Virus record (IMG/VR): IMGVR_UViG_2734482774_000012
Span: 1-41,474 of that record
Source: a virus
Lineage: Duplodnaviria > Heunggongvirae > Uroviricota > Caudoviricetes
Strand: one strand, 5' to 3'
Length of the DNA: 41,474 bases
Part shown: positions 1 through 41,474 of the stretch, in pieces
Layout of the letters: each line of letters opens with the position of its first letter
Position numbering within the stretch: the first letter of the stretch is position 1
Position numbers and translations under genes: made by a program
Notes under the pieces: model-generated
The model's input: only the letters and a program-made list of their open reading frames with translations
The model's database searches: none
Told to the model about the DNA's origin: nothing

Positions 1-1254
1 ATGCTGGAACAAATGGGCATTGCCGCGAAGCAAGCCTCGTATAAATTAGCGCAACTCTCCAGCCGCGAAAAAAATCGCGTGCTGGAAAAAATCGCCGATG
101 AACTGGAAGCACAAAGCGAAATCATCCTCAACGCTAACGCCCAGGATGTTGCTGACGCGCGAGCCAATGGCCTTAGCGAAGCGATGCTTGACCGTCTGGC
201 ACTGACGCCCGCACGGCTGAAAGGCATTGCCGACGATGTACGTCAGGTGTGCAACCTCGCCGATCCGGTGGGGCAGGTAATCGATGGCGGCGTACTGGAC
301 AGTGGCCTGCGTCTGGAGCGCCGTCGCGTGCCGCTGGGGGTGATTGGCGTGATTTATGAAGCGCGTCCGAATGTGACGGTTGATGTCGCTTCCCTGTGCC
401 TGAAAACCGGTAACGTGGTGATCCTGCGTGGTGGCAAAGAAACCTGTCGCACTAACGCGGCAACGGTGGCGGTGATTCAGGACGCCCTGAAATCCTGTGG
501 CTTACCGGCGGGTGCCGTGCAGGCGATTGATAATCCTGACCGTGCGCTGGTCAGTGAAATGCTGCGTATGGATAAATACATCGACATGCTGATCCCGCGT
601 GGTGGAGCTGGTTTGCATAAACTGTGCCGCGAGCAGTCGACAATCCCGGTGATCACTGGTGGTATAGGCGTATGCCATATTTATGTTGATGAAAGTGCAG
701 AGATCGCTGAAGCCCTGAAAGTAATCGTCAACGCGAAAACTCAGCGTCCGAGCACGTGTAATACGGTAGAAACGTTGCTGGTGAATAAAAATATCGCCGA
801 TAGCTTCCTGCCCGCATTAAGCAAACAAATGGCGGAAAGTGGCGTGACGTTACACGCTGATGCAGCTGCACTGGCGCAGTTGCAGGCAGGCCCTGCGAAG
901 GTGGTTGCTGTTAAAGCCGAAGAGTATGACGATGAGTTTCTGTCATTAGATTTGAACGTCAAAATCGTCAGCGATCTTGACGATGCCATCGCCCATATTC
1001 GTGAACACGGCACACAACACTCCGATGCGATCCTGACCCGCGATATGCGCAACGCCCAGCGTTTTGTTAACGAAGTGGATTCGTCCGCTGTTTATGTTAA
1101 CGCCTCTACGCGTTTTACCGACGGCGGCCAGTTTGGACTGGGTGCGGAAGTGGCGGTAAGCACACAAAAACTCCACGCGCGTGGCCCAATGGGGCTGGAA
1201 GCACTGACCACTTACAAGTGGATCGGCATTGGTGATTACACCATTCGTGCGTAA
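1..1254 (+). CDS. proA: gamma-glutamyl phosphate reductase (complete, 417 aa)
   Basis: Full-length ORF from ATG at 1; translation matches enterobacterial ProA as I recall it ([20 protein letters not shown]... ending GDYTIRA). Confidence 0.95.
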
Positions 1255-1368
1255 ATAAAACCGGGTGATGCAAAAGTAGCCATTTGATTCACAAGGCCAT
1301 TGACGCATCGCCCGGTTAGTTTTAACCTTGTCCACCGTGATTCACGTTCGTGAACATGTCCTTTCAGG

Positions 1369-1444
1369 GCCGATATAGCTCAGTTGGTAGAGCAGCGCAT
1401 TCGTAATGCGAAGGTCGTAGGTTCGACTCCTATTATCGGCACCA
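1369..1444 (+). tRNA. thrW: tRNA-Thr (anticodon CGU)
   Basis: 76-nt sequence GCCGATATAGCTCAGTTGGTAGAGCAGCGCATTCGTAATGCG...GGCACCA; manual cloverleaf gives anticodon CGT at positions 34-36, T-arm GGTTCGACTCC, 3' CCA; sits directly downstream of proA as thrW does. Confidence 0.9.
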
Positions 1445-1445
1445 T
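1399..1445. repeat. attL core: 47-bp direct repeat covering the 3' half of thrW
   Basis: ATTCGTAATGCGAAGGTCGTAGGTTCGACTCCTATTATCGGCACCAT is repeated exactly at 41404..41450; partial similarity continues a few bases beyond. Confidence 0.85.
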
Positions 1446-1458
1446 ATAAATCAATGAG

Positions 1459-2619
1459 TTACCTCACATTTAAGTAAACTACGTTCTCCTCTTGTGCCGT
1501 ATTTGTGCCATTGCGACTTATAATCGCATCGATTTTGCTCGCGTGCTCGGTGAGATGCCCGGCTGAAAGGTGGGCGTATCTTTGAACCATTTCGAGAGTT
1601 TCCCATCCTCCCATCTCTTTAAGTGCAAGAAGAGAGACACCGGACTGAACCAGCCAGCTTGCCCAGGTATGCCTCAGGTCATGGAAGCGGAAGTTGCTAA
1701 TGCCTGCCCGCTTTAACGCTCCCTTCCATGCCTTGTTGCTGTCGGTTCTCATCTTCCTTACCGCTGCTGTTTTTGTTCCGTCGCTTCGGTAGGCAGGTTT
1801 GGTGTGGACAAATACCCATCTCTTATGGAGCCCCTGCTGTTTTCTTAATATCTGGCATGCGGTTTCGTTAAGAGGAACTCCGATCGCATTGCCAGCTTTT
1901 GTTTCATCAGGGTGCATCCATGCCATTTTCTTATCCAGATCGACCTGTGACCACTCAAGGTCTGTAACGTTGGAACGGCGAAGGCCTGTCGTGATTGCAA
2001 ACATGACCACAGGGAAGAAGTGAGGAGCAATTTCTGCAAACAGGCGCTTCGATTCCTCCTCTGTAAGCCATCTGATGCGTCCATTCTTAACGCGTGGTGT
2101 TGATATTTTGGGTGCTCTGTCAAGCCATCCCCATTCAACAGCCATATTGAGAATGGCGCGAAGTATTGCCAGATGCCTCGTCTTCGTTCCTTTGCTTGCC
2201 AGCTTTGGTTTATACTCCGGCACCGGATTGCCAAGTCGCAAACACCTGTCCCGGCTCATCTCCCAGTTCAGGCGATGGCGGCGGTTTTCCATCCCGTCTA
2301 CCGCCTCCATTATTTTTTCTGTTGTTATGTCAGAGAGAATGGCTTCTCTGAAGTGCAACATCCAGAACGATATAATGCTCTTGTCATCATCAATGGACTT
2401 CTTATCCGATTTCTCACGCAGCCACCGTATGCAGGCTTCCTTGAATAGCTTTTTCGGTGATTCCCCGAGATTTTTTACTCTCCACGCTTCTGCTTTCAGA
2501 CGATCGTGAAGTTCTTGCGCTTGCCTTTTGTCCGATGTTTCAAGAGAGCGTCTAATTCTTGATCCATCTGGCGCGACGAAATCGCAGTGCCACGTGCCAC
2601 CGCGTAGTTTGATTGACAT
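1459..2619 (-). CDS. int: Tyrosine-type site-specific integrase
   Basis: 386-aa ORF, ATG start with strong RBS (AGGAGG); C-terminal HDLRHTWASWL...VQRYAHL motif typical of phage integrases (R-H-R-Y); adjacent to the tRNA att site. Confidence 0.9.
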   Translation of the reverse strand: MSIKLRGGTWHCDFVAPDGSRIRRSLETSDKRQAQELHDRLKAEAWRVKNLGESPKKLFKEACIRWLREKSDKKSIDDDKSIISFWMLHFREAILSDITTEKIMEAVDGMENRRHRLNWEMSRDRCLRLGNPVPEYKPKLASKGTKTRHLAILRAILNMAVEWGWLDRAPKISTPRVKNGRIRWLTEEESKRLFAEIAPHFFPVVMFAITTGLRRSNVTDLEWSQVDLDKKMAWMHPDETKAGNAIGVPLNETACQILRKQQGLHKRWVFVHTKPAYRSDGTKTAAVRKMRTDSNKAWKGALKRAGISNFRFHDLRHTWASWLVQSGVSLLALKEMGGWETLEMVQRYAHLSAGHLTEHASKIDAIISRNGTNTAQEENVVYLNVR

Positions 2620-2843
2620 GCTTTAACCTCCTGCACATCAACCGCATTCACCGCGCTATTGTGTCTCACAGACTTAAGCGCCGCAATGCAGTCTGACTTG
2701 CAAATGCGATATGGGCTTTTAGGTTTATCTGGATTTATCTTTGCGGCCTGAAGTCGTCCACTTCGTATCCACTGCGTGATAGTGCCTTTGTCTACCTTCA
2801 GATACGACGCTGCCTCTTCACGAGTGAAGATTTCTTCTTCCAC
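2496..2843 (-). CDS. xis: Excisionase / AlpA-like HTH DNA-binding protein
   Basis: N-terminus MEEEIFTREEAASYLKVDKGTITQWIRSGRL resembles Xis/AlpA HTH; apparent GTG start; 3' end overlaps int by about 124 nt in another frame, so the true stop is uncertain. Confidence 0.55.
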   Translation of the reverse strand: MEEEIFTREEAASYLKVDKGTITQWIRSGRLQAAKINPDKPKSPYRICKSDCIAALKSVRHNSAVNAVDVQEVKACQSNYAVARGTAISSRQMDQELDALLKHRTKGKRKNFTIV

Positions 2844-2933
2844 CTGGAATCTCCATTTATTGGATTGGTATTATTGCGGTAGGTCTGGATATCATTGAGC
2901 AATGAACAGGCCTCATCGAGTGTGAGGCTGTGG

Positions 2934-3278
2934 TTAGTCCTTGCGTAGCTCTCTGATTCTTCTGTAAGTCTCTGGTGCTTTGTTTCCGTGTATCTTCATT
3001 TCAGACTTCAACAGAGCAACGAGGGAATCCCATTCGTTGAGGATTCCTTTGAATGCCGGAACGCGCTTTGCAACCTTGTCGAATGAATCTCTGATTTCTG
3101 GAATCTGCTCAACAAGTGCAACGCATCGCCGAAAGTCTGCTGCGTCATGGGGAGCGTCGAAGTGATGGCCATAGATATTCTTTTTCAGTCCACATGCGAT
3201 TGAGGCAAGAGTTGCGCTACTGATGCCGACATCGCCAGTCGATTGCCATTTCAAAACCTTCATAGCCAAATCTGACAT
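2934..3278 (-). CDS. Hypothetical early-region protein (114 aa)
   Basis: ATG start with GGAG RBS; same strand as the early operon; no family recognised. Confidence 0.5.
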   Translation of the reverse strand: MSDLAMKVLKWQSTGDVGISSATLASIACGLKKNIYGHHFDAPHDAADFRRCVALVEQIPEIRDSFDKVAKRVPAFKGILNEWDSLVALLKSEMKIHGNKAPETYRRIRELRKD

Positions 3279-3385
3279 TTCTTGTCTCCATAAAACAAAA
3301 CCCGCCGTAGCGAGTTCAGATAAAAGAAATCCCCGCGAGTGCGAGGATTGTTATTCACCTTTGACGGCAAGTTGCAGGTTAGCCA

Positions 3386-3646
3386 TTACCGCACCTCCAG
3401 TCTCCATACCGCCTGACCAATCCGGCTGGCATAGGTATCTTTGGATACTGCTCCGTCTTTAGCCAGCTCCATAAGAATTTTGCGCAAATCTGCCGAACGC
3501 CATTCCTCATCAGGAAATTCCTTCTCCATTGCCAACCGCAGATTCCAGGTTGCCATCATGAATGGATATTCCCCGCCGAGAGCTTTATCTTGCAGGGCAG
3601 CCCGGGAACGCATCACCTGCAAAACCTTCTCTTTTACATCCATCAT
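3386..3646 (-). CDS. Hypothetical protein (about 86 aa)
   Basis: Longest ORF extends to 3718 but an ATGATGA start/stop overlap with the upstream gene and a GGAGG RBS at 3653-3657 favour a start at 3646. Confidence 0.45.
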   Translation of the reverse strand: MMDVKEKVLQVMRSRAALQDKALGGEYPFMMATWNLRLAMEKEFPDEEWRSADLRKILMELAKDGAVSKDTYASRIGQAVWRLEVR

Positions 3647-4185
3647 TTCGCCTCCTGCGGCGGTTCTGGTAGCGGCATCCAGTGTGACGGTTTCCACGAC
3701 GCACCAGGAATTATCCATCCATCATTAGCGTCAGGATGCCCCGGGATGTAAGTAGCCCATTTCATTCGCCAGTCACCTTTCCTGTCAAACTCCACGGCAA
3801 CAAGAACGGCTGTTTTGGTATTCGGCATTCGCTCACTACAGCTTATCCAACTATCCGGAGTTACCGGAGAGTTGCCATTTACATCGAAGTTTGGCTCTGC
3901 GTCCTGAACCAGGAGGATGTAACCATTCTTGGCTGTATCAAGTTCTAACGCCTCGGTGACGGTGCCGAAATAGCGATTACCTAAATCAGCATCACAAGTG
4001 CTTACATCAATGGAAACTTCCATGCCTTCGATTAAGTCTGGCAAGTTGTAAGTTTGGCTTACAGGTTCGGCTTCCAGCGATGCCAGTGCAATTCGTGCCA
4101 GTTCCATTTGTTCGCCACGAGTAAGCCCGTTTTCAAGCGGATCTTTAATGAACAATTCAATACGTTCTTTGGTAATAGAATTCAT
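3643..4185 (-). CDS. Phage protein with DUF551-like C-terminal domain (180 aa)
   Basis: C-terminal KPSHWMPLPEPP motif resembles the DUF551 family common in enterobacterial prophage early regions; ATG start with AGGTG RBS. Confidence 0.55.
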   Translation of the reverse strand: MNSITKERIELFIKDPLENGLTRGEQMELARIALASLEAEPVSQTYNLPDLIEGMEVSIDVSTCDADLGNRYFGTVTEALELDTAKNGYILLVQDAEPNFDVNGNSPVTPDSWISCSERMPNTKTAVLVAVEFDRKGDWRMKWATYIPGHPDANDGWIIPGASWKPSHWMPLPEPPQEAK

Positions 4186-4186
4186 G

Positions 4187-4378
4187 CTATTTCACCTTAA
4201 TCTCAACATTTCGCAGCTTTAGCTCTACTGGCAGGTCTGACTTTCCGGTTAATGCCAATGCGAGATTTTCTGGAGTAATGAGAGCAGTTATTGTTTTCCC
4301 CCTCGCCAGACGAATAATCATTCGTATCTCGCAATCGTCACATGCTCCAGGTCGAACAATTGATATTTGTCCATTCAT
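4187..4378 (-). CDS. Hypothetical small protein (63 aa)
   Basis: ATG-initiated ORF packed between neighbouring genes, same strand. Confidence 0.4.
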   Translation of the reverse strand: MNGQISIVRPGACDDCEIRMIIRLARGKTITALITPENLALALTGKSDLPVELKLRNVEIKVK

Positions 4379-4379
4379 C

Positions 4380-4688
4380 TCACTCTCCTTTGATGCGAAT
4401 GCCAGCGGCGCGGATTGCAGCGATGACCTCAGAAACTTTGTATGCCATTACCGTTTGGTAATCATCGTGAAAATCTGTTCGATGAAGCATGCTGCTACGT
4501 TCTGGGAGCAGTATTTCCCGTGCTTCCAGTTCTGCAATGCGCTTTTTGTCTGCTTCCCGTTCATCCAGTAGTGCCAGCACAACCTGAGGTGTGACTTTCA
4601 TACGAAATGCCAGCAATTTTTGAGGCGTTGCTACTGTTTCAATTGCTACTGCTGCCTCACGCAGTGCCTGGTAATTAATTTCGCTCAC
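4380..4688 (-). CDS. Hypothetical protein (102 aa)
   Basis: GTG start preceded by strong AAGGAGG RBS; GTGA overlap with the upstream stop. Confidence 0.5.
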   Translation of the reverse strand: MSEINYQALREAAVAIETVATPQKLLAFRMKVTPQVVLALLDEREADKKRIAELEAREILLPERSSMLHRTDFHDDYQTVMAYKVSEVIAAIRAAGIRIKGE

Positions 4689-5116
4689 TGGTTGCCTCCT
4701 TTGCGAAGCTGGGCAGCAAAGTCACGGATAGTGTCATCAAGGTCTGGGCACAACAGATGGTCAGCAAACATCTCTACCCCATGCGCCCGTACTTCAGCCA
4801 GGAAAGCATCGGTGGCTGGGGTTTCAGTAACATCATCTTCCCATTCGCCAAACTCCTCACGACAAAAGTCATTAAATTCCTTCTCAGATTGCTTAAGCGA
4901 GGTATTTTCTGCAGCCATCTTCGCGCATTTAGCCTCAAGGTTATCAATCGTGATTCCAGCAGAACGACACTCCCGCAACGCCGTTTCCAGTTTTGATTCA
5001 AGTTCACCGAACTTACGGACAAGATATTCAGCGTTTGTTTCGTTAACCTTTAAATCTCGGGGGATGCATTTACCTTTCAGAAAACCATCCATCTCAATTA
5101 GTGACATTTGTTTCAT
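4685..5116 (-). CDS. Hypothetical protein, possibly Ead/Ea22-like (about 143 aa)
   Basis: Longest ORF begins with GTG at 5134 lacking an RBS; ATG at 5116 overlaps the stop of the upstream small ORF (ATGA), so I place the start there. Acidic, coiled-coil-like composition. Confidence 0.5.
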
Positions 5117-5277
5117 TTTTTCCCACTCCGCCACATCGCATTCAGATATTTGTTTTGATTCACTGATGGAAAAGAATTTCTCTTAAGCAATTCCTCTCTC
5201 GATGGCATTGGCTTTACGCGTTGGCGAATAATCATTTCTGCCGGAAGAATGCCGGGGTTGTATGCAAGTCCTCTCAT
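5113..5277 (-). CDS. Hypothetical small protein (54 aa)
   Basis: Internal ATG at 5277 has a GAGGA RBS and follows the upstream stop; the longer 104-aa reading would overlap the preceding gene. Confidence 0.35.
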
Positions 5278-5287
5278 GGTAAATTCC

Positions 5288-5581
5288 TCAGTCATTACTG
5301 ATAGCGCCATAGCGTGAGCGGTAATTACGCAGGCGCGGGTCAATTTCAGGGAAGTGGGTATATGTGGCTTTGCGGAATGGTCGGATTGATGTCTGGTAAA
5401 TTCGCTCGCGTTCTTCTTTCTCTGCAAGCCATATACAATGGCGAAATTCCTTTTCCTCTTTCGTTTCCTGCGGTAGCGACATTATCCGATCGTAGTTTTT
5501 TCTGAATTTATCCAGCACCTCCGATACGGAATTGCCGGAACAGCGGCGCGGGTCATCCGCACCATACAGAGGCGCTGGCAT
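5288..5581 (-). CDS. Hypothetical protein (97 aa)
   Basis: ATG start with AGGAG RBS. Confidence 0.5.
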
Positions 5582-5597
5582 GGTTTTCTCCTGTTGA

Positions 5598-6146
5598 TTA
5601 TTTAGCTAACTTTTTCCAGATCGCTGAAACGTATTTGGCTTGGTGAATGGCATCATCAAGAGCGTTGTGGCGAGTTCCTTTGAATGGCATATCTCGCTTA
5701 GGGTCGAATCCTATTACCTTTCCAAGCTCGACGATTGTTCTTACGTCGCGGTCATTCCACCACTGCCATGGAACTGGCTGCCCTGTCAGCGAATAACTGT
5801 TTCGGAGAATAACGCAGTCAAATGATGCTCCATTCCCCCAAACCTGAACGAATTTGTGGTTAGCGTTCTTTATGATGAATTCAGATAACCATGAAAGAGC
5901 CGTTGAAAGCTCCTGAGTGTTGCTGGTTAGCGATTTTCTGGCTTCTTCACTCTGTTCCAGCCACCATAAAATCGTTGAAGCGTCAGGACGCGCCCGATAT
6001 CGCATTGATGACTCAAGCGAGATATTTACCGAGAACTCTTCTCCTGTTTCTCCGGTATTCGGGTCAAAGAATACCGCCCCAATAGAAATAACTGGCGCGT
6101 ATGGCCCGTTGCCCATTGTTTCAAGGTCAACCATCAAGTGATTCAT
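5598..6146 (-). CDS. 3'-5' exonuclease, DnaQ/DEDD-like (182 aa)
   Basis: N-terminal MVDLETMG (Exo I motif, D-x-E) and C-terminal HNALDDA (Exo III-like) are characteristic of DEDDh exonucleases; ATG with AAGGA RBS. Confidence 0.7.
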   Translation of the reverse strand: MNHLMVDLETMGNGPYAPVISIGAVFFDPNTGETGEEFSVNISLESSMRYRARPDASTILWWLEQSEEARKSLTSNTQELSTALSWLSEFIIKNANHKFVQVWGNGASFDCVILRNSYSLTGQPVPWQWWNDRDVRTIVELGKVIGFDPKRDMPFKGTRHNALDDAIHQAKYVSAIWKKLAK

Positions 6147-6154
6147 GTAAGTCC

Positions 6155-6634
6155 TTAAATTGCGTGAATAGCGTGACGAGGGAAGGGGAGAGTTACTGGT
6201 TCCTCGTCTGGGTAGATAGGTTTGTTATGTTTGTGCCACTCGACATGACATGACTTGCAGAGCCACATCACATCGGTTGGTTTGCTGTAGTCGCAGTGGT
6301 GCGCCTGTGGTTTACATTCTGATCCGCAGCACTCACATTGTGGTGGTCGGATTAGCTTACCGTCGCGCAAAAAATTACCCACAATGATGTGGGCTTTTCT
6401 TTTCCATGGGTTGCTCTGAATGAACCGCTTTTTGGCTGCGTTACACCGTTCTCTTCCGCGTTCCGATGATTGATATTCTCTCCTTGCTGATACTCGATGT
6501 GGCAATCCAGCGCGTTCTTTGTCGTATTCAGCCAGGCAAGCCCGGCAAGCGGCAGTTAATCCATCTCTGGATGCTCTTCTGATTTGAAAGTCCCTTTCTT
6601 CCTTCTGTTGATGGCATCTTGAGCAGATTTTCAT
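6155..6634 (-). CDS. Cys-rich HNH-like nuclease / zinc-finger protein (159 aa)
   Basis: N-terminal CxxC...CxxC and C-terminal HHCDY...WLCKSCH..WH arrangement resembles the HNH motif; assignment is from motif only. Confidence 0.5.
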   Translation of the reverse strand: MKICSRCHQQKEERDFQIRRASRDGLTAACRACLAEYDKERAGLPHRVSARREYQSSERGRERCNAAKKRFIQSNPWKRKAHIIVGNFLRDGKLIRPPQCECCGSECKPQAHHCDYSKPTDVMWLCKSCHVEWHKHNKPIYPDEEPVTLPFPRHAIHAI

Positions 6635-6643
6635 ATTCAGCTC

Positions 6644-7117
6644 CTAGAACGGAATATCCGAATCGTCGAAGTTCATAGGTGGTTCGCTGTGATTCCCATG
6701 CTGCTGAGATTGCTGTCTTTGTTGCTGGCCGTTATTTCGCTGAGGTGAAGACTGTTCATTGCCTCCTTGCTTGCCACCAAGCATTTGCATGGTTACACCA
6801 ACGCCTACGATAACTTCGGTAGTGAACCGATCCTGTCCGCTTTGATCCTGCCATTTTCTTGTCCGCAATTTGCCTTCAAGATAAACCTCTGAGCCTTTTC
6901 GCAGATATTCGCTGGCAATTTCTGCCAGTTTCCCGCTCATTACCACACGGTGCCACTCCGTCTGCTCCTTTTGCTCTCCAGTTTGCTTATCACGCCATTG
7001 TTCTGACGTAGCAACTGTAAGGTTTGCAAATGCCGTTCCTGATGGTGAATATCTGATTTCTGGATCATGCCCAAGGCGACCAATAATGATCACCTTATTT
7101 ACGCCTCTACTTCCCAT
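6644..7117 (-). CDS. ssb: Single-stranded DNA-binding protein
   Basis: OB-fold N-terminus ([18 protein letters not shown]...), Gly/Gln-rich linker and acidic C-terminal tail ending DDSDIPF, as in bacterial and phage SSBs. Confidence 0.85.
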
Positions 7118-7825
7118 TTATGCCGCCTGTTTTAGTTCGTTAACTCTGATGTTCATTACCTGGACGCATTTAGCCTGCGCCTCCTCGTTGCCAGCCATTA
7201 ATTGCCAGTCACGCTGATAACGCTCGATGAGTTTTTTCTTGTCAGTTTCTGTTGATGCATAATCGCTGAAGTCTTTCAGGATTTGTTCGCAGTCAACCGA
7301 TGGAGATTTCTGGTTGGTATTTTCTGGTGATGGTTTGTTATCTGATGCTGGGATTGCCCATCCCGGCAGCGATGGAGGGAGCCAGTAAAATCCTGTTCCA
7401 TCCTTCAGTTTTGCCCTGTGCCACCCATGCTTTTTATCGAGAGATGTTTGTGCGAAACCTTCCTCAAGGTTATACAGATACCGACCGATTCCCCACTGAA
7501 CGGCAGCACGCTTCATTGCACCTGAACGACCACCTTTGACGGCTTCTACCTGCGTGTTTTCAGCAGCATCCCATTTGGTTACCCATTCGGAATCAATCTT
7601 GATTGATATGCCGCATTCAACTCCGCCGTTGTTGGGAATATCGCGGTATTCATTGCGCCATCCTGCTTTGCCGCAAACATCGTCCAGGCGTTTCATGATT
7701 GCCCGGTTCGTGACATAAGCCAGCACCATAGCCCACACTTTTCCATCGCGTGTTTTACCGCTTTGCTGTATTCGCCATTCGATATCTTCAGGGCTGAATG
7801 GCTCATCGAATTTATTCAAATCCAT
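7118..7825 (-). CDS. Rad52/Rad22-type single-strand annealing protein
   Basis: Central GGRSGAMKRAAVQWGIGRYLY-type motif characteristic of the Rad52 family; sits with ssb and the exonuclease as a recombination module. Confidence 0.7.
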   Translation of the reverse strand: MDLNKFDEPFSPEDIEWRIQQSGKTRDGKVWAMVLAYVTNRAIMKRLDDVCGKAGWRNEYRDIPNNGGVECGISIKIDSEWVTKWDAAENTQVEAVKGGRSGAMKRAAVQWGIGRYLYNLEEGFAQTSLDKKHGWHRAKLKDGTGFYWLPPSLPGWAIPASDNKPSPENTNQKSPSVDCEQILKDFSDYASTETDKKKLIERYQRDWQLMAGNEEAQAKCVQVMNIRVNELKQAA

Positions 7826-7924
7826 AAATCACCTCAGAATGGACATGGCCCAAGGAAATAACGCTGATTTAATACTTCGACTCGGGACAAATTAAGGCAT
7901 ACCCGCATTCCTTCGCGGTCGCCA

Positions 7925-8083
7925 TTATGGCGATACCAGAGAGCTTTCTGCGTGTACATGCGTCTCTGTAACTTGCTCTCCTTCACTGTGGTTGCAAGTG
8001 ACATGAATATCTCCTTCGTTACCGATTAATTCTTTCATCTGACGAATGAATTCTTCGTCTGACCAGTTATCTGTAAAACTCAT
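7925..8083 (-). CDS. Hypothetical small protein (52 aa), coupled to the kil-like gene
   Basis: Manually translated (MSFTDNWSDEEFIRQMKELIGNEGD...); ATG overlaps the kil-like stop (ATGA). An alternative 56-aa ORF in another frame (7834..8004, strong AAGGAG RBS) overlaps it; only one is likely real. Confidence 0.3.
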   Translation of the reverse strand: MSFTDNWSDEEFIRQMKELIGNEGDIHVTCNHSEGEQVTETHVHAESSLVSP

Positions 8084-8232
8084 TTCCTGCGATACCACGG
8101 AAGGTTGATAGCTGATTTCATCGCTTTATTTGCTTCAAGCCACATTTTTGAATCACCAATAAATCTGGCTATTACTGCTTTGTTCTGTGCAGCACGAAGC
8201 ATCTGGTGATTAATGGCTATTTCATTGTGCAT
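8080..8232 (-). CDS. Kil-like small protein (50 aa)
   Basis: Manually translated MHNEIAINHQMLRAAQNKAVIARFIGDSKMWLEANKAMKS...; the FIGD-KM segment and the position between the CIII-like gene and the recombination genes resemble lambda Kil (recollection). Confidence 0.45.
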   Translation of the reverse strand: MHNEIAINHQMLRAAQNKAVIARFIGDSKMWLEANKAMKSAINLPWYRRK

Positions 8233-8351
8233 AACGCCTCCAGTTGTTTCTTTGCTGCTCTGATTAATTGTTTAACTCGGCGTGATAATTCAGATTCGTG
8301 CGGGTAGAAAGCGGACATGACGCCGCTACCCGCGAGCTGAAAGTGCATCAT
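8217..8351 (-). CDS. CIII-like protease-inhibitor peptide (44 aa)
   Basis: MMHFQLAGSGVMSAFYPHESELSRRVKQLIRAAKKQLEAL resembles the lambda CIII core (AG...ES-L--R-------L amphipathic helix); strong RBS (TAAGGAG, 7-nt spacer); correct position in the pL operon. Confidence 0.5.
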   Translation of the reverse strand: MMHFQLAGSGVMSAFYPHESELSRRVKQLIRAAKKQLEALCTMK

Positions 8352-8417
8352 GGGTAACTCCTTATATTTGATTGCATAACGAAAACGCCTCGAGTGAAGC
8401 GTTATTGGTATGCATAT

Positions 8418-8441
8418 AAAAAAGCCCTCACACTGGAGGGC
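8418..8441 (-). terminator. Intrinsic terminator candidate (tL1-like)
   Basis: On the minus strand GCCCTCCAGTGTGAGGGC hairpin followed by TTTTTT; lies between the small genes downstream of N and the CIII-like gene. Confidence 0.4.
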
Positions 8442-8536
8442 AAAGAAGATTTCCAATAATCAGAACAAGTCGGCTCCTGTTTAGTTACGAGCGACATTGC
8501 TCCGTGTATTCACTCGTTGGAATGAATACACAGTGC

Positions 8537-8722
8537 TTATTCGCGAGCTTTGAGCATTGCGTCTGCCATCGCATAAGCTTCTTTAGCAAGTGGTTCGTTG
8601 TCATAAAGCCTGTCTGGATTTGCACAAACTCCCTGCATGAACTTTGCTGCGAAGTAATCACGTAATGTCGCATCACTTGCCATTTCTGGGCGTTTGATAT
8701 CTGCTTCATAAAACTCGCACAT
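8537..8722 (-). CDS. Hypothetical small protein (61 aa)
   Basis: ATG at 8722 overlaps the stop of the upstream 44-aa ORF (ATGA coupling). Confidence 0.45.
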   Translation of the reverse strand: MCEFYEADIKRPEMASDATLRDYFAAKFMQGVCANPDRLYDNEPLAKEAYAMADAMLKARE

Positions 8723-8856
8723 CACTCACCTCCAAGAGCATTTGCAGCCTCTTTTGCTTTGTGAATCCATAGCAGAGCCATGTAGTACATAGCCTTTTCG
8801 TCGGCTCCTGTGATATCTTGCTCTGCCATCCATTTTGTAAATTCAACTGCGCTCAT
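8722..8856 (-). CDS. Hypothetical small protein (44 aa)
   Basis: Manually translated MSAVEFTKWMAEQDITGADEKAMYYMALLWIHKAKEAANALGGE; GAGGTG RBS. Confidence 0.4.
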   Translation of the reverse strand: MSAVEFTKWMAEQDITGADEKAMYYMALLWIHKAKEAANALGGE

Positions 8857-8895
8857 ATTCACCTCTGTTGTTTATGCCAAAAATAAAGGCCACCA

Positions 8896-9096
8896 TCAGG
8901 CAGCCTTGTTATTCTGTTTACCAAGTTCTCTGGCAATCATTGCCGTAGTTCGTATTGCCCATTTATCGACATATTTCCCATCCTCCATTACAGGAAACAT
9001 TTCTTCAGGCTTAACCATGCATTCCGATTGCAGCTTGCATCCATTGCATCGTTTGAATTGTCCACACCATTGATTCTTATCAATAGTCGTAGTCAT
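8896..9096 (-). CDS. Hypothetical Cys-containing small protein (66 aa)
   Basis: ATG-initiated ORF in the early operon downstream of N. Confidence 0.45.
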   Translation of the reverse strand: MTTTIDKNQWCGQFKRCNGCKLQSECMVKPEEMFPVMEDGKYVDKWAIRTTAMIARELGKQNNKAA

Positions 9097-9224
9097 ACGG
9101 ATAGTCCTGGTATTGTTCCATCACATCCTGAGGATGCTCTTCGAACTCTTCAAATTCTTCTTCCATATCTCACCTCAAATAAGTGGTTTGCTGCCTAATT
9201 TTATTTTCTGGCGACCAACACAAG

Positions 9225-9608
9225 TCACCTTGCTGTCAGTTGTTTTGATTTCCTGTAGCCTGCCGCGTAAAGAGCTACATTTGGAAGACATACACCAGTT
9301 TCTGGTTGCCTATGCCCAAACTCATTCGCGTACACAATGGCCGCTCTCTCCAGATTGCGTCTGTATTCTTTCTGTTGCCAGATCACGTCCTGTGCCATGA
9401 ACTTAATTGGCTTAGCGTCTTCTATGCGCTCAGGCGTTTCGTGAGTACCTTTAGCCTGAATCTGCGCTCTGCTTAGAGTAGGGCGGTGTAATACTTCTGA
9501 ACTTATTGCTTCTTCGCGGGCCAGTACGCCGTTAGCTAATGCCTTTGCCTTTAAACGCTCACGACGACGAGAACGTGAATTGCCTTTGAACTGAGTTCTG
9601 CGTGTCAT
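9225..9608 (-). CDS. N-type transcription antiterminator (P22 gene 24-like)
   Basis: Arginine-rich N-terminus (SRSRRRERLKAKA) and C-terminus LPNVALYAAGYRKSKQLTAR resemble P22 gp24 as I recall it; first gene downstream of pL/OL; strong RBS. Confidence 0.75.
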   Translation of the reverse strand: MTRRTQFKGNSRSRRRERLKAKALANGVLAREEAISSEVLHRPTLSRAQIQAKGTHETPERIEDAKPIKFMAQDVIWQQKEYRRNLERAAIVYANEFGHRQPETGVCLPNVALYAAGYRKSKQLTAR

Positions 9609-9773
9609 ATAGACCTCCTGATGAACTTTGGTGGTGTGGTAGGTGGGAGACCCATTTCGACCTGTTTCGGCCTACTTCAATTCGGCAATAGTCCCGCAGG
9701 CCTCGCCGCTTTACGTGCGACATATTCCCGTCCATGAACCCTTCACCACACCCCAAAGTTCACTTTGGTTATT

Positions 9774-9788
9774 GCGCTTTGTCAGCGC
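9774..9788 (-). promoter_or_regulatory. nutL boxB-like hairpin (P22 type)
   Basis: Minus-strand GCGCTGACAAAGCGC in the pL leader upstream of the N-like gene, matching the P22-type boxB stem-loop (recollection). Confidence 0.5.
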
Positions 9789-9858
9789 CGTAGATTCATA
9801 TTCGAATCGTTGTATATTCACCGCCCTGGTGAGTAGTGCGTCCTGCTGATGTGTTTAG

Positions 9859-9919
9859 TATCACCGCCAGTGGTATTTATGTCAACACCGCCAGAGATAA
9901 TTTATCACCGCAGATGGTT
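9859..9919. promoter_or_regulatory. Lambda-type left operators OL1, OL2, OL3 with pL
   Basis: Exact 17-mers TATCACCGCCAGTGGTA (9859..9875), CAACACCGCCAGAGATA (9883..9899), TATCACCGCAGATGGTT (9903..9919) match lambda OL1-3 as I recall them. Confidence 0.85.
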
Positions 9920-10075
9920 ATCTGTATGTTTTTTATATAGATTTATTTTTTTTGCAGGGGTGTGTGGCTTGGGAGGTGATCGAGAGATCTGAATTGCGAT
10001 GTTTAGTGAGTTGTATCTATTAATTTTCAAATAAATACAATTGGTTATGTGTTTTGGGGCGAACGTGAGGCAAAG

Positions 10076-10107
10076 AAAACCCGGCGCGGTGGCCGGGTTT
10101 ATTTATT
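10076..10107. terminator. Bidirectional intrinsic terminator at the end of the cI-side operon
   Basis: CCCGGC-GCGGTG-GCCGGG hairpin flanked by A-run and TTTATTTATT; the stop of the 216-aa gene lies in the T-tract. Confidence 0.6.
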
Positions 10108-10753
10108 GCTTAGGAGCTTGTTGTGATGACGATTGGTTAGTTGGAGCGCTCGTTAATGGTTGCTGTGTCGGTACCTGTATTATAATTGGAGCCGGGCTGG
10201 TTACTGATGGTGACTTGTCATTGCCGGAGATAATCCAACTTGAGGCTAACATCACGCCAGACAGAATCACAGTAACTAAAGTCAAGCCAACGGCCATCGC
10301 CCACTGAGTCGTTGTAAGTCCCGTTTTCAAACCGCCGATTTCACCTTTAATTTCAGCAATACCTCTCTCAATAGAAGAAAATTGCTGAGTATAATAGGTT
10401 TTAAAGTCAGCTGATTCGCGACGCATTTCCGCAGCAATAGACTCTACCTCTGATTTGTTTTGTGAAAGCTTTGCGTCAAGTTCTTCTCTGGACATTCCGC
10501 TCACGCTTACCTCCAGGGTATCACTCTTCATCGCTACATCTTCCTTACTTGGGCGCAAACCCGTTTCGTCCATGGCGTATGAAACTCTATTTGATACCTT
10601 AGCATCAATACCAATACTTTGGTACTGAGATGGATCCCCATAAGGAGAAACGGTTGTCGCTGCTAGGGTTGCACTAACTATAATACTTGGAAGAACTGAT
10701 GATGTTGTTCCTGAGGTAGGTTGAACTGAAGAAACTGGCTTCAGTCTTTCCAT
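10103..10753 (-). CDS. Unrecognised membrane-anchored protein (216 aa): S/T-rich N-terminus, coiled-coil-like centre, single TM, P/S/T/Q-rich tail
   Basis: ATG start; hydrophobic segment WAMAVGLTLVTVILSGVMLASSWII around residues 143-167; heptad-like central region; low-complexity tail; in rexB position of the cI operon. Confidence 0.6.
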   Translation of the reverse strand: MERLKPVSSVQPTSGTTSSVLPSIIVSATLAATTVSPYGDPSQYQSIGIDAKVSNRVSYAMDETGLRPSKEDVAMKSDTLEVSVSGMSREELDAKLSQNKSEVESIAAEMRRESADFKTYYTQQFSSIERGIAEIKGEIGGLKTGLTTTQWAMAVGLTLVTVILSGVMLASSWIISGNDKSPSVTSPAPIIIQVPTQQPLTSAPTNQSSSQQAPKQ

Positions 10754-11007
10754 AGCCCATTATCCCTGAGAGCTACCTGTAATGATTTTACTAATGCAAC
10801 AGCTTGATCCGGGCTCATTGAGACTGACATGTTAGGGGTCAACTCAACTTTTACTTGGAAGCTATTATTTCCTTGCTCATCAGACTGCATGTGATGCTCA
10901 AATTCATGGCGGTAAAAAGTAATGATTGTTTCAGCACGATCAGGCGTAATAAGAACTGATGTGGCGGTCATGTGCTGAGGTATGATTTTAATAGTGTTAT
11001 CTGACAT
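10741..11007 (-). CDS. Unrecognised soluble protein (88 aa) in the cI operon
   Basis: Internal ATG at 11007 has an AAAAAGGA RBS; the longest ORF (to 11148) has none. Stop overlaps the start of the 216-aa gene by 13 nt. Confidence 0.5.
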   Translation of the reverse strand: MSDNTIKIIPQHMTATSVLITPDRAETIITFYRHEFEHHMQSDEQGNNSFQVKVELTPNMSVSMSPDQAVALVKSLQVALRDNGLWKD

Positions 11008-11199
11008 AAGTATCCTTTTTGTTTCCTTAGTATTTTTTTGCATTGACATCAGAAATAGCGAATCCACAAGAGTATGAGTAAAGCTAATCAGTTTAGTGAT
11101 ACGGTGACTATTAAAGTGGTAAACCACATCAAAGCTCGCAGAGTGCATACCAGGCTGTCACACATGACAAAGTAACGAGGATGCCTGATCTCATAGCGC

Positions 11200-11355
11200 T
11201 CAAAGAGACATGCCGATAATGGCATTAACCACGCATGACGCCATAAACACGCCGCCAACGATGAAGCTGGCTTGGTTCTTCCTGGTAGCGCCAAGAGTCA
11301 ACAGAACCACTGAAAGGGCAAAAAAAGGTATCGCGATTATGCTGAACGTGTTCAT
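11200..11355 (-). CDS. Small hydrophobic protein (51 aa, two predicted TM helices)
   Basis: Manually translated MNTFSIIAIPFFALSVVLLTLGATRKNQASFIVGGVFMASCVVNAIIGMSL; GAGGT RBS; 77 nt downstream of the cI stop on the same strand. Confidence 0.45.
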   Translation of the reverse strand: MNTFSIIAIPFFALSVVLLTLGATRKNQASFIVGGVFMASCVVNAIIGMSL

Positions 11356-11432
11356 GTTGACCTCAACTTATTTCGATTCTCCATCACCCTTAATCCGCCG
11401 CCCCATGTGTTTGTTGTGATCCGTTGCTGGCC

Positions 11433-12149
<717 letters not shown>

Positions 12150-12156
12150 TTAAATC

Positions 12157-12220
12157 TATCACCGCAAGGGATAAATATCTAACACCGTGCGTGTTGACTA
12201 TTTTACCTCTAGCGGTGATA
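12157..12220. promoter_or_regulatory. Lambda-type right operators OR3, OR2, OR1 with divergent pRM/pR
   Basis: TATCACCGCAAGGGATA (12157..12173), TAACACCGTGCGTGTTG (12180..12196), TACCTCTAGCGGTGATA (12204..12220); pR -35 TTGACT and -10 GATAAT; OR1 differs at one base from the lambda sequence I remember. Confidence 0.85.
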
Positions 12221-12237
12221 ATGGTTGCATGTACTAA

Positions 12238-12447
<210 letters not shown>

Positions 12448-12452
12448 GTAAC

Positions 12453-12512
12453 ACCGCTCTTTTCACAATGGACATTCGTCCTACGTCGCTGACAAAGCGA
12501 GCCCCAAGATAT
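12453..12512 (+). promoter_or_regulatory. nutR-like site (boxA CGCTCTTTT plus boxB-like hairpin)
   Basis: CGCTCTTTT at about 12455 and TCGCTGACAAAGCGA hairpin at about 12497..12512, between cro and the cII-like gene. Confidence 0.45.
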
Positions 12513-12584
12513 CTGACCAACTAAGGCCATATGCGTTTCCACGCATACCTTTCAACTAACTATTCACTATTGGAAAATTAACAA

Positions 12585-12881
12585 ATGACACAAGCAAGTT
12601 ACAGCAAGCCAACACAGCGAGAAATTGATCGCGCAGAAACAGATTTACTCATCAACCTGTCAACGCTTACCCAGCGCGGTCTGGCAAAGATGATTGGCTG
12701 TCATGAATCGAAGATAAGCAGAACGGACTGGAGATTTATTGCTTCGGTCTTGTGTGCTTTCGGAATGGCATCAGACATCAGTCCGATTAGCAGGGCTTTT
12801 AAGTATGCATTGGATGAAATCACAAAGAAAAAATCCCCGGCTGCCACCGAGGATTTTAAGCAAATTGATATGCAATTCTGA
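12585..12881 (+). CDS. CII-like transcriptional activator (98 aa)
   Basis: Position after cro/nutR; C-terminus KKKSPAATEDFKQIDMQF parallels lambda CII NKKRPAATERSEQIQMEF; rest divergent. Confidence 0.65.
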   Translation: MTQASYSKPTQREIDRAETDLLINLSTLTQRGLAKMIGCHESKISRTDWRFIASVLCAFGMASDISPISRAFKYALDEITKKKSPAATEDFKQIDMQF

Positions 12882-12913
12882 GGGAATTACTGGATCAATC
12901 CACAGGAGTAATT

Positions 12914-13075
12914 ATGACAAAACGTCGTAAGAAATACCAGGAAAAAGAAGAGATTCGACACCCTGATTCACCTGAGGGATTAGTGGTAGCCGCAGCAAAT
13001 AACAGGGCGTTCGCAGAGCGCCTTGTTGGTGTTTACAGACTAGCCAAAGCAGGAGTGAAACATGGGCGTCGTTAA
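12914..13075 (+). CDS. Hypothetical small basic protein (53 aa)
   Basis: Manually translated MTKRRKKYQEKEEIRHPDSPEGLVVAAANNRAFAERLV...; AGGAG RBS; overlaps the start of the O-like gene by 14 nt. Confidence 0.3.
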   Translation: MTKRRKKYQEKEEIRHPDSPEGLVVAAANNRAFAERLVGVYRLAKAGVKHGRR

Positions 13076-13883
13076 GTTAGCTGATTACAGGCCTCAACTG
13101 GAGGTCGTGGAGCATCGCGTGGCAGATACCGAAGATGGTTTCATGCGCGTTGCTAACGAGATTACCGACAGTCTGCTGATGGCTGATTTAACCGTCCGGC
13201 AGTTGAAGGTGATGCTCGCTATCATGCGCAAGACATACGGATTCAATAAGCCGATGGATCGACTCACAAACACGCAGATAGCAGCCATGACAGGTATTCA
13301 TCACACTCATGTTTGCGCTGCCAAGCGCCAGCTTATTGAGCGTAAATTCCTCATTGCTGATGGCGTGAAAATCGGAGTGAACAAGGTGGTTTCTCAGTGG
13401 ATTAGCCAGGACAGCTTAACATTAGCTAAAACAGCTAATAAAACATTAGCCAAGTCGGCTAATGGGTATAAGCCAAGTCAGCTAAACACAAAAGACAATA
13501 TACAAAAGACAATAAATACAAATACCCCCTTACCCCCTAACGGGGGCGGCGATGGGCAGGTTAAACCTGAACGTCGCAAGGCAGAACGAATCGACTACGA
13601 ATCCTTCCTGAACGCCTACAACACCGAAGTCGGTGACAGACTTCCACACGCTGTTGCGGTCAACGAGAAACGAAAACGCCGCCTGAAGAAAATCATCCCG
13701 CAACTGAAAACGCCAAACGTGGACGGTTTCAGAGCGTATGTCAGGGCGTTTGTGCATCAGGCCAAGCCGTTTTACTTCGGAGACAACGACACGGGCTGGA
13801 CGGCAGATTTTGATTACCTGCTGAGGGAAGATTCGTTAACGGGAGTACGGGAAGGGAAGTTTGCAGACAGGGGGATTGCATGA
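13062..13883 (+). CDS. Replication initiator, lambda O-like N-terminal domain (273 aa)
   Basis: N-terminal [37 protein letters not shown] resembles the lambda O DNA-binding domain; iteron-like repeats inside the gene; followed by a helicase. Confidence 0.8.
13420..13540. repeat. Origin-like iterons plus A/T-rich tract inside the O-like gene
   Basis: Repeated units around TAGCCAAGTC(G/A)GCTAA and ACATTAGC(T/C)AA, followed by the A-rich stretch AAAAGACAATATACAAAAGACAATAAATACAAATAC. Confidence 0.45.
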
Positions 13884-15256
13884 GACAGGATATCGAAGCG
13901 AGCGTTATCGGTGGCCTGCTGATTGGTGGATTAACACCAACCGCCAGTGACGTTCTGGCAACGCTTGAGCCGGAAGCGTTTTCAATTCCGCTCTACCGGA
14001 AAGCCTTCGAGGTTATCCGCAAGCAGGCGCGAAACAGAAACCTAATCGACGCGCTGATGGTTGCCGAGGCGTGCGGAGAGGAGCATTTCACGTCAATCCT
14101 GATGACCAGCAAAAACTGCCCGAGTGCCGCAAACCTGAAGGGATATGCCGGAATGGTCGCGGATAACTATCACCGCCGTCTGGTGCTGGAAATCATGGAT
14201 GAAATGCGTGAACCAATTCAGAGCGGAACCATCGACGCATCGAGTCAGGCGATGGATGAACTTGTAAAGCGTCTTTCAGCCATCAGAAAGCCCCGTGACG
14301 AGGTTAAACCTGTACGGTTAGGGGAAATCATCACTGACTACACTGACACGCTTGACAGGCGTCTGAGGAACGGAGAAGAGTCAGATACCCTGAAGACCGG
14401 AATCGAAGAACTTGATGTCATCACCGGAGGGATGAACTCGGAAGACCTGGTGATTATCGCTGCTCGTCCGGGTATGGGGAAAACCGAGCTGGCGCTGAAG
14501 ATTGCCGAAGGCGTTGCAAGCCGCGTTATTCCTGGTTCTGACGTCCGGCGCGGAGTGTTGATTTTCTCGATGGAAATGAGCGCATTGCAGATCGCAGAGC
14601 GAAGCATTGCCAACGCCGGGAGGATGTCGGTTAGCGTACTGCGAAATCCTGCATCGATGGATGACGAAGGCTGGGCGCGTGTTGCTAACGGCATGAGTCA
14701 GCTTGCAGATTTGGATGTATGGGTAGTCGATGCCTCGCGGTTATCGGTCGAAGAAATACGCTCAATCGCAGAACGGCACAAACAGGAAAATCCAAACCTC
14801 TCACTCATCATGGTGGATTATCTTGGCCTGATTGAGAAGCCGAAAGCAGACCGCAACGACCTCGCAATTGCTCACATCTCCGGAAGCCTGAAGGCGATGG
14901 CGAAAGACCTGAAAACGCCTGTTATCTCCCTGAGTCAGCTTTCGCGCGATGTTGAGAAGCGACCAAACAAACGCCCGACAAACGCAGATTTGCGTGATTC
15001 AGGAAGCATTGAACAGGACGCAGACTCAATCATCATGCTCTATCGGGAAGCGGTATATGACGAGAACAGTAGCGCCGCGCCATTTGCTGAAATCATCGTG
15101 ACGAAAAACCGTTTTGGCTCACTTGGTACGGTTTATCAGCGGTTCTGCAACGGACACTTTGTTGCATGTGACCAGGATGAAGCCAGACAGATTTGCACAG
15201 CATCAAATGCACCTGCTGCACGTGGCAGACGATATGCACAAGGGGCTGACGTATGA
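13880..15256 (+). CDS. DnaB-family replicative helicase (P22 gene 12-like, 458 aa)
   Basis: Walker [16 protein letters not shown], DnaB-type N-terminal domain and C-terminal RecA-like core motifs; ATGA overlap with the O-like gene. Confidence 0.9.
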
Positions 15257-15281
15257 CCATCTACATCACTGAGCTTGTAAC

Positions 15282-15313
15282 AGGCCTGCTGGTAATCGCA
15301 GGCCTTTTTATTT
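15282..15313 (+). terminator. Intrinsic terminator (lambda tR2-like)
   Basis: AGGCCTGC-TGGTAATC-GCAGGCCT hairpin followed by TTTTTATTT, just after the helicase gene. Confidence 0.6.
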
Positions 15314-15328
15314 GGGGGAGAGGGAAGT

Positions 15329-15655
15329 GTGGCTGACTGGCAAATTCCAATCATCATTCTTTCCGGAGCTTCGCTGGTTGCTGGCTTTATCCTGCTGAAA
15401 AAGCATAAAGACCGTGATCAAAAAGTCGAAGTTCTCTATGGGTATCCAGCGAACAGCACAACATGGCTGACCATTTACCACTACCGAAAATCAGGCCGCT
15501 GGGTATTCGAATGGGATGATCTGTTCGCTGAAAAGCGACCAAAGTCATGGGGAGACATCAGCGAATGCATGATGTTTGAAGAAAGAAAATCTGGCGCAAC
15601 CCGAGAAGAGTTTAACGAAGCGTGGGCGCGATTAAGTGAGAGAGGGTATTTGTGA
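15329..15655 (+). CDS. Hypothetical protein with N-terminal TM helix (108 aa)
   Basis: GTG start with G-rich RBS; hydrophobic IPIIILSGASLVAGFILL near the N-terminus. Confidence 0.45.
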   Translation: MADWQIPIIILSGASLVAGFILLKKHKDRDQKVEVLYGYPANSTTWLTIYHYRKSGRWVFEWDDLFAEKRPKSWGDISECMMFEERKSGATREEFNEAWARLSERGYL

Positions 15656-15852
15656 GCAAGTACGAAAAATTAGATCAAAACATTCTTTCAATGCTGAGTG
15701 AAAGACCAACACCTGTTTTTGATATCTGGCTTAAATGGCGGAGCAATGGAATGTATATCGAAACCATCGATCGCCGTATGCAATACCTGAGAAAGAAAGG
15801 GCTTGTTGCAAATGTGCGTGGGAAGGGTTGGGTGAAAATTAACCTGTCATAA
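15652..15852 (+). CDS. Hypothetical small protein (66 aa)
   Basis: GTG start overlapping the upstream stop (GTGA). Confidence 0.4.
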   Translation: MSKYEKLDQNILSMLSERPTPVFDIWLKWRSNGMYIETIDRRMQYLRKKGLVANVRGKGWVKINLS

Positions 15853-15863
15853 CGGGGATTGAT

Positions 15864-16130
15864 ATGGACGAATCAAGAAAGCAGTTTGAAGAATGGTTTG
15901 AAAATTACACCGGATGTGATCCTAAAAATAAAATATACGCCAATATGGTTGAGATGTATTGGCAAGCGTGGCAGGCATCGCGAGCAGCTATCGAGATTGA
16001 GTGTCCTGGAAAAAGAGAGCGTGAGGCATTTTCTACCGATTTCGAGGATGGGGTCACATTTGGTTATAACGACGCAATTAGTGAATGCGAAGGACGGATT
16101 CGCGCTGCTGGAGTCAAAGTGAAGGAGTAA
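15864..16130 (+). CDS. Hypothetical protein (88 aa)
   Basis: ATG-initiated ORF immediately upstream of ninB. Confidence 0.5.
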   Translation: MDESRKQFEEWFENYTGCDPKNKIYANMVEMYWQAWQASRAAIEIECPGKREREAFSTDFEDGVTFGYNDAISECEGRIRAAGVKVKE

Positions 16131-16132
16131 CG

Positions 16133-16543
16133 ATGAAGCAAACAATCTTCCTCCGAAGTAAGCAACAACAGCAAGCCGCAATAAATGCCATCCTCTCAAC
16201 TCCTCTCGATAAAGACAAGCCAGTCACCATCCGCATTACTGACTACAAGCGCAACCTTGACCAGAACGCAAAATTTCACGCGATGGTCGCAGATATCGCT
16301 AGGCAAGTTCAGTGGCGCGATAAATGGTTAAAACCAGAACAATGGAAGGTTTTGTTGATCAGCGGTCATGCAGTGGCAACAAAACAGGAAGCTGATGTTT
16401 TGCCCGGCCTTGAAGGCGAATACGTCAACATTCGCGAAAGCAGCGCGCAGATGAGCGTGAAGCGTATGGCAAGTCTGATTGAGTACACGACAGCATGGGC
16501 TATTGGTCAGGGTGTCAGATTTACCGACAGGAGGTACGAATGA
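16133..16543 (+). CDS. ninB: NinB recombination protein
   Basis: Start at internal ATG with AAGGAG RBS; similar to lambda NinB (…LDQN.K…W…W, recollection). Confidence 0.8.
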
Positions 16544-16716
16544 GACGACAGCGACGAAGTTTCACCGACATAATCTGCGAAAACTGCAAATACCTTCCAA
16601 CGAAACGCTCCAGAAATAAACGCAAGCCAATCCCAAAAGAATCTGACGTAAAAACCTTCAATTACACGGCTCACCTGTGGGATATCCGGTGGCTTAGAGA
16701 ACGTGCGAGGAAATGA
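16540..16716 (+). CDS. ninE: NinE
   Basis: [52 protein letters not shown] closely matches lambda NinE as I recall it; ATGA overlap with ninB. Confidence 0.75.
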
Positions 16717-17093
16717 CAATGGATTATTCACAGTTAAGTGATTTTGAAATTAACTTAAAAGTCGCGCATATCGTGTTAGGAAAAAACAATTACGACTGGG
16801 ATCCAGAAAAGAAAGAAGTTTACTTGGCTGGAATTGATGGTGGTGAGTTTTTGCCTTGCGGATATTTCGACCCATGTAATATGGCTGCTGACGCATATCC
16901 GATCATCACTGAAAACAAAATTAGCACCATGTGGATGACAGCGGAAAAAGAATGGTGCGCATGGTCAGGAGGTGATTTAGAGGAAGGTTGTTGGGAATGG
17001 GAAAATATTCCTGACTACTGCTTCTGCGGTGAGTCGCCTCTCCGCGCCGCCATGATTGTCTTTCTCATGATGCAGGACGCCAATAATGCTTAG
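16713..17093 (+). CDS. Hypothetical nin-region protein (126 aa), possibly DUF2591-like
   Basis: ORF between ninE and ninF; family assignment is a weak recollection. Confidence 0.5.
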
Positions 17094-17262
17094 CCCATCC
17101 CAATCCCTTCAATACCAGAAAGAAAGCGTCGAGCGAGCTTTAACGTGCGCTAACTGCGGTCAGAAGCTGCATGTGCTGGAAGTTCACGTGTGTGAGCACT
17201 GTTGCGCAGAACTGATGAGCGATCCGAATAGCTCAATGTACGAGGAAGAATACGATGGCTAA
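17086..17262 (+). CDS. ninF: NinF (58 aa)
   Basis: Manually translated [49 protein letters not shown]... matches lambda NinF as I recall it. Confidence 0.75.
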
Positions 17263-17866
17263 ACCAGCGCGAAGACGATGTAAAAACGAAGAATGTCGGG
17301 AATGGTTTCATCCTGCATTCGCTAATCAGTGGTGGTGCTCTCCAGAGTGTGGAACCAAGATAGCACTCGAACGACGAAGCAAAGAACGCGAAAAAGCGGA
17401 AAAAGCAGCAGAGAAGAAACGACGACGAGAGGAGCAGAAACAGAAAGATAAACTTAAGATTCGAAAACTCGCCTTAAAGCCCCGCAGTTACTGGATTAAA
17501 CAAGCCCAACAAGCCGTAAACGCCTTCATCAGAGAAAGAGACCGCGACTTACCATGTATCTCGTGCGGAGCGCTCACGTCTGCTCAGTGGGATGCCGGGC
17601 ATTACCGGACAACTGCTGCGGCGCCTCAACTCCGATTTGATGAACGCAATATTCACAAGCAATGCGTGGTGTGCAACCAGCACAAAAGCGGAAATCTCGT
17701 TCCGTATCGCGTCGAACTGATTAGCCGCATCGGGCAGGAAGCAGTAGACGAAATCGAATCAAACCATAACCGCCATCGCTGGACTATCGAAGAGTGCAAG
17801 GCGATCAAGGCAGAGTACCAACGGAAACTCAAAGACCTGCGAAATAGCAGAAGTGAGGCCGCATGA
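17255..17866 (+). CDS. ninG: NinG / Rap recombination protein
   Basis: [50 protein letters not shown]... nearly identical to lambda NinG as I recall it. Confidence 0.9.
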
Positions 17867-18069
17867 CGTTCTCAGTAAAAACCATTCCAGACATGCTCGT
17901 TGAAGCATACGGAAACCAGACAGAAGTAGCACGCAGACTGAAATGTAGTCGCGGCACGGTCAGAAAATACGTTGATGATAAAGACGGGAAAATGCACGCC
18001 ATCGTCAACGACGTTCTTATGGTTCATCGCGGATGGAGTGAAAGAGATGCGCTATTACGAAAGAATTGA
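17863..18069 (+). CDS. ninH: NinH
   Basis: [39 protein letters not shown]... matches lambda NinH. Confidence 0.8.
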
Positions 18070-18718
18070 TGGCAGCAAATACCGAAATATTTGGGTAGTT
18101 GGCGATCTGCACGGATGCTACACGAACCTGATGAAAAAACTGGAGACGATAGGATTCGACACCAAAAAAGACCTGCTTATTTCGGTTGGCGATTTGGTCG
18201 ATCGCGGTACAGAGAACGTCGAATGTCTGGAATTAATCACATTCCCCTGGTTCCGAGCTGTACGTGGAAACCATGAGCAAATGATGATTGATGGCTTATC
18301 AGAGCGTGGAAACGTCAATCACTGGCTGCTTAATGGCGGTGGCTGGTTCTTTAATCTCGATTACGACAAAGAAATTCTGGCTAAAGCTCTTGCCCATAAA
18401 GCAGAAGAACTTCCGTTAATCATCGAACTGGTGAGCAAAGATAAAAAATATGTTATCTGCCACGCCGATTATCCCTTTGACGAATACGAGTTTGGAAAGC
18501 CAGTTGATCATCAGCAGGTAATCTGGAACCGCGAACGAATCAGCAACTCACAAGACGGGATCGTAAAAGAAATCAAAGGAGCGGACACGTTCATCTTTGG
18601 TCATACGCCAGCAGTGAAACCACTCAAGTTTGCCAACCAGATGTATATCGATACCGGCGCAGTGTTCTGCGGAAACCTCACATTGATCCAGGTACAGGGA
18701 GAAGGCGCGTGGGCATAA
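18047..18718 (+). CDS. Ser/Thr protein phosphatase (lambda NinI-type, about 223 aa)
   Basis: Metallophosphatase motifs GDLHG, GDLVDRG, GNHE; start placed at the internal ATG (MRYYERIDG) with GGAG RBS. Confidence 0.85.
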
Positions 18719-19227
18719 GAGAACTAAACCTCACCAAAGAACAGCATGAGTGGCTGAATGGCTGGCTTGAACTGTGGGGCGCATGGGTTTATTCAGGTCG
18801 TCTGGAAAAGCGCATGAGCAGCGTAATAGCGAAGTTCATGGAGAGCGTAGAGCCGGGAAGAGTTATGACAAGGCCAATGTGCAATGATGATGATGGAATG
18901 TTGATTTCTCAGGTCGTCGATTCCGTCATGTACATTGACAAGAAAGCCTTTGGCATCCTCCTCAGCTACTACGCTCATGGTTCATCTAAGCGAGCAATTG
19001 CATCCTACTATCACGCGACTGCAAAGCCACGCAAGATGTGTGGACGTGGTGGCGAGGGATGGAGAAAACCTTCACTGGCAACCTGTAGAAACGAAATTGA
19101 CGACATCCTGAAAGCGTCGTTATTTGTTTTGTACCAGCCAATGCAAAATGCTTTCAAAATGCGTAAACGTGTTGAGAAAGTTAAGCATGTTGCTGTTAAA
19201 AGCCTTGACATGCAATTATCCATTTAG
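18709..19227 (+). CDS. Late-gene antiterminator Q-like protein (quuD / phage 82 type)
   Basis: Position between nin and lysis genes; motifs ELWGAW, [10 protein letters not shown], [15 protein letters not shown] resemble Q-like antiterminators of E. coli prophages (recollection); apparent GTG start. Confidence 0.6.
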
Positions 19228-19244
19228 CCATAATTAGAAGGTAA

Positions 19245-19287
19245 GCTGCCGTTAGTGACTCTTAAGTTGCAACGGTGGCTTTTTTTA
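19245..19287 (+). terminator. Intrinsic terminator candidate downstream of Q
   Basis: Imperfect 9-bp stem (GCTGCCGTT / AACGGTGGC, two G-U pairs, large loop) followed by TTTTTTT. Confidence 0.35.
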
Positions 19288-19290
19288 TTT

Positions 19291-19365
19291 GGGTCAGTCG
19301 TATAAAGGTCATTACGGAAGGCTGTTAACCTTCTTATCGTGGTTCGAGTCCACGCTGTCCCGCCA
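19291..19365 (+). tRNA. Phage-encoded tRNA-like gene (manual fold suggests anticodon GUU, Asn)
   Basis: 75 nt ending CCA; perfect anticodon stem GAAGG/CCTTC with loop CTGTTAA; T-arm CGTGG-TTCGAGT-CCACG; acceptor stem 6/7 pairs. Isotype unverified. Confidence 0.45.
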
Positions 19366-19370
19366 AACAT

Positions 19371-19446
19371 GCTGGTTTAGCTCCAATGGTAGAGCGGTCG
19401 CCTTGTAAGCGAATGGGTAGCGGTTCAAGTCCGTTAACCAGCACCA
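19371..19446 (+). tRNA. Phage-encoded tRNA-like gene (manual fold suggests anticodon UGU, Thr)
   Basis: 76 nt; perfect 7-bp acceptor stem GCTGGTT/AACCAGC, D-arm GCTC-CAATGGTA-GAGC, anticodon loop CTTGTAA, T-loop TTCAAGT, 3' ACCA. Confidence 0.55.
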
Positions 19447-19533
19447 TAACTGAGCCGTAGCCACTGGCCGTCCTGAATTTATCAGTGATAGTTACGCTGC
19501 GGCCTTCTACACATGACCTTCGTGAAAGCGGGT

Positions 19534-19568
19534 GGCAGGAGGTCGCGCTAACAACCTCCTGCCGTTTT
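19534..19568 (+). other. Stable hairpin upstream of the lysis genes
   Basis: GGCAGGAGGT / ACCTCCTGCC 10-bp stem with 10-nt loop followed by GTTTTGCCC; role unknown (possible late-leader terminator or processing site). Confidence 0.3.
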
Positions 19569-19688
19569 GCCCGTGCATATCGGTCACGAACAAATCTGAT
19601 TACTAAACACAGTAGCCTGGATTTGTTCTATCAGTAATCGACCTTATTCCTAATTAAATAGAGCAAATCCCCTTATTGGGGGTAAGAC

Positions 19689-20012
19689 ATGAAGATGCCA
19701 GAAAAACATGACCTGTTAGCCGCCATTCTCGCGGCAAAGGAACAAGGCATCGGGGCAATCCTTGCGTTTGCAATGGCGTACCTTCGCGGCAGATATAATG
19801 GCGGTGCGTTTACAAAAACAGTAATCGACGCAACGATGTGCGCCATTATCGCCTGGTTCATTCGTGACCTTCTCGACCTCGCCGGACTAAGTAGCAATCT
19901 CGCTTATATAACGAGCGTGTTCATCGGCTACATCGGTACTGACTCGATTGGTTCGCTTATCAAACGCTTCGCTGCTAAAAAAGCCGGAGTAGAAGATGGT
20001 GGAAATCAATAA
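19689..20012 (+). CDS. S: Holin (lambda S-type, class I, dual-start)
   Basis: [45 protein letters not shown]... nearly identical to lambda S107/S105; Met1 and Met3 both present. Confidence 0.95.
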
Positions 20013-20472
20013 TCAACGTAAGGCGTTCCTCGATATGCTGGCGTGGTCAGAGGGAACTGATAACGGACGTCAGAAAACCAGAAATCATGGTTATGACGTT
20101 ATTGTCGGTGGTGAACTCTTCACTGATTACTCCGATCACCCTCGCAAACTTGTCACGCTAAATCCAAAACTCAAATCAACAGCAGCCGGGCGCTACCAGC
20201 TTCTTTCCCGTTGGTGGGATTCCTATCGTAAGCAGCTTGGCCTGAAAGATTTCTCTCCGAAAAGCCAGGACGCTGTGGCACTGCAACAGATTAAAGAGCG
20301 TGGCGCTTTACCGATGATTGATCGCGGTGATATTCGTCAGGCAATCGACCGTTGCAGCAATATCTGGGCTTCACTGCCGGGCGCTGGTTATGGTCAGTTC
20401 GAGCATAAGGCTGACAGCCTGATTGCAAAATTCAAAGAAGCAGGCGGAACGGTCAGAGAGATTGAGGTATGA
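19996..20472 (+). CDS. R: Endolysin (lambda R-type lytic transglycosylase)
   Basis: [51 protein letters not shown]... nearly identical to lambda R. Confidence 0.95.
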
Positions 20473-20906
20473 GCAGAGTAACCGCGATTATCTCCGCTCT
20501 GGTTATCTGCATCATCGTTTGCCTGTCATGGGCTGTTAATCATTACCGTGATAACGCCATTACCTACAAAACCCAGCGCGATAAAGCCACGTACATCATC
20601 GCTGACATGCAGAAGCGTCAACGTGATGTAGCAGAACTCGACGCCAGATACACAAAGGAGCTTGCTGATGCTAACGCGACTATCGAAAGTCTCCGTGCTG
20701 ATGTTTCTGCTGGTCGTAAGCGCCTGCAAGTCGCCGCCACCTGTGCAAAGTCAACGACCGGAGCCAGCAGCATGGGCGATGGAGAAAGCCCAAGACTTAC
20801 AGCAGATGCTGAACTCAATTATTACCGTCTCCGAAGTGGAATCGACAGGATAACCGCGCAGGTTAACTACCTGCAGGAGTACATCAGGACGCAATGCCTG
20901 AAATAA
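20469..20906 (+). CDS. Rz: i-spanin Rz (145 aa)
   Basis: N-terminal [36 protein letters not shown] matches lambda Rz; C-terminal half divergent. Confidence 0.85.
20668..20853 (+). CDS. Rz1: o-spanin lipoprotein Rz1, embedded in Rz in the +1 frame
   Basis: ATG at 20668 with AGGAG RBS; lipobox LLVVSAC followed by a Pro-rich segment ([16 protein letters not shown]), as for lambda Rz1. Confidence 0.75.
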
Positions 20907-20937
20907 TTTTTTTGCAAATCACAAAGTCAATTTAATG

Positions 20938-20962
20938 ATCCTCGCGATGCGGGGCTTTTTTT
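20938..20962 (+). terminator. Intrinsic terminator candidate after the lysis cassette
   Basis: Short GC-rich hairpin CCTCGC-GAT-GCGGGG followed by CTTTTTTT. Confidence 0.4.
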
Positions 20963-21111
20963 ACATCTGAATTTCACAGCGCATCTCACGCGCATATTAC
21001 ATCACCCGAGCCTTTCAGAAAGTTGAGCCTGAGAACTGCCGTATATGGTGGCGACCATCTCGGGGCGGCTTTTCTGTGAGACAGGCTCACTTTCTAAAAG
21101 GTAAAGACGCT

Positions 21112-21630
21112 ATGAATCATCAATTGGCTAATCTCGATTTCCGGGACATGGTGGTTGTTTCTGGTGATCGCGTGATCACAACCTCCCGCAAGGTAGCAGC
21201 TTACTTCGACAAGCAGCATCACCACATCATTCAGAAAATCGAAAAGCTAGACTGTTCGGATGAATTTCTAACCAGCAACTTTTCGCGGGTTACCTATGAA
21301 CACAAGGGTAATCAGTATGTTGAATATGAAATTTCCAAAGACGGCGCGATGTACATCATCATGTCGTTTACCGGCAAAAAAGCTGCCGCCATCAAAGAGG
21401 CGTTTATCAAAGCATTTAATTGGATGCGTGACAGGCTGATGGAGATGGCTCACTCATACCAAAGAGAGCACAACGAGTTAATGCTGGAGTTCATGAAGGA
21501 AAAGGATGTTGCCAGTATGTCAGGACGCTTGCTGAACCGCTGGGGCAGGATCAAAAAACCGCAACTCATAGCAAGAATCGAAAGGCTTGAGCAGCAGGCG
21601 CAAATATCGATCCCCGGACTGCCAAAGTGA
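21112..21630 (+). CDS. Rha-family phage regulatory protein
   Basis: N-terminal VITTSRKVAAYFDKQHHHIIQKIEKL resembles the phage pRha domain; start placed at the internal ATG with an RBS. Confidence 0.65.
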   Translation: MNHQLANLDFRDMVVVSGDRVITTSRKVAAYFDKQHHHIIQKIEKLDCSDEFLTSNFSRVTYEHKGNQYVEYEISKDGAMYIIMSFTGKKAAAIKEAFIKAFNWMRDRLMEMAHSYQREHNELMLEFMKEKDVASMSGRLLNRWGRIKKPQLIARIERLEQQAQISIPGLPK

Positions 21631-21913
21631 CCATTACAAAGCCCATCTACGGGTGGGCTTGATAATGAAACCGTGATTTACATCCCCACAATCCGGGTAT
21701 GTAAAAGATAGTTCAGGCGAGAACAGATTTAACTAAATCTGTGCACCACCAGTTACGGCAGTACCACGAAGCAACCCAAGCCAGTAAGTGGGGAAATAAC
21801 ACTGGCAGCCACTGAAAGATGAACCTCCTGCCTTATGGCAAAAAAGATTCTTTGTGGTGGCGGACTGATGGAAAGACATCCTAATCAAGCAACCACTCCA
21901 CAGGGTCATAATT

Positions 21914-22294
21914 ATGAACGACCAGCAAATCGAAAAAGAAATCGTTGAGAAAGGCAAAACGGCACCGCGAATCACCCCGCAGCACATCGAAGACGTGATT
22001 AAAAGCGAGCATTACTTTACTGCTTATGATGGACGAAATGGTGCCATTTCCAGCAACGAATATTGTGGCAGGGAAAAACCAGAAGAAGGCGATCGTGATT
22101 TATCACCATTGAAGTTGCTCACTTTCTGCGTACTGGTGCTGAAGAATGGCTTCACCGTCACCGGAGAGAGTGCCTGTGCAAGCCCGGAAAACTTTGATGC
22201 AGAAATTGGTCGGAAGATTTCCCGGCAAAATGCTGTAAACAAAATCTGGATGCTCGAAGGTTACTTGCTGAAGCAGAAGCTAAGCGAGAAGTAG
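21914..22294 (+). CDS. Hypothetical phage protein (126 aa), possibly Gp49-like
   Basis: ATG-initiated ORF between Rha and the terminase genes; family assignment is a weak recollection. Confidence 0.45.
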   Translation: MNDQQIEKEIVEKGKTAPRITPQHIEDVIKSEHYFTAYDGRNGAISSNEYCGREKPEEGDRDLSPLKLLTFCVLVLKNGFTVTGESACASPENFDAEIGRKISRQNAVNKIWMLEGYLLKQKLSEK

Positions 22295-22397
22295 TTATTA
22301 CAAAAGCCATTCCCTACAGAGTGGCTTTGATAATGGCTTATACCCTACACGGGATAACTTAACTGATATCCCTTTTAACGGATAAACGGAGCCAACA

Positions 22398-22640
22398 ATG
22401 GCAGAGATTATTCCCATGACTGAAGAACAGAAATTCCAGTTAGAGATTTACAAACTGGTCATGAACCAGAACGCAGCCGCGGAGGAAGCATTTCAATTCA
22501 TCGGCACTGACGAGCTGAAGCTTGAGCTATTCAAAATTCACTTCCAGTCAGGCGGCGCTAATTCAGATATCACGACCCGCACAATCGAAGCGGTGCGTAA
22601 ATCGAAGGAAGCGTTAGACCTGTTCACTACCGGAGCATAA
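22398..22640 (+). CDS. Hypothetical protein (80 aa)
   Basis: ATG-initiated ORF immediately upstream of the small terminase gene. Confidence 0.45.
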   Translation: MAEIIPMTEEQKFQLEIYKLVMNQNAAAEEAFQFIGTDELKLELFKIHFQSGGANSDITTRTIEAVRKSKEALDLFTTGA

Positions 22641-22642
22641 AC

Positions 22643-23086
22643 ATGGCGCGCCCAACAAAGTATCAAGAGGCGTATGCCGAACAGGCACGCAAACTGTGCT
22701 TGCTGGGCTATACAGACGCCGAACTCGCTGACTTCTTTGAAGTTAGCGAGGCAACAATCAACAATTGGAAATTGGAATATCCGGAGTTTTTAGAGTCCAT
22801 AAAAAAGGGTAAGGCCGTCGCTGATGCAGAAGTTAGTGATCGTCTTTATCAACGCGCTATGGGCTTCGTGGCTCCAGACATCGATATTCGTGTTATTGAA
22901 AACAGAATTGTCGAAACTCCGCTTAAGAAGTATTACCCGCCTGATACAACTGCCGCCATCTTCTGGCTCAAGAACAGACAGAAAGATAAATGGCGAGAGA
23001 AGCAGGACGTCAACCATACATCTGATGACGGCTCCATGACTCCAAAAGCTCCAGTGTATAACATTGTAAAAAGCGAGACGCAATGA
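22643..23086 (+). CDS. Terminase small subunit (147 aa)
   Basis: HTH-like N-terminus (LGYTDAELADFFEVSEATINNWK) and position immediately upstream of, and overlapping, the large terminase gene. Confidence 0.6.
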   Translation: MARPTKYQEAYAEQARKLCLLGYTDAELADFFEVSEATINNWKLEYPEFLESIKKGKAVADAEVSDRLYQRAMGFVAPDIDIRVIENRIVETPLKKYYPPDTTAAIFWLKNRQKDKWREKQDVNHTSDDGSMTPKAPVYNIVKSETQ

Positions 23087-24561
23087 CAGAGCAATGCAGC
23101 ATTCCTGAAGCGTTTGAGGAATACCTGCAGCCAGCCAGATTCAAGGTAGCTTATGGCGGGCGAGGTTCCGCCAAGACGCGAACGTTCATAACAATCCTCC
23201 TCAATAACGTCATCTATCACGGATGGAAGCTTATCTGTTTTCGTGAGTACATGAAGTCCATCAAGGAATCATGCTATGCGGAAATTGTTGAAGAGATTAA
23301 CCGCCGAAACCTCCACTCACTGGTGACTATCAATAAGACAGAGATATTTGCCAATAGCGGCGGACGTATCAGTTTCGACTTCCTGCGCCTTAACGTGGAA
23401 AATATCAAAGGTTACGCAAACTTCGATGCCGCCCTTGTAGAGGAAGCAGAAAACGTATCAAAGGACTCATGGGAAACGCTTATCCCAACGGTACGTAAAG
23501 AGTTCTACAGCGCTGAGTATGGTCGAGTGGTTGAGTCGGAAATATGGGTTGCATACAACCCGAAGAACAGACTCAGCGATACACATCAGCGCTTTGTTAC
23601 GAATCGCATATACCCCGACTATGACGAAAACGGTAATCGCTACTGCATCGTCAAGCAGATCAACTACACAGCTAATCCATGGTTCCCGGAAACTCTCCGC
23701 AGGGATATGGAGATTATGAAGAAGGCTAATCACGAGCTTTATCGGCATGTGTATCTTGGTGAACCGGTGGGGGCATCAGAAATGGCTATTATCAAGTTTG
23801 CATGGTTAGAGGCTGCAACAGACGCCCACATTAAGCTCGGATGGAAAGCTAAAGGTGCAGTGATTGCAGCGCATGACCCGTCAGACACCGGCCCAGATGC
23901 CAAAGGATATGCAGTGCGACATGGATCAGTTGTTAAGCGCGTATGTGAAGGGCTGCTCATGGATATAAACGAGGGTGCTGATTGGGCATCTTCATTGGCG
24001 GTAATCGATGATGTTGATCATTTCCTGTTTGATGGAGATGGACTTGGAGCAGGGCTTCGTCGACAGATAACAGACTATTTCAGTGGAAAGAAAGTCACCG
24101 TAACAATGTTTAAAGGTAGTGAATCGCCATTCGACGAAGATGCTCCATATCAGGCTGGGGCATGGACTGATGAAGTTGTGCAGGGTGATAACGTCCGCAC
24201 TATTGGAGATGTATTCCGAAACAAGCGAGCGCAGTTCTATTACACGCTGGCTGACAGGCTTTATCGAACATACCGGGCGGTAGAGCATGGTGAATACGCC
24301 GACCCTGATGAAATGCTTAGCTTTGACAAAGAGGCTATTGGAGAGAATATCCTCAACAAGCTATTCGCAGAGCTAACGCAGATCCAACGCAAATTCAACG
24401 GCAACGGAAAGCTTGAGCTGATGACCAAAGTCGAAATGAAGCAGAAGCTCGGTATTCCATCTCCTAACCTGGCTGATGCGCTGATGATGTGTATGCATTG
24501 CCCGGAGTCGGCTGCGAAACCCGACTATTCCAGTTACTCAATTCCTTGTGGTGTAGGTTGA
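23083..24561 (+). CDS. Terminase large subunit (492 aa)
   Basis: Walker A YGGRGSAKT near the N-terminus, ATPase plus nuclease domain size; ATGA overlap with TerS. Confidence 0.85.
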   Translation: MTEQCSIPEAFEEYLQPARFKVAYGGRGSAKTRTFITILLNNVIYHGWKLICFREYMKSIKESCYAEIVEEINRRNLHSLVTINKTEIFANSGGRISFDFLRLNVENIKGYANFDAALVEEAENVSKDSWETLIPTVRKEFYSAEYGRVVESEIWVAYNPKNRLSDTHQRFVTNRIYPDYDENGNRYCIVKQINYTANPWFPETLRRDMEIMKKANHELYRHVYLGEPVGASEMAIIKFAWLEAATDAHIKLGWKAKGAVIAAHDPSDTGPDAKGYAVRHGSVVKRVCEGLLMDINEGADWASSLAVIDDVDHFLFDGDGLGAGLRRQITDYFSGKKVTVTMFKGSESPFDEDAPYQAGAWTDEVVQGDNVRTIGDVFRNKRAQFYYTLADRLYRTYRAVEHGEYADPDEMLSFDKEAIGENILNKLFAELTQIQRKFNGNGKLELMTKVEMKQKLGIPSPNLADALMMCMHCPESAAKPDYSSYSIPCGVG

Positions 24562-24562
24562 T

Positions 24563-26761
24563 ATGGCAGAAAAAAAGATGACTGACTGGCATCGCAAGGT
24601 GCTGTGCAACTTTGATAATGCCTGGTCAGCAACGCAGGATATGCGTGAGCAGATTATTGAGGCTCAACGTTTCGTCCGGGTGTCCGGCGCACAGTGGGAA
24701 GGCAGTACAAACGCTGGTTACTCATTTGATGAGGGCAGGTTTGAGCATTACCCGCGCTTTGAACTGAATAAGATTGCCCGTGAATGTGATCGCATCATTG
24801 GCGAGTATCGACAGAATCGCATCAGCGTTAAATTCAGGCCGAAGGACGATAAGGCATCGGAAGCGTTAGCCGAAAAGATGAACGGCAAATTCCGCGCTGA
24901 TTATCAGGAAACATCCGGTGGCGAAGCGTGTGATAACGCATTTGATGATGCTGTAACGGGCGGATTTGGTTGTTTCCGCATGTGTGCCGATTACGAAGAT
25001 GAAATGGATCCGAGTAACGAGCAGCGACGCATCAGCCTTCTTCCTGTTTACGACCCAGCGACATGCGTCTTCTTCGATCAGGACAGCAAGCAATATGACC
25101 GCTCTGATGCTATGTGGGCTATGGAAATGTTCTCCATGACGCCTAAAGCGTTCGAGGATGAATACCCTGATTCCATCGCGGCAAGCCTTTCTCGTGATGA
25201 CACTGGCACTCAATATGACTGGTCAACGCCAGATGCCATCTATGTTGGTCGCTACTACGAAGTTCGCATAGAGAAGGTGAAGCTCACGGCATGGCGCAAC
25301 CCTGTTAGCGGAGAAACGGCAATCTATGATGAAGAGCAAATCAAAGATATTGTCGACGAGCTGACCGATGGTGCATTCGAACTGATTGGCGAGCGAACGG
25401 TGAAGAAGCGCCGCGTTTATTGCGGTCTTCTGTCTGGCGCTGAATGGCTGGAAGAACCGAAGCGTATTCCGGGCGAACATATTCCTCTCATTCCGGTATA
25501 TGGGCGTCGCTCATTTGTTGATAATCAGGAGCGAATCGAAGGCCACGCAGCAAAAGCGATGGATGCACAGCGTCTTGAGAACCTGATGGTTTCCATGATT
25601 GCAGATAACGCCACTCAGGCTGGCGGTGATGGCATTCCTGTAGTTGATGTTGACATGATTCCTGGTCCTCTCGCCACTCATTGGGCGGAGCGCAACAAAA
25701 AGCGCCCGGCGTTCCTGCCGATGGTCAGTCTGAAAAACAAAAACGGAGATATTACTGCGCAGGCTCAGGTCAGCAGTTATACGCCTCCGACACAAATGCC
25801 TCCAGCTCTTGCCGGGCTATTGCAGTACACCGGAACGGCTATTCAGCAAATTACAGGTGCGTCGCAGCTTGAGAACATGCCGAGCAACGTCGCCACCGAT
25901 ACCGTTGATAGCATTTTTAACCGGATGGACACGCAGTCCTATATCTACATGGACAACATGGCTAAATCCATGCGCCGTGCTGGCGTCGTGTGGCTTTCTA
26001 TGGCTCGTGAAGTCTATGGCAGCGATACGCCAATGCGCATCGTTAATGAGGATGGCAGCGATGACGTGGCGCTGATGACTGGTGAAGTGGTTGACCGTCA
26101 GACAGGGCAGGTTATCGCGCTTAACGACCTTTCGCAGGGTAACTATGAAGTGACTGTCGATGTCGGTCAGTCGTTCGCTACTCGCCGTGATGCAACGGTT
26201 AAGTCGTTACTTTCCATGCTGGCACTTATCCCACCAGGAACGCCGAAGCACGACCTTGTATCGTCGATGATTCTCGACAATATGGACGGCGAAGGGATGG
26301 ACGACCTTAAAGAATACAACCGCAATCAGTTGCTTCTGTCTGGAGTTATCAAGCCGAGAACACCAGAAGAACAGCAGATGGTTGAGCAGGCGAAACAACA
26401 ACAGGCCAGTCAGCCAGATCCGGCTATGGTTGCAGCGCAAGGTCAGCTTCTTGCTGGTCAGGCTGAATTGCAGAAAGCGCAGAACGAACAGGCAGCCATT
26501 CAGGTTAAAGCATTCCAGGCACAGACTGATGCTCAGGTTGCAGCGGCAAATGTTGTGAAAATACTCGCATCTGCCGATAGTCAGCAGAAATCTGATATCC
26601 GCGAGGCTCTGAAACTGCTCGGACAGTTCCAGCAACAGCAAGGAGATAATGCCCGTGCTGATGCAGAGCTTGTCCTGAAAAGTCAGGCACAGGGCCATGC
26701 GCAGCGCATGGACATCAGCAGCATCCTGCAAAAATCAACTCAGCAACAACCACAGCAGTAA
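24563..26761 (+). CDS. Portal protein (P22 gp1-like, 732 aa)
   Basis: Length and several segments (…GEHIPLIPVYG…, Q/A-rich C-terminal barrel …AQGQLLAGQAELQKAQNEQ…RMDISSILQ) resemble the P22 portal. Confidence 0.9.
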   Translation: MAEKKMTDWHRKVLCNFDNAWSATQDMREQIIEAQRFVRVSGAQWEGSTNAGYSFDEGRFEHYPRFELNKIARECDRIIGEYRQNRISVKFRPKDDKASEALAEKMNGKFRADYQETSGGEACDNAFDDAVTGGFGCFRMCADYEDEMDPSNEQRRISLLPVYDPATCVFFDQDSKQYDRSDAMWAMEMFSMTPKAFEDEYPDSIAASLSRDDTGTQYDWSTPDAIYVGRYYEVRIEKVKLTAWRNPVSGETAIYDEEQIKDIVDELTDGAFELIGERTVKKRRVYCGLLSGAEWLEEPKRIPGEHIPLIPVYGRRSFVDNQERIEGHAAKAMDAQRLENLMVSMIADNATQAGGDGIPVVDVDMIPGPLATHWAERNKKRPAFLPMVSLKNKNGDITAQAQVSSYTPPTQMPPALAGLLQYTGTAIQQITGASQLENMPSNVATDTVDSIFNRMDTQSYIYMDNMAKSMRRAGVVWLSMAREVYGSDTPMRIVNEDGSDDVALMTGEVVDRQTGQVIALNDLSQGNYEVTVDVGQSFATRRDATVKSLLSMLALIPPGTPKHDLVSSMILDNMDGEGMDDLKEYNRNQLLLSGVIKPRTPEEQQMVEQAKQQQASQPDPAMVAAQGQLLAGQAELQKAQNEQAAIQVKAFQAQTDAQVAAANVVKILASADSQQKSDIREALKLLGQFQQQQGDNARADAELVLKSQAQGHAQRMDISSILQKSTQQQPQQ

Positions 26762-26851
26762 TTAACCCATAACGTGCAATGGCTGTCTTTATGAGGCCTG
26801 GCACCCTATTGCCTTCCGATGGGCTGAACATCGAGTAAACAGGGGTAACAA

Positions 26852-27745
26852 ATGGACCAGATGGCAGAAAACACACCAGAAGTTGAAATCGAAACCGACG
26901 CGTCAGAGCAGATTCCTGATGATGTCGAACTGGTTGAAGAAGTCGAAACAGAAGATGGCAGTGAGTCCTCCGGCAATGCTGCAGAGGAAGCTACTGAAAC
27001 TGATGACGACGAATCAGAACAGGAATTCTACTTTGGTGACGAAAAGCTGGATTCGCCAACCAGCGAAGATGGCGCAGAGCATGGACTGGTAAAACACCTG
27101 CGCAAGACGATTAAAGAGAAAGACCGCGAGCTGAAAGAGCTGATGCGTCAGTCTCAGAAACCCGTCGAGCAGCAGCCGGTAATCACTCAACCACCGCGAA
27201 TGCCAAAACTGGATGATGAGGACATCGGTTTCGATGAAGAAATCTATCAGCAACGCATGGCTAAGTGGGCAGACGATAACGGAAAGTACCAGCAACAGGA
27301 GATGGCTCGCAAGCAGAAGGAGCAGGAGCTTCAGGCTGCTTATCAAGAGCGATTATCCAAATATCAGCAACGTGTTAAGGCTCTCAAGGTTCCTGGCTAT
27401 CAGGAAGCAGAACAGGCCGTACTCGAGGAAATCCCCATCGAGACACAAAACGCGATCTTGTTTGAGTCAGAGAAGCCGGAAATCGTTGTTCTGGCACTCG
27501 GTCGCAACGCTGAACTGCGCAAGCAACTGGCAGAAGCTACCAACCCCGTAGCAATTGGTCGTCTGCTGGAACGTATCGAATCGAAGGCCAGAATCATGCC
27601 AAAAGCAAAAACCACGGCAGCCACAACCCCGACAGTTAAGGGGAGCAACGGCGCAGTAATCAACAACCTCGACAAACTGAAAGCCAAGGCGCTGGAAACT
27701 GGTGACTGGACGCCGTATTTCGCCGCTAAAAAGGCAAAAAAATAA
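26852..27745 (+). CDS. Scaffolding protein (P22 gp8-like)
   Basis: Acidic N-terminus, helical charged repeats and basic C-terminus (…KLKAKALETGDWTPYFAAKKAKK); sits between portal and coat. Confidence 0.7.
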   Translation: MDQMAENTPEVEIETDASEQIPDDVELVEEVETEDGSESSGNAAEEATETDDDESEQEFYFGDEKLDSPTSEDGAEHGLVKHLRKTIKEKDRELKELMRQSQKPVEQQPVITQPPRMPKLDDEDIGFDEEIYQQRMAKWADDNGKYQQQEMARKQKEQELQAAYQERLSKYQQRVKALKVPGYQEAEQAVLEEIPIETQNAILFESEKPEIVVLALGRNAELRKQLAEATNPVAIGRLLERIESKARIMPKAKTTAATTPTVKGSNGAVINNLDKLKAKALETGDWTPYFAAKKAKK

Positions 27746-27763
27746 CCTATCGGAGCATTAAGC

Positions 27764-29017
27764 ATGGCTAACCAATTAGCAAAAGACCTTGAAATCATGT
27801 TCGAAAACTACGTTGAAGGCTTTGAGGCCGCCTGCGTAGTTTCCCGTAACGCTAAAAAATTCCGTCCCGGTGATACAGCAATGCAGCGAGCAGGTGATGT
27901 TCTGTATCGTCCGCAGCATTACCACATGAACATTGAGGAAGGCCTCGATCTCAGCGGAAAAACGCCAACAGCACTGGTTCAGCGCCTTGTTCCTTCAGTG
28001 TTCAAGGAGCCGAAAAACATTCTGTACACTCTGGATGCGCGTGAAATGCGTGACCCGGAACATAAAACTGAAGCTGGTCGCGCCGCAGGTATGCGCCTTG
28101 CTGCACAGATTGACTCTGACCTGATTTCCATGGTCACACAGCGTGCTACTAACGTGATCACAATGGCTGACTCAACCACTGGTTCACAGGGCCGTGATTT
28201 GTGGAACTGTGCGGCAGGTATTGATGCCACCATGACGGCGATTGGTGTACCACAGGGTATCAACCGCCGCTCTTTCTGGAACCCCTTCAACTATAAAGAC
28301 CTTGCTGGCGAGCTTGGTCACCGTGCCTATGCTCAGGGCGCAACCCTGACAGCATACGAAAAAGCGCAGATCCCTCCGGTTGCTTCCTTTGATAGCTACA
28401 AGACCGATATTTCTGGTCGTGTTCCGAAGGGTACAGCAACTTCCATTACGCTGGCAGCAGCACCTGCGCACAAGGTTGAAGCGAAAGATGCTAACGATAT
28501 GCCAGTGGATAACCGACAGGGGACCATTACGGTATCTGCTGAAGGTTTGCAGGTTGGCGATGCGTTTACCATCGCAGGGGTGAATTCCGTACACCAGATC
28601 ACCAAAGATACCACCGGGCAGCCGCAGGTATTCCGCGTTCTGGCAGTTAGCGGAACGACAGTAACTATCTCCCCGAAAATTCTGCCGCCTGACAACGCGG
28701 ATGTCGCCAGCCGTCCATATGCAAACGTTGATGCTAATGCGGCAAGTAGCGCAGCAATTACCATTCTCAACAAAAATGCCGCACCGGCTAACCTGTTCTG
28801 GGCTGATGGTTCTGTTGAACTGATGTACGGCAAACTGGCGTTCCCGACTGGTCAGGGTCCACAGGTAATGACAGCAACCACCGAGCAGGGCGCTACGCTG
28901 ATCATGTCTTACGCCTTCGACCATATCAAAGGCGTAACCACTGCGCGTTTCACCACTCTGTACGGTTGCTCTGTACTGGTTCCTGAATATACGGGCATCG
29001 TTATTGCCGGGCAGTAA
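27764..29017 (+). CDS. Major capsid (coat) protein (P22 gp5-like, 417 aa)
   Basis: Position and length; segments resembling P22 coat (…AMQRAGDVLYRP…, …NLFWADGSVELMYGKLA…). Confidence 0.8.
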   Translation: MANQLAKDLEIMFENYVEGFEAACVVSRNAKKFRPGDTAMQRAGDVLYRPQHYHMNIEEGLDLSGKTPTALVQRLVPSVFKEPKNILYTLDAREMRDPEHKTEAGRAAGMRLAAQIDSDLISMVTQRATNVITMADSTTGSQGRDLWNCAAGIDATMTAIGVPQGINRRSFWNPFNYKDLAGELGHRAYAQGATLTAYEKAQIPPVASFDSYKTDISGRVPKGTATSITLAAAPAHKVEAKDANDMPVDNRQGTITVSAEGLQVGDAFTIAGVNSVHQITKDTTGQPQVFRVLAVSGTTVTISPKILPPDNADVASRPYANVDANAASSAAITILNKNAAPANLFWADGSVELMYGKLAFPTGQGPQVMTATTEQGATLIMSYAFDHIKGVTTARFTTLYGCSVLVPEYTGIVIAGQ

Positions 29018-29058
29018 TTTTAGTGGGGCTTCGGCCCCATTTTTATTGGGAGAAGACA

Positions 29059-29247
29059 ATGGCACGAACAATGCTCTATAAGCCGGGCAACATGATCACC
29101 TGTGGTCAGTTTGCTGTCGATTACATCATTGTTGATGACGAAGAAGTTAAATCTCACCTGAAAAAAGGCTGGGTAAAAACTCCTGAAGAAACCGCAACGA
29201 AGCAAAAAGTGGCTAAGGCGGAAGAAGATGGCGAAAACGAAGGGTGA
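29059..29247 (+). CDS. Hypothetical small protein after coat (62 aa)
   Basis: Internal ATG with GGGAGAAG RBS chosen over the longer ORF start; overlaps the next gene. Confidence 0.4.
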   Translation: MARTMLYKPGNMITCGQFAVDYIIVDDEEVKSHLKKGWVKTPEETATKQKVAKAEEDGENEG

Positions 29248-29689
29248 TCTCGTTCTAAAGGCTTTACGAAAAGCCGGGCTGTATTCCAATGCCACGTTGA
29301 CAGATGCTGACCCTCAGGCAATTGAAGATGCCATTAATGACCTCGAAGACATGATGGCAGCATGGCAGGCTAAAGGTATCGAGCTTGGGTATCAGTTTGC
29401 TGATACAGAAAACGGCATCATGCCGTTACCTGACGATGATTCAGGTATCCCTGCATGGGCAAATGATGGCGTCGCTTTGAAACTCGCTGTGCAAGTGTGC
29501 ATGGATAACGTCATTCAGCCGTCAGACGCTCTCCTTACCGCTGCTGACAGTGCATATCAGACAATCTGTATCGCTTTAACCAAAATACCACCACTTGAGC
29601 GGCGAAATGACATGCCTCGCGGTAGTGGTAACAAAAGCGCGTTTACGTGGAATCGGTTTTACATCGAGAAAGATGATCCGAGTACGTGA
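29228..29689 (+). CDS. Head-completion / tail-adaptor protein (P22 gp4-like)
   Basis: Size (153 aa) and position before the gp10 homologue. Confidence 0.6.
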   Translation: MAKTKGDLVLKALRKAGLYSNATLTDADPQAIEDAINDLEDMMAAWQAKGIELGYQFADTENGIMPLPDDDSGIPAWANDGVALKLAVQVCMDNVIQPSDALLTAADSAYQTICIALTKIPPLERRNDMPRGSGNKSAFTWNRFYIEKDDPST

Positions 29690-29698
29690 GGTGAATAA

Positions 29699-31117
29699 AT
29701 GCCGATTCAGCAACTTCCGCTTATGAAAGGTGTCGGCAAAGACTTTCGAAACGCCGACTATATCGACTATCTGCCAGTGAATATGTTGGCTACACCCAAA
29801 GAAATCCTCAACAGCAGCGGATATCTTCGTTCATTCCCGGGCATTGCCAAACGTTCTGATGTGAACGGCGTATCGCGCGGCGTCGAGTACAACATGGCGC
29901 AGAGTGCTGTTTATCGCGTGTGTGGTGGCAAGCTGTACAAAGGAGAAAATGCAGTCGGTGATGTTGCCGGAAGTGGTCGCGTATCAATGGCGCATGGTCG
30001 AACATCACAGGCGGTAGGCGTTAACGGGCAACTGGTCGAATACCGTTATGATGGCACGATTAAAACCGTCTCAAACTGGCCTGCAGACAGCGGGTTTACG
30101 CAGTATGAGTTAGGTTCGGTTCGCGACATTACGCGTTTACGTGGGCGTTATGCGTGGTCAAAAGACGGCACTGATTCATGGTTTATCACTGACCTTGGAG
30201 ACGAATCGCATCCTGACCGTTACAGCGCACAATATCGTGCCGAGTCTCAGCCGGACGGCATCATCGGTATCGGGACATGGCGAGACTTCATCGTCTGCTT
30301 TGGTTCATCGACTATTGAATATTTCTCCCTTACTGGCGAAACCACCGTTGGTGCTGCTTTGTATGTCGCACAGCCATCACTGATGGTGCAAAAAGGCATC
30401 GCCGGGACTTACTGCAAAACGCCGTTTGCTGATTCCTATGCGTTCATCAGCAATCCGGCAACGGGTGCGCCGTCTGTATACATCATCGGCTCCGGTCAGG
30501 TGTCACCAATCGCCAGCGCGAGCATTGAGAAAATCCTCCGCTCCTACACTGCTGATGAACTGGCTGATGGTGTGATGGAATCGCTGCGATTTGATGCTCA
30601 TGAGTTGCTGATTATCCACCTTCCTCGCCATGTTCTCGTGTACGACGCATCTTCAAGCGCCAATGGTCCGCAATGGTGTGTGTTGAAAACAGGCCTGTAT
30701 GACGATGTGTACCGCGCTATCGACTTCATTTACGAAGGCAATCAGATAACGTGCGGCGATAAGCTGGAATCTGTTACCGGGAAACTGCAATTCGACATCA
30801 GCAGCCAGTACGACAAGCAACAGGAACACCTGCTGTTTACTCCGTTATTCAAAGCGGATAACGCCAGAGTTTTCGACCTTGAAGTTGAATCGTCAACTGG
30901 CGTTGCGCAGTACGCTGACCGCCTGTTCCTCTCTGCTACCACTGACGGCATAAATTACGGGCGTGAGCAGATGATTGAGCAGAATGAACCGTTCGTTTAC
31001 GACAAACGCGTTTTGTGGAAGCGAGTTGGGCGCATCAGGAAAAATGTCGGCTTCAAATTGCGCGTTATTACGAAGTCACCAGTCACTCTGTCTGGCTGCC
31101 AGATAAGGATTGAGTAA
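29699..31117 (+). CDS. Tail hub protein (P22 gp10-like, 472 aa)
   Basis: Translation nearly identical to P22 gp10 as I recall it ([46 protein letters not shown]…). Confidence 0.9.
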
Positions 31118-32070
31118 TGGCGGATTCGAATCTCAATGTGCCGGTAATCATCCAAGCTACACGGCTCGACACATCAGTCCTTCCACGCAATATCTTCTCG
31201 CAGTCGTATCTGCTTTACGTTATCGCACAGGGCACTGATGTTGGTAACGTGGCTAACAAAGCCAACGAGGCCGGACAGGGCGCTTATGATGCACAGGTCA
31301 GGAACGATGAGCAGGATGTCACCCTTGCAGACCATGAATCCAGAATTGAAGCTGCTGAAGCAACTCTCATCAATCATGAAAATAGAATTGCAGCAGCGGA
31401 AAGCACTCTTGCAGATCATGAAACAAGGATTACGGCTGCTGAAACAGAGCTGGCTGATCACGAGACGCGAATTGCTGCCAATGAATCTGAGTTAGCAAAC
31501 CATGATGCGCGCATAACTCAGAATACAAACGATATCGACGCACTTGATACCAGGCTCACAGCGGCAGAGGGAAGTATTTCGACGCTACAAAGCACAGTTG
31601 GTGATCACTCAACAAGAATATCTGCGCTTGAGTATGCCACCACGCGCAAGAAATCAGAGGTTGTTTACTCAGGGGTATCGGTAACAATTCCGACAGCGCC
31701 TACCAACCTTGTTAGCCTGCTGAAAACGCTCACGCCGTCATCCGGCACGTTGGCACCATTCTTCGACACCGTTAACAACAAGATGGTTGTGTTCAACGAG
31801 AACAAAACCTTGTTCTTCAAGCTGTCGATCGTCGGGACGTGGCCCAGCGGAACCGCCAACAGGTCAATGCAGCTAACCTTTTCCGGCTCTGTTCCTGACA
31901 CACTGGTAAGCAGTCGTAATGCGGCGACAACAACCGACAACATCCTGTTAGCTACGTTCTTCAGTGTGGATAAAGACGGCTTTCTTGCCACAAATGGCAG
32001 TACGTTAACCATTCAGTCAAATGGTGCGGCGTTTACTGCCACAACCATCAAAATCATTGCGGAGCAGTGA
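31117..32070 (+). CDS. Tail needle (P22 gp26-like) with repeated coiled-coil and C-terminal extension (317 aa)
   Basis: N-terminus [31 protein letters not shown] like gp26; four-plus tandem 14-residue repeats ([12 protein letters not shown]); longer than P22 gp26. Confidence 0.75.
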
Positions 32071-32549
32071 TGGAAATAAAGCTCATCGATAATCCGGTGA
32101 AGCTTGCAGAATTCCTCAACAACCCGGCAAACACGGGAAATATCGTAGACAGTGGAGACAAATACTACATCAAGCCTGATGCGGTATACCTCGGCATCTA
32201 CGAAGGACTGATGCTGGTCGGAGTGCATGAAGTGCGTAACTTCTGGCATAGCGTTGTTGAATGCCATGCGGTGTACGACCCCGGATTCCGTGGCGAATAT
32301 GCACTGCAAGGGCATCGATTATTCTGCAAATGGCTTCTCGAAAACTCACCATTCCTTAACAGCATCACTATGGTTCCTGACACCACGAAATACGGACGGG
32401 CAATTATCCGTTTGCTTGGCGCTACCCGTGTTGGTCACCTTGATGATGCTTATACCAGCAATGGAAATCCTGTAGGCATCACGATTTATCAGTTACCGCG
32501 CTCAAAATACGAGGAGCTAACGAATGTTAATTTTCCAGATTGCCAATAA
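32070..32549 (+). CDS. Ejection/assembly protein (P22 gp14 position)
   Basis: Positional analogue; ATG at 32070 overlaps the gp26 stop. Confidence 0.5.
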   Translation: MEIKLIDNPVKLAEFLNNPANTGNIVDSGDKYYIKPDAVYLGIYEGLMLVGVHEVRNFWHSVVECHAVYDPGFRGEYALQGHRLFCKWLLENSPFLNSITMVPDTTKYGRAIIRLLGATRVGHLDDAYTSNGNPVGITIYQLPRSKYEELTNVNFPDCQ

Positions 32550-33198
32550 GCACCTCAGCAAAACTGTTTACTGCAAAGGTGGCAGTGATGGCGGTTCAAA
32601 AGCCCAGGCACGCGCAACTGAAAAGGGCATCGAATTGCAGCGCGAAATGTGGCAGACGAACATGCAAAACCTTGCACCGTTCACTCCACTCGCTCAGCAG
32701 TACGTATCAGAGTTGCAAAATCTTTCCTCTCTTCAGGGGCAAGGTCAGGCTCTTAACCAGTATTACAACTCTCAGCAGTATAAAGACCTTGCAGGGCAGG
32801 CGCGCTATCAGAGTCTGGCAGCAGCAGAGGCAACGGGTGGATTAGGCTCTACAGCAACAGGAAACCAGTTAGCAGCAATCGCACCTACACTCGGTCAAAA
32901 CTGGCTGTCAGGTCAGATGAACAACTACAACAATCTGGCAAACATTGGCCTTGGTGCTCTTACAGGTCAGGCAAACGCCGGGCAGAACTACGCTAACAAC
33001 GTCAGCCAGTTGTACCAACAGCAGGCGGCAGCATCTGCGGCGAATGCTAACCGACCATCAGGATTGCAATCAGCTTTGGGCGGTGCCATGAGCGGTGCGG
33101 CATCAGGGGCGATGATTGGCTCTGTGGTGCCTGGAATAGGTACAGCTGTTGGCGCTATTGGTGGCGGTATTATCGGTGGTCTTGGATCATTGTTTTAA
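32524..33198 (+). CDS. Ejection protein (P22 gp7-like)
   Basis: Q/N-rich middle and Gly-rich hydrophobic C-terminus (GGAMSGAASGAMIGSVVPGIGTAVGAIGGGIIGG); positional analogue. Confidence 0.6.
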   Translation: MLIFQIANKHLSKTVYCKGGSDGGSKAQARATEKGIELQREMWQTNMQNLAPFTPLAQQYVSELQNLSSLQGQGQALNQYYNSQQYKDLAGQARYQSLAAAEATGGLGSTATGNQLAAIAPTLGQNWLSGQMNNYNNLANIGLGALTGQANAGQNYANNVSQLYQQQAAASAANANRPSGLQSALGGAMSGAASGAMIGSVVPGIGTAVGAIGGGIIGGLGSLF

Positions 33199-33207
33199 GG
33201 TGGGAAT

Positions 33208-34479
33208 ATGGCTACTTGGCGACAAGGAATCAACTCAGGCGGCTTTCTAGCTGGTATCGGTGGGCAAAACTCAAATGCGCCAAAGGCAAGTGATGTAAGT
33301 GAGGCGTTGGCCTATATTCGCCAGAACAACGAAATGGAGCGTTCAGGTCGCAATAACATCGGCCTTCAGGCGTTGCAGGGACTTGGTAGTGTCGCTCAAA
33401 CATATCAAGCTGCAAAGCAACAGGAAGCGGATGCTGCATTCCAAAAAGAATATGCGGCAGCCATCCAGTCCGGTGATCGACAGCAGGTTCGAGATCTGAT
33501 GACCAAATATCCTGGTCAATTAGAGAAGATTCAGTCTGGTATGAAGTGGGCAGACGAAGACCAGCGCAATTCTATCGGCACCTTAGCGGCTGGCGCACGC
33601 CTTGCGTCATTGTCTCCAGAAGCAATGCAATCATGGCTGCAAAACAACGCCAAGGAACTGGCGCGCGTCGGTGTTGACCCTAACAGCGTTGCTCAGATGT
33701 ATCAGCAGAACCCTTCAGGATTTGGTGAGTTTGTTGATCACCTTGGGATGGCTGCTCTCGGTCCGATTGACTACTTCAATGTTCAGGACAAGATGGCTGG
33801 TCGCCAGCAGGAGCAGCAAAGAATTAACGAAACAATCCGTAATAATGACATGACAAATGCCAGAGGGTGGGCAAGCAACAATATTGCGCAACAAAATGTC
33901 AATCTTCGTCGGATGGAATTAGAGGACAAGAAATACGACAGACTCATCGCAAATGAAACTAATGCCTTAAAACTTGCTGAATTGCAGGACAAGAGATTGC
34001 AGAATCAGCAAGCTATGGAGCAGGCAAAGCGAGATAAGGCCGATGCGTACAACTCTGGAATGGATAATCTCTCCAGAACGATAGAGACGGCTACAAAAGT
34101 TCTTAATAGCCCAGGATTCACGGGATATTTCGGAACAAACCTAAACCCACTATCGAGTAGATTCATTCCAGGAACAGAGGCTGCTGATACAGAAACTCTG
34201 GTTGACACACTGAAATCTCAGGGATTCTTATCTGGCATTCAGCAGATGAAAGGGATGGGGGCTTTAAGTAATGCCGAGGGGCAAAAGGTAATGGATGCTA
34301 TTGGTAGTTTGTCCCCAAATCAGTCTGAAAAATCAGCCAGAGCAGCTATCAAAACAATCATAAAAACCACTGAGATGGCTCAGAAACGTATGCAACAGAA
34401 ATACGGGAAGGACATACAACCGTCTCAACAGCAGCTTTCTGATGATGACCTGATTAATAAATATCTCGGAGGGCAGTAA
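33208..34479 (+). CDS. Ejection protein (P22 gp20-like)
   Basis: Positional analogue, 423 aa. Confidence 0.55.
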
Positions 34480-36593
34480 TGGCCTATAGTCGCGAACAGT
34501 TGATGACGGCGTTAAGGAATGCTGATGCTGCCGGCGATACTGAGGGAGCACGTCGCATTGCTCAGATGCTGTCTTCTGGTGATCAATCCACTCAAAACCA
34601 ATCGCAGCCAGAAGAACAATCTCTGGTAGGAAAAGCCACTGACTGGCTCACTGGTGGTCAAAGCGCAGGGCAAATTGCAGAACAGGCTGGCCGTGGTCTG
34701 GTAAACATACCATTTGACGTATTGCAGGGTGGCGCAAGTCTGATTAATGCAATCAGCCAGGGACTTGGTGGCCCCAAGGTTTTGGATGATGTCTATCGTC
34801 CAGTCGATCGACCGACAGACCCTTACGCGCAAGCCGGTGAAACAATTGGTGGGTATCTCCTGCCAATTGGCACAGCGGCAAAAGCTGCTGGAGCGCCAGC
34901 AAAGCTCGCAGGAGACATCGGTTCCGCAGGAAACATGATTGCCGGTTCTCTTGCTGATGCTGCAAATCAGGAGGGTGATTTTGCACAAAATGCTGCCATT
35001 AACGGTGGTATCAATATTGGTGCTCAAGGCGTTCTTTCAGGTGTCGGGCGCGTTATTGCGCCAAGGGTTTCACAGGCTCTTGGTGGTGCAGCACTGAATT
35101 CTGCTAATGATGTTTCCATGATGGCAAAGTCAGGTGCTGGGCGTCAGTCAATTGCCAGTCAGGCCGCTAATGTGTCCGAAGATGTAGCAAAAGCGGCTGA
35201 GTCTGCTGGAATTGATATAAACGCATTAACACCGGGAATGCGATCTGGAAGTCGTGGAATTGCACAAGCCGAAGGCGCATTGGCATCAACACCAGGGATT
35301 GTTCAGGATGCCCATCAGGCAGCATTTAACGAAATATCATCAAAGTTAAGTCGAAACCTTGATGAATTTGGGGCCGCATCTGGAACTGCATCAGAAAAAA
35401 GTGCGGCTATAAAACAAAGGATTCTTCAAAATCTTGATCAGATGAAGGATGCCGAGCGCGCGGCATGGGATGACGTGCGGTCAACAATGCCAAATCAAAA
35501 AGCAAGAATGCTAAATGGTAATGCCGTTATTCAGGCAGAGCGATCTGCTGGCATACCGCTTACTCCTGAAATGAAACAGTTTGTTCAGGCAAACAATCAA
35601 GGTGGAGTAACATTTGATGGCATGAAAGCATGGAGAGCGAAATTTGCTGATGCGGAGCAAAAATATAAGCGTAGCGGAGAGGCAAATGCGGCAAGGAGAG
35701 CAGGGGAAATACGCCGGGCAATTACTGATGATATGCGCACAATGGCGGAAAACGGCGGATTTCTTGATGACTGGCAAAAAGCTAATGATCTGTCTAAAGC
35801 GAGGTTATCAGCACAAGAGAGTGCAGAGTCTGTTTTCGGGCGTGATTTGGCAACAGATGCACTGATTACGAATGGAGTAAAATCTCTTCAATCATCGTCA
35901 GCTAAAGGTCTTAATGGTCCTGCTGGATTCCATTCTATGATCCGCGCGCTGCCAGAATCAGAGCGTGTTCCTGCTATATCATCAATGTTGCAAGATGCTA
36001 TCTCGCATGGTGTACGTGGTGGCAAAGCTGATGCAGCAGGAATTAACCATATCGCAGGGATACTTACCCCACAAAATGTAAAAGCCATTAGCAGATATTC
36101 CTCAGAACTCGGAAGAATTGCTGATGCATATGGCACTCTTGCAAGAGCAGCAGTGAAACCTCAGCAGTATATTGAAAGAACAGGGAGAACTGCCAATGTA
36201 CTACGCGATCTGGATGCCGGTTTATCCAACGTCACATCAACAGTGTTAAATGCAATTGCCAACTCAACATCAGGTGCCATTGTTGGTGGAGCAGGAGGGG
36301 GCATTGCAGGCGCTGTCGCAGGTGCTTTAGTTGGCGCCGGGTTAAAAGGTGCTGTATCTAAAATTGCCACCACGCGTAGCGGTCGATATGCGATAGAGAA
36401 AGCAGTTCAAGAAGCCACGAAAGCAGTAAGAGCTGGCGGAAGTAAAGAAGCATTAGCGGCGGCGGAACGCAGATTTATGGCAAATAAAGCCGCCGTAAAA
36501 GCAATACGCGATGCTATTGGTAGCGATGAATTCAATCGCTTGTCGAGAGCTGGTATTGTCGCCTCGTTAAGCGGTATGAATGAATATGAATAG
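34479..36593 (+). CDS. Ejection protein (P22 gp16-like, 704 aa)
   Basis: Positional analogue; Ala/Gly-rich segments; last gene of the rightward structural operon. Confidence 0.55.
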
Positions 36594-36595
36594 CT

Positions 36596-37081
36596 TTATC
36601 TAATGTTGCTGCTACTGTTGCATGTGACGGTGTTTCCAAATCCTGAATTGCAGTTTGTATATGTGTCAACGCGTGTTGGGTAAGGTTGAGTTATAACAGG
36701 CTGGCGCGCTTTTTGCTCGATCGCTTGCATTGTGTTTACAGCCTGATAATTCAATAAAGCCTGCTGGAATGCTTGGCTTTGCGCTATTTGTTGGGCTTGT
36801 TCTTGGCTTTGTAATTGAACATAAAGATTCTGAAGCTCAAGTCTTGCCTGTGCGTCACTTATCTTGCCTTCATCGACACCTTGCCCGAGCATCTTCGCAG
36901 CAAGGACATACAGCTTAGGTGTTGGTGCTGATGCCATGCGTGAGTCGTTCTTCACGCTGGCATCAAGGCAATTAGCCATATCACTAAGCTTTGGATAGCG
37001 TTGTTCGCAACTTGCTTGGTAGTCACTTACTTTTGCGCATCCAGCCAGCAGAAGCGGGATAATTAATAGTGATTTTTTCAT
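36596..37081 (-). CDS. Predicted outer-membrane lipoprotein (161 aa), unrecognised
   Basis: Signal peptide with canonical lipobox LLAGC, +2 residue Ala; Q-rich helical middle; Cys-containing C-terminus; last gene of the mnt-side operon. Confidence 0.65.
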   Translation of the reverse strand: MKKSLLIIPLLLAGCAKVSDYQASCEQRYPKLSDMANCLDASVKNDSRMASAPTPKLYVLAAKMLGQGVDEGKISDAQARLELQNLYVQLQSQEQAQQIAQSQAFQQALLNYQAVNTMQAIEQKARQPVITQPYPTRVDTYTNCNSGFGNTVTCNSSSNIR

Positions 37082-37106
37082 AAAGTTATTTATAAAATCC
37101 TTTCTA

Positions 37107-37421
37107 TTATTTATCAGAAGTTAGATTGTAATAATTGGTATAAGCTGAAATTGACTTCTGGCATGCTTCAAGAAACTCCTGTGGATTCATTCCAAGTCTT
37201 GCTTGCTCTGTGGTCAGAAAACGCTGTAAGAACTCATCTCCGCCAGGCATTTTTGTTGATTCTTGAAATGTTGCCATTTGTTTGATTGTGCCGCACATGC
37301 CAGCAAATTTCGAAGTTATCATGAGTTCTTGCAGGCCTTTAAGATCGCCATTATCTGATTTTTGTTTGGCGCAAACTATTGTAGAGAAGAACAATATTAA
37401 CAAAATAGCGATGCGTTTCAT
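37107..37421 (-). CDS. Predicted exported protein (104 aa), unrecognised
   Basis: N-terminal signal peptide MKRIAILLILFFSTIVCA; ATG overlaps the mnt stop (ATGA). Confidence 0.55.
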   Translation of the reverse strand: MKRIAILLILFFSTIVCAKQKSDNGDLKGLQELMITSKFAGMCGTIKQMATFQESTKMPGGDEFLQRFLTTEQARLGMNPQEFLEACQKSISAYTNYYNLTSDK

Positions 37422-37669
37422 TCTTCACCGTTGCCATGCATACATTTTAACTTCTCAACCTCATGCTCAAGCTCTATCAACCGCGATGCTATAGTTGCAA
37501 TATCTAGTGCTTGAATATGTTTATTTTTTTCAGTCCATGCCTCAAGTGCTGCTACCATCTCAGCATTTAATGAACGAGAATTAGCCTCAGCCAGCTCAAT
37601 AAGACGTTCCTTTATCTCTACAGGAAGCCTCAGATTCACTTGAGGGTTTTTGTACTTACGATCAGACAT
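37418..37669 (-). CDS. mnt: Mnt-like ribbon-helix-helix repressor
   Basis: N-terminal NLRLPVEIKERLIELAEANSRSLNAEMVAALE is an Arc/Mnt/MetJ-type RHH motif; position and orientation match P22 mnt relative to arc-ant. Confidence 0.7.
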   Translation of the reverse strand: MSDRKYKNPQVNLRLPVEIKERLIELAEANSRSLNAEMVAALEAWTEKNKHIQALDIATIASRLIELEHEVEKLKCMHGNGEE

Positions 37670-37773
37670 CGGCGCATCCTGAATAATTATTTACCACAGG
37701 ATATGTAGGTATCTATTGACTATCAATGCGTACCTAAATACTATGTATGCGTACCACATACAAAGGAGCAAAA

Positions 37774-37920
37774 ATGAAAGTTAAGACATTAAGGATGCCA
37801 GAATGGCTGGAAAAGGCTTTGGAGCAGTCCGCGAAAAAGGATGATCGGTCGTTCAGTAATGAGGTATTGAGGAGACTAAAGGAGTCAGTAGCTAAGGATG
37901 GAATTGTTTGTCCAGAATGA
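37774..37920 (+). CDS. arc: Arc-like ribbon-helix-helix repressor (48 aa)
   Basis: Manually translated MKVKTLRMPEWLEKALEQSAKKDDRSFSNEVLRRLKESV...; RHH pattern; AAAGGAG RBS; immediately upstream of ant. Confidence 0.6.
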   Translation: MKVKTLRMPEWLEKALEQSAKKDDRSFSNEVLRRLKESVAKDGIVCPE

Positions 37921-37986
37921 GTAAAGCCCAAGCTATTGCGAGTAGCTCGGGCTTAAATCGCCAGTAAATTTTGAGGAAAAACTGAC

Positions 37987-38910
37987 ATGAAAAGTATAGC
38001 AACAGCAGTATCTACTATCAACGTGCCATTCCACGGCGCAGAGCTTTATGTCGTCAATCACAACGGTGAGCCGTACACCCCAATGAAACCTATCGTTGAG
38101 GGAATGGGGCTAGACTGGAAATCTCAACATAAGAAGATTTCTCAACGCTTCTCGAAGGGTATGGTGGAAATCACCATACCTTCTGCCGGTGGGGTGCAAG
38201 CCATGATTTGTATGGCTTTACGAAAATTGGCAGCTTGGTTGAACAGCATCAGTCCTAACAAAGTCCGCCCTGAAATCCGCGACAAGGTAATCCAGTATCA
38301 GGAAGAGTGTGACGATGTGCTCTACGAATACTGGACTAAAGGCTATGTGGTTAACCCGCGCAAAGCTAAAAAGGCGTTGCCTGGTAAAATCACCACTGAA
38401 CAGCAGGAAGCTATTAAACAGCTCGTCATGAGTCGCGGTCAGTCTCTGCCAAAAGAAAAACAGGCGAAGGCGATGATCACCATGTGGTCGTCACTGAAAT
38501 CCCATTTTGGATGTTCGTACAAAGAAATTAGTGAGGAGCAGTTTACCGAAGCACTGTCACTTGCAGCTCGAGTTCCACTTGAAGGTGAGTTCATCGGCAA
38601 ACAAGAGAAGAAAACCAACGAGCTTTCTGCAAAAGAAGCAAACAGCCTTGTATGGTTATGGGATTATGCCAACCGCTCACAGGCATTATTCCGCGAACTG
38701 TATCCGGCATTAAAACAAATTCAATCGAACTATTCCGGCAGATGCTACGACTACGGTCATGAGTTCTCGTATGTTATCGGAATGGCGAGGGACGTTTTAA
38801 TCAATCACACACGAGATGTTGATATTAATGAGCCAGACGGACCAACGAATCTTTCCGCATGGATGAGACTTAAGAATAAAGAATTACCTCCTTCAGTACA
38901 TAACTACTGA
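37987..38910 (+). CDS. ant: Antirepressor Ant (307 aa)
   Basis: Position after mnt/arc; size and N-terminal domain typical of P22-type antirepressors (recollection). Confidence 0.75.
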   Translation: MKSIATAVSTINVPFHGAELYVVNHNGEPYTPMKPIVEGMGLDWKSQHKKISQRFSKGMVEITIPSAGGVQAMICMALRKLAAWLNSISPNKVRPEIRDKVIQYQEECDDVLYEYWTKGYVVNPRKAKKALPGKITTEQQEAIKQLVMSRGQSLPKEKQAKAMITMWSSLKSHFGCSYKEISEEQFTEALSLAARVPLEGEFIGKQEKKTNELSAKEANSLVWLWDYANRSQALFRELYPALKQIQSNYSGRCYDYGHEFSYVIGMARDVLINHTRDVDINEPDGPTNLSAWMRLKNKELPPSVHNY

Positions 38911-38927
38911 CAGATAACCAACGCAAC

Positions 38928-38952
38928 GACCCAGCTTCGGCTGGGTTTTTTT
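38928..38952 (+). terminator. Intrinsic terminator after ant
   Basis: CCCAGC-TTCG-GCTGGG hairpin followed by TTTTTTT. Confidence 0.65.
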
Positions 38953-39010
38953 ATGCCCAAAATTCACCGTGGCCACGCTGCGGCGATTCATTGTATCTGG
39001 AGCAAATTAA

Positions 39011-41002
39011 ATGACAGACATTACAGCCAATGTGATCGTATCGATGCCTTCGCAACTTTTCACTATGGCTCGTTCTTTTAAATCAGTAGCCAATGGCAAA
39101 ATTTATATCGGTAAAATTGACACTGACCCGGTAAATCCTGAAAACCAGATTCAGGTTTATGTGGAAAACGAAGACGGTTCTCACGTTCCTGTTGAACAGC
39201 CAATCATCATTAACGCTGCTGGATATCCGGTATATAACGGACAGATTGCCAAATTCGTAACTGAGCAAGGCCATTCTATGGCTGTTTATGATGCGTATGG
39301 TTCTCAGCAGTTCTATTTTCCGAATGTGCTGAAGTATGACCCAGATCAGTTTGCATCAAAGTTAGCTTCAGATTTAGGAGCGTCAATGATCGGTACATCT
39401 AATGGTGATACGGTTCAGCAGTGGCTTGATAAATTCCCCCCATTATACGCTGAAGAATTTGGTGACCTATCTGTTACAGACGCAACAACAATACTACAGA
39501 ATGCAATAGATTCGGCATCATTACAATGTCGTGAATTAAAAGTAAGGACGCCAATTATAAATGTTAGGCAACTCAAGCTACCCAACAATACCATTTTGAA
39601 TCTTGGTATGTGCACTTTAAGACAAATATCTAATACAAATAAGCCGTTAATCAGAAACGATGTGTTTGGATATACTGATAAAGTTCATACAAACTCAAAT
39701 ATTACTATTATTGGTGGGGTTCTTGATTTTAATGGTTCAAACCAGTCTGACACTACGGCAACAGGAGAAGTTAATGTCGGCTGTGCATTTTTTGGGGTGA
39801 AAGGCCTTCATTTTCGTGGCTCAACAAAATTCATTAATGCCAGACGTTATAGTTTTTTTGCTGCAAATTGTGCAAACATTACTTTTGATGATCCGGTTGT
39901 TGAAAACGACCCGGCAATACCAAGTAGCAATAAAGATGGCTTACATTTTTGCGGAAAAGTTTACGGTATTTCAATAAAAAGTATTTATGTTTATAACCCA
40001 GAAGATGATGCACTAGCTATAAATGCTGATGATGTAGATCATGGTGGGGAATGGACTCGCGCTAACATTACTGGAGCAATAGATAATGTTTGGGTTGGGC
40101 AAGTTCGTGTGGATGGTCCTTCATCGCATAACGGTGTGCGTTTGCTAAGTGCGTCACCCAACACACCTATTTCAAATGTGAAAATTGATTCAATTGTAGG
40201 TAAAGTAGATAATTATTTTCTTAATATTCAACCATACGGTTTAGGTACCTCATCGGTATACCACAATATTGATATCGGCATTATAGGAGGAATATATTCT
40301 GTCAGAACCAATCCTGCATTTACTCATGGCATGGTAAATATCTACACTATGAAGCCGAACCCAGCAGTTTTGAATAATATTCATATTGGTCAGATTTTTC
40401 GTGATCAGGAAATTGGCGATGGACAGGATCGTCCGACTGTACAGTTATGTGTTGAAAACACTTCTGTTACATTTGATAAAATTGTCGAGCAGAATTGTGC
40501 TAATGATGCTGTCGTTAGGGTAACGGAGATAGGACCTGCGGCTTTTATAACTCTAAACGAAGCATACAAAAAATCCACCCGAACCTTAACTCCTGGTGTG
40601 TATGGTTCCATCGTAATTGTAAGTAATGTTAACGACAATCAACTTGAACACCTTAAAATTGGATTCAATTCTGCAGATAGACTACGTCACGTTGTATTGG
40701 CAAGGTCTGTAAAAATTAAACGTTTGGATATGTTTAGTGATGGTTCAGCAGACAACATCCCTCTGTATCTTGAATCATCCCAGGTAACTAATCTTAATTG
40801 GAATAGTAGTGTTCCATCCACTTATCAATTTACTGCACATCGCTATACGCTTTCAGGTGAATCGTCTGCTGTAATATTTGAACGCCCTGCTGTTACAGGT
40901 GGGAGTACTACAGAACGCCCAGTAAATGCAATAATTGGTGACAGTTTCTATGATACGACAACGAATACTCGTGTGAACTGGAATGGATTTAATTGGGTGT
41001 GA
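39011..41002 (+). CDS. Tailspike: P22 gp9-type head-binding domain fused to a divergent beta-helix receptor-binding domain (663 aa)
   Basis: First ~115 residues ([17 protein letters not shown]...[38 protein letters not shown]...[13 protein letters not shown]...NVLKYDPDQ) closely resemble the P22 tailspike N-terminal domain; the remainder has parallel beta-helix composition but does not resemble P22 gp9. Confidence 0.85.
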
Positions 41003-41403
41003 TGCAACAGGAATGGAATCTAGTCGATGCACTGTGGTATATAATGTGAAAATTAGTGCAAAAAAAACTCAATCATTACATGTTAATATTTGTCTTATGC
41101 TAATGCCTAATTTGCTATTAGGAGGTAACTACAATATAAATCCAGCTATGAAATAATTACATCATCTCCAGAAATCACCTGAAAAAACCACTAGACAGAA
41201 CCAAGACACACAAAGCTTTGCACTGGATTGCAAGGCTTTGTGCTCTTCTATGCTGAGTGGCTACATGTTTGAAGATCGTTGTGCCGTATTTGTGACATAC
41301 ACATGACAACATCATGCATCAACTTTCTGTTTGTGCCATCAACTATTGCTTGGTGAATGCGGTTAATGCTTGCTAAAACAGATAGTTATGATTGGTGCTA
41401 CAG

Positions 41404-41450
41404 ATTCGTAATGCGAAGGTCGTAGGTTCGACTCCTATTATCGGCACCAT
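41404..41450. repeat. attR core: 47-bp direct repeat of the thrW 3' end
   Basis: Exact copy of 1399..1445; the preceding ~400 bp is AT-rich and non-coding (attP arm). Confidence 0.85.
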
Positions 41451-41474
41451 TAAAATCAATAAGTTACACATCAT

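Follow-up and report, generated by a model that had tools for sequence, protein, structure and literature searches.

Among the described phages, the best overall relative of the prophage analysed here is CUS-3 (CP000711), a P22-like phage of E. coli K1, with which 19.3 kb (~48% of the prophage) can be aligned. CUS-3 has the same gene order and nearly the same portal, scaffold and gp4 (99-100%), gp10 (98%) and S and R (99%), but differs in its integrase and att site (16-bp core), P22 c2-like repressor, N, recombination genes and needle, and carries an endosialidase tailspike and neuO. The lambdoid siphovirus HK97 (NC_002167) shares N, nutL, pL/OL, gp48, gp49, cI, OR, cro, nutR, cII, gp53, O and P, whereas its HK97-fold siphovirus head and tail, lambda-type int/att and lambda-type Q set it apart. 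HK446 (NC_019714), also a lambdoid siphovirus, has an SfX-type integrase and shares int, xis and attP, the rest being siphovirus. The Shigella phage Sf6 (NC_005344) differs by 434-type immunity, another int, Sf6-type head genes (portal 55%), the lack of an immI region, and its oac and endorhamnosidase tailspike; its ninG is broken by IS911, whereas the ninG found here is intact. P22 (NC_002371), a Salmonella phage and the group's prototype, has the same gene order, thrW target and boxB sequence, a xis that likewise overlaps int, and similar gp10 (92%), ninG (95%) and Rz (90%). However, only 9.7 kb of P22 can be aligned, mostly at 68-92% nucleotide identity, tblastn shows no relationship for its scaffold or terminase, its immunity is c2-type, it has sieA, sieB and gtrABC, none of which is present here, and it uses the lysozyme gp19 instead of an R-type transglycosylase. 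Lambda (NC_001416), of which only 4.9 kb aligns, differs in rexAB, N/nutL, cII, O, P, ninB-D, Q, Rz, int and all virion genes.

The window studied here is a stretch of 41,474 nucleotides, of which positions 1399-41450 form, with a probability of roughly 0.8, a complete temperate P22-like lambdoid podovirus genome (Lederbergvirus-like, CUS-3 procapsid subtype) inserted at thrW of E. coli (Table 1). The first-pass annotation had proposed an intact mosaic prophage at this site, and the presence of both att sites, of int and xis, and of a complete P22-like gene set bears this out.

Table 1. Features of the prophage and its insertion site (window coordinates)
Feature	Position	Strand	Basis or closest match
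tRNA-Thr(CGT) thrW, intact, regenerated at attL	1369..1444	+	ARAGORN; Rfam tRNA 71.8 bits
attL core, 47-bp exact repeat	1399..1445	no strand	
Tyrosine integrase, 386 aa, SfX/HK446 type	1459..2619	-	PF00589
Excisionase, 115 aa	2496..2843	-	PF12728 HTH_17; PHROG 2907 excisionase, full length
ea-type accessory genes	2934..5581	-	mostly HK620-like, 94-97% nt
DEDDh 3'-5' exonuclease, Rv2179c-like, 182 aa	5598..6146	-	PF16473, E=2.9e-73; PHROG 255
Recombination and early-left block	6155..8351	-	nt comparison, Pfam families; proteins 97-100% identical
ral, restriction alleviation	8896..9096	-	PF11058; 96-98% nt to lambda, Sf6, CUS-3
Antiterminator N, 127 aa	9225..9608	-	PF25694; 100% HK97 N
nutL boxB GCGCTGACAAAGCGC	9774..9788	-	same sequence as P22 nutL boxB
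OL1-OL3 and pL	9859..9919	-	no difference from lambda
Two rexA/rexB-position genes, HK97 gp48 and gp49	10103..11148	-	100% to HK97
cI repressor, 237 aa	11433..12146	-	235/237 to lambda cI; 100% to HK97 cI
OR3-OR2-OR1 with pRM and pR	12157..12220	+	lambda comparison
cro	12247..12447	+	65/66 identical to lambda
nutR, boxA CGCTCTTTT and boxB TCGCTGACAAAGCGA	12455..12500	+	
cII, gp53-like, O, P	12585..15256	+	99-100% to HK97; PF04492, PF00772/PF03796
nin region	15329..18718	+	nt and protein comparison, Pfam
Late antiterminator Q, phage-21/Sf6/CUS-3 type, 172 aa	18709..19227	+	PF06530
Phage tRNA-Asn(GTT) and tRNA-Thr(TGT)	19291..19446	+	same pair annotated in Sf6
Lysis cassette S, R, Rz	19689..20906	+	S and R 98% to lambda
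Rz1, embedded, intact	20668-20853		sequence
Rha-like regulator, Sf6 gp66-like (PF13876), DUF2560 genes	21112..22640	+	
Terminase small (147 aa) and large (492 aa)	22643..24561	+	PHROG 309; PF04466
Portal, scaffold, coat, small ORF, gp4	24563..29689	+	PF16510, PF11651, PF11650
gp10, tail needle gp26, gp14	29699..32549	+	protein, PHROG, Pfam comparison
Ejection proteins gp7, gp20, gp16	32524..36593	+	PF25688, PF16928, PF26808; PHROG, full length
Two morons, sieA position	36596..37421	-	PHROG 6067 and 19844
immI region	37418..38910	mixed	PF03869, PF10547, PF10548
mnt	37418-37669	-	92% to CUS-3
arc	37774-37920	+	
ant	37987-38910	+	98% to CUS-3, 58% to P22
Tailspike, 663 aa	39011..41002	+	PF09008 head-binding domain
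attR core, 47-bp exact repeat	41404..41450	no strand	

The 40-kb prophage is bracketed by an exact 47-bp direct repeat that corresponds to the 3' part of thrW and can be extended, with some differences, to 64 nt (95% identity); since the window has no other family of direct repeats of 25 nt or more, a chance match can be dismissed. The thrW gene lies downstream of proA, which in the window is 100% identical to proA of E. coli UTME-7, where an annotated tRNA-Thr follows proA. The integrase, as previously proposed, is intact, with a complete PF00589 catalytic domain and an end-to-end alignment with P22 Int (207/387 identical, 54%); it is far closer to HK446 Int (382/386 over the full length), and the excisionase is identical to HK446 Xis at all 115 positions. 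In addition, the attP rebuilt from the left arm of attR and the right arm of attL matches the annotated attP of HK446 ('similar to thrW'). The suggestion of a recent integration, on the other hand, was dropped, as a 47-bp repeat within a conserved tRNA cannot give the age of the event. A degraded integrase remnant adjoins attR, indicating that elements at the thrW site do decay.

Each of the early, replication, lysis and morphogenesis genes is a single ORF whose match in an isolated phage, or to a PHROG or Pfam profile, is approximately full-length, in agreement with the earlier description of these genes as uninterrupted. Alignments were inspected for frameshifts and truncations in essential genes, and no frameshift, stop codon, insertion sequence, transposase, truncation or split gene was found in the ~65 prophage genes, by comparisons that are blind to inactivating missense or promoter mutations. 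A cryptic prophage was also considered, which looks complete but in which point mutations, incompatible modules or a regulatory defect would block the lytic cycle. Several observations are in line with such a defect, namely that the reconstructed attP junction, as evidence of a free or circular form, was not found in the viral contig collection, that a decayed integrase lies beside attR, that the distal part of the virion genes, from gp20 to the tailspike, has recently been swapped relative to the near-identical prophage of GCA_039727785.1, and that the E-proteins, needle and tailspike combined here are a putative assembly set. However, ~65 genes free of lesions, large blocks that are 97-100% identical to genes of plaque-forming phages, and the finding that hybrid P22 phages accept foreign ejection-protein sets, those of CUS-3 and Sf6 included (PMC10883804), render a defective element unlikely, and it is plausible from the gene content that the complete prophage is functional and inducible.

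The origin of the modules was assessed against six phages (lambda, P22, CUS-3, Sf6, HK97 and HK620) by taking the best reference at each base, which assigned 12.9 kb to CUS-3, 7.8 kb to Sf6, 6.8 kb to HK97 and 2.9 kb to HK620. The first-pass annotation had labelled the modules as lambda-like or P22-like, which would imply a direct recombinant of these two phages with junctions made in this lineage. The similarities behind these labels are real, with cI, cro, operators, ninF-ninI, S and R at 96-99% to lambda, and boxB, helicase and gp10 close to P22, but as statements of origin the labels are wrong: of 40,052 bp scored, lambda is the best reference for 109 bp and P22 for 740 bp, HK97, Sf6 or CUS-3 match the same stretches at least as well (ninF-ninI equally) and in longer blocks, the same pL-nutL junction occurs in HK97, and the portal, scaffold, coat and terminase belong to types other than P22's. 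We therefore regard such a direct cross as very improbable.

This is best seen in the immunity and replication block, where 6.1 kb (9164-15284) is 99.1% identical to HK97. Apart from cI and cro, the likeness to lambda extends to OL, which is identical, and OR, which differs by one G->A in OR1 that is common to HK97. N has a P22-type arginine-rich motif and C-terminus, but only 41/100 residues are identical to P22 gp24. The nutL boxB sits downstream of lambda pL/OL, confirming the reported fusion; given that the whole block, junction included, is already present in HK97, the fusion did not form in this prophage. The cII protein is of the HK97 type, O (273 aa) is the replication initiator, and P (458 aa) is a DnaB-type helicase that is indeed P22-like (90% to gp12) and 99% identical to CUS-3. 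The two rex-position genes, of which the gp48-like product (216 aa) has a C-terminal transmembrane helix, had no Pfam, PADLOC or NCBIfam match.

On the left side, the accessory genes comprise 114-aa and 86-aa unknowns, DUF551, hkaF-like, Ead/Ea22, hkaH-like, DUF2737 and Abc2 anti-RecBCD genes. An exonuclease identical to the one that follows occurs in 6169 blocks of the collection, in lambdoid prophages at 5/5 places shown. The recombination block contains an Sf6 gp26-like gene, SSB, an Erf/Rad52-type annealase, two small genes, Kil and cIII; over 6155-8234 it reaches 98.7% nucleotide identity with Sf6, and 7833-8543 is 99.2% identical to HK97. The nin region comprises ninB, ninE, ninX, ninF, ninG, ninH and ninI together with three small Sf6-like genes; it is lambda-like in ninF to ninI (96-98%), but its ninB is of the HK620 type and ninC and ninD are absent. 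Q has no match in lambda; it shares 98% identity with the Q of CUS-3 and 99% with Sf6 gp59, whose annotation reads 'similar to phage 21 Q'. In the lysis cassette, S with its intact dual start (MKM) and the transglycosylase R are lambda-like, but Rz is not (59% to lambda vs 90-97% to P22, HK97 and Sf6), Rz/Rz1 being of the P22/HK97 type; overall, Sf6 is matched at 97.7% identity across 17353-20899, from ninG-ninI through Q and tRNA-Asn/Thr to S, R and Rz/Rz1.

The virion genes from portal to gp16 are P22-like at the level of families, but CUS-3-type in sequence. From mid-terminase through gp10, as well as in gp16 and ant, identity to CUS-3 is 94-97% (nucleotides) and 95-100% (amino acids), with portal and scaffold at 99% and coat at 95%, whereas against P22 the portal reaches 35%, the coat 29%, and the scaffold has no match. 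TerS is 90% and TerL 65% identical to CUS-3, gp16 97% to CUS-3, and gp20 53% to Sf6 and 39% to CUS-3; the knobbed tail needle (317 aa) is of the Sf6 type (81% protein identity). TerL, found identically in 78 blocks of the collection, gp20 and the receptor-binding domain of the tailspike have no close relative in the six references and the phage records searched; their functions are suggested by full-length family matches and by identical copies in bacterial assemblies. The immI region, complete with mnt, arc and ant, is P22-like as stated, though closer to CUS-3. The two morons at the sieA position encode a lipoprotein of 161 aa and a protein of 104 aa with a signal peptide, neither of which has a Pfam, PADLOC or significant NCBIfam match, and an identity as SieA was rejected, as the SieA motif (PMC10883804) is absent.

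Long near-identical segments common to lambdoid prophages can mislead assemblers, and two Logan contigs stop within the att core, both of which would fit an artificial join of several prophages of one genome. We consider this extremely improbable, because independent NCBI and Logan assemblies carry the same joins: GCA_039727785.1 agrees with the window at 100% over 1-12619 and at 99.97% over 13083-33803, the stretch 29011-41474/41433 recurs at 100% identity in GCA_013113445.2 and in two Logan assemblies, and 20 and 17 more similar places exist besides those shown.

Going by what is established for related modules in other phages, the complete prophage would follow a familiar life cycle. Its integrase would insert the phage into the 3' end of thrW, and in the lysogen cI, co-transcribed with the gp48/gp49-like genes, would bind OL and OR and repress pL and pR until RecA-stimulated autocleavage of cI, or Ant from immI, lifts repression. 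The HK97-type N might then act on P22-type boxB nut sites to antiterminate the early operons, O and the helicase would replicate the genome, Int and Xis would excise it across the 47-bp cores, and the phage-21-type Q would switch on the late operon, leading to headful packaging by the CUS-3-type head genes and to lysis by S, R, Rz and Rz1.

The tailspike is P22-like only in its head-binding domain (74% to P22): resemblance to P22 or HK620 ends after the first ~115-130 residues, PDB matches are limited to residues 1-125, and past residue 326 no match was found in phage records. A search of 5.8 billion proteins gives 18 homologues of the rare receptor-binding domain. The structural model (pLDDT 90), which matches the beta-helix folds of the HK620 and CBA120 tailspikes, confidently predicts a beta-helix depolymerase that might recognise and cleave a surface polysaccharide. 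Judged by sequence, the modules of this prophage are already known from CUS-3, HK97, Sf6, HK620 and HK446, and the receptor-binding domain of its tailspike is the sole rarity.

The prophage joins known modules in a new mosaic, and these modules are better named after HK97, Sf6, CUS-3, HK620 and HK446 than after lambda and P22, so that the attributions in the first-pass annotation were only partly right. Lambda, P22, CUS-3, HK97, Sf6 and HK620 were compared with the window by local blastn and tblastn, and for each reference we counted the bases within the prophage at which it beat the other five. CUS-3 gave 12,919 such best-match bases, Sf6 7,827, HK97 6,831 and HK620 2,855, with about 22% of the prophage matching none of the six. 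A direct hybrid of lambda and P22 can be rejected, since P22 was the best match over 740 bp and lambda over 109 bp only.

Features of the window and blocks of best match to the reference phages
Feature	Position	Strand	Size or identity	Details
proA of E. coli	1-1254			at window start
tRNA-Thr(CGT), thrW	1369-1444			downstream of proA
Direct repeat	1399-1462 / 41404-41467		64 nt at 95% identity	sole long direct repeat in the window
Exact part of the repeat (attL / attR)	1399-1445 / 41404-41450		47 nt	
Tyrosine integrase	1459-2619	minus	386 aa	complete PF00589 catalytic domain
ORF	3386-3718		110 aa	called gene has a later start
HK620-like ea genes	3659-5581		94-97%	
DEDDh 3'-5' exonuclease, Rv2179c-like	5598-6146	minus		PF16473; between abc2 and Sf6 gp26-like gene
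Sf6-like block	6155-8234		98.7%	recombination genes, kil, cIII
HK97-like block	9164-15284		99.1%	N, nutL, pL/OL, gp48, gp49, cI, OR, cro, nutR, cII, gp53, O, DnaB-type helicase
HK97 gp48-like and gp49-like genes	10103-11148	minus		rexA/rexB position, between cI and OL
OR1	12204-12220			
Sf6-like block	15253-15894			
HK620-like block	16127-16713			ninB, ninE
Sf6-like block	17353-20899		97.7%	ninG to ninI, Q, tRNA-Asn, tRNA-Thr, S, R, Rz/Rz1
Phage tRNA genes Asn-GTT and Thr-TGT	19291-19446			between phage-21-type Q/pR' region and holin gene
Sf6-like block	21632-22638			
CUS-3-like block	23737-31346		93.8%	from within terL through portal, scaffold, coat, gp4, gp10
CUS-3-like gp16	34604-36578		96%	
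Lipoprotein and signal-peptide protein genes	36596-37421	minus	161 aa, 104 aa	P22 sieA position
CUS-3-like ant and tailspike start	37984-39351		96%	
Tailspike receptor-binding domain	39400-41002		residues ~130-663	
Non-coding DNA	41003-41403		~400 bp	between tailspike and attR

The proposed lambda-type immunity was borne out: cI (235/237) and Cro (65/66) are almost identical to those of lambda, and OL1-3, OR2 and OR3 are fully identical. OR1 differs by a single G to A change (TACCTCTAGCGGTGATA in the prophage, TACCTCTGGCGGTGATA in lambda), and HK97 has the same variant and the whole immunity region in common with the prophage, which marks the change as a naturally occurring allele of HK97-type immunity. 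The temperate phage HK97 has an identical cI protein. From lambda cI it departs at two positions, residues 3 and 71, and probably neither belongs to the Ala111-Gly112 cleavage site or to the catalytic residues of the C-terminal part. By the sequences of cI, Cro, OL and OR the prophage can be assigned to the lambda immunity group (imm-lambda). Just past the pL transcription start the similarity to lambda stops; the nutL boxB (GCGCTGACAAAGCGC) is identical to that of P22, and the arginine-rich motif (GNSRSRRRERLK) and C-terminus of N resemble P22 gp24. The description of this junction as lambda pL fused to a P22-type nutL and N is accurate, but it is not specific to this element and was inherited intact from an HK97-type block, the N protein being 100% identical to HK97 N and to P22 gp24 at only 41/100 residues. 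Every regulatory junction highlighted in the first-pass annotation is already present in sequenced phages.

The early region follows the lambdoid order (int-xis-ea-recombination-N-cI-cro-cII-replication-nin-Q-lysis), and here too the label "lambda-like" holds for only some of the genes. In the nin region it fits ninF, ninG, ninH and ninI (85-98% to lambda), but ninB, preceded by three small Sf6-like genes, is of the HK620 type (38% identical to lambda), and the region includes a P22-like ninX and lacks ninC and ninD; ninG is intact, whereas that of Sf6 carries IS911. Q is not that of lambda and is 99% identical to Sf6 gp59, annotated in the Sf6 record as similar to phage 21 Q, and Sf6 has the same tRNA-Asn/Thr pair after Q, likewise annotated "similar to phage 21". 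An Rfam scan of the window at gathering thresholds found three tRNAs only and detected neither a curated sar RNA nor any other family of phage RNA. In the lysis cassette lambda is a close match for S and R (98%) but not for Rz (59%), which shows 90-97% identity to P22, HK97 and Sf6; both Rz1 and the dual start of S are intact. The DEDDh exonuclease is missing from all six reference phages and occurs in identical form in 6169 blocks of the collection, the five places shown being lambdoid prophages; it is too widespread for tracing the same prophage, and copies of the left arm were found through the integrase.

The virion genes, previously described as P22-type, are P22-like in order (terS, terL, portal, scaffold, coat, gp4, gp10, gp26, gp14, gp7, gp20, gp16, then immI and the tailspike) and in family (P22_portal, P22_CoatProtein, P22_Tail-4, Phage_stabilise, Phage_tail_NK, DUF2824, P22_gp7, Inj_translocase, Phage_P22_gp16 and Head_binding), each gene being a single ORF, but their sequence type is that of CUS-3. 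The portal is 99% identical to CUS-3 and 35% to P22, the coat 95% and 29%, the scaffold 99% with no match to P22, and the terminase large subunit 65%, again with no match to P22; Sf6 is more distant (portal 55%, scaffold 32%, no match for the coat). Judged by portal, scaffold and coat, the prophage is a member of the CUS-3-type procapsid subgroup of P22-like phages. The ICTV genus level for nucleotide similarity is about 70% over the whole genome; CUS-3, the best-matching genus member, aligned over 19.3 of 40.05 kb at ~94%, or about 45% overall, and recognised members such as P22, Sf6 and HK620 likewise aligned with the window in part only (9.7-14.6 kb). The tail needle has an Sf6-type knob (81%) and gp20 is nearest to Sf6 (53%). 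For gp14, tblastn gave no match in any of the six reference phages, and the protein matches both PHROG 651 and Pfam DUF2824 along their entire length. The immI region, taken earlier to be P22-like, is instead CUS-3-like (Mnt 92%, Ant 98%), with Ant 58% identical to P22 Ant, and it includes a 48-aa Arc.

The tailspike resembles known tailspikes, including those with solved structures, only in its head-binding domain (residues 1 to about 125), and for the remainder the designation P22-like does not hold; among phages, Sf6 matches best (43% identity over residues 1-326). Among 5.8 billion proteins the receptor-binding domain has 18 homologues at E <= 1e-5 and no characterised relative. In several of the homologues (39-73% identical) the N-terminal adaptor is another domain, PF18668, a fusion that points to exchange among phages of different types. 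An AlphaFold model of the receptor-binding part, built from the alignment of these homologues, has a mean pLDDT of 90 and shows a right-handed beta-helix. Among solved structures its fold comes closest to the tailspikes of HK620 and CBA120 and to other depolymerases, with 12-14% identity. The tailspike is thus of normal architecture, with a rare, uncharacterised specificity, and the domain might act as a depolymerase on a type of E. coli O-antigen or capsule for which no phage enzyme is known.

Independent copies bear on whether the mosaic could be an assembly chimera. The right-hand 12.4 kb is 100% identical in GCA_013113445.2 and two Logan assemblies, and GCA_039727785.1 carries the same prophage at proA-thrW, 100% identical over 1-12619 and with 7 mismatches (99.97% identity) over 13083-33803; a chimera is therefore excluded. 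At 33803, inside gp20, the prophage of GCA_039727785.1 diverges abruptly, and the matches to Sf6 and to another prophage end at the same coordinate. This position is a recent recombination breakpoint, possibly a recurrent one. The distal module, comprising ejection proteins, immI and tailspike, may have been exchanged very recently, perhaps as a host-range switch in progress; such an exchange fits the published view (PMC10883804) that P22-like genomes are at their most mosaic in the ejection proteins and tailspikes.

At the left end, the tRNA-Thr(CGT) gene was identified as thrW because of its position after proA, and since the left repeat copy completes the tRNA, the repeats form a classic attL/attR pair derived from a tRNA 3' end and delimit 40,052 bp, in agreement with the boundaries and the repeat length first proposed. 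The suggestion of recent integration, by contrast, gains no support from the identity of the 47-bp core, which lies inside a conserved tRNA gene. The integrase aligns end to end with P22 Int (207/387 identical residues), and in the isolated siphovirus HK446 the integrase, annotated as SfX-like, is identical at 382/386 residues and the excisionase at 115/115, the prophage's 115-aa excisionase gene overlapping int. The attP annotated in HK446 ("similar to thrW") matches that rebuilt from the left arm of attR and the right arm of attL, so the integration module is one used by a viable phage. A search of the viral contig collection with the reconstructed 77-nt attP junction gave 0 exact matches, a result uninformative on excision. 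To the right of attR, the last 24 bases of the window (41451-41474) and their continuation in GCA_013113445.2 (locus coordinates 12441-13450) belong to a P22-type integrase pseudogene, frameshifted and without its N-terminus, followed by ykg genes. The prophage thus adjoins the remnant of an older element earlier integrated at thrW, which accounts for the imperfect extension of the att repeat. In other E. coli genomes, strain 1506 among them, this flanking sequence forms the 3' end of an integrase that is intact and belongs to a second, tandem prophage. Window 1-1398 is 100% identical to E. coli UTME-7, and in most of the other complete E. coli genomes the proA stretch at the window start is matched at 95-99%. 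With its identical proA allele, UTME-7 has a different island after thrW (4445-5900 of the UTME-7 locus), encoding an "ABC-three component system" and IS1; thrW is therefore a busy integration hotspot, and UTME-7 was ruled out as an empty-attB reference.

Two gene pairs, one at the rex and one at the sieA position, may provide new superinfection-exclusion functions. The former is 100% identical to HK97 gp48 and gp49, is presumably expressed in the lysogen and represents a pair of candidate exclusion genes; the gp48-like protein (216 aa) is rich in Ser, Thr and Gln and has a predicted coiled coil as well as a transmembrane helix at its C-terminus. Neither protein had a Pfam or NCBIfam match, the lone PADLOC match (gp49-like, E=0.0095) was non-significant, and a literature search on HK97 gp48/gp49 returned unrelated structural papers only. 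The sieA-position pair comprises a lipoprotein (MKKSLLIIPLLLAGC...) and a signal-peptide protein, assigned to PHROGs 6067 and 19844, both of unknown function, which may be envelope-located morons. Members of the P22 SieA family are inner-membrane proteins encoded between genes 16 and 9, with the motif FxRYPxEAxxFNK (PMC10883804); this motif is absent from the pair and tblastn gave no match to P22 sieA, which rules out membership in that family. As scans of both pairs and the ea genes with PADLOC, Pfam and NCBIfam gave nothing significant, we make no claim of a defence system. In addition, P22, Sf6 and CUS-3 carry a gtrABC/oac/neuO-type O-antigen or capsule modification cassette between tailspike and attR, and the prophage has none.

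Frameshifts or truncations of essential genes, proposed as the finding that would count against an intact phage, were looked for and none was found: no gene of a reference phage is divided over two ORFs of the window, the window contains neither a transposase nor an insertion sequence, both att sites are present, and int and xis are full-length. Genes without a near-identical reference (xis, terS, terL, needle, gp7, gp20, Ant, Mnt and Rha) match PHROG or Pfam families over virtually their full length. The element is apparently a well-delimited, intact P22-like prophage of the CUS-3 subtype, with HK97/lambda-type immunity. The more novel reading, with a new tailspike depolymerase specificity, a host-range switch at gp20 and new exclusion pairs, we consider rather doubtful (roughly 0.3).

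Given that both the insertion of P22-like prophages at thrW and the pervasive mosaicism of lambdoid phages are textbook knowledge (e.g. PMC2629481, PMC10883804), the prophage is of little importance for basic biology, and its practical value is limited to three points: it exemplifies, cleanly and with clear boundaries, a P22-like prophage of the CUS-3 type that has lambda/HK97 immunity, its near-identical sister prophage fixes a recent recombination breakpoint inside gp20, and its rare predicted depolymerase domain could serve glycan typing or phage engineering.

Follow-up and report, generated by a model that had tools for sequence, protein, structure and literature searches.

Gene content of the segment between cI and OL

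The analyzed stretch of 41,474 nucleotides (hereafter, the window) carries a lambda-type immunity region. Its cI product is 99.2% identical to lambda CI, and DNA identity to lambda is 89% on the PL/OL side and 98% on the cI/OR side, in agreement with the earlier note, which had described a lambda-like cI with lambda OL and OR. The alignment with lambda halted at window position 10099 and restarted at 11437, and positions 10100..11436 were an exact substitute for lambda rexB-rexA (lambda 35827..37230). The substituted block was bounded by the cI stop codon and a terminator hairpin beside OL and lay on the cI strand (Table 1). The three ORFs that the earlier note had placed here on the minus strand, orf51, gp49, and gp48, were recovered with the same coordinates and anatomy and, judged by sequence conservation, are real, conserved genes. 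They were also confirmed to be unrelated to rexA and rexB: BLASTP of gp48, gp49, and orf51 gave E > 2 against RexA and E > 3 against RexB.

Table 1. Features of the cI–OL interval and its surroundings (window coordinates)
Feature	Position	Strand	Basis and remarks
PL promoter (TTGACA-17-GATACT)	9857..9885	-	Within the OL region; left border of the hotspot; context
Intrinsic-terminator-like hairpin	10077..10100	-	Directly 3′ of the gp48 stop codon; folding and lambda alignment
gp48, 216 aa, phrog_5820	10103..10753	-	ORF; 100% identical to HK97 Gp48
gp48 residues 178–216, Pro/Ser/Thr/Gln-rich tail	10106..10222	-	Motif APIIIQVP
gp48 residues 148–177, single transmembrane helix	10223..10312	-	Kyte-Doolittle, AlphaFold, family alignment
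gp48 residues 88–147, conserved charged helix	10313..10492	-	SREELDAKLxxNKxEVxxIAAEMRRExAxF...
gp48 residues 1–87, Ser/Thr-rich arm	10493..10753	-	pLDDT below 50
gp49, 88 aa, phrog_26809	10741..11007	-	Matches HK97 gene 49
Spacer orf51 to gp49, 192 nt	11008..11199	-	Folding z = +1.4
orf51, 51 aa, two membrane helices and basic loop (TRKNQ)	11200..11355	-	ORF, hydropathy, homologs
Spacer cI stop codon to orf51, 77 nt	11356..11432	-	GAGG ribosome-binding site
cI repressor	11433..12146	-	Context; lambda CI identity; presumed transcription source (PRM/PRE) for the cassette
OR operators	12157..12220		HK97 OR annotation mapped by offset; context
PR	12194..12222	+	In the OR region

PRM is expected in OR by identity with lambda and HK97. 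No terminator-like site was seen in the 77-nt spacer between cI and orf51, and no sigma-70-like promoter was found on the coding strand within the whole block. The 192-nt spacer between orf51 and gp49 contained neither a promoter-like site on the minus strand nor a stable or structured element, and the Rfam scan of positions 9000..13200 returned a single match, which was judged to be chance. The cassette is presumably co-transcribed with cI, by analogy with RexAB, and gp49, gp48, and orf51 are probably made in lysogens.

The hairpin and T-run that had been described at the end of the cassette near OL were recovered as a 9-bp G+C-rich stem followed by UUUUCUUU, with the layout AAACCCGGCC-ACCGCG-GGCCGGGUUU and then UCUUUG. 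The folding energy was −19.1 kcal/mol (z = −3.6), and none of 200 shuffled sequences folded as well. The hairpin is common to lambda, because it is placed where the lambda alignment ends, at the rexB stop codon. In phage HK225, the sequence shared with the window starts at the hairpin, i.e., the terminator travels with the block, which there stands behind a different repressor and still carries, as a remnant, 25 nt from the 3′ end of a lambda-type cI.

Known relatives and database searches

Genes 48 and 49 of phage HK97 (AF069529 / NC_002167) lie at the position corresponding to that in the window, with cI on one side and PL on the other, and the DNA is 99.8% identical across 1.6 kb (Gp48 protein, 100%). 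The window represents a different mosaic prophage, being HK97-like (99%) only at 9164..15284. The same block was also found in phages HK225 and PDP110P1. The two HK97 genes are annotated without function, and orf51 is unannotated in the HK97 records. The corresponding PHROG families, phrog_5820 (gp48, E = 9.6e-69) and phrog_26809 (gp49, E = 4.1e-62, residues 1–88), are of unknown function. Literature searches for HK97 gp48/gp49, the PHROG identifiers, and HK97 lysogens retrieved no paper naming these proteins and no functional study, phenotype, or transcript report.

No match above threshold was obtained for the three proteins in Pfam or NCBIfam, and none to defense proteins in PADLOC-DB v2.0 (2023) at E ≤ 1. 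The latter database also gave none for the HK542 homolog, its partner, or the Phytobacter, Sodalis, Xenorhabdus, and L033 partner types. Searches against PDB sequences (single-protein and profile) returned only chance coiled-coil matches. With the gp49 model, Foldseek against PDB and BFVD gave nothing at E ≤ 0.001, every TM-score being 0.4 or lower; the gp48 model (pLDDT 51) was too poor for such a comparison. The earlier note had regarded all three proteins as unrecognized. This stands in that none belongs to a characterized family in Pfam, NCBIfam, PADLOC, PDB, or, for gp49, Foldseek searches, but two of them were already catalogued as HK97 genes 48 and 49.

The only Pfam signal that recurred for gp48, a sub-threshold one, was to PF07798, CCDC90-like (DUF1640), with 12.6 bits (E = 0.12; gathering threshold, 33.5 bits), and 11 of 14 gp48-family members weakly matched the C-terminal part of this profile (best E = 8.6e-6). 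Members of PF07798 have a coiled coil followed by a C-terminal anchor, as does gp48, and the likeness is limited to these low-information parts; we know of no function assigned to bacterial PF07798/DUF1640 members. All 14 family members matched phrog_5820, and none matched a holin or XhlA family in Pfam or PHROG. No enzymatic or pore-forming domain was recognizable in gp48. A LeoC match of a 269-aa gp48 relative (E = 0.0013) was discarded as a chance coiled-coil match.

The gp49 and gp48 proteins

The gp49 protein is small, acidic, and of soluble type, without a hydrophobic segment (Kyte-Doolittle). It is modeled (pLDDT 83) with four strands, including a long hairpin (residues 27–42 / 48–64), and a C-terminal helix (66–82). 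The 13-nt overlap with gp48 reported in the earlier note (10741..10753) recurs with the same length in Klebsiella homologs that share 45–66% (gp49) and approximately 33–35% (gp48) identity with the window proteins. The comparison of gp49 with its Klebsiella homolog gave pN 0.23 and pS 0.90. An extended gp49 ORF of 135 aa (10741..11148) is used by some annotations and was rejected, the Klebsiella homologs beginning at the 88-aa start.

The gp48 protein appears from its sequence to be an inner-membrane protein anchored at the C-terminus. Kyte-Doolittle analysis gave one membrane segment at approximately residues 148–177; the protein has no signal peptide, and therefore the N-terminal 147 residues are predicted to be cytoplasmic and the C-terminal tail would be periplasmic. 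In the AlphaFold model, a long helix (residues 89–138; pLDDT 80–87 across 90–120) and a second helix (143–177) were seen, the remainder being of low confidence. The N-terminal arm, probably disordered according to the model, could not be aligned across subfamilies and co-segregated with the type of the partner gene. Of the five residues invariant in the family, four (E91, A94, K100, and E102) lie in the charged helix, which is succeeded by Gly-containing heptads, the number of which differs among homologs. The conserved motif GLKTxLxTxQW, with the invariant Q150, precedes the transmembrane helix. The tail is absent from the Sodalis and Klebsiella-phage homologs and is therefore inessential to the family. 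A polar stripe along this helix, sought as a sign of a pore, was not significant (6% of shuffles reached the same). The stalk of Gly heptads that separates the conserved helix from the membrane varies in length and fits a scaffold no less well than a pore. The "156-aa truncated gp48" of certain Escherichia coli records proved to be a gene-caller artefact, the gene being intact in locus L025.

Distribution of the gp49–gp48 pair

Relatives of gp48 or of the pair were found in approximately 17 distinct prophage loci across Enterobacterales. The pair was nearly always co-directional and immediately behind a repressor gene, often with overlapping genes, and the repressors belonged to different families (S24/LexA-like, short HTH_3). 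Hosts of the gp48 family included Klebsiella, Kosakonia, Yersinia (three species), Phytobacter, Citrobacter, Sodalis, and one metagenome contig. Further members were present in Citrobacter koseri/Enterobacter-type prophages (L033–L035), a Providencia prophage carried by an IncC plasmid, and two phages of lambda immunity, HK542 and HK244. The sole exception to repressor linkage among the prophage loci was a Xenorhabdus copy beside an arc/antirepressor (immI-like) region. The full block was present in 52 of 5426 complete E. coli genomes. A distant, unannotated relative of the pair was observed on a Shinella plasmid.

Similarity of the partner and similarity of the gp48 N-terminal arm fell in the same locus pairs, N-terminal likeness being seen only within the same partner type. 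This co-variation is partly owed to shared ancestry. The protein of Klebsiella phage ST15-VIM1phi2.1 is a chimera: its N-terminal arm is HK97-like and its partner is of the gp49 type, but its gp48 core is closest to the Sodalis protein, whose partner is of a different type.

The repressor-proximal gene orf51

Two Kyte-Doolittle peaks were obtained for orf51 (residues 1–25 and 28–51). Its dN/dS was approximately 0.07 against the Atlantibacter homolog, indicating a real gene under strong purifying selection. The family comprised 36 clusters, mostly of 51 aa. In other Enterobacteriaceae genera, the relatives were chromosomal, stand-alone, and mostly non-prophage, near pmrD, dinI, or yceI-type genes. 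Copies at ≥90% identity were located 12–15 nt behind other repressors and before four different cargos, and the junction TTGAGGKCAAC ATG (K = G or T) ahead of orf51 recurred behind these other repressors. At locus L032, an orf51 copy was directly followed by a HipA_2 + DUF3037 pair, which corresponds to PDC-M66A/B, a candidate system in PADLOC.

The single three-gene cassette proposed in the earlier note was not upheld, because orf51 and the gp49–gp48 pair occur independently of each other in other loci; orf51 is a separate unit. The hotspot has two nested positions, a repressor-proximal one for a small membrane protein and, after it, a variable cargo slot.

Comparison with known systems

RexA/RexB of lambda occupy the same slot with the same flanks, bounded by the cI stop codon on one side and the OL-proximal terminator on the other, and have a similar layout of one soluble cytoplasmic protein and one inner-membrane protein. 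Through loss of membrane potential, RexAB acts against T4 rII mutants as well as other phages. RexB (144 aa) is a multi-pass protein with four membrane helices, whereas gp48 is anchored once, at its C-terminus, and has a long part predicted to be cytoplasmic, and RexA is 279 aa long compared with 88 aa for gp49. An internal promoter has been described for rexB, and a comparable one was not found in this block.

The view that the cI–OL interval is a hotspot for abortive-infection genes agrees with the literature, in which it appears as a mosaic slot holding rexAB or bstA (PMC8585504, PMC7067206). BstA of BTP1 is placed behind the repressor and appears to use the promoter of the latter; it is a single large protein at phage DNA replication sites, is not described as a membrane protein (PMC8585504), and is unrelated to the proteins of the block. 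The PDC-M66-like genes fill this slot after a copy of orf51, and their products are likewise unrelated. HK97 gp15, which now serves in superinfection exclusion, originated from YebO, a chromosomal family (PMC3594210). Like gp15, orf51 is a small prophage inner-membrane protein with mostly chromosomal relatives. It is nevertheless unrelated to gp15 (no BLASTP alignment at E ≤ 100 and no YebO Pfam match), has two helices, and is located behind the repressor, whereas gp15 is in the tail operon.

The arrangement of a small acidic upstream gene overlapping a larger downstream gene is shared by gp49/gp48 and type II toxin-antitoxin systems, and by this analogy the gp49 product may bind the gp48 product. 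No toxin or antitoxin family was matched in Pfam or NCBIfam, and gp49 has no DNA-binding domain.

Possible function

We tentatively interpret the block, with a confidence slightly short of an even chance, as a membrane module that lysogens express to exclude phages or to abort their infection, accompanied by a separately captured small membrane protein. A defense role is argued entirely from position, architecture, and the nature of the alternative cargo in the slot. Two independent accessory units would thus be carried on the transcript of the repressor in a prophage of lambda immunity, with PRM as the promoter. The gp49–gp48 unit would be a translationally coupled two-protein membrane module, in which gp48 is held in the inner membrane by its single C-terminal helix, with the charged helix and the variable arm in the cytoplasm, and gp49, a small beta/alpha protein, docks on the gp48 arm and controls or informs gp48. 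In lysogens, the pair may act against superinfecting phages. Either the infecting phage titrates, removes, or alters gp49, upon which gp48 would damage or block the membrane (abortive infection analogous to RexA/RexB and toxin-antitoxin-like), or the gp49–gp48 complex would stop genome entry at the inner membrane. The other unit, orf51, would derive by capture from a family of chromosomal genes and stand first behind the repressor, a history parallel to that of gp15.

A location behind the repressor would also fit a role in lysogenic conversion that has nothing to do with phages. Here, gp48 (with gp49) would be a membrane scaffold altering host physiology, e.g., envelope or stationary-phase stress tolerance, and orf51 a generic small membrane regulator, both benefiting the lysogen directly; we consider this rather unlikely. 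A tail anchor with a cytoplasmic coiled coil would fit such a role and invites comparison with the tail-anchored proteins ElaB/YqjD, but DUF883 (ElaB/YqjD) was not matched. The weak PF07798 matches of the 11 family members and a weak match to the sll1863 stress-response family (E = 0.003) point the same way, although all the Pfam/NCBIfam matches are under curated thresholds and cover the coiled coil and anchor only. The relatives of orf51 are ordinary chromosomal genes, and a precedent exists in lambda, which carries the lysogen-expressed virulence genes lom and bor (PMC7067206). The pair, however, was found in prophages only (bar the Shinella plasmid relative) and never as a core chromosomal gene, and its partner and N-terminal arm diverge fast and are shuffled, a pattern that resembles an arms race more than a housekeeping role.

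That gp48 and, separately, orf51 exclude phages by an entry block and not by abortive infection, through interference with the channel or host factor used by incoming siphophage DNA, so that infected cells survive, as with gp15, P22 SieA, and T4 Imm, is in our estimate unlikely. The Xenorhabdus copy adjoins an arc/antirepressor region, the kind of region in which sieA is placed in P22, and many gp48 homologs keep the putatively periplasmic PIIIQVP tail, but this tail is missing from the Sodalis and Klebsiella-phage homologs, and the invariant residues sit on the helix assigned to the cytoplasm. HK97 already uses the small inner-membrane gp15 of chromosomal origin (PMC3594210), a history that orf51 shares, yet the two proteins are unrelated, and a dedicated cytoplasmic partner is atypical of known entry blockers. 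We regard as improbable that the block serves the life cycle of the phage itself, neither other phages nor host fitness being concerned, as a regulator tethered to the membrane and produced from PRE/PRM, acting on the lysis-lysogeny decision, induction, or lysis timing, e.g., via FtsH/HflKC or the holin. Co-transcription with cI would, from lambda biology, imply production from PRE at establishment as well, and the linkage to repressor genes of several families is strict. Against this, lambda, HK97, HK542, and ev099 share what is essentially one cI/OR/OL switch, yet the slot holds unrelated cargo or rexAB, and therefore the switch needs no such cargo; the pair is, moreover, absent from most lambdoid phages, and among the complete E. 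coli genomes the full block is limited to the 52 mentioned above.

Significance

Extending the exclusion or abortive-infection reading to the whole family is a more doubtful, though possible, step. The gp49-like partner and the phrog_5820 anchor might constitute an unrecognized, repressor-linked two-component membrane defense family in enterobacterial lambdoid prophages, in which the choice of phages to be sensed lies with the exchangeable partner and arm, and exclusion or abortive infection is carried out by the conserved helix with the anchor. The small membrane protein orf51 would be a further exclusion factor, domesticated independently. Defense cargo is unsurprising at a known hotspot, where the variable slot also holds a PADLOC candidate system, and the block makes a good candidate, carried as it is by a tractable phage: HK97 has long served as a model with easy genetics, and the genes in its rexAB slot have never been given a function. 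Without a phage phenotype, the pair would still be a conserved lysogen-linked membrane module worth explaining. If it is an exclusion system, a direct comparison with RexAB would be possible, because cI, OR, OL, and the terminator are the same. If gp49–gp48 excludes phages, it would be a compact membrane-acting defense with a swappable recognition part.

Organization of the interval between cI and OL

Three minus-strand ORFs were found in the window between the repressor gene and PL/OL (see the table): orf51, encoding a small membrane protein with two helices, and the gp49 and gp48 ORFs, which share 13 nt. Judged from the sequence, all three have a credible ribosome-binding site. A hairpin (9-bp G+C-rich stem, then UUUUCUUU) begins 3 nt past the gp48 stop codon, with a folding energy of −19.1 kcal/mol (z = −3.6; equally good folds in 0 of 200 shuffles). 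The repressor shares 99.2% identity with lambda CI. The DNA matched lambda at 89% up to position 10099 and again at 98% from 11437, so the interval between is an exact replacement of rexB-rexA (lambda 35827..37230), beside which the lambda terminator is retained. The anatomy described in the earlier note, with three ORFs in the rexAB position, their overlap, the terminator hairpin and the lambda flanks, was borne out. Neither promoter-like sites inside the block nor a terminator ahead of it were found. A weak terminator-like hairpin (5-bp stem, then GUCUCUUUGA) spans the last codons and stop of orf51 and could serve as an attenuator of read-through into gp49-gp48.

Positions of the features in the window and in the comparison loci
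Feature	Sequence	Position	Strand	Description
orf51	window	11200..11355	-	51 aa
gp49 ORF	window	10741..11007	-	88 aa
gp48 ORF	window	10103..10753	-	216 aa
Weak hairpin	window	11210..11225	-	
Block	window	10100..11436		replaces rexB-rexA
PL	window	9885..9857		lambda promoter
PR	window	12194..12222		lambda promoter
HK97-like segment	window	9164..15284		99% identity
orf51	HK97 (AF069529)	28009..28161		
HK225_045	HK225 (L002)	3507..3608	+	
HK225_046	HK225 (L002)	3652..3852	+	
cI 3' remnant	HK225 (L002)	about 3866..3890		25 nt
Two paralogues	Yersinia intermedia (L003)	3746..4691		~133 aa each
ClpP-like cargo	L023	4296..5291		331 aa
HipA_2 + DUF3037 pair	Rac-like prophage (L032)	4827..6409		
Partner + gp48-family protein	HK542 (L029)	1486..2537		144 and 206 aa
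gp48-family locus	Xenorhabdus (L021)	3652..4755		
Unannotated ORF	Shinella zoogloeoides plasmid p1_Teo12 (L036)	3324..3953		209 aa

Identity and transfer of the block

Over 1.6 kb the sequence agrees with phage HK97 at 99.8% identity, and the two larger ORFs are HK97 genes 48 and 49, annotated without function. Besides HK97, phages HK225 and PDP110P1 carry the block, as do 52 of 5426 complete E. coli genomes. The window as a whole differs from HK97: the 99% match is confined to one segment, the immunity/replication part, and the remainder (1..9163 and 15285..41474) yielded only short patches of 92–99% identity, and the window is thus a different mosaic lambdoid prophage having the cI-to-P region in common with HK97.

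In HK225, the block stands behind a different repressor, and one of its borders is the terminator hairpin. Directly after the stop codon of HK225's own repressor, a non-coding spacer preserves the 3' end of a lambda-type cI (...WPEETFG-stop; compare window 11433..11457), which marks the recombination junction of the block transfer. Together, these borders indicate that the block moves as a unit, terminator included.

None of the three proteins had been recognised in the earlier note. This held for characterised relatives: scans of Pfam, NCBIfam and PADLOC (2023 release) gave no match above threshold, no similarity to RexA or RexB was found, and PDB searches with single proteins and profiles returned chance coiled-coil matches only. 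It did not hold for the genes as such, since 48 and 49 are catalogued, though uncharacterised, and the hotspot was already known. PHROGs assigned gp48 to phrog_5820 and gp49 to phrog_26809, two families without known function. Each is very small: 11 clusters were obtained for gp48 among 5.8 billion proteins and 12 representatives for gp49 among 1.84 billion, some half of the latter being marginal matches in much longer proteins. The gp49 model is of good confidence (pLDDT 83) and has four strands, including a long hairpin, and a C-terminal helix; neither PDB nor BFVD contained a structure significantly similar to it. The gp48 model was poor, showing a long helix (89–138) and a membrane helix (143–177), the rest at low confidence. 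No papers naming the gp48, gp49 or orf51 proteins were found in the searchable literature.

orf51 and the two positions of the slot

Homologues of orf51 form 36 clusters (67–98% identity, mostly 51 aa). Atlantibacter, Lelliottia and Klebsiella have orf51 as a stand-alone chromosomal gene, adjoining pmrD, yceI-type genes or dinI; against the Atlantibacter gene, dN/dS was ~0.07 and DNA similarity was limited to the ORF. Within E. coli, orf51 is restricted to the 52 cassette-bearing genomes, and among sequenced phages to HK97, HK225 and PDP110P1. It is unannotated in both HK97 records and in most RefSeq E. coli carriers. HK225_045 and HK225_046 look like misannotations, because they lie opposite the orf51 region, the latter overlapping the conserved gene. 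The history of orf51 parallels that of HK97 gp15, a YebO-family protein that was domesticated and works in superinfection exclusion (PMC3594210), but the two sequences are unrelated.

In Rac-like prophages, copies at least 90% identical to orf51 lie 12–15 nt behind the HTH_3 repressors, and the ribosome-binding junction is the same. Cargo of four kinds follows the repressor-proximal copies: gp49-gp48 in E. coli; a type-C partner (see below) with a 269-aa gp48-family protein; a HipA_2 and DUF3037 pair matching the PADLOC candidate defence pair PDC-M66A/B (E = 8e-14 and 1e-19); and a protein whose N-terminal region is of the ClpP/SDH serine-protease type (Pfam E = 3.7e-7, just below threshold) and which has no PADLOC match. 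Conversely, 13 gp48-family loci lack orf51. The single three-gene cassette proposed earlier was therefore abandoned, and the hotspot comprises two nested positions, first a small membrane protein next to the repressor and then a cargo slot.

In Yersinia intermedia, two paralogues, each with an N-terminal membrane helix and matching no family, lie between the repressor and a partner/gp48-like pair; unrelated to orf51, they hold the repressor-proximal position as it does in E. coli. A 69–81-aa DUF2767 gene recurs on the opposite strand just downstream of the cargo and convergent with it (loci L004-L006, L022, L023, L032 and L035); in Rac-like prophages it appears to be a backbone gene marking the far end of the slot.

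The repressor-linked gp49-gp48 module

The gp48 family was surveyed at about 17 distinct loci, and all 14 proteins scanned against PHROGs matched phrog_5820. At all loci but one, the gene lies directly behind a repressor, co-directional, with a small partner gene ahead. Klebsiella michiganensis carries a repressor, an 88-aa gp49 homologue (66% identity) and a 213-aa protein with the same 13-nt overlap. The arrangement recurs in Klebsiella phage ST15-VIM1phi2.1, Kosakonia, three Yersinia species, Citrobacter pasteurii, Phytobacter, Sodalis, a metagenome contig, a Providencia prophage on an IncC plasmid, Citrobacter koseri/Enterobacter-type prophages (L033-L035) and the lambda-immunity wild phages HK542 and HK244. 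In the last two, a different subtype fills the rexAB slot, its gp48-family protein just 28% identical to HK97 gp48. As the repressors are of more than one family (S24/LexA-like and short HTH_3), the linkage follows the neighbour's role and not a single gene lineage.

The exception, in Xenorhabdus, is convergent with an arc gene that neighbours a KilA-N/P22 antirepressor gene; the region is immI-like, with a RelB/ParE pair close by. A distant relative was found in the alphaproteobacterium Shinella, where an Arc-type ribbon-helix-helix-like ORF (judged by eye) is followed, 328 nt downstream, by an ORF combining the gp48 core (TREEVDAKLERTEAKVE...) with a membrane helix (tblastn E = 4e-5).

At least three partner types were distinguished. 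Type A (gp49-like, 84–101 aa) comprises the HK97/Klebsiella, Citrobacter pasteurii/Y. enterocolitica and Yersinia/Kosakonia groups, joined by profile-profile comparison over the same colinear stretch (E 5e-5 to 3e-4, 39–67% probability). Type B (143–146 aa) comprises HK542 and Phytobacter (63% identical) and Sodalis, placed there on size and a common C-terminal motif rather than a BLAST match. Type C (95–100 aa) was found in L022, Providencia and L033. Similarity between gp48 arms, the variable N-terminal regions, was detected only between loci with the same partner type. The Klebsiella phage is recombinant: its arm (VSAxLAA...P.YG..PQYQ) and partner are of HK97 type, and its coiled coil/anchor core most resembles that of Sodalis, which has a type B partner. 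This favours arm and partner being a single functional unit, and the partner probably binds the arm.

Alignments of the gp48 family, which are shallow, resolved five parts: an N-terminal ~40–100 residues unalignable between subfamilies; a conserved charged helix with 4 of the 5 invariant residues (E91, A94, K100, E102); Gly-containing heptads that differ in number, HK97 having two and HK542, Kosakonia and L033 about eight; a single membrane helix preceded by the motif GLKTxLxTxQW (Q150 invariant); and an optional Pro/Gln/Ser/Thr tail with the motif PIIIQVP, absent from the Sodalis and Klebsiella-phage proteins. As no signal peptide was found and the one membrane helix is C-terminal, the bulk of gp48 is predicted to be cytoplasmic and the tail periplasmic. 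The sole recurring Pfam signal (CCDC90-like/DUF1640, sub-threshold, 11 of 14 members) reflects the same coiled-coil-plus-anchor architecture and is uninformative on function.

Possible function

The genes are conserved and under purifying selection, and the block stands strictly behind repressors on the same strand, its end terminator travelling along. By analogy with lambda, it would be transcribed from PRM in the lysogen and from PRE while lysogeny is being established. The rexAB slot houses RexAB and BstA in other phages (PMC8585504; PMC7067206). Because of these occupants, the coupling of a small protein with a membrane protein, and the fast-evolving, exchangeable partner and arm, the likeliest single explanation, held tentatively, is that the lysogen-expressed block acts against phages.

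Within this anti-phage function, gp48 as a membrane effector under partner control is somewhat favoured over a block at entry, since its invariant residues are predicted to be cytoplasmic and its periplasmic tail is dispensable. The same features count against pure entry exclusion, which was considered improbable. Lysogenic conversion unrelated to phages is conceivable, if unlikely, and a role in the phage's own regulation was judged highly doubtful.

In the searchable literature, we found neither orf51 recognised as a gene, nor the cassette described as two independent units, nor a repressor-linked gp49-like/phrog_5820 module with exchangeable partner and arm. By sequence comparison, this module is conserved and spread over Enterobacterales, HK542 and HK244 included. 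The block is a sound candidate for testing in a model phage, and one that would not surprise a specialist.

What the first reader, a model, noticed from the sequence alone, without database searches (positions are those of the whole stretch)
21633..22335. Repeated 35-40 bp hairpin element closing two consecutive accessory genes
Immediately after the Rha stop (21633..21667) and after the following 126-aa gene (22297..22335) are related elements: ATTACAAAGCCCA-loop-TGGGCTTGATAATG and ATTACAAAAGCCA-loop-TGGCTTTGATAATG. Each forms a 7-bp stem-loop with conserved flanks but has no U-run, so they are not classic intrinsic terminators. A shared 3' element on adjacent accessory genes suggests a reused cassette boundary, a protein or RNA recognition site, or a processing signal.
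Basis: seen in the sequence. Interest (0 to 1): 0.4.

Follow-up and report, generated by a model that had tools for sequence, protein, structure and literature searches.

The report
Conserved cistron-end hairpin in phage late operons
The two look-alike hairpins are real copies of a widespread, apparently undescribed structured element that sits just after stop codons in the late operons of enterobacterial temperate phages; it most likely acts in the late mRNA as a processing or stability signal, and it also serves as a short shared sequence at which phages swap genes.

Summary
The window is a P22-like prophage in tRNA-Thr. Each element starts 1 nt after a stop codon (Rha; gp49/66-family gene). 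The fold is larger than the 7-bp stem described: a 5-8 bp A/U-rich lower helix, a 2x2 internal loop CA/GA, a 9-10 bp upper helix and a small loop (-20.6 kcal/mol each).

Neither copy has a U-tract and neither matches any Rfam family. Copies occur in hundreds of phage contigs. The second element with its 51-nt tail is in 2547 of 5426 complete E. coli genomes. Orientation is always that of late transcription.

Both helices covary while CA/GA stays fixed. G.U pairs are common and A.C pairs are absent, so the late-sense strand is the one that folds.

Homology breakpoints pile up at the element edges, and the interval between the two copies holds different genes in different phages. The cassette-boundary idea therefore holds.

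The element is not specific to accessory genes. The same motif sits between the major tail gene and the next gene in a large siphovirus group, found in nearly all of 240 loci chosen by protein alone. Some relatives carry ordinary terminators at that position.

Best reading: a cistron-end RNA hairpin for mRNA processing or 3' protection, possibly an RNase III site. The function is inferred, not shown.

The parts
21632..21667 (+). Hairpin copy 1 (type T1). Lower helix CAUUA/UAAUG, internal loop CA/GA, 9-bp upper helix AAGCCCAUC/GGUGGGCUU, loop UACG closed by C-G. It starts 1 nt after the Rha stop codon (21628-21630).
   Evidence: I13; -20.6 kcal/mol, z -4.67; 59.1 bits
22296..22335 (+). Hairpin copy 2 (type T2). 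Lower helix UAUUA/UAAUG (extendable to 22293-22338), internal loop CA/GA, 10-bp upper helix AAAGCCAUUC/GAGUGGCUUU with one U.G pair, loop CCUACA. It starts 1 nt after the stop codon of the gp49/66-family gene (22292-22294).
   Evidence: I7; -20.6 kcal/mol, z -5.34; 52.7 bits
22336..22386 (+). Conserved 51-nt tail that travels with copy 2. It contains a small hairpin GGGAUA/UAUCCC (22351-22372) followed by UUUU. Homology to other phages ends at 22386, just before the ribosome-binding site of the next gene.
   Evidence: (95 HSPs end at 22386)
21668..21882 (+). Conserved non-coding leader that follows copy 1. It includes a second hairpin at 21677-21705 and a sub-module of about 135 nt (21746-21882) that is shared widely, including by P22, which lacks the downstream gene.
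   Evidence: I18; breakpoints 21738-21758 and 21879-21885
21112..21630 (+). Rha-family regulator gene (upstream cistron of copy 1).
   Evidence: (PF09669 1e-23, PF10549 9e-24)
21914..22294 (+). 126-aa gene of the N4 Gp49 / Sf6 gene 66 family. It occupies the variable slot between the two hairpins.
   Evidence: (PF13876 1.8e-34)
22398..22640 (+). DUF2560 gene, the first cistron after copy 2. The small terminase gene follows at 22643-23086.
20940..20965 (+). Canonical intrinsic terminator after Rz (stem CCTCGC/GCGGGG plus a T-run). In many relatives hairpin type T2 follows this terminator directly.
   Evidence: (annotated as terminator in epsilon34 and HK106)

Best explanation
The two elements belong to a family of structured hairpins, 35-40 nt at the core and up to about 60 nt with an outer helix. 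They are placed 1-10 nt after stop codons in the late operons of temperate phages of Enterobacterales. They fold in the late-sense strand, most simply in the Q-antiterminated polycistronic late mRNA.

I propose that they mark the end of a cistron. After cleavage at or near the A/U-rich lower helix and the CA/GA internal loop, or after endonuclease cuts further downstream, the G+C-rich upper hairpin stays as a 3' cap. This cap shields the upstream message from 3' exonucleases and uncouples its level from that of the downstream genes. RNase III is the prime candidate for the cleavage, because the tail-gene version has about 20 helical rungs.

The lower part of the element is nearly identical between otherwise unrelated phages. 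It therefore also acts, as a by-product, as a patch of short homology where phage and host recombination systems exchange the genes on either side. This is why it bounds the two accessory genes in this window.

Status of each step:
- Shown: recurrence, structure, covariation, strand bias, position after stop codons, coincidence with mosaic breakpoints.
- Inferred: folding as RNA rather than as single-stranded DNA, stabilisation or processing, and involvement of RNase III.
For: Structure under selection:
- T1 variants: 99% of cells paired, 5 pairs with double changes, 0 of 500 shuffles as good.
- T3 and other variants: lower-helix pair 5-33 changes A-U to G-C through G.U.
- All types together: 9 of 14 pairs show double changes.
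- RNAalifold on 132 distinct intergenic regions chosen only by the neighbouring protein recovers the same fold plus an outer helix. 15 of 18 pairs show compensatory changes.
- In a scan that left the internal loop free, it is CA/GA in 117 of 121 copies. The lower helix meanwhile varies among CAUUA/UAAUG, CAAAA/UUUUG, UAGUA/UACUG and UAUCA/UGAUA.

Strand:
- G.U pairs are frequent and A.C pairs absent in the upper helix.
- The reverse complement folds less well for most variants.
- No locus carries copies in both orientations, and T1 always precedes T2/T3.
- Most copies with an identifiable upstream gene have Rz upstream on the same strand.

Position:
- The copy lies 1-10 nt after a stop codon in most cases.
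- It is present in 78 of 80 protein-anchored loci between the major tail gene and the DUF6246 gene, 19-20 nt before the ATG, with mutated versions in the other 2.
- It is also present in 121 of 160 further loci by a strict filter. Many of the rest are the same hairpin with one stem mismatch.
- Relatives have ordinary U-tract terminators at that same position. This fits a role at the 3' end of the upstream message.
- One complete genome, CobraSix, carries the element after both Rha and the major tail gene.

Recombination:
- Megablast breakpoints fall at 21632 and 21670.
- 170 HSPs start at 22288-22297 and 17 at 21631-21632.
- Many phage matches are the 36-nt element alone.
- Flanks fall into 32 upstream and 22 downstream sequence clusters in many combinations.
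- The T1-T2 interval holds nothing or at least six different small genes.
- One T2/T3 hybrid element shows a crossover inside the element.
- Viable hybrids of the closely related phage Gally arise by recombination in short regions of partial homology, one of them in the Rz region (PMC9928086).
Against: - There is no transcript-level evidence. No 3' or 5' ends were mapped, and no RNase dependence is known.
- G.T-tolerant pairing cannot separate RNA from single-stranded DNA of the same strand.
- Copy 1 has only about 16 helical rungs, which is short for RNase III.
- The most common tail-gene variant (CATTCCA) loses one lower-helix pair.
- Many sequences compared are close relatives, so cell counts overstate the number of independent events.
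- Several alignments were built from pattern- or energy-selected copies. avoids this bias.
- The near-invariant lower-stem sequence could reflect recent spread rather than constraint.
Confidence: 0.5

Rival explanations
1. It is only a boundary (linker) sequence. A short conserved stretch persists because it mediates homologous or SSAP-driven exchange of neighbouring modules. The hairpin has no function of its own.
For: Breakpoints pile up at the element edges. Flanks are reassorted. The slot between the two copies is variable. A hybrid element exists. The concept is established for lambdoid phages: bsq features are annotated in Sf6, the idea is cited in PMC3029335, and experimental hybrids are reported in PMC9928086.
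Against: A linker needs sequence identity, not base pairing. Here the sequence of both helices changes while pairing is kept. G.U pairs occur but A.C pairs do not, which is strand-specific. The element is fixed at the major-tail/DUF6246 junction, where the two flanking genes stay the same.
Confidence: 0.1
2. It is a regulatory operator or insulator acting on translation. The hairpin, through its CA/GA loop, binds a host or phage protein, or it blocks ribosome re-initiation. This sets the translation level of the downstream gene or the termination of the upstream one.
For: The distance to the downstream ATG is constant at 14-21 nt, with the ribosome-binding site just 3' of the hairpin, at the tail-gene junction. 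The outer helix includes the upstream stop codon. The internal loop is invariant while the helices vary.
Against: In this window the copies lie 246 nt and 62 nt from the next start codon, and the downstream genes differ widely. The only constant relation is to the upstream stop codon. No candidate binding protein is shared by all carriers.
Confidence: 0.15
3. It is a weak or factor-dependent transcription terminator or pause signal. It attenuates transcription by RNA polymerase that lacks the Q modification, for example in the lysogen, while Q-modified polymerase reads through.
For: Relatives carry canonical terminators at the equivalent position after the major tail gene. The upper stem is stable and G+C-rich. 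Type T2 often lies right after the Rz terminator.
Against: No U-tract follows any type. The conserved 3' flank is GAUAAUG. Conservation of the lower helix and the CA/GA loop is not explained by termination.
Confidence: 0.1
4. It is a DNA-level hairpin. It is extruded or folded in single-stranded DNA and recognised by a structure-specific recombinase or nuclease, so it would be an attC-like cassette site or a replication/recombination signal.
For: It is an imperfect palindrome placed at the 3' end of exchangeable genes. The basal part is conserved and the apical part is variable but paired, as in attC sites. G.T pairs are also tolerated in DNA hairpins.
Against: The attC core sites RYYYAAC/GTTRRRY are absent (sequence). 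No dedicated recombinase travels with the element. Carriers include podoviruses and siphoviruses with different integrases and terminases. It is fixed at a junction between two essential tail genes where no cassettes are exchanged. Orientation always matches transcription.
Confidence: 0.05
5. It is a selfish miniature mobile element (REP- or MITE-like) that spreads by insertion.
For: The 36-nt element occurs alone between otherwise unrelated flanks. It is present in about half of complete E. coli genomes.
Against: There are only 1-3 copies per phage genome and 1-5 per bacterial genome, as expected for one per prophage region. Orientation is always the same. Copies are confined to late operons just after stop codons. 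No target-site duplication or transposase is seen. The K-12 cryptic prophages DLP12 and Qin lack it.
Confidence: 0.05

Closest known systems
RNase III processing hairpins of phage polycistronic mRNAs (T7 R sites such as R1.1; lambda sib and the N-leader site). Comparison from general knowledge, not tested here.
   Same: Intercistronic position. Irregular hairpin with an upper stem of about 10 bp, an internal loop and a lower stem. About 20 rungs in the tail-gene version. After a cut in the lower part, a stable hairpin would remain at the 3' end of the upstream message.
   Different: No cleavage data exist. The internal loop is a symmetric 2x2 CA/GA, not the asymmetric loop of T7 sites. Copy 1 here is only about 16 rungs. 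There is no sequence similarity.
REP (repetitive extragenic palindromic) elements of E. coli, acting as 3' stabilisers of upstream cistrons (for example malE-malF). From general knowledge.
   Same: Imperfect palindromes of 35-40 nt just after stop codons inside operons, with no U-tract. The proposed role is as an exonuclease barrier.
   Different: REPs are chromosomal, number in the hundreds, occur in both orientations and in clusters, and are linked to RAYT transposases. This family is phage-borne, has 1-3 copies per genome and one orientation. There is no sequence similarity.
C(UUCG)G / UNCG-tetraloop intercistronic hairpins of phage T4 (Tuerk et al. 1988; from memory).
   Same: Copy 1 and most T1 copies have a C(UACG)G loop of UNCG type, lie between cistrons of a phage operon, and are very stable.
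   Different: T2, T3 and many tail-gene variants have other loops. The conserved features here are the lower helix and the CA/GA loop, not the tetraloop.
Boundary sequences (bsq) of lambdoid phages (Clark et al. 2001, HK620; Casjens et al. 2004, Sf6).
   Same: Short sequences conserved between otherwise different phages and located at mosaic junctions.
   Different: The bsq2-bsq7 features annotated in Sf6 lie elsewhere. None covers the Sf6 copies, which lie at about 37837-37870 and 38501-38538. Boundary sequences are not defined by a covarying secondary structure.
Integron attC sites.
   Same: Imperfect inverted repeat at the 3' end of exchangeable genes. The base is conserved and the centre is variable but paired.
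   Different: No RYYYAAC/GTTRRRY cores and no integron integrase. The element is much shorter, is also found between essential tail genes, and exchange looks homology-driven.

Membership tests
Intrinsic (Rho-independent) terminator | Stable G+C-rich stem-loop | tested here: met
   Upper helix of 9-10 bp, -20.6 kcal/mol for each copy
Intrinsic (Rho-independent) terminator | U-tract immediately 3' of the stem | tested here: not met
   The 3' flank is GAUAAUG(A/G) in all types. The copies are not flagged by the terminator scan.
Rfam families (any) | Match to a curated covariance model | tested here: not met
   cmscan of 19000-24000 at E<=1 finds only two tRNAs and one chance snoRNA hit
REP / BIME elements | Extragenic imperfect palindrome of about 35-40 nt after a stop codon | tested here: met
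REP / BIME elements | High copy number, dispersed over the host chromosome, both orientations, often in clusters | tested here: not met
   1-3 copies per phage locus in a single orientation. 1-5 places per E. coli genome, median 1. Only 2 copies in the window.
Integron attC | Core sites R'' RYYYAAC and R' GTTRRRY at the ends of the inverted repeat | tested here: not met
   The ends are (C/U)AUU(A/G)CA and GA(U/C)AAUG. No GTTRRRY is seen in any variant.
Integron attC | Association with an IntI integrase and attI, and recombination as folded single-stranded DNA | not tested
   No integron integrase was looked for systematically. Carriers are ordinary lambdoid phages with diverse integrases.
Lambdoid boundary sequences (bsq) | Short sequence conserved between phages whose flanks on one or both sides are unrelated | tested here: met
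Lambdoid boundary sequences (bsq) | Identity with one of the described bsq elements | tested here: not met
   Sf6 bsq2-bsq7 lie at other coordinates. No paper holds the sequence.
RNase III processing site | Roughly two turns of mostly double-stranded RNA, often with an internal loop | tested here: inconclusive
   The tail-gene version has about 20 rungs in three helices. Copy 2 here has about 20. Copy 1 has only about 16.
RNase III processing site | Cleavage by RNase III in vivo or in vitro | not testable with these tools
   Needs RNA end mapping in rnc+ and rnc- hosts, or an in vitro assay
UNCG-tetraloop hairpins | C(UNCG)G loop | tested here: inconclusive
   Met by copy 1 and most T1 copies (C-UACG-G). 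Not met by copy 2, T3 or many others.
CRISPR repeat / RNA anti-CRISPR mimic | Similarity of stem and handle to a host CRISPR repeat | not tested
   By eye only, against repeats recalled from memory: GAUAA..AAACCG after T1 recalls the I-E handle AUAAACCG. Stem length and sequence differ, and T2/T3 lack it. Not pursued.

The most novel reading that the evidence does not exclude
The CA/GA-loop hairpin is a dedicated punctuation mark of late polycistronic mRNAs. A specific factor would recognise it through the conserved internal loop and A/U-rich lower helix; RNase III is the leading candidate, but another host or phage RNA-binding protein is possible. This would set the relative amounts of virion, lysis and accessory proteins. 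The same element would double as the portable homology that lets lambdoid phages trade accessory genes as cassettes. That would make it a homology-driven counterpart of integron attC sites, present in about half of E. coli genomes.
Probability: 0.25. Interest if true: 0.75.

Novelty: new variant of a known kind. Interest (0 to 1): 0.55.

Why it matters
If the function is confirmed, three things follow.

1. **A new RNA motif.** It would add a well-defined, very common motif to phage biology. The T2 unit alone is in 47% of complete E. coli genomes. The element is unannotated in the reference genomes of P22, Sf6, HK620, HK97 and epsilon34, and absent from Rfam.

2. **Control of late protein ratios.** It would give a concrete handle on how long late operons set different amounts of neighbouring gene products, for example major tail protein versus the protein encoded next.

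3. **Mosaic boundaries.** It would offer a mechanistic reason why mosaic boundaries in the lysis-to-packaging interval fall where they do. A functional RNA element is kept identical across phages and therefore becomes a crossover point.

There are practical uses as well. It could serve as a marker for annotating late-operon junctions and variable gene slots in prophages, and as a compact insulator or stabiliser part for synthetic operons.

Tried and rejected
- **Chance repeat.** Rejected: 0 expected matches and hundreds of copies elsewhere.
- **Classic terminator, either strand.** No U-tract. The minus-strand fold is weaker, and no minus-strand genes converge here.
- **Rfam family, tRNA-like or sRNA.** No hit.
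- **Described boundary sequence.** The Sf6 bsq features lie elsewhere. Searching papers for the sequence strings returned only unrelated primer hits.
- **Third copy in the window.** The model hit at 10758-10784(-) has the flanks only, has no upper helix, and lies inside a coding region, so it is chance. The flank-only hit in CobraSix at 34778-34793 is the same kind.
- **IHF site.** By eye the flank holds TATCAA, but the TTR part of the consensus is missing.
- **Promoter.** GATAAT resembles a -10 box, but there is no usable -35 and the scan finds nothing on the + strand.
- **The final ATG as a start codon.** It opens only 3- to 20-codon ORFs that differ between contexts.
- **CRISPR-repeat mimic.** See the membership test.
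- **Chi site.** A few T1 variants contain GCTGGTGG, but the window's copies and T2/T3 do not.
- **K-12 prophages DLP12 and Qin.** Checked as a route to published 3'-end maps; they lack the element.
- **Wider sampling through DUF2560 in genome contigs.** Only 7 near-identical loci were returned.
- **Literature searches** for late-mRNA processing in lambdoid phages and for a hairpin after major tail genes found nothing specific.
Full report
**1. Context**

The window is an integrated P22-like (Lederbergvirus-type) prophage of about 40 kb.
- A 64-nt direct repeat that includes the 3' part of tRNA-Thr(CGU) lies at 1399-1462 and 41404-41467.
- The region of interest lies in the late operon. In order it contains:
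  - holin, endolysin and Rz (19689-20906);
  - an intrinsic terminator (20940-20965);
  - a Rha-family gene (21112-21630);
  - a 126-aa gene of the N4 Gp49 / Sf6 gene 66 family (21914-22294);
  - DUF2560 (22398-22640);
  - small and large terminase genes.
- The closest named relatives are Klebsiella phage phiKp_30, then Gally, APC_JM3.2 and JEP4, followed by Sf6 and HK620.

**2. The observation**

Both sequences are present as quoted. The joint pattern has 2 matches against 0 expected. Each copy begins 1 nt after a stop codon, counting the paired C/U at 21632 and 22296.

- a lower helix, CAUUA/UAAUG in copy 1 and UAUUA/UAAUG in copy 2, where it can extend to 8 bp;
- a symmetric 2x2 internal loop, CA opposite GA;
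- an upper helix of 9 bp (copy 1, loop UACG closed by C-G) or 10 bp (copy 2).

Each folds at -20.6 kcal/mol, with z-scores of -4.7 and -5.3. No U-tract follows either copy, the terminator scan ignores them, and no Rfam family matches. A covariance model built later finds only these two copies in the window.

**3. Recurrence**

- When only the hairpin core is specified, the flanks still come out as CATT(A/C)CAA and TGATAATG in nearly all of 251 copies.
- Three main types exist:
  - T1 (36 nt);
  - T2 (40 nt);
  - T3 (37 nt, TATTGCAGAGGCCATTCAATGAGTGGTCTCGACAATG), which is the form in P22, epsilon34 and HK620.
- Among named phages the element occurs in P22-like podoviruses, HK97, HK106, mEp phages, ES18, SPN3UB, Stx phages and Enterobacter phage CobraSix.
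- T2 plus its 51-nt tail is found in 2547 of 5426 complete E. coli genomes, at 1-5 places each. The exact T1 variant is in 604 genomes.
- None of the records inspected annotates the element. The Sf6 record lists boundary sequences bsq2-bsq7, but none lies at these positions.
- No paper in the searchable library contains the sequence.

**4. The structure is under selection, on the late-sense strand**

| Alignment | Result |
|---|---|
| T1 variants | 99% of cells paired; 5 pairs with changes on both sides; 0 of 500 shuffles as good |
| T3 and others | 5 pairs with double changes, including lower-helix pair 5-33 (A-U, G.U, G-C) |
| All types | 9 of 14 pairs with double changes |

- Sliding the 3' partner by 1-3 columns drops pairing from about 99% to 26-52%.
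- G.U pairs are common and A.C pairs are absent in the upper helix. The few unpaired cells lie mostly in the lower helix.
- For most variants the reverse complement folds less well.
- No locus carries copies in both orientations, and T1 always precedes T2 or T3.
- Most copies with an identifiable upstream gene have Rz upstream on the same strand.

Some of these alignments came from pattern- and energy-filtered copies, which favours the structure. Section 6 removes that bias.

**5. The element marks mosaic junctions**

- Megablast homology to Sf6 starts at window 21632. Homology to CobraSix, which shares only Rha, ends at 21670.
- Against all fetched loci, 170 HSPs start at 22288-22297 and 17 at 21631-21632. 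Ends cluster at 21879-21885, 22386 and 22635-22640.
- In the phage database many matches are the 36-nt T1 alone.
- Around the element, the 150-nt flanks fall into 32 upstream and 22 downstream clusters, in many combinations.
- About half of the loci carry two copies. The T1-T2 interval is 159-816 nt. It holds no gene, or a 45-aa, 56-59-aa, 71-aa or 80-aa ORF, or one of several gp49/66 variants.
- One element has a T2 left arm and a T3 right arm, which indicates a crossover inside the element.
- Gally is a close relative of this prophage. Viable hybrids of Gally with a lambda-like phage arise by recombination in short regions of partial homology, one of them in the Rz region (PMC9928086).

The exchange looks homology-driven. 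Nothing suggests a dedicated site-specific system.

**6. The element is not specific to accessory genes**

Variants with other upper stems led to a second context.
- In a large group of siphoviruses the same motif lies between the major tail protein gene (phrog_853, E = 3e-76) and the DUF6246 gene. The tape-measure gene follows.
- A pattern that fixes only the flanks and two G-C pairs returned 60 contigs. Of 61 copies, 57 lie directly upstream of a DUF6246 homologue (39-60% identity). The 30 distinct free apical sequences all fold into the same hairpin.

Three samples were then chosen by the protein alone:

| Sample | Result |
|---|---|
| 80 loci | 78 carry the hairpin 19-20 nt before the ATG; the other 2 have slightly mutated copies |
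| 160 further loci | 121 pass a strict filter; many of the rest are the Erwinia-type copy with one stem mismatch |

- In that scan the internal loop was left free. It is CA/GA in 117 of 121 copies.
- The lower helix varies among CAUUA/UAAUG, CAAAA/UUUUG, UAGUA/UACUG, UAUCA/UGAUA and others.
- RNAalifold on the 132 distinct 65-nt regions before the ATG recovers the same fold plus a third, outer helix that includes the stop codon of the tail gene. 15 of 18 pairs show compensatory changes. This version has about 20 helical rungs.
- The complete CobraSix genome has two copies on the late strand, one after Rha and one after the major tail gene.
- Relatives (SPN3UB, SB28, P400, ZX4, Mannheimia 587AP2) have ordinary U-tract terminators at the same position after the tail gene.
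- Other copies lie just before holin or just before the small terminase gene.

**7. Interpretation**

The constant features are:
- late-sense orientation;
- a start 1-10 nt after a stop codon;
- a stable G+C-rich upper helix of 8-10 bp;
- an A/U-only lower helix;
- a fixed CA/GA loop.

The distance to the next start codon is not constant: 14-21 nt at the tail junction, but 62 and 246 nt in this window. This points to a role at the 3' end of the upstream cistron in the late mRNA.

I commit to a cistron-end processing or stability signal. A cut at the weak lower part, or cuts further downstream, would leave the upper hairpin as a 3' cap against exonucleases. The overall shape resembles the RNase III sites of T7 and lambda (general knowledge). 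RNase III is the first enzyme to test, but this step is inferred. A plain exonuclease barrier, as with REP elements, is equally possible.

The recombination role follows from sequence conservation and is well supported as a pattern.

My confidence by step:
- about 0.8 for a selected strand-specific structure;
- about 0.85 for a recombination junction;
- about 0.4-0.5 for mRNA stabilisation or processing;
- about 0.3 for RNase III specifically.

**8. Rivals**

- **Pure linker.** Contradicted by covariation and by fixation at a junction that is not exchanged.
- **Translational operator or insulator.** Fits the tail junction but not the distances in this window.
- **Weak terminator or pause.** There is no U-tract, and the conserved lower part is left unexplained.
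- **attC-like or other DNA hairpin.** The core sites are absent, there is no recombinase, and the element also lies between essential genes.
- **Mobile REP/MITE.** Copy number, orientation and distribution all argue against it.

**9. Novelty**

The kind of element is known: intercistronic hairpins that process or stabilise phage and bacterial operon mRNAs, and short conserved sequences at mosaic boundaries. This particular family, with its CA/GA loop, its two conserved genomic niches and its very wide distribution, does not appear in Rfam, in the reference annotations inspected or in the searchable literature. I therefore rate it a new variant of a known kind, of moderate to good interest. The main limitation is the complete lack of transcript-level evidence.

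Noticed in passing
window 1399-1462 and 41404-41467; tRNA-Thr(CGU) at 1369-1444: A 64-nt direct repeat (95% identical) that includes the 3' part of tRNA-Thr. These are the attL and attR of a prophage of about 40.0 kb integrated in a thrW-type tRNA gene, so the window holds a whole prophage with both host junctions.
   Followed up: partly
window 19291-19446: tRNA-Asn(GTT) and tRNA-Thr(TGT) genes lie between the late-promoter region and the holin gene. The same arrangement is annotated in Sf6 and attributed there to phage 21.
   Followed up: no
window 21668-21913: A 246-nt non-coding leader lies between hairpin 1 and the gp49/66-family gene. A sub-module of about 135 nt (21746-21882) is conserved in many phages and is retained in P22, which lacks the gene. 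Breakpoints cluster at 21738-21758 and 21879-21885. There is no Rfam hit, the fold is only weakly better than shuffles (z -1.8 on +, -2.8 on -), and the function is unknown.
   Followed up: partly
window 21677-21705: A second hairpin, UUUACAUCCCC/GGGUAUGUAAA, lies 9 nt after hairpin 1. It belongs to one of two alternative sequences that follow T1+AAACCG in different phages.
   Followed up: partly
window 22336-22386: A 51-nt spacer after hairpin 2 is almost invariant across phages. It contains GGGAUA(N10)UAUCCC followed by UUUU, a possible weak terminator or second structure. Homology stops exactly before the ribosome-binding site of whichever gene follows.
   Followed up: partly
L277 3149-3184 (CobraSix); L035 7865-7900; several IMG/VR loci: A minority of T1-type copies contain a true Chi octamer GCTGGTGG in the 3' arm. 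One is a palindromic double Chi, GCCACCAGCTGGTGGC. From general knowledge, this orientation would be active for RecBCD entering from the packaging end. The window's own copies differ from Chi by 2 or more bases.
   Followed up: no
IMG/VR locus listed (sequence CATCACAAAAGCCATTCCCTACAGAGTGGTCTCGACAATG): A hybrid element with a T2 left arm and a T3 right arm, so the base of the upper helix no longer pairs. It looks like a crossover within the shared central CCATTC...GAGTGG.
   Followed up: partly
L348 (SB28), L349 (P400), L350 (ZX4), L351 (Mannheimia 587AP2): In relatives that lack the hairpin, the junction between the major tail gene and DUF6246 holds a canonical bidirectional terminator followed by 2-5 small reverse-strand genes (HicAB in the Mannheimia phage). 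This junction is therefore also a hot spot for inserted accessory genes.
   Followed up: partly
window 10758-10784 (-); L434 34778-34793: Covariance-model hits consisting of the two flanks only (CATTACA...GATAATG) with no upper helix. The window hit lies inside a coding region and the CobraSix hit lies within the annotated CDS 34745-35377. E = 0.03-0.05; judged to be chance.
   Followed up: yes
L335 13282-13320 and 14299-14337 (-): Two identical copies of a pattern match, CATTACAAAGGGCCCTATCAACTAGGGTCCTTGATAATG, lie 1 kb apart in a contig. Each is followed by a CA-rich stretch that becomes a (CA)n run after one copy. They are not next to DUF6246. This is a different context and remains unexplained.
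   Followed up: no
L283-L286 (genome contigs): Sequences identical to the E. coli phage DUF2560 region appear in MAGs labelled Cellvibrionaceae, Bacillota and Collinsella. This is most likely mis-binned or contaminant phage contigs.
   Followed up: no

Follow-up and report, generated by a model that had tools for sequence, protein, structure and literature searches.

Genes for two putatively exported proteins behind the Mnt-like repressor gene of a P22-like Escherichia coli prophage: candidate factors for envelope-level phage exclusion

The analysed DNA, a stretch of 41,474 nucleotides referred to below as the window, is an integrated P22-like E. coli prophage. ORF calls and sequence inspection revealed on its minus strand, between the genes of a gp16-type ejection protein and of the tailspike, an Arc/Mnt-type repressor gene followed by a gene for a 104-aa protein and a gene for a 161-aa lipoprotein. 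The features of the region are as follows.

34479–36593, plus strand: gene of the gp16-type ejection (DNA transfer) protein, 704 aa (PHROG 770 'DNA transfer protein', E=1e-216)
36596–37081, minus strand: gene of the 161-aa lipoprotein, PHROG 6067 (ORF call, family match)
37037–37051, minus strand: lipobox LLAGC, residues 11–15 of the 161-aa protein (motif kept family-wide)
37082–37106, minus strand: 25-nt junction between the 104-aa gene and the lipoprotein gene (sequence)
37107–37421, minus strand: gene of the 104-aa protein, predicted to be exported to the periplasm, PHROG 19844 (ORF call, family match)
37368–37421, minus strand: Sec-type signal peptide of the 104-aa protein, residues 1–18, MKRIAILLILFFSTIVCA, with predicted cleavage between VCA and K (hydropathy, -3/-1 rule)
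37418–37421, minus strand: overlap of mnt stop and 104-aa start, ATGA, with predicted translational coupling (sequence)
37418–37669, minus strand: gene of the Mnt-like Arc-family RHH repressor (83 aa), which opens the leftward immI operon (Pfam Arc, E=3.1e-10)
37698–37726, minus strand: Pmnt-like sigma-70 promoter candidate, TTGATA-17-TATCCT (consensus scan only; layout like P22 Pmnt/Pant)
37702–37740, no strand: operator-like inverted repeat whose centre falls on the overlapping -35 regions; arms of 18 nt with 78% complementarity (computed repeat)
37716–37744, plus strand: candidate for a Pant-like promoter of arc-ant, in back-to-back arrangement with Pmnt (consensus scan; P22 layout)
37747–37920, plus strand: arc-like repressor gene, 57 aa (Pfam Arc, E=2.3e-5)
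37987–38910, plus strand: ant antirepressor gene, 307 aa (Pfam P22_AR_N and P22_AR_C)
39011–41002, plus strand: gene of the tailspike (663 aa), which forms the right border of the slot; the product carries a P22 head-binding domain (Pfam Head_binding, E=1.7e-64)

The Mnt-like protein shares 42% identity with the N-terminus of P22 Mnt over 36 aa, and its gene corresponds to P22 mnt in position and orientation, with promoters divergent from arc-ant; its RHH domain is matched by Pfam Arc, and the Mnt C-terminal family PF11423 gave no match. The original prediction placed both genes directly downstream of this repressor on the same strand, with the 104-aa start codon (37421–37419) overlapping the mnt stop codon TGA (37420–37418) as ATGA, and both statements agree with the ORF calls and the sequence. 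The overlap is also kept with a 72%-identical 104-aa allele in other prophages. The further claim that both genes are translationally coupled to mnt holds for the 104-aa gene with its ATGA, but not for the lipoprotein gene, which starts 25 nt past the 104-aa stop, adjacent without overlap, and has a poorly spaced AAGGA Shine-Dalgarno sequence 16 nt before its ATG. The 25-nt junction is too short for a terminator plus a promoter. A search for a promoter of the lipoprotein gene within or after the 104-aa gene gave nothing convincing, and no terminator was found 3′ of the lipoprotein gene (z=-1.3), whose stop codon lies 2 nt from that of the convergent gp16-type gene. The Pmnt-like candidate presumably drives mnt together with the two genes behind it in the window.

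Export signals were judged by pattern and hydropathy checks across both families. The 104-aa protein starts with MKRIAILLILFFSTIVCA followed by KQ and combines a small -3/-1 cleavage motif with a soluble mature part, as in Sec/SPase I substrates. A hydrophobic N-terminus is found in all 124 family members of 95–115 aa, and 117 of these have exactly two cysteines in the mature part; the GenBank record of Kapi1_059, a 48%-identical homologue, carries the DeepTMHMM call 'signal residues 1-22'. The mature protein of ca. 86 aa is predicted to form a three-helix bundle (AF2 model, pLDDT 76) with invariant C43/C87 and the motif FQESTKMPGGDEF. The family, with 289 representatives at the 50% identity level, extends to Mu-like and siphovirus prophages, and a Pfam scan of 45 diverse members gave no match. 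The letters of its conserved loop MPGGDEF match those of GGDEF diguanylate cyclases; we consider this a coincidence because there is no Pfam GGDEF hit and the predicted helical bundle has 86 aa compared with ca. 170 aa of the GGDEF domain. A failed deletion of hyp19 in Kapi1 was ascribed to a 'toxic flanking hypothetical protein' (PMC8787464). Kapi1_059 was weighed as this toxic neighbour; the Kapi1 record has since been re-annotated and the old numbering is not recoverable.

The 161-aa protein starts with MKKSLLIIPLLLAGC followed by A and shows the characteristics of SPase II/Lgt substrates, i.e. a positively charged n-region, a hydrophobic h-region and, among the 40 N-terminal residues, a lipobox of the type [LVI][ASTVI][GAS]C, here in the canonical form LLAGC. 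The lipobox is present in 87/87 full-length family members, and Cys15, the predicted lipidated first residue, is invariant in the family alignment. Sorting to the outer membrane is predicted, since the +2 residue is alanine (78), valine (7) or threonine (2) and in no case aspartate. In this protein, a helical N-domain containing the invariant C25/C38 is followed by a Q-rich linker and then by a hairpin at the C-terminus, enclosed by C144 and C154, of which C154 alone is invariant; the pLDDT of the AF2 model is 61 overall and about 80 for the N-domain. The family forms 94–108 clusters at 90% identity. Of 5426 complete E. coli genomes, 186 (3.4%) contain a member, an O104:H4 outbreak strain and AIEC LF82 among them; members also occur in many further Enterobacterales, such as the plant-, insect-, nematode- and fish-associated hosts Pectobacterium, Symbiopectobacterium, Xenorhabdus and Yersinia ruckeri. 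An identity as GspK was rejected, as the NCBIfam match (E=8.6e-4; 18.9 bits, with the cutoff at 130) spans only the Q-rich linker. This match accounts for 'GspK' as a database name of P0041.

The 104-aa and lipoprotein genes are real genes under purifying selection (dN/dS 0.02–0.17), with dN/dS = 0.17 for the former and 0.02–0.06 for the latter. The previously proposed export signals gain support from their family-wide conservation, and both proteins are accordingly predicted, from these N-terminal signals, to reside in the envelope. No TM-like segment was detected in the mature parts (maximal 19-aa Kyte-Doolittle windows of 0.65 and 0.47). Scans of both proteins against Pfam, NCBIfam and PADLOC yielded no informative match, profile searches of both families against PDB sequences nothing below E=0.9, and Foldseek against BFVD nothing below E=0.45; the earlier impression that neither protein resembles anything recognizable thus persists in remote-homology and fold searches. 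Nor did the searches reveal a likeness of either family in sequence or fold to known exclusion proteins. Both families are conserved yet uncharacterised (PHROG 19844 and PHROG 6067), and they are unrelated to each other because hhalign aligns only their signal peptides.

The lipoprotein family is essentially limited to the gp16–tailspike slot of P22-like prophages (81/85 loci), and a convergent gp16 homologue follows directly downstream in 81/85 loci from Escherichia to Providencia, Yersinia and Tatumella. In 19 IMG/VR prophage loci the lipoprotein ORF lies behind the whole P22 mnt-orf59a-terminator-PsieA-5′UTR segment (934 nt, 92–98% nucleotide identity). The homology to P22 breaks off 7 nt short of the sieA start, at a point about 10 nt ahead of the ATG of the lipoprotein gene, which indicates a clean swap of one ORF for the other. 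This precise replacement of the sieA ORF by the lipoprotein family behind the same promoter is reported here for the first time and establishes the equivalence of the two in the slot. A 28-nt identical stretch, TCATGGTATCCTGCACAAAACTAAGGAG, precedes both P22 sieA and the lipoprotein gene of VSe13, and a sieA-type 5′UTR is present in 71/85 lipoprotein loci. The lipoprotein gene of the window belongs to the 9–10/85 loci with a different junction, in which PsieA and the sieA-type 5′UTR of most family members are absent and replaced by the 25-nt junction. Lysogens with exactly the arrangement of the window include E. coli EC17GD31 and O104:H4 2011C-3493 (genes O3K_RS07755/07760). SieA was sought at all 85 lipoprotein loci and found at none. 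Among about 50,700 phage records, 41 encode SieA, five the lipoprotein and two the 104-aa protein, the SieA records overlapping with neither of the other sets; most P22-like phages have neither of the two genes. The shared recombination junction with sieA may only reflect the mode of cassette exchange and not a common function.

The assignment of both genes to the sieA position is thus stronger than originally claimed for the lipoprotein, whose relatives use the same P22 promoter and 5′UTR, and fails for the 104-aa gene of the window, which takes the place of orf59a in the mnt transcription unit. The product of P22 orf59a is an unrelated hydrophilic protein of 59 aa and, unlike the 104-aa protein, has no signal peptide. 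Diverged members of the 104-aa family do sit in the sieA position, as Kapi1_059, and the sieA-type 5′UTR is also found upstream of Kapi1_059 and of the members at L051 and L055. The slot repeatedly holds still other exported proteins, namely a 140-aa lipoprotein in prophage Gally and signal-peptide proteins of 60 and 129 aa. The two families move and recombine independently; given this, and the occurrence of the 104-aa family in Mu-like and siphovirus prophages, the two genes do not constitute a functional pair. A co-variation of the lipoprotein with the gp16 type was rejected, as the same lipoprotein (98–100% identity) adjoins gp16 variants of 704, 665 and 615 aa.

The expectation that the genes are expressed in lysogens is supported for a 98.8%-identical orthologue of the lipoprotein, GALLYPH_13 of prophage Gally, and is presumed for the operon of the window. 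Strand-specific RNA-seq data (PMC9928086, tables S1/S4) show that GALLYPH_13 is transcribed in lysogens. Its log2(fpkm+5) values amount to 6.0–6.3 for LB, to about 8 for conditions B1/B6 and to 10.3 for macrophages at 1 h, compared with 3–4 for the silent structural genes next to it. Its level in LB is 4.5 times the prophage median, narrowly under the authors' fivefold moron cutoff (70 vs 78), and far higher elsewhere (PMC9928086). In macrophages it increases by a log2FC of 2.55 (q=4.7e-27); this induction looks regional because all five right-end Gally genes rise, mnt and the tailspike gene among them (PMC9928086). A literature search with the gene accessions and locus tags of O104:H4 and LF82 retrieved no paper text mentioning them.

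Compared with P22 SieA, the lipoprotein occupies the same slot between gene 16 and gene 9, convergent with gene 16, shares promoter, 5′UTR and Shine-Dalgarno sequence in the 19 relatives, is similar in size (161 aa vs 162–164 aa), is likewise predicted to be an envelope protein and is carried essentially only by P22-like prophages, never together with SieA. Unlike SieA, an inner-membrane protein with 3–4 TM helices and no signal peptide, both proteins of the window have predicted cleavable export signals. That neither resembles SieA, as first noted, is corroborated by the TM-free mature parts and by tblastn, in which P22 SieA matched P22 alone when run against the window and all fetched loci, so that similarity to SieA types A–C was not found; the SieA motif FxRYPxEAxxFNK is absent from both proteins. 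Small phage outer-membrane lipoproteins guarding the cell against superinfection are exemplified by Llp of phage T5 and Cor of phi80/N15/HK022, which inactivate FhuA, the receptor of siphoviruses. P22-like phages use O-antigen and an ejection-protein conduit, and the target of the lipoprotein would therefore have to differ from that of Cor/Llp. Homology to Cor/Llp in sequence or fold was not found, the match to Cor in PHROG 1119 (E=0.078) being confined to the signal peptide. Another prophage-expressed outer-membrane lipoprotein moron is lambda Bor/Iss, Bor conferring serum resistance and not exclusion. The lipoprotein of the window is similarly prophage-borne and predicted to be in the outer membrane, and Pfam/PHROG searches detected no homology to Bor/Iss. 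According to recent work, SieA acts from the inner membrane to block the conduit that the P22 ejection proteins form (Leavitt et al. 2024, PMC10883804), and exclusion of this type acts on the gp16/gp20 conduit. Since sieA is present in only 22/66 P22-like phages (PMC10883804), there is room for SieA analogues. A lipoprotein acting on DNA delivery is found in Ltp of Streptococcus thermophilus phage TP-J34, which, as summarized in PMC10883804, is prophage-expressed, binds the tape measure protein of the entry channel and blocks DNA injection.

Based on these positional and sequence properties, we tentatively assign to both proteins a role as lysogen-expressed envelope proteins that block phage entry, a reading to which we give not quite even chances and whose mechanism and target are entirely inferred. 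Both genes would be lysogen-expressed cargo ('morons') of the P22-type gene16–tailspike slot, with products exported to the envelope. The lipoprotein might be processed and anchored on the inner face of the outer membrane, where it would serve as a positional and regulatory stand-in for SieA, perhaps in analogy to Ltp. The 104-aa protein may represent a separate, more promiscuous module, a Sec-exported periplasmic protein of three helices stapled by a disulfide, whose synthesis the ATGA coupling would keep in step with that of Mnt. Its strictly conserved helix1–helix2 turn probably binds a conserved host envelope component, and the protein would most likely provide a second, broader envelope-level protection. 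A host component as target would explain why the family rides in Mu-like and siphovirus prophages; its presence in phages with other tail types implies that this target is not specific to the P22 conduit. Several observations argue against exclusion. The lipoprotein combines a very low dN/dS with very different gp16 partners and thus exhibits neither an arms-race signature nor co-variation with the proposed phage target; in the window it lacks the sieA-type promoter and UTR and has the badly spaced Shine-Dalgarno sequence described above; and the joint rise of GALLYPH_13 with the whole right end of Gally in macrophages fits a host-interaction role equally well.

That role, in which the proteins would be lysogenic-conversion factors for host fitness or virulence (survival in macrophages, serum or bile) in the style of lambda Bor/Iss and not anti-phage factors, appears unlikely to us, although it is favoured by the macrophage induction of GALLYPH_13, by the carriage of the cassette in pathogens such as the E. 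coli O104:H4 outbreak strains and AIEC LF82, and by strong purifying selection and invariant motifs, which would fit a conserved host-side target. However, the induction is apparently regional, the plant-, insect-, nematode- and fish-associated hosts of the lipoprotein speak against a mammal-specific role, and a phage-related function would more readily account for the near-exclusive link of the lipoprotein to the sieA slot and promoter of the P22 type. We consider it very unlikely that the genes are prophage cargo for orphan immunity-like periplasmic protection against T6SS peptidoglycan effectors, colicins/bacteriocins or lysozymes.

It is hardly to be expected that the proteins serve lytic growth of the phage itself, for instance as accessories to lysis or to spanins or as factors for virion release or assembly. 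Both genes do lie between virion genes, and the N-terminus of the lipoprotein weakly matches an Rz-like spanin in PHROG (E=0.058, signal peptide only), but they are antisense to the late operon from gene 16 through the tailspike gene, sit in the lysogen-expressed mnt/sieA transcription units and are dispensable, being missing from most P22-like phages, and the lysis cassette is located elsewhere. The lipoprotein is not a spanin, as it has no C-terminal TM segment, the strand and position of its gene do not fit, and the match is limited to the signal peptide.

Returning to exclusion, the sieA slot may be a site of cassette exchange at which three or more unrelated envelope proteins take turns, each blocking the podovirus ejection-protein conduit at a different layer (SieA in the inner membrane, the lipoprotein in the outer membrane and the three-helix protein in the periplasm). 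In that case the 104-aa family would constitute a widespread periplasmic anti-phage factor that had so far gone unrecognised, acting through a conserved host component and shielding lysogens of podo-, sipho- and myoviruses across Gammaproteobacteria. We regard this extended scenario as quite improbable. Both genes are nevertheless candidates for a new way to block phage entry, the 104-aa family being a second secreted family that uses the same slot as the lipoprotein. If either protein excludes phages, it would offer a handle on the poorly understood outer-membrane and periplasmic steps of podovirus DNA delivery and help to predict which clinical E. coli resist P22-like phages used in therapy or typing; with a host-fitness role instead, the two would be unstudied conversion factors in important pathogens. 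The hypothesis is directly testable with existing phages and strains, whichever reading holds. The opposite-strand arrangement of the lipoprotein gene recurs in an unrelated phage, where P0125, a 31%-identical homologue, is encoded between the genes of a tail fibre and an internal virion protein, again on the opposite strand.

The window holds a P22-like prophage in its integrated state and is 99.9–100% identical to a chromosomal stretch of E. coli EC17GD31. Position 1 is exactly the ATG of a host aldehyde-dehydrogenase-family gene (417 aa), which we take, by its size and adjacency to a P22-type integration site, to be possibly proA. As this host gene is followed by the integrase, the prophage is integrated with its left end captured. 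The ejection-protein genes gp7, gp20 and gp16 are present (Pfam P22_gp7, Inj_translocase; PHROG 770), and an immI-type region lies between the gp16-type gene and the tailspike gene. The integrase gene and the features of this region are:

1459–2619, phage integrase, after the host gene
34479–36593, + strand, gp16-type gene, left border of the region
36596–37081, − strand, 161-aa lipoprotein ORF, stop 2 nt from the gp16 stop
37107–37421, − strand, 104-aa ORF, ATG overlapping the mnt TGA
37418–37421, ATGA stop/start overlap of mnt and the 104-aa gene
37418–37669, leftward, Arc/Mnt-type repressor (83 aa)
37702–37740, inverted repeat with 18-nt arms (TATGTAGGTATCTATTGA / TCAATGCGTACCTAAATA) across the overlapping −35 boxes of Pmnt-like and Pant-like promoters
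37747–37920, rightward, arc
37987–38910, rightward, ant
39011–41002, + strand, tailspike gene with P22 head-binding domain, right border of the region

Promoter candidates for the leftward repressor and the rightward arc/ant lie back to back and, together with the inverted repeat, a likely candidate for the Mnt/Arc operator, mirror the annotated Pant/Pmnt/operator layout of P22. The gp16-type protein (704 aa) has no match in the local Pfam copy; its residues 28–230 match a ‘transglycosylase’ PHROG (phrog_29864, E=6e-26) and residues 38–314 a ‘lytic tail fiber’ PHROG. Among prophages with the same lipoprotein, gp16 differs widely in sequence and length (608–788 aa).

The ORF coordinates confirm the core of the original prediction, i.e. 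two exported-protein ORFs directly downstream of mnt on the same strand. Both are real genes under constraint, with dN/dS values of 0.035, 0.020 and 0.064 for the lipoprotein gene against the alleles of phage VSe13, Gally (a prophage of AIEC LF82) and O104:H4, respectively, and of 0.17 when the 104-aa gene is compared with the allele 72% identical to it. The proposed translational coupling to mnt by overlap applies to the 104-aa gene but not to the lipoprotein gene, whose ATG is separated by 25 nt from the end of the 104-aa ORF. Since this junction is too short for a terminator plus promoter, and a search of the window for an internal promoter of the lipoprotein gene gave nothing convincing, the lipoprotein gene is most simply regarded as third in the mnt operon, after mnt and the 104-aa gene.

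The P22 record has the order mnt, orf59a, terminator, PsieA and sieA, the last being convergent with gene 16. A convergent gp16 homologue lies directly downstream of the lipoprotein gene in 81 of the 85 loci compared, a set made up of 80 contigs from IMG/VR and 5 genomes from GTDB. Nineteen lipoprotein loci carry the entire 934-nt P22 mnt-orf59a-terminator-PsieA-5′UTR segment at 92–98% identity, and in these the P22 homology ends 7 nt before the sieA start and ca. 10 nt before the lipoprotein ATG; at the junction, VSe13 and P22 have 28 identical nucleotides in common (TCATGGTATCCTGCACAAAACTAAGGAG). A sieA-type UTR precedes the lipoprotein gene in 71 of the 85 loci, and diverged 104-aa family genes (Kapi1_059 of phage Kapi1 and those of loci L051 and L055) are positioned behind the same UTR (CATGCACAAAACTAAGGAGGTTG). 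SieA is absent from every one of these lipoprotein and 104-aa loci, and the 41 SieA-bearing phage records show zero overlap with the lipoprotein or 104-aa phage records. The common UTR and junction and the lack of co-occurrence with SieA thus identify three alternative cargoes of one lysogen-expressed slot, namely SieA itself, the lipoprotein and the 104-aa family. The predicted correspondence to the P22 sieA position is thereby much strengthened for the lipoprotein, but does not hold for the 104-aa gene of the window. The arrangement in the window is a minority variant (ca. 10% of loci) in which the sieA-type UTR is lost and the lipoprotein ORF directly follows the mnt-coupled 104-aa gene, which therefore occupies the orf59a position. 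The CUS-3 record (H4; CP000711.1, 6924–7244) annotates a ‘boundary sequence’, bsq2, at mnt, and the conserved sieA-type 5′UTR (GCACAAAACTAAGGAG) appears to behave like such a boundary for cassette exchange.

Upstream of the lipoprotein gene, the 85 loci contain a P22-type mnt (44), an opposite-strand 140-aa PEGA-like lipoprotein (16–17), a window-type mnt (9), the 104-aa gene (8–9), a tailspike (4) or a 60-aa secreted protein (2). The IMG/VR loci of the 104-aa homologues are P22-like in ca. 35 of 42 cases, where the partner is the lipoprotein, the Gally 140-aa lipoprotein, a SocA/Panacea toxin-antitoxin-like module or a 122–129-aa secreted protein; ATGA coupling to mnt is kept with the 100% and 72% alleles. 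Outside P22-like phages, family genes occur in early regions beside RecT/YqaJ, and a Mu-like phage carries one on the opposite strand, inserted where Mu F-like genes meet tail genes. A siphovirus contig whose major tail protein has an Ig domain (L043:5462–6291) encodes a 54%-identical 104-aa homologue just downstream of, and in the same orientation as, the gene of a 142-aa Mnt-like RHH protein; two ant genes lie beside them. This is evidently an immI-like module bearing the secreted 104-aa-type protein outside P22-like phages. The lipoprotein and 104-aa genes thereby present themselves as independent modules, and a functional pair was rejected for that reason. A 31%-identical lipoprotein homologue, P0125 (L012:5001–5423, also in L013 and L014), belongs to a phage that is not P22-like; its lipobox reads LLAGC, and near the C-terminus it shares the GNTV motif with its flanking cysteines. 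Its gene, on the opposite strand, has a Peptidase_S74 tail-fibre gene on one side and large internal-virion-type proteins on the other, a placement that parallels the position of the lipoprotein gene, which likewise has ejection proteins to one side and the tail fibre to the other.

Further exported or membrane proteins are also encoded in the mnt-gene16 slot, which is a hotspot for them in P22-like prophages; genes recorded at the related loci are:

L001:4121–4540, 140-aa lipoprotein (Gally GALLYPH_14), LLSGC, weak PEGA-domain match, in at least 16 loci
L018:6800–7189, 129-aa signal-peptide protein
L032:4099–4281, 60-aa signal-peptide protein
L011:3166–3504, 112-aa multi-TM protein
L015:5978–6421, SocA/Panacea toxin-antitoxin-like module

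In Kapi1 (L064, 32628–33571), Kapi1_059 and the secreted 61-aa Kapi1_060 flank the gp16-like gene. Deletion of Kapi1 hyp19 failed because the construct included neighbouring hypothetical genes that proved toxic to non-lysogens, and the O-antigen-modifying gene is not yet identified (PMC8787464). The record has been re-annotated and the original numbering is not reconstructable, but the toxic flanks could be Kapi1_059 and Kapi1_060.

Export of both proteins, as originally predicted, is corroborated by signals kept throughout both families, judged as family-wide invariants from pattern and hydropathy checks. A lipobox lies within 40 residues in 87 of 87 full-length lipoprotein-family members, and position +2 is occupied by A, V or T, in none of them by D. 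In E. coli, a +2 residue other than D directs lipoproteins to the outer membrane by the Lol sorting rule, which predicts an outer-membrane anchor for this family. The N-terminus is hydrophobic in all 124 normal-length 104-aa family members, and in 117 of these the mature part contains exactly two cysteines; for Kapi1_059 (48% identical), the GenBank record of Kapi1 contains a DeepTMHMM signal-peptide call. The mature parts of both proteins lack a TM-like segment, and their invariant cysteines (C25/C38 and C154 in the lipoprotein, C43/C87 in the 104-aa protein) would fit disulfide-bonded periplasmic proteins. The families are unrelated to each other and, as anticipated, to SieA. They match PHROG 6067 (lipoprotein, E=3e-110) and PHROG 19844 (104-aa protein, E=6e-63), both of ‘unknown function’, and nothing in Pfam, NCBIfam, PADLOC or PDB sequences. 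AF2 models the lipoprotein as a helical N-domain (pLDDT ca. 80) that leads through a Q-rich helix of low confidence to a β-hairpin at the C-terminus, and the 104-aa protein as a signal helix plus three-helix bundle (pLDDT 76). The invariant helix1-helix2 turn of the latter comprises F52, Q53, T56, G61, F64, R67, F68, E72 and R75. Its most conserved loop reads MPGGDEF (residues 58–64, window 37238–37252); a diguanylate cyclase reading of these letters was dismissed as coincidence, the protein being a small helical bundle without a Pfam GGDEF match.

Pmnt is active in lysogens according to the P22 paradigm, from which we infer expression of the window genes from this promoter. The predicted lysogen expression is directly documented for the orthologue GALLYPH_13 (98.8% identical to the window lipoprotein) by strand-specific RNA-seq of AIEC LF82 (PMC9928086, S1 and S4 tables), which shows its transcription in the prophage state; the region upstream of this gene is of the sieA type. 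In overnight LB its normalised count was 70, well above the prophage median of 15.6 but slightly below the authors' 5x cutoff of 78; log2(fpkm+5) was ca. 8 in conditions B1/B6 and 10.3 and 8.6 in macrophages at 1 h and 6 h, compared to 3–4 for the adjoining ejection-protein genes (PMC9928086). Macrophage induction relative to LB (log2FC 2.55, q=4.7e-27) was exceeded by that of GALLYPH_14 (log2FC 3.84; PMC9928086).

SieA-escape mutations fall in gp16 and gp20, in both cases towards the C-terminus, and sieA is present in only 22 of 66 P22-like phages (PMC10883804). As a candidate function of both proteins we consider exclusion or entry blocking, with slightly less than even confidence. The lipoprotein would most likely block the ejection-protein conduit in the periplasm while anchored to the outer membrane, as suggested by the ORF-for-ORF swap, the near-exclusive gp16-tailspike slot across genera and the placement of P0125 between tail-fibre and internal-virion-protein genes in an unrelated phage. 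This action would be analogous in logic to that of Ltp of TP-J34, and the lipoprotein would be analogous in format to Llp and Cor. For the 104-aa protein, the invariant turn and the fact that phages with three kinds of tail encode it suggest a broader role and a partner on the host side that is conserved.

Several observations count against exclusion: neither protein has homology to known exclusion proteins, the lipoprotein dN/dS is very low, lipoprotein and gp16 type do not co-vary, and the common cassette junctions may reflect recombination mechanics only. Macrophage induction, which spans the whole right end of Gally, was counted on the same side. A role of the proteins as host-fitness conversion factors is rather unlikely. 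Immunity against non-phage envelope attack appears less probable still, and a role in the lytic cycle very improbable; the remaining weight is assigned to none of these readings. Overall, the original interpretation is partly supported. Databases already list both families as hypothetical proteins, and the kind they represent, that of prophage envelope morons and candidate exclusion proteins, is known. As far as the searched literature shows, neither the exact swap of the sieA ORF behind the sieA promoter nor the wide spread of the 104-aa family has been described, and the two together provide a hypothesis open to direct testing. A search by accession and locus tag retrieved no paper naming the O104:H4 or LF82 genes.

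The lipoprotein family (94–108 clusters at 90% identity) is confined without exception to Enterobacterales, including Escherichia, Citrobacter, Serratia, Klebsiella, Cronobacter, Yersinia, Pectobacterium, Xenorhabdus, Tatumella, Morganella, Providencia and Proteus. Of 5426 complete E. coli genomes, 186 encode a member, as do five sequenced phages (Gally, vB_EcoP-720R6, VSe13, MS2 LVA and Brookers). An exhaustive profile search of the 104-aa family yielded 289 representatives at 50% identity (206 at E<=1e-10) from hosts such as Pseudomonas, Vibrio, Morganella, E. coli and Salmonella, every member being annotated ‘hypothetical’. The window's own 104-aa allele is found in 18 of the 5426 E. coli genomes, O104:H4 outbreak strains among them, and every time together with the lipoprotein.

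Follow-up and report, generated by a model that had tools for sequence, protein, structure and literature searches.

A hairpin between arc and ant in a P22-like Escherichia coli prophage as the probable terminator stem-loop of a sar homologue

What does the imperfect hairpin between the arc and ant homologues of the viral record IMGVR_UViG_2734482774_000012 represent? In P22-like phages, sar is a small antisense RNA that blocks translation of the antirepressor gene ant. The genes arc, ant and sar commonly occur together in these phages (PMC2629481, PMC12111858), and the sources on P22 sar cited in PMC2629481 include Liao et al. 1987, Wu et al. 1987 and Schaefer & McClure 1997. Here, we analysed the whole record as one stretch of 41,474 nucleotides, hereafter the window. 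Our reading, to which we assign a probability of roughly 0.88, is that the hairpin corresponds to the terminator, stem-loop II, in a homologue of P22 sar carried by an E. coli P22-like prophage. Elements of this kind are ordinary and already understood, and no new mechanism is implied.

The hairpin, its flanking genes and promoters

The inverted repeat AAGCCCAAGCT-ATTGCGAGT-AGCTCGGGCTT can be read directly in the window, where it lies in the context ...CCAGAATGAGTA-AAGCCCAAGCTA-TTGCGAG-TAGCTCGGGCTT-AAATCGCCAGTAAATTTTGAGGAAAAACTGAC-ATG.... The hairpin proper occupies 37924-37954, with 12-bp arms at 37924-37935 and 37943-37954 around a 7-nt loop at 37936-37942, and its single stem mismatch is an A·C on the plus strand that corresponds to a G·U wobble on the minus strand. 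An earlier note had described an imperfect hairpin in the arc-ant region at 37921-37986. The hairpin is real, and the range corresponds almost exactly to the whole sar-like RNA, or arc-ant spacer, but it is wider than the hairpin itself.

The window contains 14 hairpins of the same grade (arms no shorter than 11 nt, one mismatch at most and a loop of 3-12), compared with 3.1 +/- 2.1 after dinucleotide shuffling. Taken alone, the hairpin is therefore not particularly improbable, and its stem is weak proof; what decides the matter is position, homology and covariation. Across the window, hairpins of this grade were enriched about 4.5-fold over the shuffles. The window-wide scan also returned further strong hairpins at 15279-15308, 12830-12857, 19533-19564 and 41209-41242, the first of which (AACAGGCCTGC...GCAGGCCTTTT) resembles an intrinsic terminator.

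The arc and ant identities that had been given to the flanking genes were borne out by Pfam. On the plus strand, the 48-aa arc-like gene at 37774..37920 matched Arc (PF03869) with 25.1 bits (cut-off 20.4), and the predicted sar extends with its 3′ tail into the stop codon of this gene. The ant antirepressor gene at 37987..38910, also on the plus strand and encoding 307 aa, matched P22_AR_N with 152 bits and P22_AR_C with 104 bits. Its ribosome-binding site and start codon, as read from the letters, span 37973..37989 on the same strand (GAGG at 37973-37976, start codon at 37987-37989); the predicted sar covers the bases up to 37986, with the start codon just beyond, and the GAGG/GGAG-10 nt-ATG arrangement of ant is common to the window and P22. 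The mnt-like repressor gene of immI (83 aa, 37418..37669, minus strand; Pfam Arc PF03869, 40.2 bits) has the same position as in P22, SEN22 and CUS-3, and the mnt, arc and ant homologues sit between a gene for a gp16-type ejection protein and the tailspike gene.

A Psar-like sigma-70 promoter was identified on the minus strand at 37993..38021, inside ant codons 3-12. It consists of TTGATA at 38021-38016, a 17-nt spacer and TATACT at 37998-37993, matching the consensus at 10 of 12 positions, with an extended -10 TG at 38001-38000. The start predicted from this promoter is at about 37986, the base adjoining the ant ATG. Judged by sequence evidence only, the element thus has a predicted convergent sigma-70 promoter of its own inside the start of ant, as a sar RNA should. 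Since the promoter overlaps codons of ant, its conservation cannot be told apart from that of the Ant N-terminus. On the plus strand, a Pant-like promoter at 37716..37744 (TTGACT-17-TACTAT) is predicted to drive arc-ant and converges on Psar, and the divergent, overlapping layout of Pant and Pmnt is the same as in the P22 annotation.

The mnt-arc spacer further contains two imperfect palindromes, one at 37702-37740 (18-nt arms, 78% complementary), which overlaps the Pant- and Pmnt-like promoters, and one at 37741-37765, just downstream of both. Both are candidate operators for the Arc and Mnt proteins of this phage, since their layout parallels that of the annotated P22 Arc/Mnt operators. Downstream of mnt, the minus strand of 36596-37421 carries two ORFs at the place of P22 orf59a and sieA, neither of which had a match in our Pfam search. 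The product of 104 aa has an N-terminus that resembles a signal peptide, and its ORF overlaps the stop of mnt by 4 nt; the product of 161 aa contains a lipoprotein box (LLAGC). The pair may represent morons or genes for superinfection exclusion.

The predicted antisense RNA compared with P22 sar and SEN22

The predicted sar-like antisense RNA is about 67-70 nt long and lies on the minus strand at 37917..37986, with its 5′ end at the G of 37986 and an approximate 3′ end at 37917-37920. The Rfam sar model RF00262 matched the minus strand at 37986-37920 over model positions 1-68 of 68, with 29.3 bits and E = 0.0015. This is below the gathering score of 43 bits, and a gathering-level Rfam scan of the whole window returned three tRNAs only and no sar. 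With the same model, P22 scored 97.8, CUS-3 84.6 and SEN22 32.4 bits. The score of the window element is below the threshold because the inner half and the loop of stem II diverge, and intermediates among the homologues form a chain that links the sar types; we therefore assign the element to the sar family, as a diverged member. A custom covariance model, R1, matched 37986-37917 with 75.2 bits, a score that is not independent, as the window is in the R1 seed. With filters off, an R1 scan of the complete window gave the sar site and a weak echo of it on the opposite strand (24.2 bits, E = 0.005); the sole other match, at 12824-12903, was not significant (14.1 bits, E = 0.53).

When folded, the 69-nt minus-strand RNA formed two hairpins as in P22 sar, at -25.9 kcal/mol (z = -6.1), and 0 of 200 shuffles folded as well. 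For a 106-nt stretch, 37905-38010, z was -3.4 on the minus strand and -1.1 on the plus strand. Stem-loop I is predicted at 37960..37986 (minus strand) with a 6-bp stem, GUCAGU/ACUGGC, and a 15-nt loop containing CCUC, which is complementary to the Shine-Dalgarno sequence of ant. Stem-loop II, at 37924..37954 on the same strand, is the presumed intrinsic terminator of sar, with a 12-bp stem that includes one G·U and six G-C pairs, and the loop CUCGCAA. By fold and covariation, a length of about 68-70 nt with two stem-loops is consistent with the sar family, the 3′ end being a predicted one.

As a terminator, stem II is good, while the minus-strand tail UUUACUCAUU is weak, with fewer than 5 T among 8 bases, and a consensus terminator scan flagged the hairpin on neither strand. 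The annotated and experimentally characterised sar terminator of P22 has a similarly weak tail, CAACUUUAC. Stem-loop II with UUUACUCAUU is the sole candidate terminator. Small-RNA sequencing published in 2026 lists P22 sar as 104 nt (PMC13397905 Table 2), a species that starts 4 nt upstream of the annotated 70-nt RNA and ends about 30 nt past it (PMC13397905). The longer species hints at read-through of the weak terminator tail in P22, and the same could hold for the element in the window.

We then compared the locus with the P22 annotation, in which sar runs 15090→15021, its terminator 15058→15021 and Psar 15125→15097, with the ant start at 15091 and the arc end at 15022. Measured from the ant ATG and from the stop of arc, all of these landmarks have the same places in the window: sar begins at the base immediately preceding the ant ATG, its promoter spans +6 to +34 of ant, and it ends at the arc stop. 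Like the window element, P22 sar (RF00262) is intercistronic between arc and ant, is encoded on the strand opposite ant with its 5′ end adjoining the ant ATG, has about 70 nt and two stem-loops, the first with an anti-SD in its loop, and extends to the arc stop codon; its Psar likewise falls in ant codons 3-12, with the same extended -10, TTGCTATACT. In an alignment of the window with P22, SEN22 and CUS-3, TTGCTATACT..TCATGT and the outer stem AAGCCC/GGGCTT were invariant. A relation to the P22 sar region, the comparison proposed in the earlier note, is thus evident from the full-length RF00262 alignment and the shared TTGCTATACT..TCATGT.

The two RNAs also differ. While the outer part of stem II (AAGCCC/GGGCUU) is conserved between them, the inner half and loop read CGAGCUA-CUCGCAA-UAGCUUG in the window and CUGACUGU-UACC-GCAGUUGG in P22. 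The stem has 12 bp and the loop 7 nt in the window, compared with 14 bp and 4 nt in P22. Stem I differs by three one-sided changes, all of which preserve pairing. The -35 of the window, TTGATA, is closer to consensus than that of P22, and the 48-aa Arc of the window is of a sequence type unlike P22 Arc.

The closest named relative is SEN22 (NC_028696), whose region is 87.7% identical to the window and has the same type of stem II with the same loop, CUCGCAA. Pair seven of stem II (37930 with 37948) is G·U in the window and U·G in SEN22, and a few base differences also occur in stem I and the tail. In the -35 region and the Ant N-terminus, SEN22 is of the P22 type, while the window is of the CUS-3 type. 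There is no sar feature annotated in the SEN22 record.

Comparable cis-antisense RNAs of phages, each limiting a regulator of the lysis-lysogeny decision, are lambda OOP (against cII), P22 sas and the anti-23/anti-Q RNA. Like sar, they are short, constitutively promoted, terminated by a hairpin and overlap their mRNA target (PMC5415839, PMC3134472, PMC13397905), but their sequences are unrelated to the window element and their targets are different. OOP acts at the 3′ end of cII via RNase III and not by occluding a ribosome-binding site (PMC3134472).

Homologues, covariation and alternative readings

Homologues were retrieved from viral contigs with the pattern TTGCTATACTNNTCATGT, which yielded 120 loci; the pattern contains the -10 and the start codon, so that conservation of those bases in the retrieved set is circular. 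Among these loci there were about 70 unique sar-like sequences, with at least six types of stem I and a similar number of stem-II types. The sar type of the window was found on three contigs, two of which are identical over 147 nt. When each homologue was folded individually, the same two-hairpin shape was obtained. We built R1 from nine seed sequences including the window, and aligned 66 matches, 57 of them distinct, at a cmsearch threshold of E <= 0.001; a threshold of E <= 0.01 had drawn in seven opposite-strand echoes.

In the 57 distinct homologues, 98.0% of the pair cells were standard pairs and 11 of the 20 pairs showed compensatory, both-side changes, values that come from an alignment fitted to the structure with the window in the seed. 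None of 500 shuffles reached the observed values, and sliding the partners by 1-3 columns reduced pairing to 26-46%. Helix 1 was 95.6% paired, with double changes in five of its six pairs, and helix 2 was 99% paired, with double changes in six of 14. MAFFT followed by RNAalifold on 37 homologues recovered stem II only, with stem I out of register. The single-sequence folds and the stem II of MAFFT/RNAalifold agree with the covariance-model result.

The strand was then examined through the wobble pairs. G·U accounted for 257 of 1136 pair cells (22.6%), each of which becomes A·C on the complementary strand, and pairing accordingly amounted to 98.0% on the sar strand compared with 75.7% on the ant-mRNA strand. 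The hairpin itself has this asymmetry too. With pairing down to about 76% on the opposite strand, the comparison suggests that selection has acted on the minus-strand RNA. Together with the Rfam alignment, the P22 layout, the two-hairpin fold and the covariation, the pairing on the sar strand supports the suggestion of the earlier note that the hairpin is a sar-like terminator.

These data also bear on three other explanations of the hairpin. The structure might instead, or in addition, act on the plus strand within the arc-ant mRNA. There it could attenuate or terminate transcription between arc and ant, or else stabilise the 3′ end of an arc-only message or serve in its processing, and so set the Arc:Ant ratio. 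The plus-strand stem still forms, as 6 + 7 bp around the A·C mismatch, directly after the arc stop codon, and the 24.2-bit echo of R1 is a weak trace on this strand. However, the hairpin is followed there by AAAUCGCC with no U-tract, the plus strand folds no better than shuffles (z = -1.1), and its pairing across the homologues falls to 75.7% through the 22.6% of G·U cells that become A·C. On these three grounds we rejected a plus-strand terminator or attenuator, and we regard a plus-strand role as a whole as very unlikely. As the G·U pairs of the sar strand are A·C mismatches on the plus strand, selection appears to act on the minus-strand RNA. A chance palindrome, or a protein-binding site at the DNA level unrelated to RNA, is the least probable of the three, to the point of being negligible: about three hairpins of the same grade are expected in 41 kb, but position and homology match sar exactly, and compensatory changes, above all G·U pairs confined to one strand, mark an RNA structure rather than a DNA palindrome.

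A decayed or silent relic of sar, neither transcribed nor functional in this prophage, would fit the score below the Rfam gathering threshold and the weak terminator tail. It fits poorly with a promoter that is nearer to consensus than that of P22 (TTGATA, TG, TATACT), with two intact stems in which the differences from P22 and SEN22 preserve pairing, and with a target, ant, that is intact in both domains. Moreover, independent contigs share the 147-nt region without a difference, and 34 E. coli genomes contain near-identical copies. We consider such decay very unlikely, and retain the reading of the hairpin as stem-loop II of a sar homologue.

At pairs 8 and 9 of stem II (about 37931-37932 with 37946-37947), adjacent wobbles, U·G followed by G·U, were kept in 45-51 of the 57 homologues. 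Wobbles of this kind systematically weaken the complementary hairpin in the ant mRNA. As a speculation, they could be relevant to antisense-target pairing or to avoiding RNase III.

Sar-like two-hairpin elements with a TATACT -10 were also observed upstream of ant in arc-ant phages outside Lederbergvirus, namely in vB_SosS_Oslo (L126:326-393, R1 33.4 bits) and TL-2011b (L125:332-403, R1 25.8 bits). In the Stx phage P13374, a single case of ant without arc upstream, the sequence (L127) gave no R1 match, and neither the hairpins nor a TATACT -10 were seen in it.

Proposed action and prophage context

From the sequence, the following course of events can be proposed. RNA polymerase would start at the Psar-like promoter in the first ant codons and transcribe leftward, from the base adjoining the ant ATG across the arc-ant spacer, ending past the hairpin at the arc stop. 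The predicted product would be an RNA of about 70 nt with two stem-loops, in which the hairpin would end transcription and probably stabilise the small RNA. By sequence, this RNA is perfectly complementary to the arc-ant spacer, including the ant Shine-Dalgarno, up to the base before the ant start; complementarity to the ant ribosome-binding site, as in sar, holds by construction for a cis-antisense RNA. By analogy with P22, sar would pair with arc-ant mRNA that comes from Pant or from late-operon read-through, and the pairing would occlude the ribosome-binding site and limit antirepressor synthesis, which would favour the establishment and maintenance of lysogeny (PMC7968456, PMC13397905).

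A further, tentative idea is that the sar family consists of interchangeable 'specificity modules', with the type of the window and SEN22 as a separate antisense class, and that selection for or against Ant cross-repression maintains the diversity. The stem-I and stem-II/loop types appear to be freely recombined, in P22-like as well as non-P22-like phages (Oslo, TL-2011b). We hold this idea to be doubtful; if it were true, it would add an RNA-level layer to immI heteroimmunity between co-resident or superinfecting phages.

The immI region (37400-38100) was at least 80% covered in 34 complete E. coli genomes, with a best match of 99.6% identity; PGAP has annotated no sar in the E. coli prophage that matches at this identity. 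The analysis confirms, at the level of gene and element content, an apparently intact Mnt/Arc/sar/Ant circuit in this E. coli prophage. The value of the finding lies mainly in annotation, as this sar subtype occurs in at least 34 complete E. coli genomes and SEN22 and is sub-threshold in Rfam. Standard annotation misses the window/SEN22 subtype, and the RefSeq records inspected carried no sar feature. A rebuilt model of the RF00262 type that includes the subtype would make immI antisense regulation recognisable in more prophages.

In a search of a phage collection, the window was not present as such. A tRNA-Thr gene (anticodon CGT) lies at 1369-1444, near the left end of the window; given this gene and the near-identical matches in E. 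coli chromosomes, the window looks like a P22-like prophage with a chromosomal flank. By analogy with the integration of P22, this tRNA-Thr(CGT) is probably a thrW-type gene beside which the prophage is integrated. Inside the prophage, at 19291-19446, we observed two adjacent tRNA genes, tRNA-Asn(GTT) and tRNA-Thr(TGT). Such an internal pair is unusual for classical P22 and recalls the tRNA clusters of other lambdoid phages.

Follow-up and report, generated by a model that had tools for sequence, protein, structure and literature searches.

The C-terminal domain of the tailspike is established as the receptor determinant in the phages P22, Sf6 and HK620, and tailspike receptor domains in general decide which strains can be infected; they also serve as typing reagents, depolymerases and exchangeable modules in engineered phages and tailocins. 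Swapping of these domains is the ordinary route to host change in such phages. P22 gp9, Sf6 gp14, HK620 gp9 and the CUS-3 spike have a common head-binding domain, the same gene place, closing the late region beside att, and the same layout of head-binding domain, neck and long parallel β-helix, with endorhamnosidases in P22 and Sf6, an endo-N-acetylglucosaminidase in HK620 and an endosialidase in CUS-3. Tailspikes of the P22-like type act as homotrimers whose endoglycosidase activity destroys the receptor; the site lies inside a single subunit in P22 and HK620 and between subunits in Sf6. The tailspike described here shares domain, place and layout with all four, but its receptor domain has no detectable sequence similarity to theirs (12–16% identity in structural alignments) and carries motifs that resemble GH28 and are unlike those of the four known enzymes. 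Module exchange between tailspikes is already known; what is new here is a rare receptor domain that is absent from sequenced phage isolates.

The window, by which we mean the whole analysed stretch of 41,474 nucleotides (IMG/VR record IMGVR_UViG_2734482774_000012), is E. coli chromosomal DNA containing the early and late gene sets of a P22-like phage. Its left end is occupied by proA (1–1254, Aldedh family), followed by the intact tRNA-Thr(CGT) gene thrW (1369–1444), which adjoins a tyrosine integrase on the minus strand (1459–2619), and near its right end attR (41404–41450, plus strand) duplicates 47 bp from the 3' part of thrW as an exact repeat of 1399–1445. The source phage is a complete P22/CUS-3-like temperate podovirus prophage integrated at thrW in E. 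coli, with CUS-3 as the closest backbone (morphogenesis half 94% identical, 70% coverage) and a Sf6-type tail-needle knob gene also encoded. The tailspike gene (39011..41002, plus strand) is an ATG open reading frame of 663 codons plus stop with a GGAG located 8 nt 5' of the start codon. It stands behind gp7, gp16, two Arc-like genes and a P22-type antirepressor, that is after immI (mnt/arc/ant)-like genes, closing the late region like gene 9 of P22, and the position of attR shows that it is the final gene of the prophage. A terminator-like hairpin with a T-run (38928–38955, plus strand) is found 3' of the ant-like gene and 56 nt before the tailspike start. On the other side, 207 nt past the tailspike stop, a pattern scan detected a hairpin with a 14-pair stem and a weak T-run (41209–41242, plus strand); the copy of this region in E. 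coli BA92 loses its homology to the window at 41248, and the tailspike cassette probably ends at the hairpin.

The first-pass annotation had described residues 1 to about 115 as close to the N-terminus of P22 gp9 and the remaining ~550 residues as divergent, and both statements were borne out. Residues 1–113 cover the full Pfam profile PF09008 (Head_binding, 1–113) with E = 1.7e-64 and 215 bits at a cut-off of 24, and the tailspike N-terminus aligns with that of Sf6 gp14 (7sg7, E = 4e-67 in a phmmer search of the PDB) as well as with the P22 gp9 structures 2vky and 1lkt (E = 6e-51 and 6e-44). Counted identities in this module are 104/113 (92%) to Sf6 gp14 and 84/116 (72%) to P22 gp9, a similarity that far exceeds chance. 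Homology shows residues 1–114 (39011..39352, plus strand) to be the conserved particle-attachment module by which the spike would be fixed to the tail hub. When 50,697 phage records were searched with megablast, 29 P22-like phages including CUS-3, HK620, Sf6, epsilon34, N7 and IME10 covered nt 1–~342 of the gene only (85–93%), and the end of homology to these phages falls at nt 339–362 of the gene. At the protein level, homology to proteins with other anchors begins at aa 107–123; we place the module boundary and neck at aa 115–140 (39353..39430, plus strand), including a 19-residue neck motif at aa 123–141. The composition changes as well, with a G+C of 0.38 in the C-terminal part against 0.47 prophage-wide and a GC3 of 0.26 against 0.39 in the head-binding part.

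Beyond this boundary the same receptor domain is found on other anchors. Two tailspikes of 762 aa (P0109 and P0112) have an anchor of the phiV10/epsilon15 type (Uetakevirus), the first 240 aa of P0109 sharing 85% identity with the phiV10 tail fibre, and from aa 117 they carry a receptor domain 93% identical to that of the window; their DNA matches the window at 95% identity between 39431 and the stop codon but not past it. The anchor of these two is unrelated to that of the window tailspike, their phage backbone differs, and holin and endolysin genes stand downstream of them where the window has att. More distant versions of the domain are attached to a phiV10/epsilon15-type anchor in P0004 (70% domain identity), to a Pfam Tail_spike_N anchor in P0002, P0003, P0005 and P0006 (65–72%), to another Head_binding anchor in P0012 (43%; its 90% cluster includes the Citrobacter freundii protein P0123) and to other anchors in P0009 and P0010, named Providencia sneebia and Pandoraea apista (39–41%). 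Among three Lederberg-type copies of the gene the opposite part varies, as 17/20 and 12/14 codon differences fall in the first 342 nt, while the 1,650-nt receptor part is 99.8% identical with 2–3 codon differences. As the receptor part differs at so few codons and occurs on other anchors, it is a mobile cassette recombining at the neck (aa ~114–140), a pattern that has been described for E. coli tailspikes (PMC10408124). The earlier suggestion of tailspike domain swapping is therefore well founded, with a sharp DNA break at codon ~114–120, a drop in GC3 and the same domain on three other anchors. These data show lateral exchange of the receptor module, an AT-rich cassette that recombines at the neck between anchor types and that already circulates among at least two temperate phage types. 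The tailspike itself looks functional, and its gene is a real but ordinary instance of module exchange.

The cassette is uncommon. A tblastn search with residues 120–663 against the 50,697 phage records gave no match at E ≤ 1e-3, a sequence search of the PDB gave none beyond aa 125 of the tailspike, and neither Pfam nor NCBIfam gave a hit for residues 120–663. Comparison of these residues with known tailspikes, as proposed by the first reading, thus matched no phage tailspike and no PDB sequence, and identity of the whole protein to a tailspike of known specificity was found neither among INPHARED phages nor in the PDB or BFVD. Using a word-indexed search of 5.8 billion proteins we obtained 11 matches to the C-terminal domain, and HMMER, run exhaustively over 1.84 billion cluster representatives, gave 100 at E ≤ 1e-3 and 11 at E ≤ 1e-30. 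Twelve contigs carry the identical protein. The 90% cluster to which it belongs comprises 71 members, each named either 'phage head-binding domain-containing protein' or 'hypothetical protein'; the full-length matches are unannotated prophage copies only. Among 5,426 complete E. coli genomes two carry full-length copies, and a contig of a draft assembly (AATSLK020000013.1 in GCA_013113445.2) is 100% identical to the window over 38800–41474. In the literature we found no paper citing the protein accessions and none joining tailspike, GH28 and O-antigen. The receptor domain is rare, uncharacterised and absent from sequenced phage isolates in the 50,697 records.

To this domain the first-pass annotation had attributed the composition of a parallel β-helix glycanase, and structure prediction agreed with a β-helix. 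An AlphaFold2 model of aa 116–663, computed as a monomer from an alignment of 10 homologues, reached a mean pLDDT of 89.0 and a pTM of 0.87, with a pLDDT below 50 for model residues 1–18 (aa 116–133), and in it a short helical cap precedes roughly twelve turns built of short strands. Residues ~141–623 (39431..40879, plus strand) are clearly predicted to fold as a right-handed parallel β-helix, which would be the receptor-binding and catalytic domain. In structural comparisons the model scored 30.2 with the epimerase AlgE4, 30.1 with phi29 gp12, 29.9 with the K5 lyase, 29.5 with a GH87 glucanase, 28.8 with the Erwinia polygalacturonase (17% identity) and 27.8 with the HK620 tailspike over 434 residues. 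We also tried to name a family by Foldseek against the PDB and BFVD, but the matches were generic β-helices (E ≥ 2e-5, TM 0.3–0.6, at most 16% identity), so that no specific family could be named from structure.

A family relationship was suggested by profile comparisons, for which we used an alignment of close homologues (A1) and one of 23 sequences consisting of the query and trimmed distant homologues (A2). The distant homologues carry Pfam GH28 and Pect-lyase_RHGA_epim matches, with P0032 matching GH28 at E = 1.7e-12. The A2 profile matched plant and bacterial GH28 structures with E = 3.8e-18 to 1e-8, the best being 8ikx (3.8e-18), 7b8b (1e-17), 5olp (1.3e-14) and 3jur (1.3e-12), and its alignments place NqDGlH on NTDGIH, teDDaiA on GDDCISI and GiRLLS on GVRIKS. 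The A1 profile alone paired the same residues when aligned by hhalign with the Arabidopsis polygalacturonase PGLR (8ikx; 90% probability, E = 1.4e-6).

Three motifs of the tailspike correspond to these positions. In NKDGLH (aa 307–312; 39929..39946, plus strand) A1 shows no variation at N, D, G and H, and A2 none at D309 and H312; D309 corresponds to the Asp of the GH28 NTD motif. An 11-residue motif (aa 331–341; 40001..40033, plus strand), opening with EDD at 331–333, contains D332 and D333 as counterparts of the catalytic Asp-Asp pair of GH28; here D332, D333, A336, N338, A339, D340 and D341 are invariant in A1 (D217, D218, A221, N223, A224, D225 and D226 in the A1 numbering of the 548-aa query) and D332 also in A2. 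The third, HNGVRLLSA (aa 373–381; 40127..40153, plus strand), has NGVR, L and SA invariant in A1, with R377 corresponding to the Arg of R-I-K in GH28. The catalytic Asp positions and the Arg are kept in A1 homologues down to 39% identity. A further A1-invariant motif, DHGG (aa 343–346, with D343 and H344), faces CGPGHG of GH28 in a gapped part of the alignment and resembles the G-H-G motif of that family no more than loosely.

In GH28 enzymes three aspartates perform an inverting hydrolysis, and the R-I-K motif binds the carboxylate in pectinases. Compared with PGLR (8ikx), ADPG2 (7b8b) and Erwinia PehA (1bhe), the tailspike domain has the same right-handed β-helix, predicted in its case, and the NxDGxH, DD and G-x-R motifs are shared and aligned, with a kinship that is visible at the profile level only. 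It differs in a much longer helix, a C-terminal extension, the fused phage anchor, an additional conserved NADD after the DD pair and an invariant Leu at the position of the R-I-K Lys (NGVRLLS vs NGVRIKS), and the query has no match to Pfam PF00295 (GH28) at E ≤ 1, below the gathering score. The receptor domain thus appears to be a distant relative of GH28 glycosidases with conserved catalytic aspartates. Given the Leu for Lys, the extra NADD and the sub-threshold Pfam score, we describe it as working like a GH28 hydrolase and do not assign it GH28 membership. Its substrate is certainly not pectin.

From these features a mode of action can be proposed. The head-binding module (aa 1–114) would anchor the spike on the tail hub, while the β-helix would bind a surface polysaccharide and cut it hydrolytically via the putative GH28-type site, with D309, D332 and D333 as candidate acid/base and water-activating residues and H312, H344 and R377 as possible helper residues. 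Through this cleavage the virion might advance to the outer membrane in the manner of P22, Sf6 and HK620. By analogy with these phages, the C-terminal domain would also define the host receptor. The complete reading, in which the tailspike of this P22/CUS-3-like prophage carries a swapped β-helix that binds a surface polysaccharide, likely the O-antigen, and hydrolyses it by a GH28-type mechanism, is in our judgement reasonably probable.

The assignment to the O-antigen comes from the genes next to relatives of the domain. Three relatives adjoin a gene for an Acyl_transf_3+SGNH protein of 609–630 aa, namely P0005 in a siphovirus-type prophage (L007 10110–11993), P0004 in a Uetake-type prophage (L010 8002–9894) and P0012 in a P22-type prophage (L014 8026–9855). 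Acyl_transf_3+SGNH is the architecture of the O-antigen acetyltransferases by which temperate phages bring about lysogenic conversion, and these neighbours point to the O-antigen as receptor class for the domain family. Judged from the gene neighbourhoods of its relatives the substrate class is most likely the O-antigen, and the receptor domain is most likely a GH28-type O-antigen endoglycosidase. No acetyltransferase lies beside the tailspike in the Uetake-type copies (93% identical), where holin and endolysin are the downstream genes. In the window neither a gtr nor an acetyltransferase gene was found 3' of the tailspike, and blastn and tblastx of 41003–41474 against the loci of the relatives did not reveal a remnant acetyltransferase either.

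Prophage tailspikes have been linked in general to the host serogroup (PMC10408124), and we examined whether a serogroup could be named from the host genomes. No serogroup could be assigned, as the two complete-genome carriers have unrelated O-antigen (rfb) clusters, one of them disrupted. The tailspike was not enriched with either cluster among the genomes possessing it (1/2 and 1/18 genomes), and a specificity for the O-antigen is therefore without direct support from host serogroups. In BA92 the rfb cluster has the composition rfbBA-fdtACB-wzx-GT-wzy-GT-manCB and occurs in 2 of the 5,426 genomes; the genome is titled O2:H16, a label with which this cluster is at odds.

The unrelated O clusters leave room for a capsule or another glycan as receptor, and the domain might accordingly be a depolymerase of a capsule (K antigen) or other exopolysaccharide and not of the O-antigen. 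The spike of CUS-3, the nearest backbone, is a K1 endosialidase and offers a precedent, and the missing O-antigen modification gene beside the tailspike in the window fits with it too. We nevertheless consider a capsular substrate rather unlikely, because the Acyl_transf_3+SGNH genes adjoining the three domain relatives are typical of O-antigen conversion, because the active-site motifs are of the GH28 hydrolase type and unlike those of known capsule lyases, and because both carriers retain the colanic-acid locus at galF, so that neither has a group 1 capsule there.

A related idea concerns the domain as a family. It has a candidate signature, NxDGxH followed by DDxxAxNADD and GxRLLS, with ~100 representatives among 1.84 billion proteins. 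Since the O clusters of the two complete-genome lysogens are unrelated, the target of the spike could be a modification common to both, a capsule or another conserved glycan. That the domain represents an uncharacterised family of GH28-related glycosidases, which may target a polysaccharide of E. coli other than the serogroup O-antigen, seems to us decidedly unlikely.

We give still less credence to a β-helix that binds without cutting, or that performs lyase, epimerase or deacetylase chemistry despite its GH28-like motifs. The loss of the GH28 Lys and the score of the query below the Pfam GH28 threshold would agree with such a function, but homologues as distant as 39% identity all keep the three Asp and the Arg, D309 and D332 are kept across the 23 members of A2, and in the profile search alginate epimerases are weaker (E = 1.6e-5) and are outranked by GH28 hydrolases (E = 4e-18). 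A tailspike of already known specificity or an inactive remnant has hardly any chance of being the right description, since the C-terminal domain is unmatched in the 50,697 phage records, the PDB and BFVD, no paper citing the accessions was found and, although the BA92 copy lies within a degraded prophage, the window ORF is unbroken and its prophage complete, both att sites included, identical protein copies lie on 12 contigs, the 90% cluster numbers 71 members and the copies differ by 2–3 codons per 550.

Naming the glycan would extend the tailspike-to-serogroup table by one entry and give a further characterised branch close to GH28, with the general understanding of tailspike biology left unchanged.

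The last 40 residues of the tailspike (aa 624–663; 40880..40999, plus strand) form a separate C-terminal motif that matches phrog_20787 (E = 8e-6), and apart from this motif PHROGs and NCBIfam were uninformative for the receptor domain. Further matches of this motif are to the C-terminus of CBA120 TSP3 (6nw9, 583–615) and to 9d83 Gp49. With CBA120 TSP3 (6nw9/5w6f) and other Tail_spike_N (PF18668) spikes the window protein has in common the neck motif and, within this C-terminal stretch, a ~35-aa motif of the form GST-x-RP...YDTT...WN. CBA120 TSP3 is also a β-helix spike (Foldseek E = 3e-5), but its β-helix body is not homologous to that of the window tailspike at the sequence level and its anchor differs. 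The C-terminal motif is furthermore present as tandem repeats in the unrelated proteins P0068, P0081 and P0098.

To compare the two modules of the tailspike (39011-41002, plus strand), we counted differing codons between three independent prophage copies, separately for the head-binding module (39011-39352) and the receptor module (39353-41002). Nearly all differences fall into the head-binding module with 12-17 differing codons in 114, whereas the 549 codons of the receptor module contain only 2-3. This uneven distribution indicates that the receptor cassette has spread recently onto diverged anchors.

Strain BA92, one of two complete-genome carriers of the tailspike, harbours it in a prophage that is heavily degraded (L001 1-9412, NZ_CP176406.1): a number of its genes are truncated, and no morphogenesis genes were found near the tailspike in this region. 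Here the tailspike directly adjoins intS and tRNA-Arg (argW), an attachment site other than thrW, where the copy in the window is located. The O-antigen cluster of BA92 (L004 13303-25852 of the same record) carries fdtA/C/B-like genes together with manC/manB and lacks rfbC and rfbD, and its wzx-wzy segment occurs in only 2 of 5,426 complete genomes. The strain is titled O2:H16, a serogroup label that looks doubtful.

Related tailspikes with receptor domains 43-70% identical to that of the window are found in three distinct prophage types, siphovirus-type, Uetake-type and P22-type, and each adjoins an Acyl_transf_3+SGNH gene (L007 10110-11993, L010 8002-9894 and L014 8026-9855, the latter on the minus strand) encoding a product of 609-630 aa. 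Such a neighbour was found neither beside the window tailspike nor beside the 93%-identical Uetake-type tailspikes.

The tailspike ends in a conserved motif of ~40 aa (aa 624-663, window 40880-40999) with the consensus ERP..GGST.ERP.NA..GD.FYDTT....V.WNG..W, which matches phrog_20787. CBA120 TSP3 (6nw9 583-615) and the Gp49 protein in 9d83 end in the same motif. The large, unrelated proteins P0068, P0081 and P0098 contain 4-9 tandem copies of it, and one of the three shows a faint DUF2510 match.

Between the gp16 and Arc-like genes, at the site occupied by sieA in P22, the window has two small minus-strand ORFs (36596-37081 and 37107-37421). Neither has a Pfam match. A lipoprotein (MKKSLLIIPLLLAGC..., phrog_6067) is predicted for one of them, while the second (phrog_19844) possesses a signal-peptide-like N-terminus. 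The prophage also carries its own tRNA-Asn(GTT) and tRNA-Thr(TGT) genes (19291-19446), located upstream of a series of plus-strand ORFs starting at 19689.
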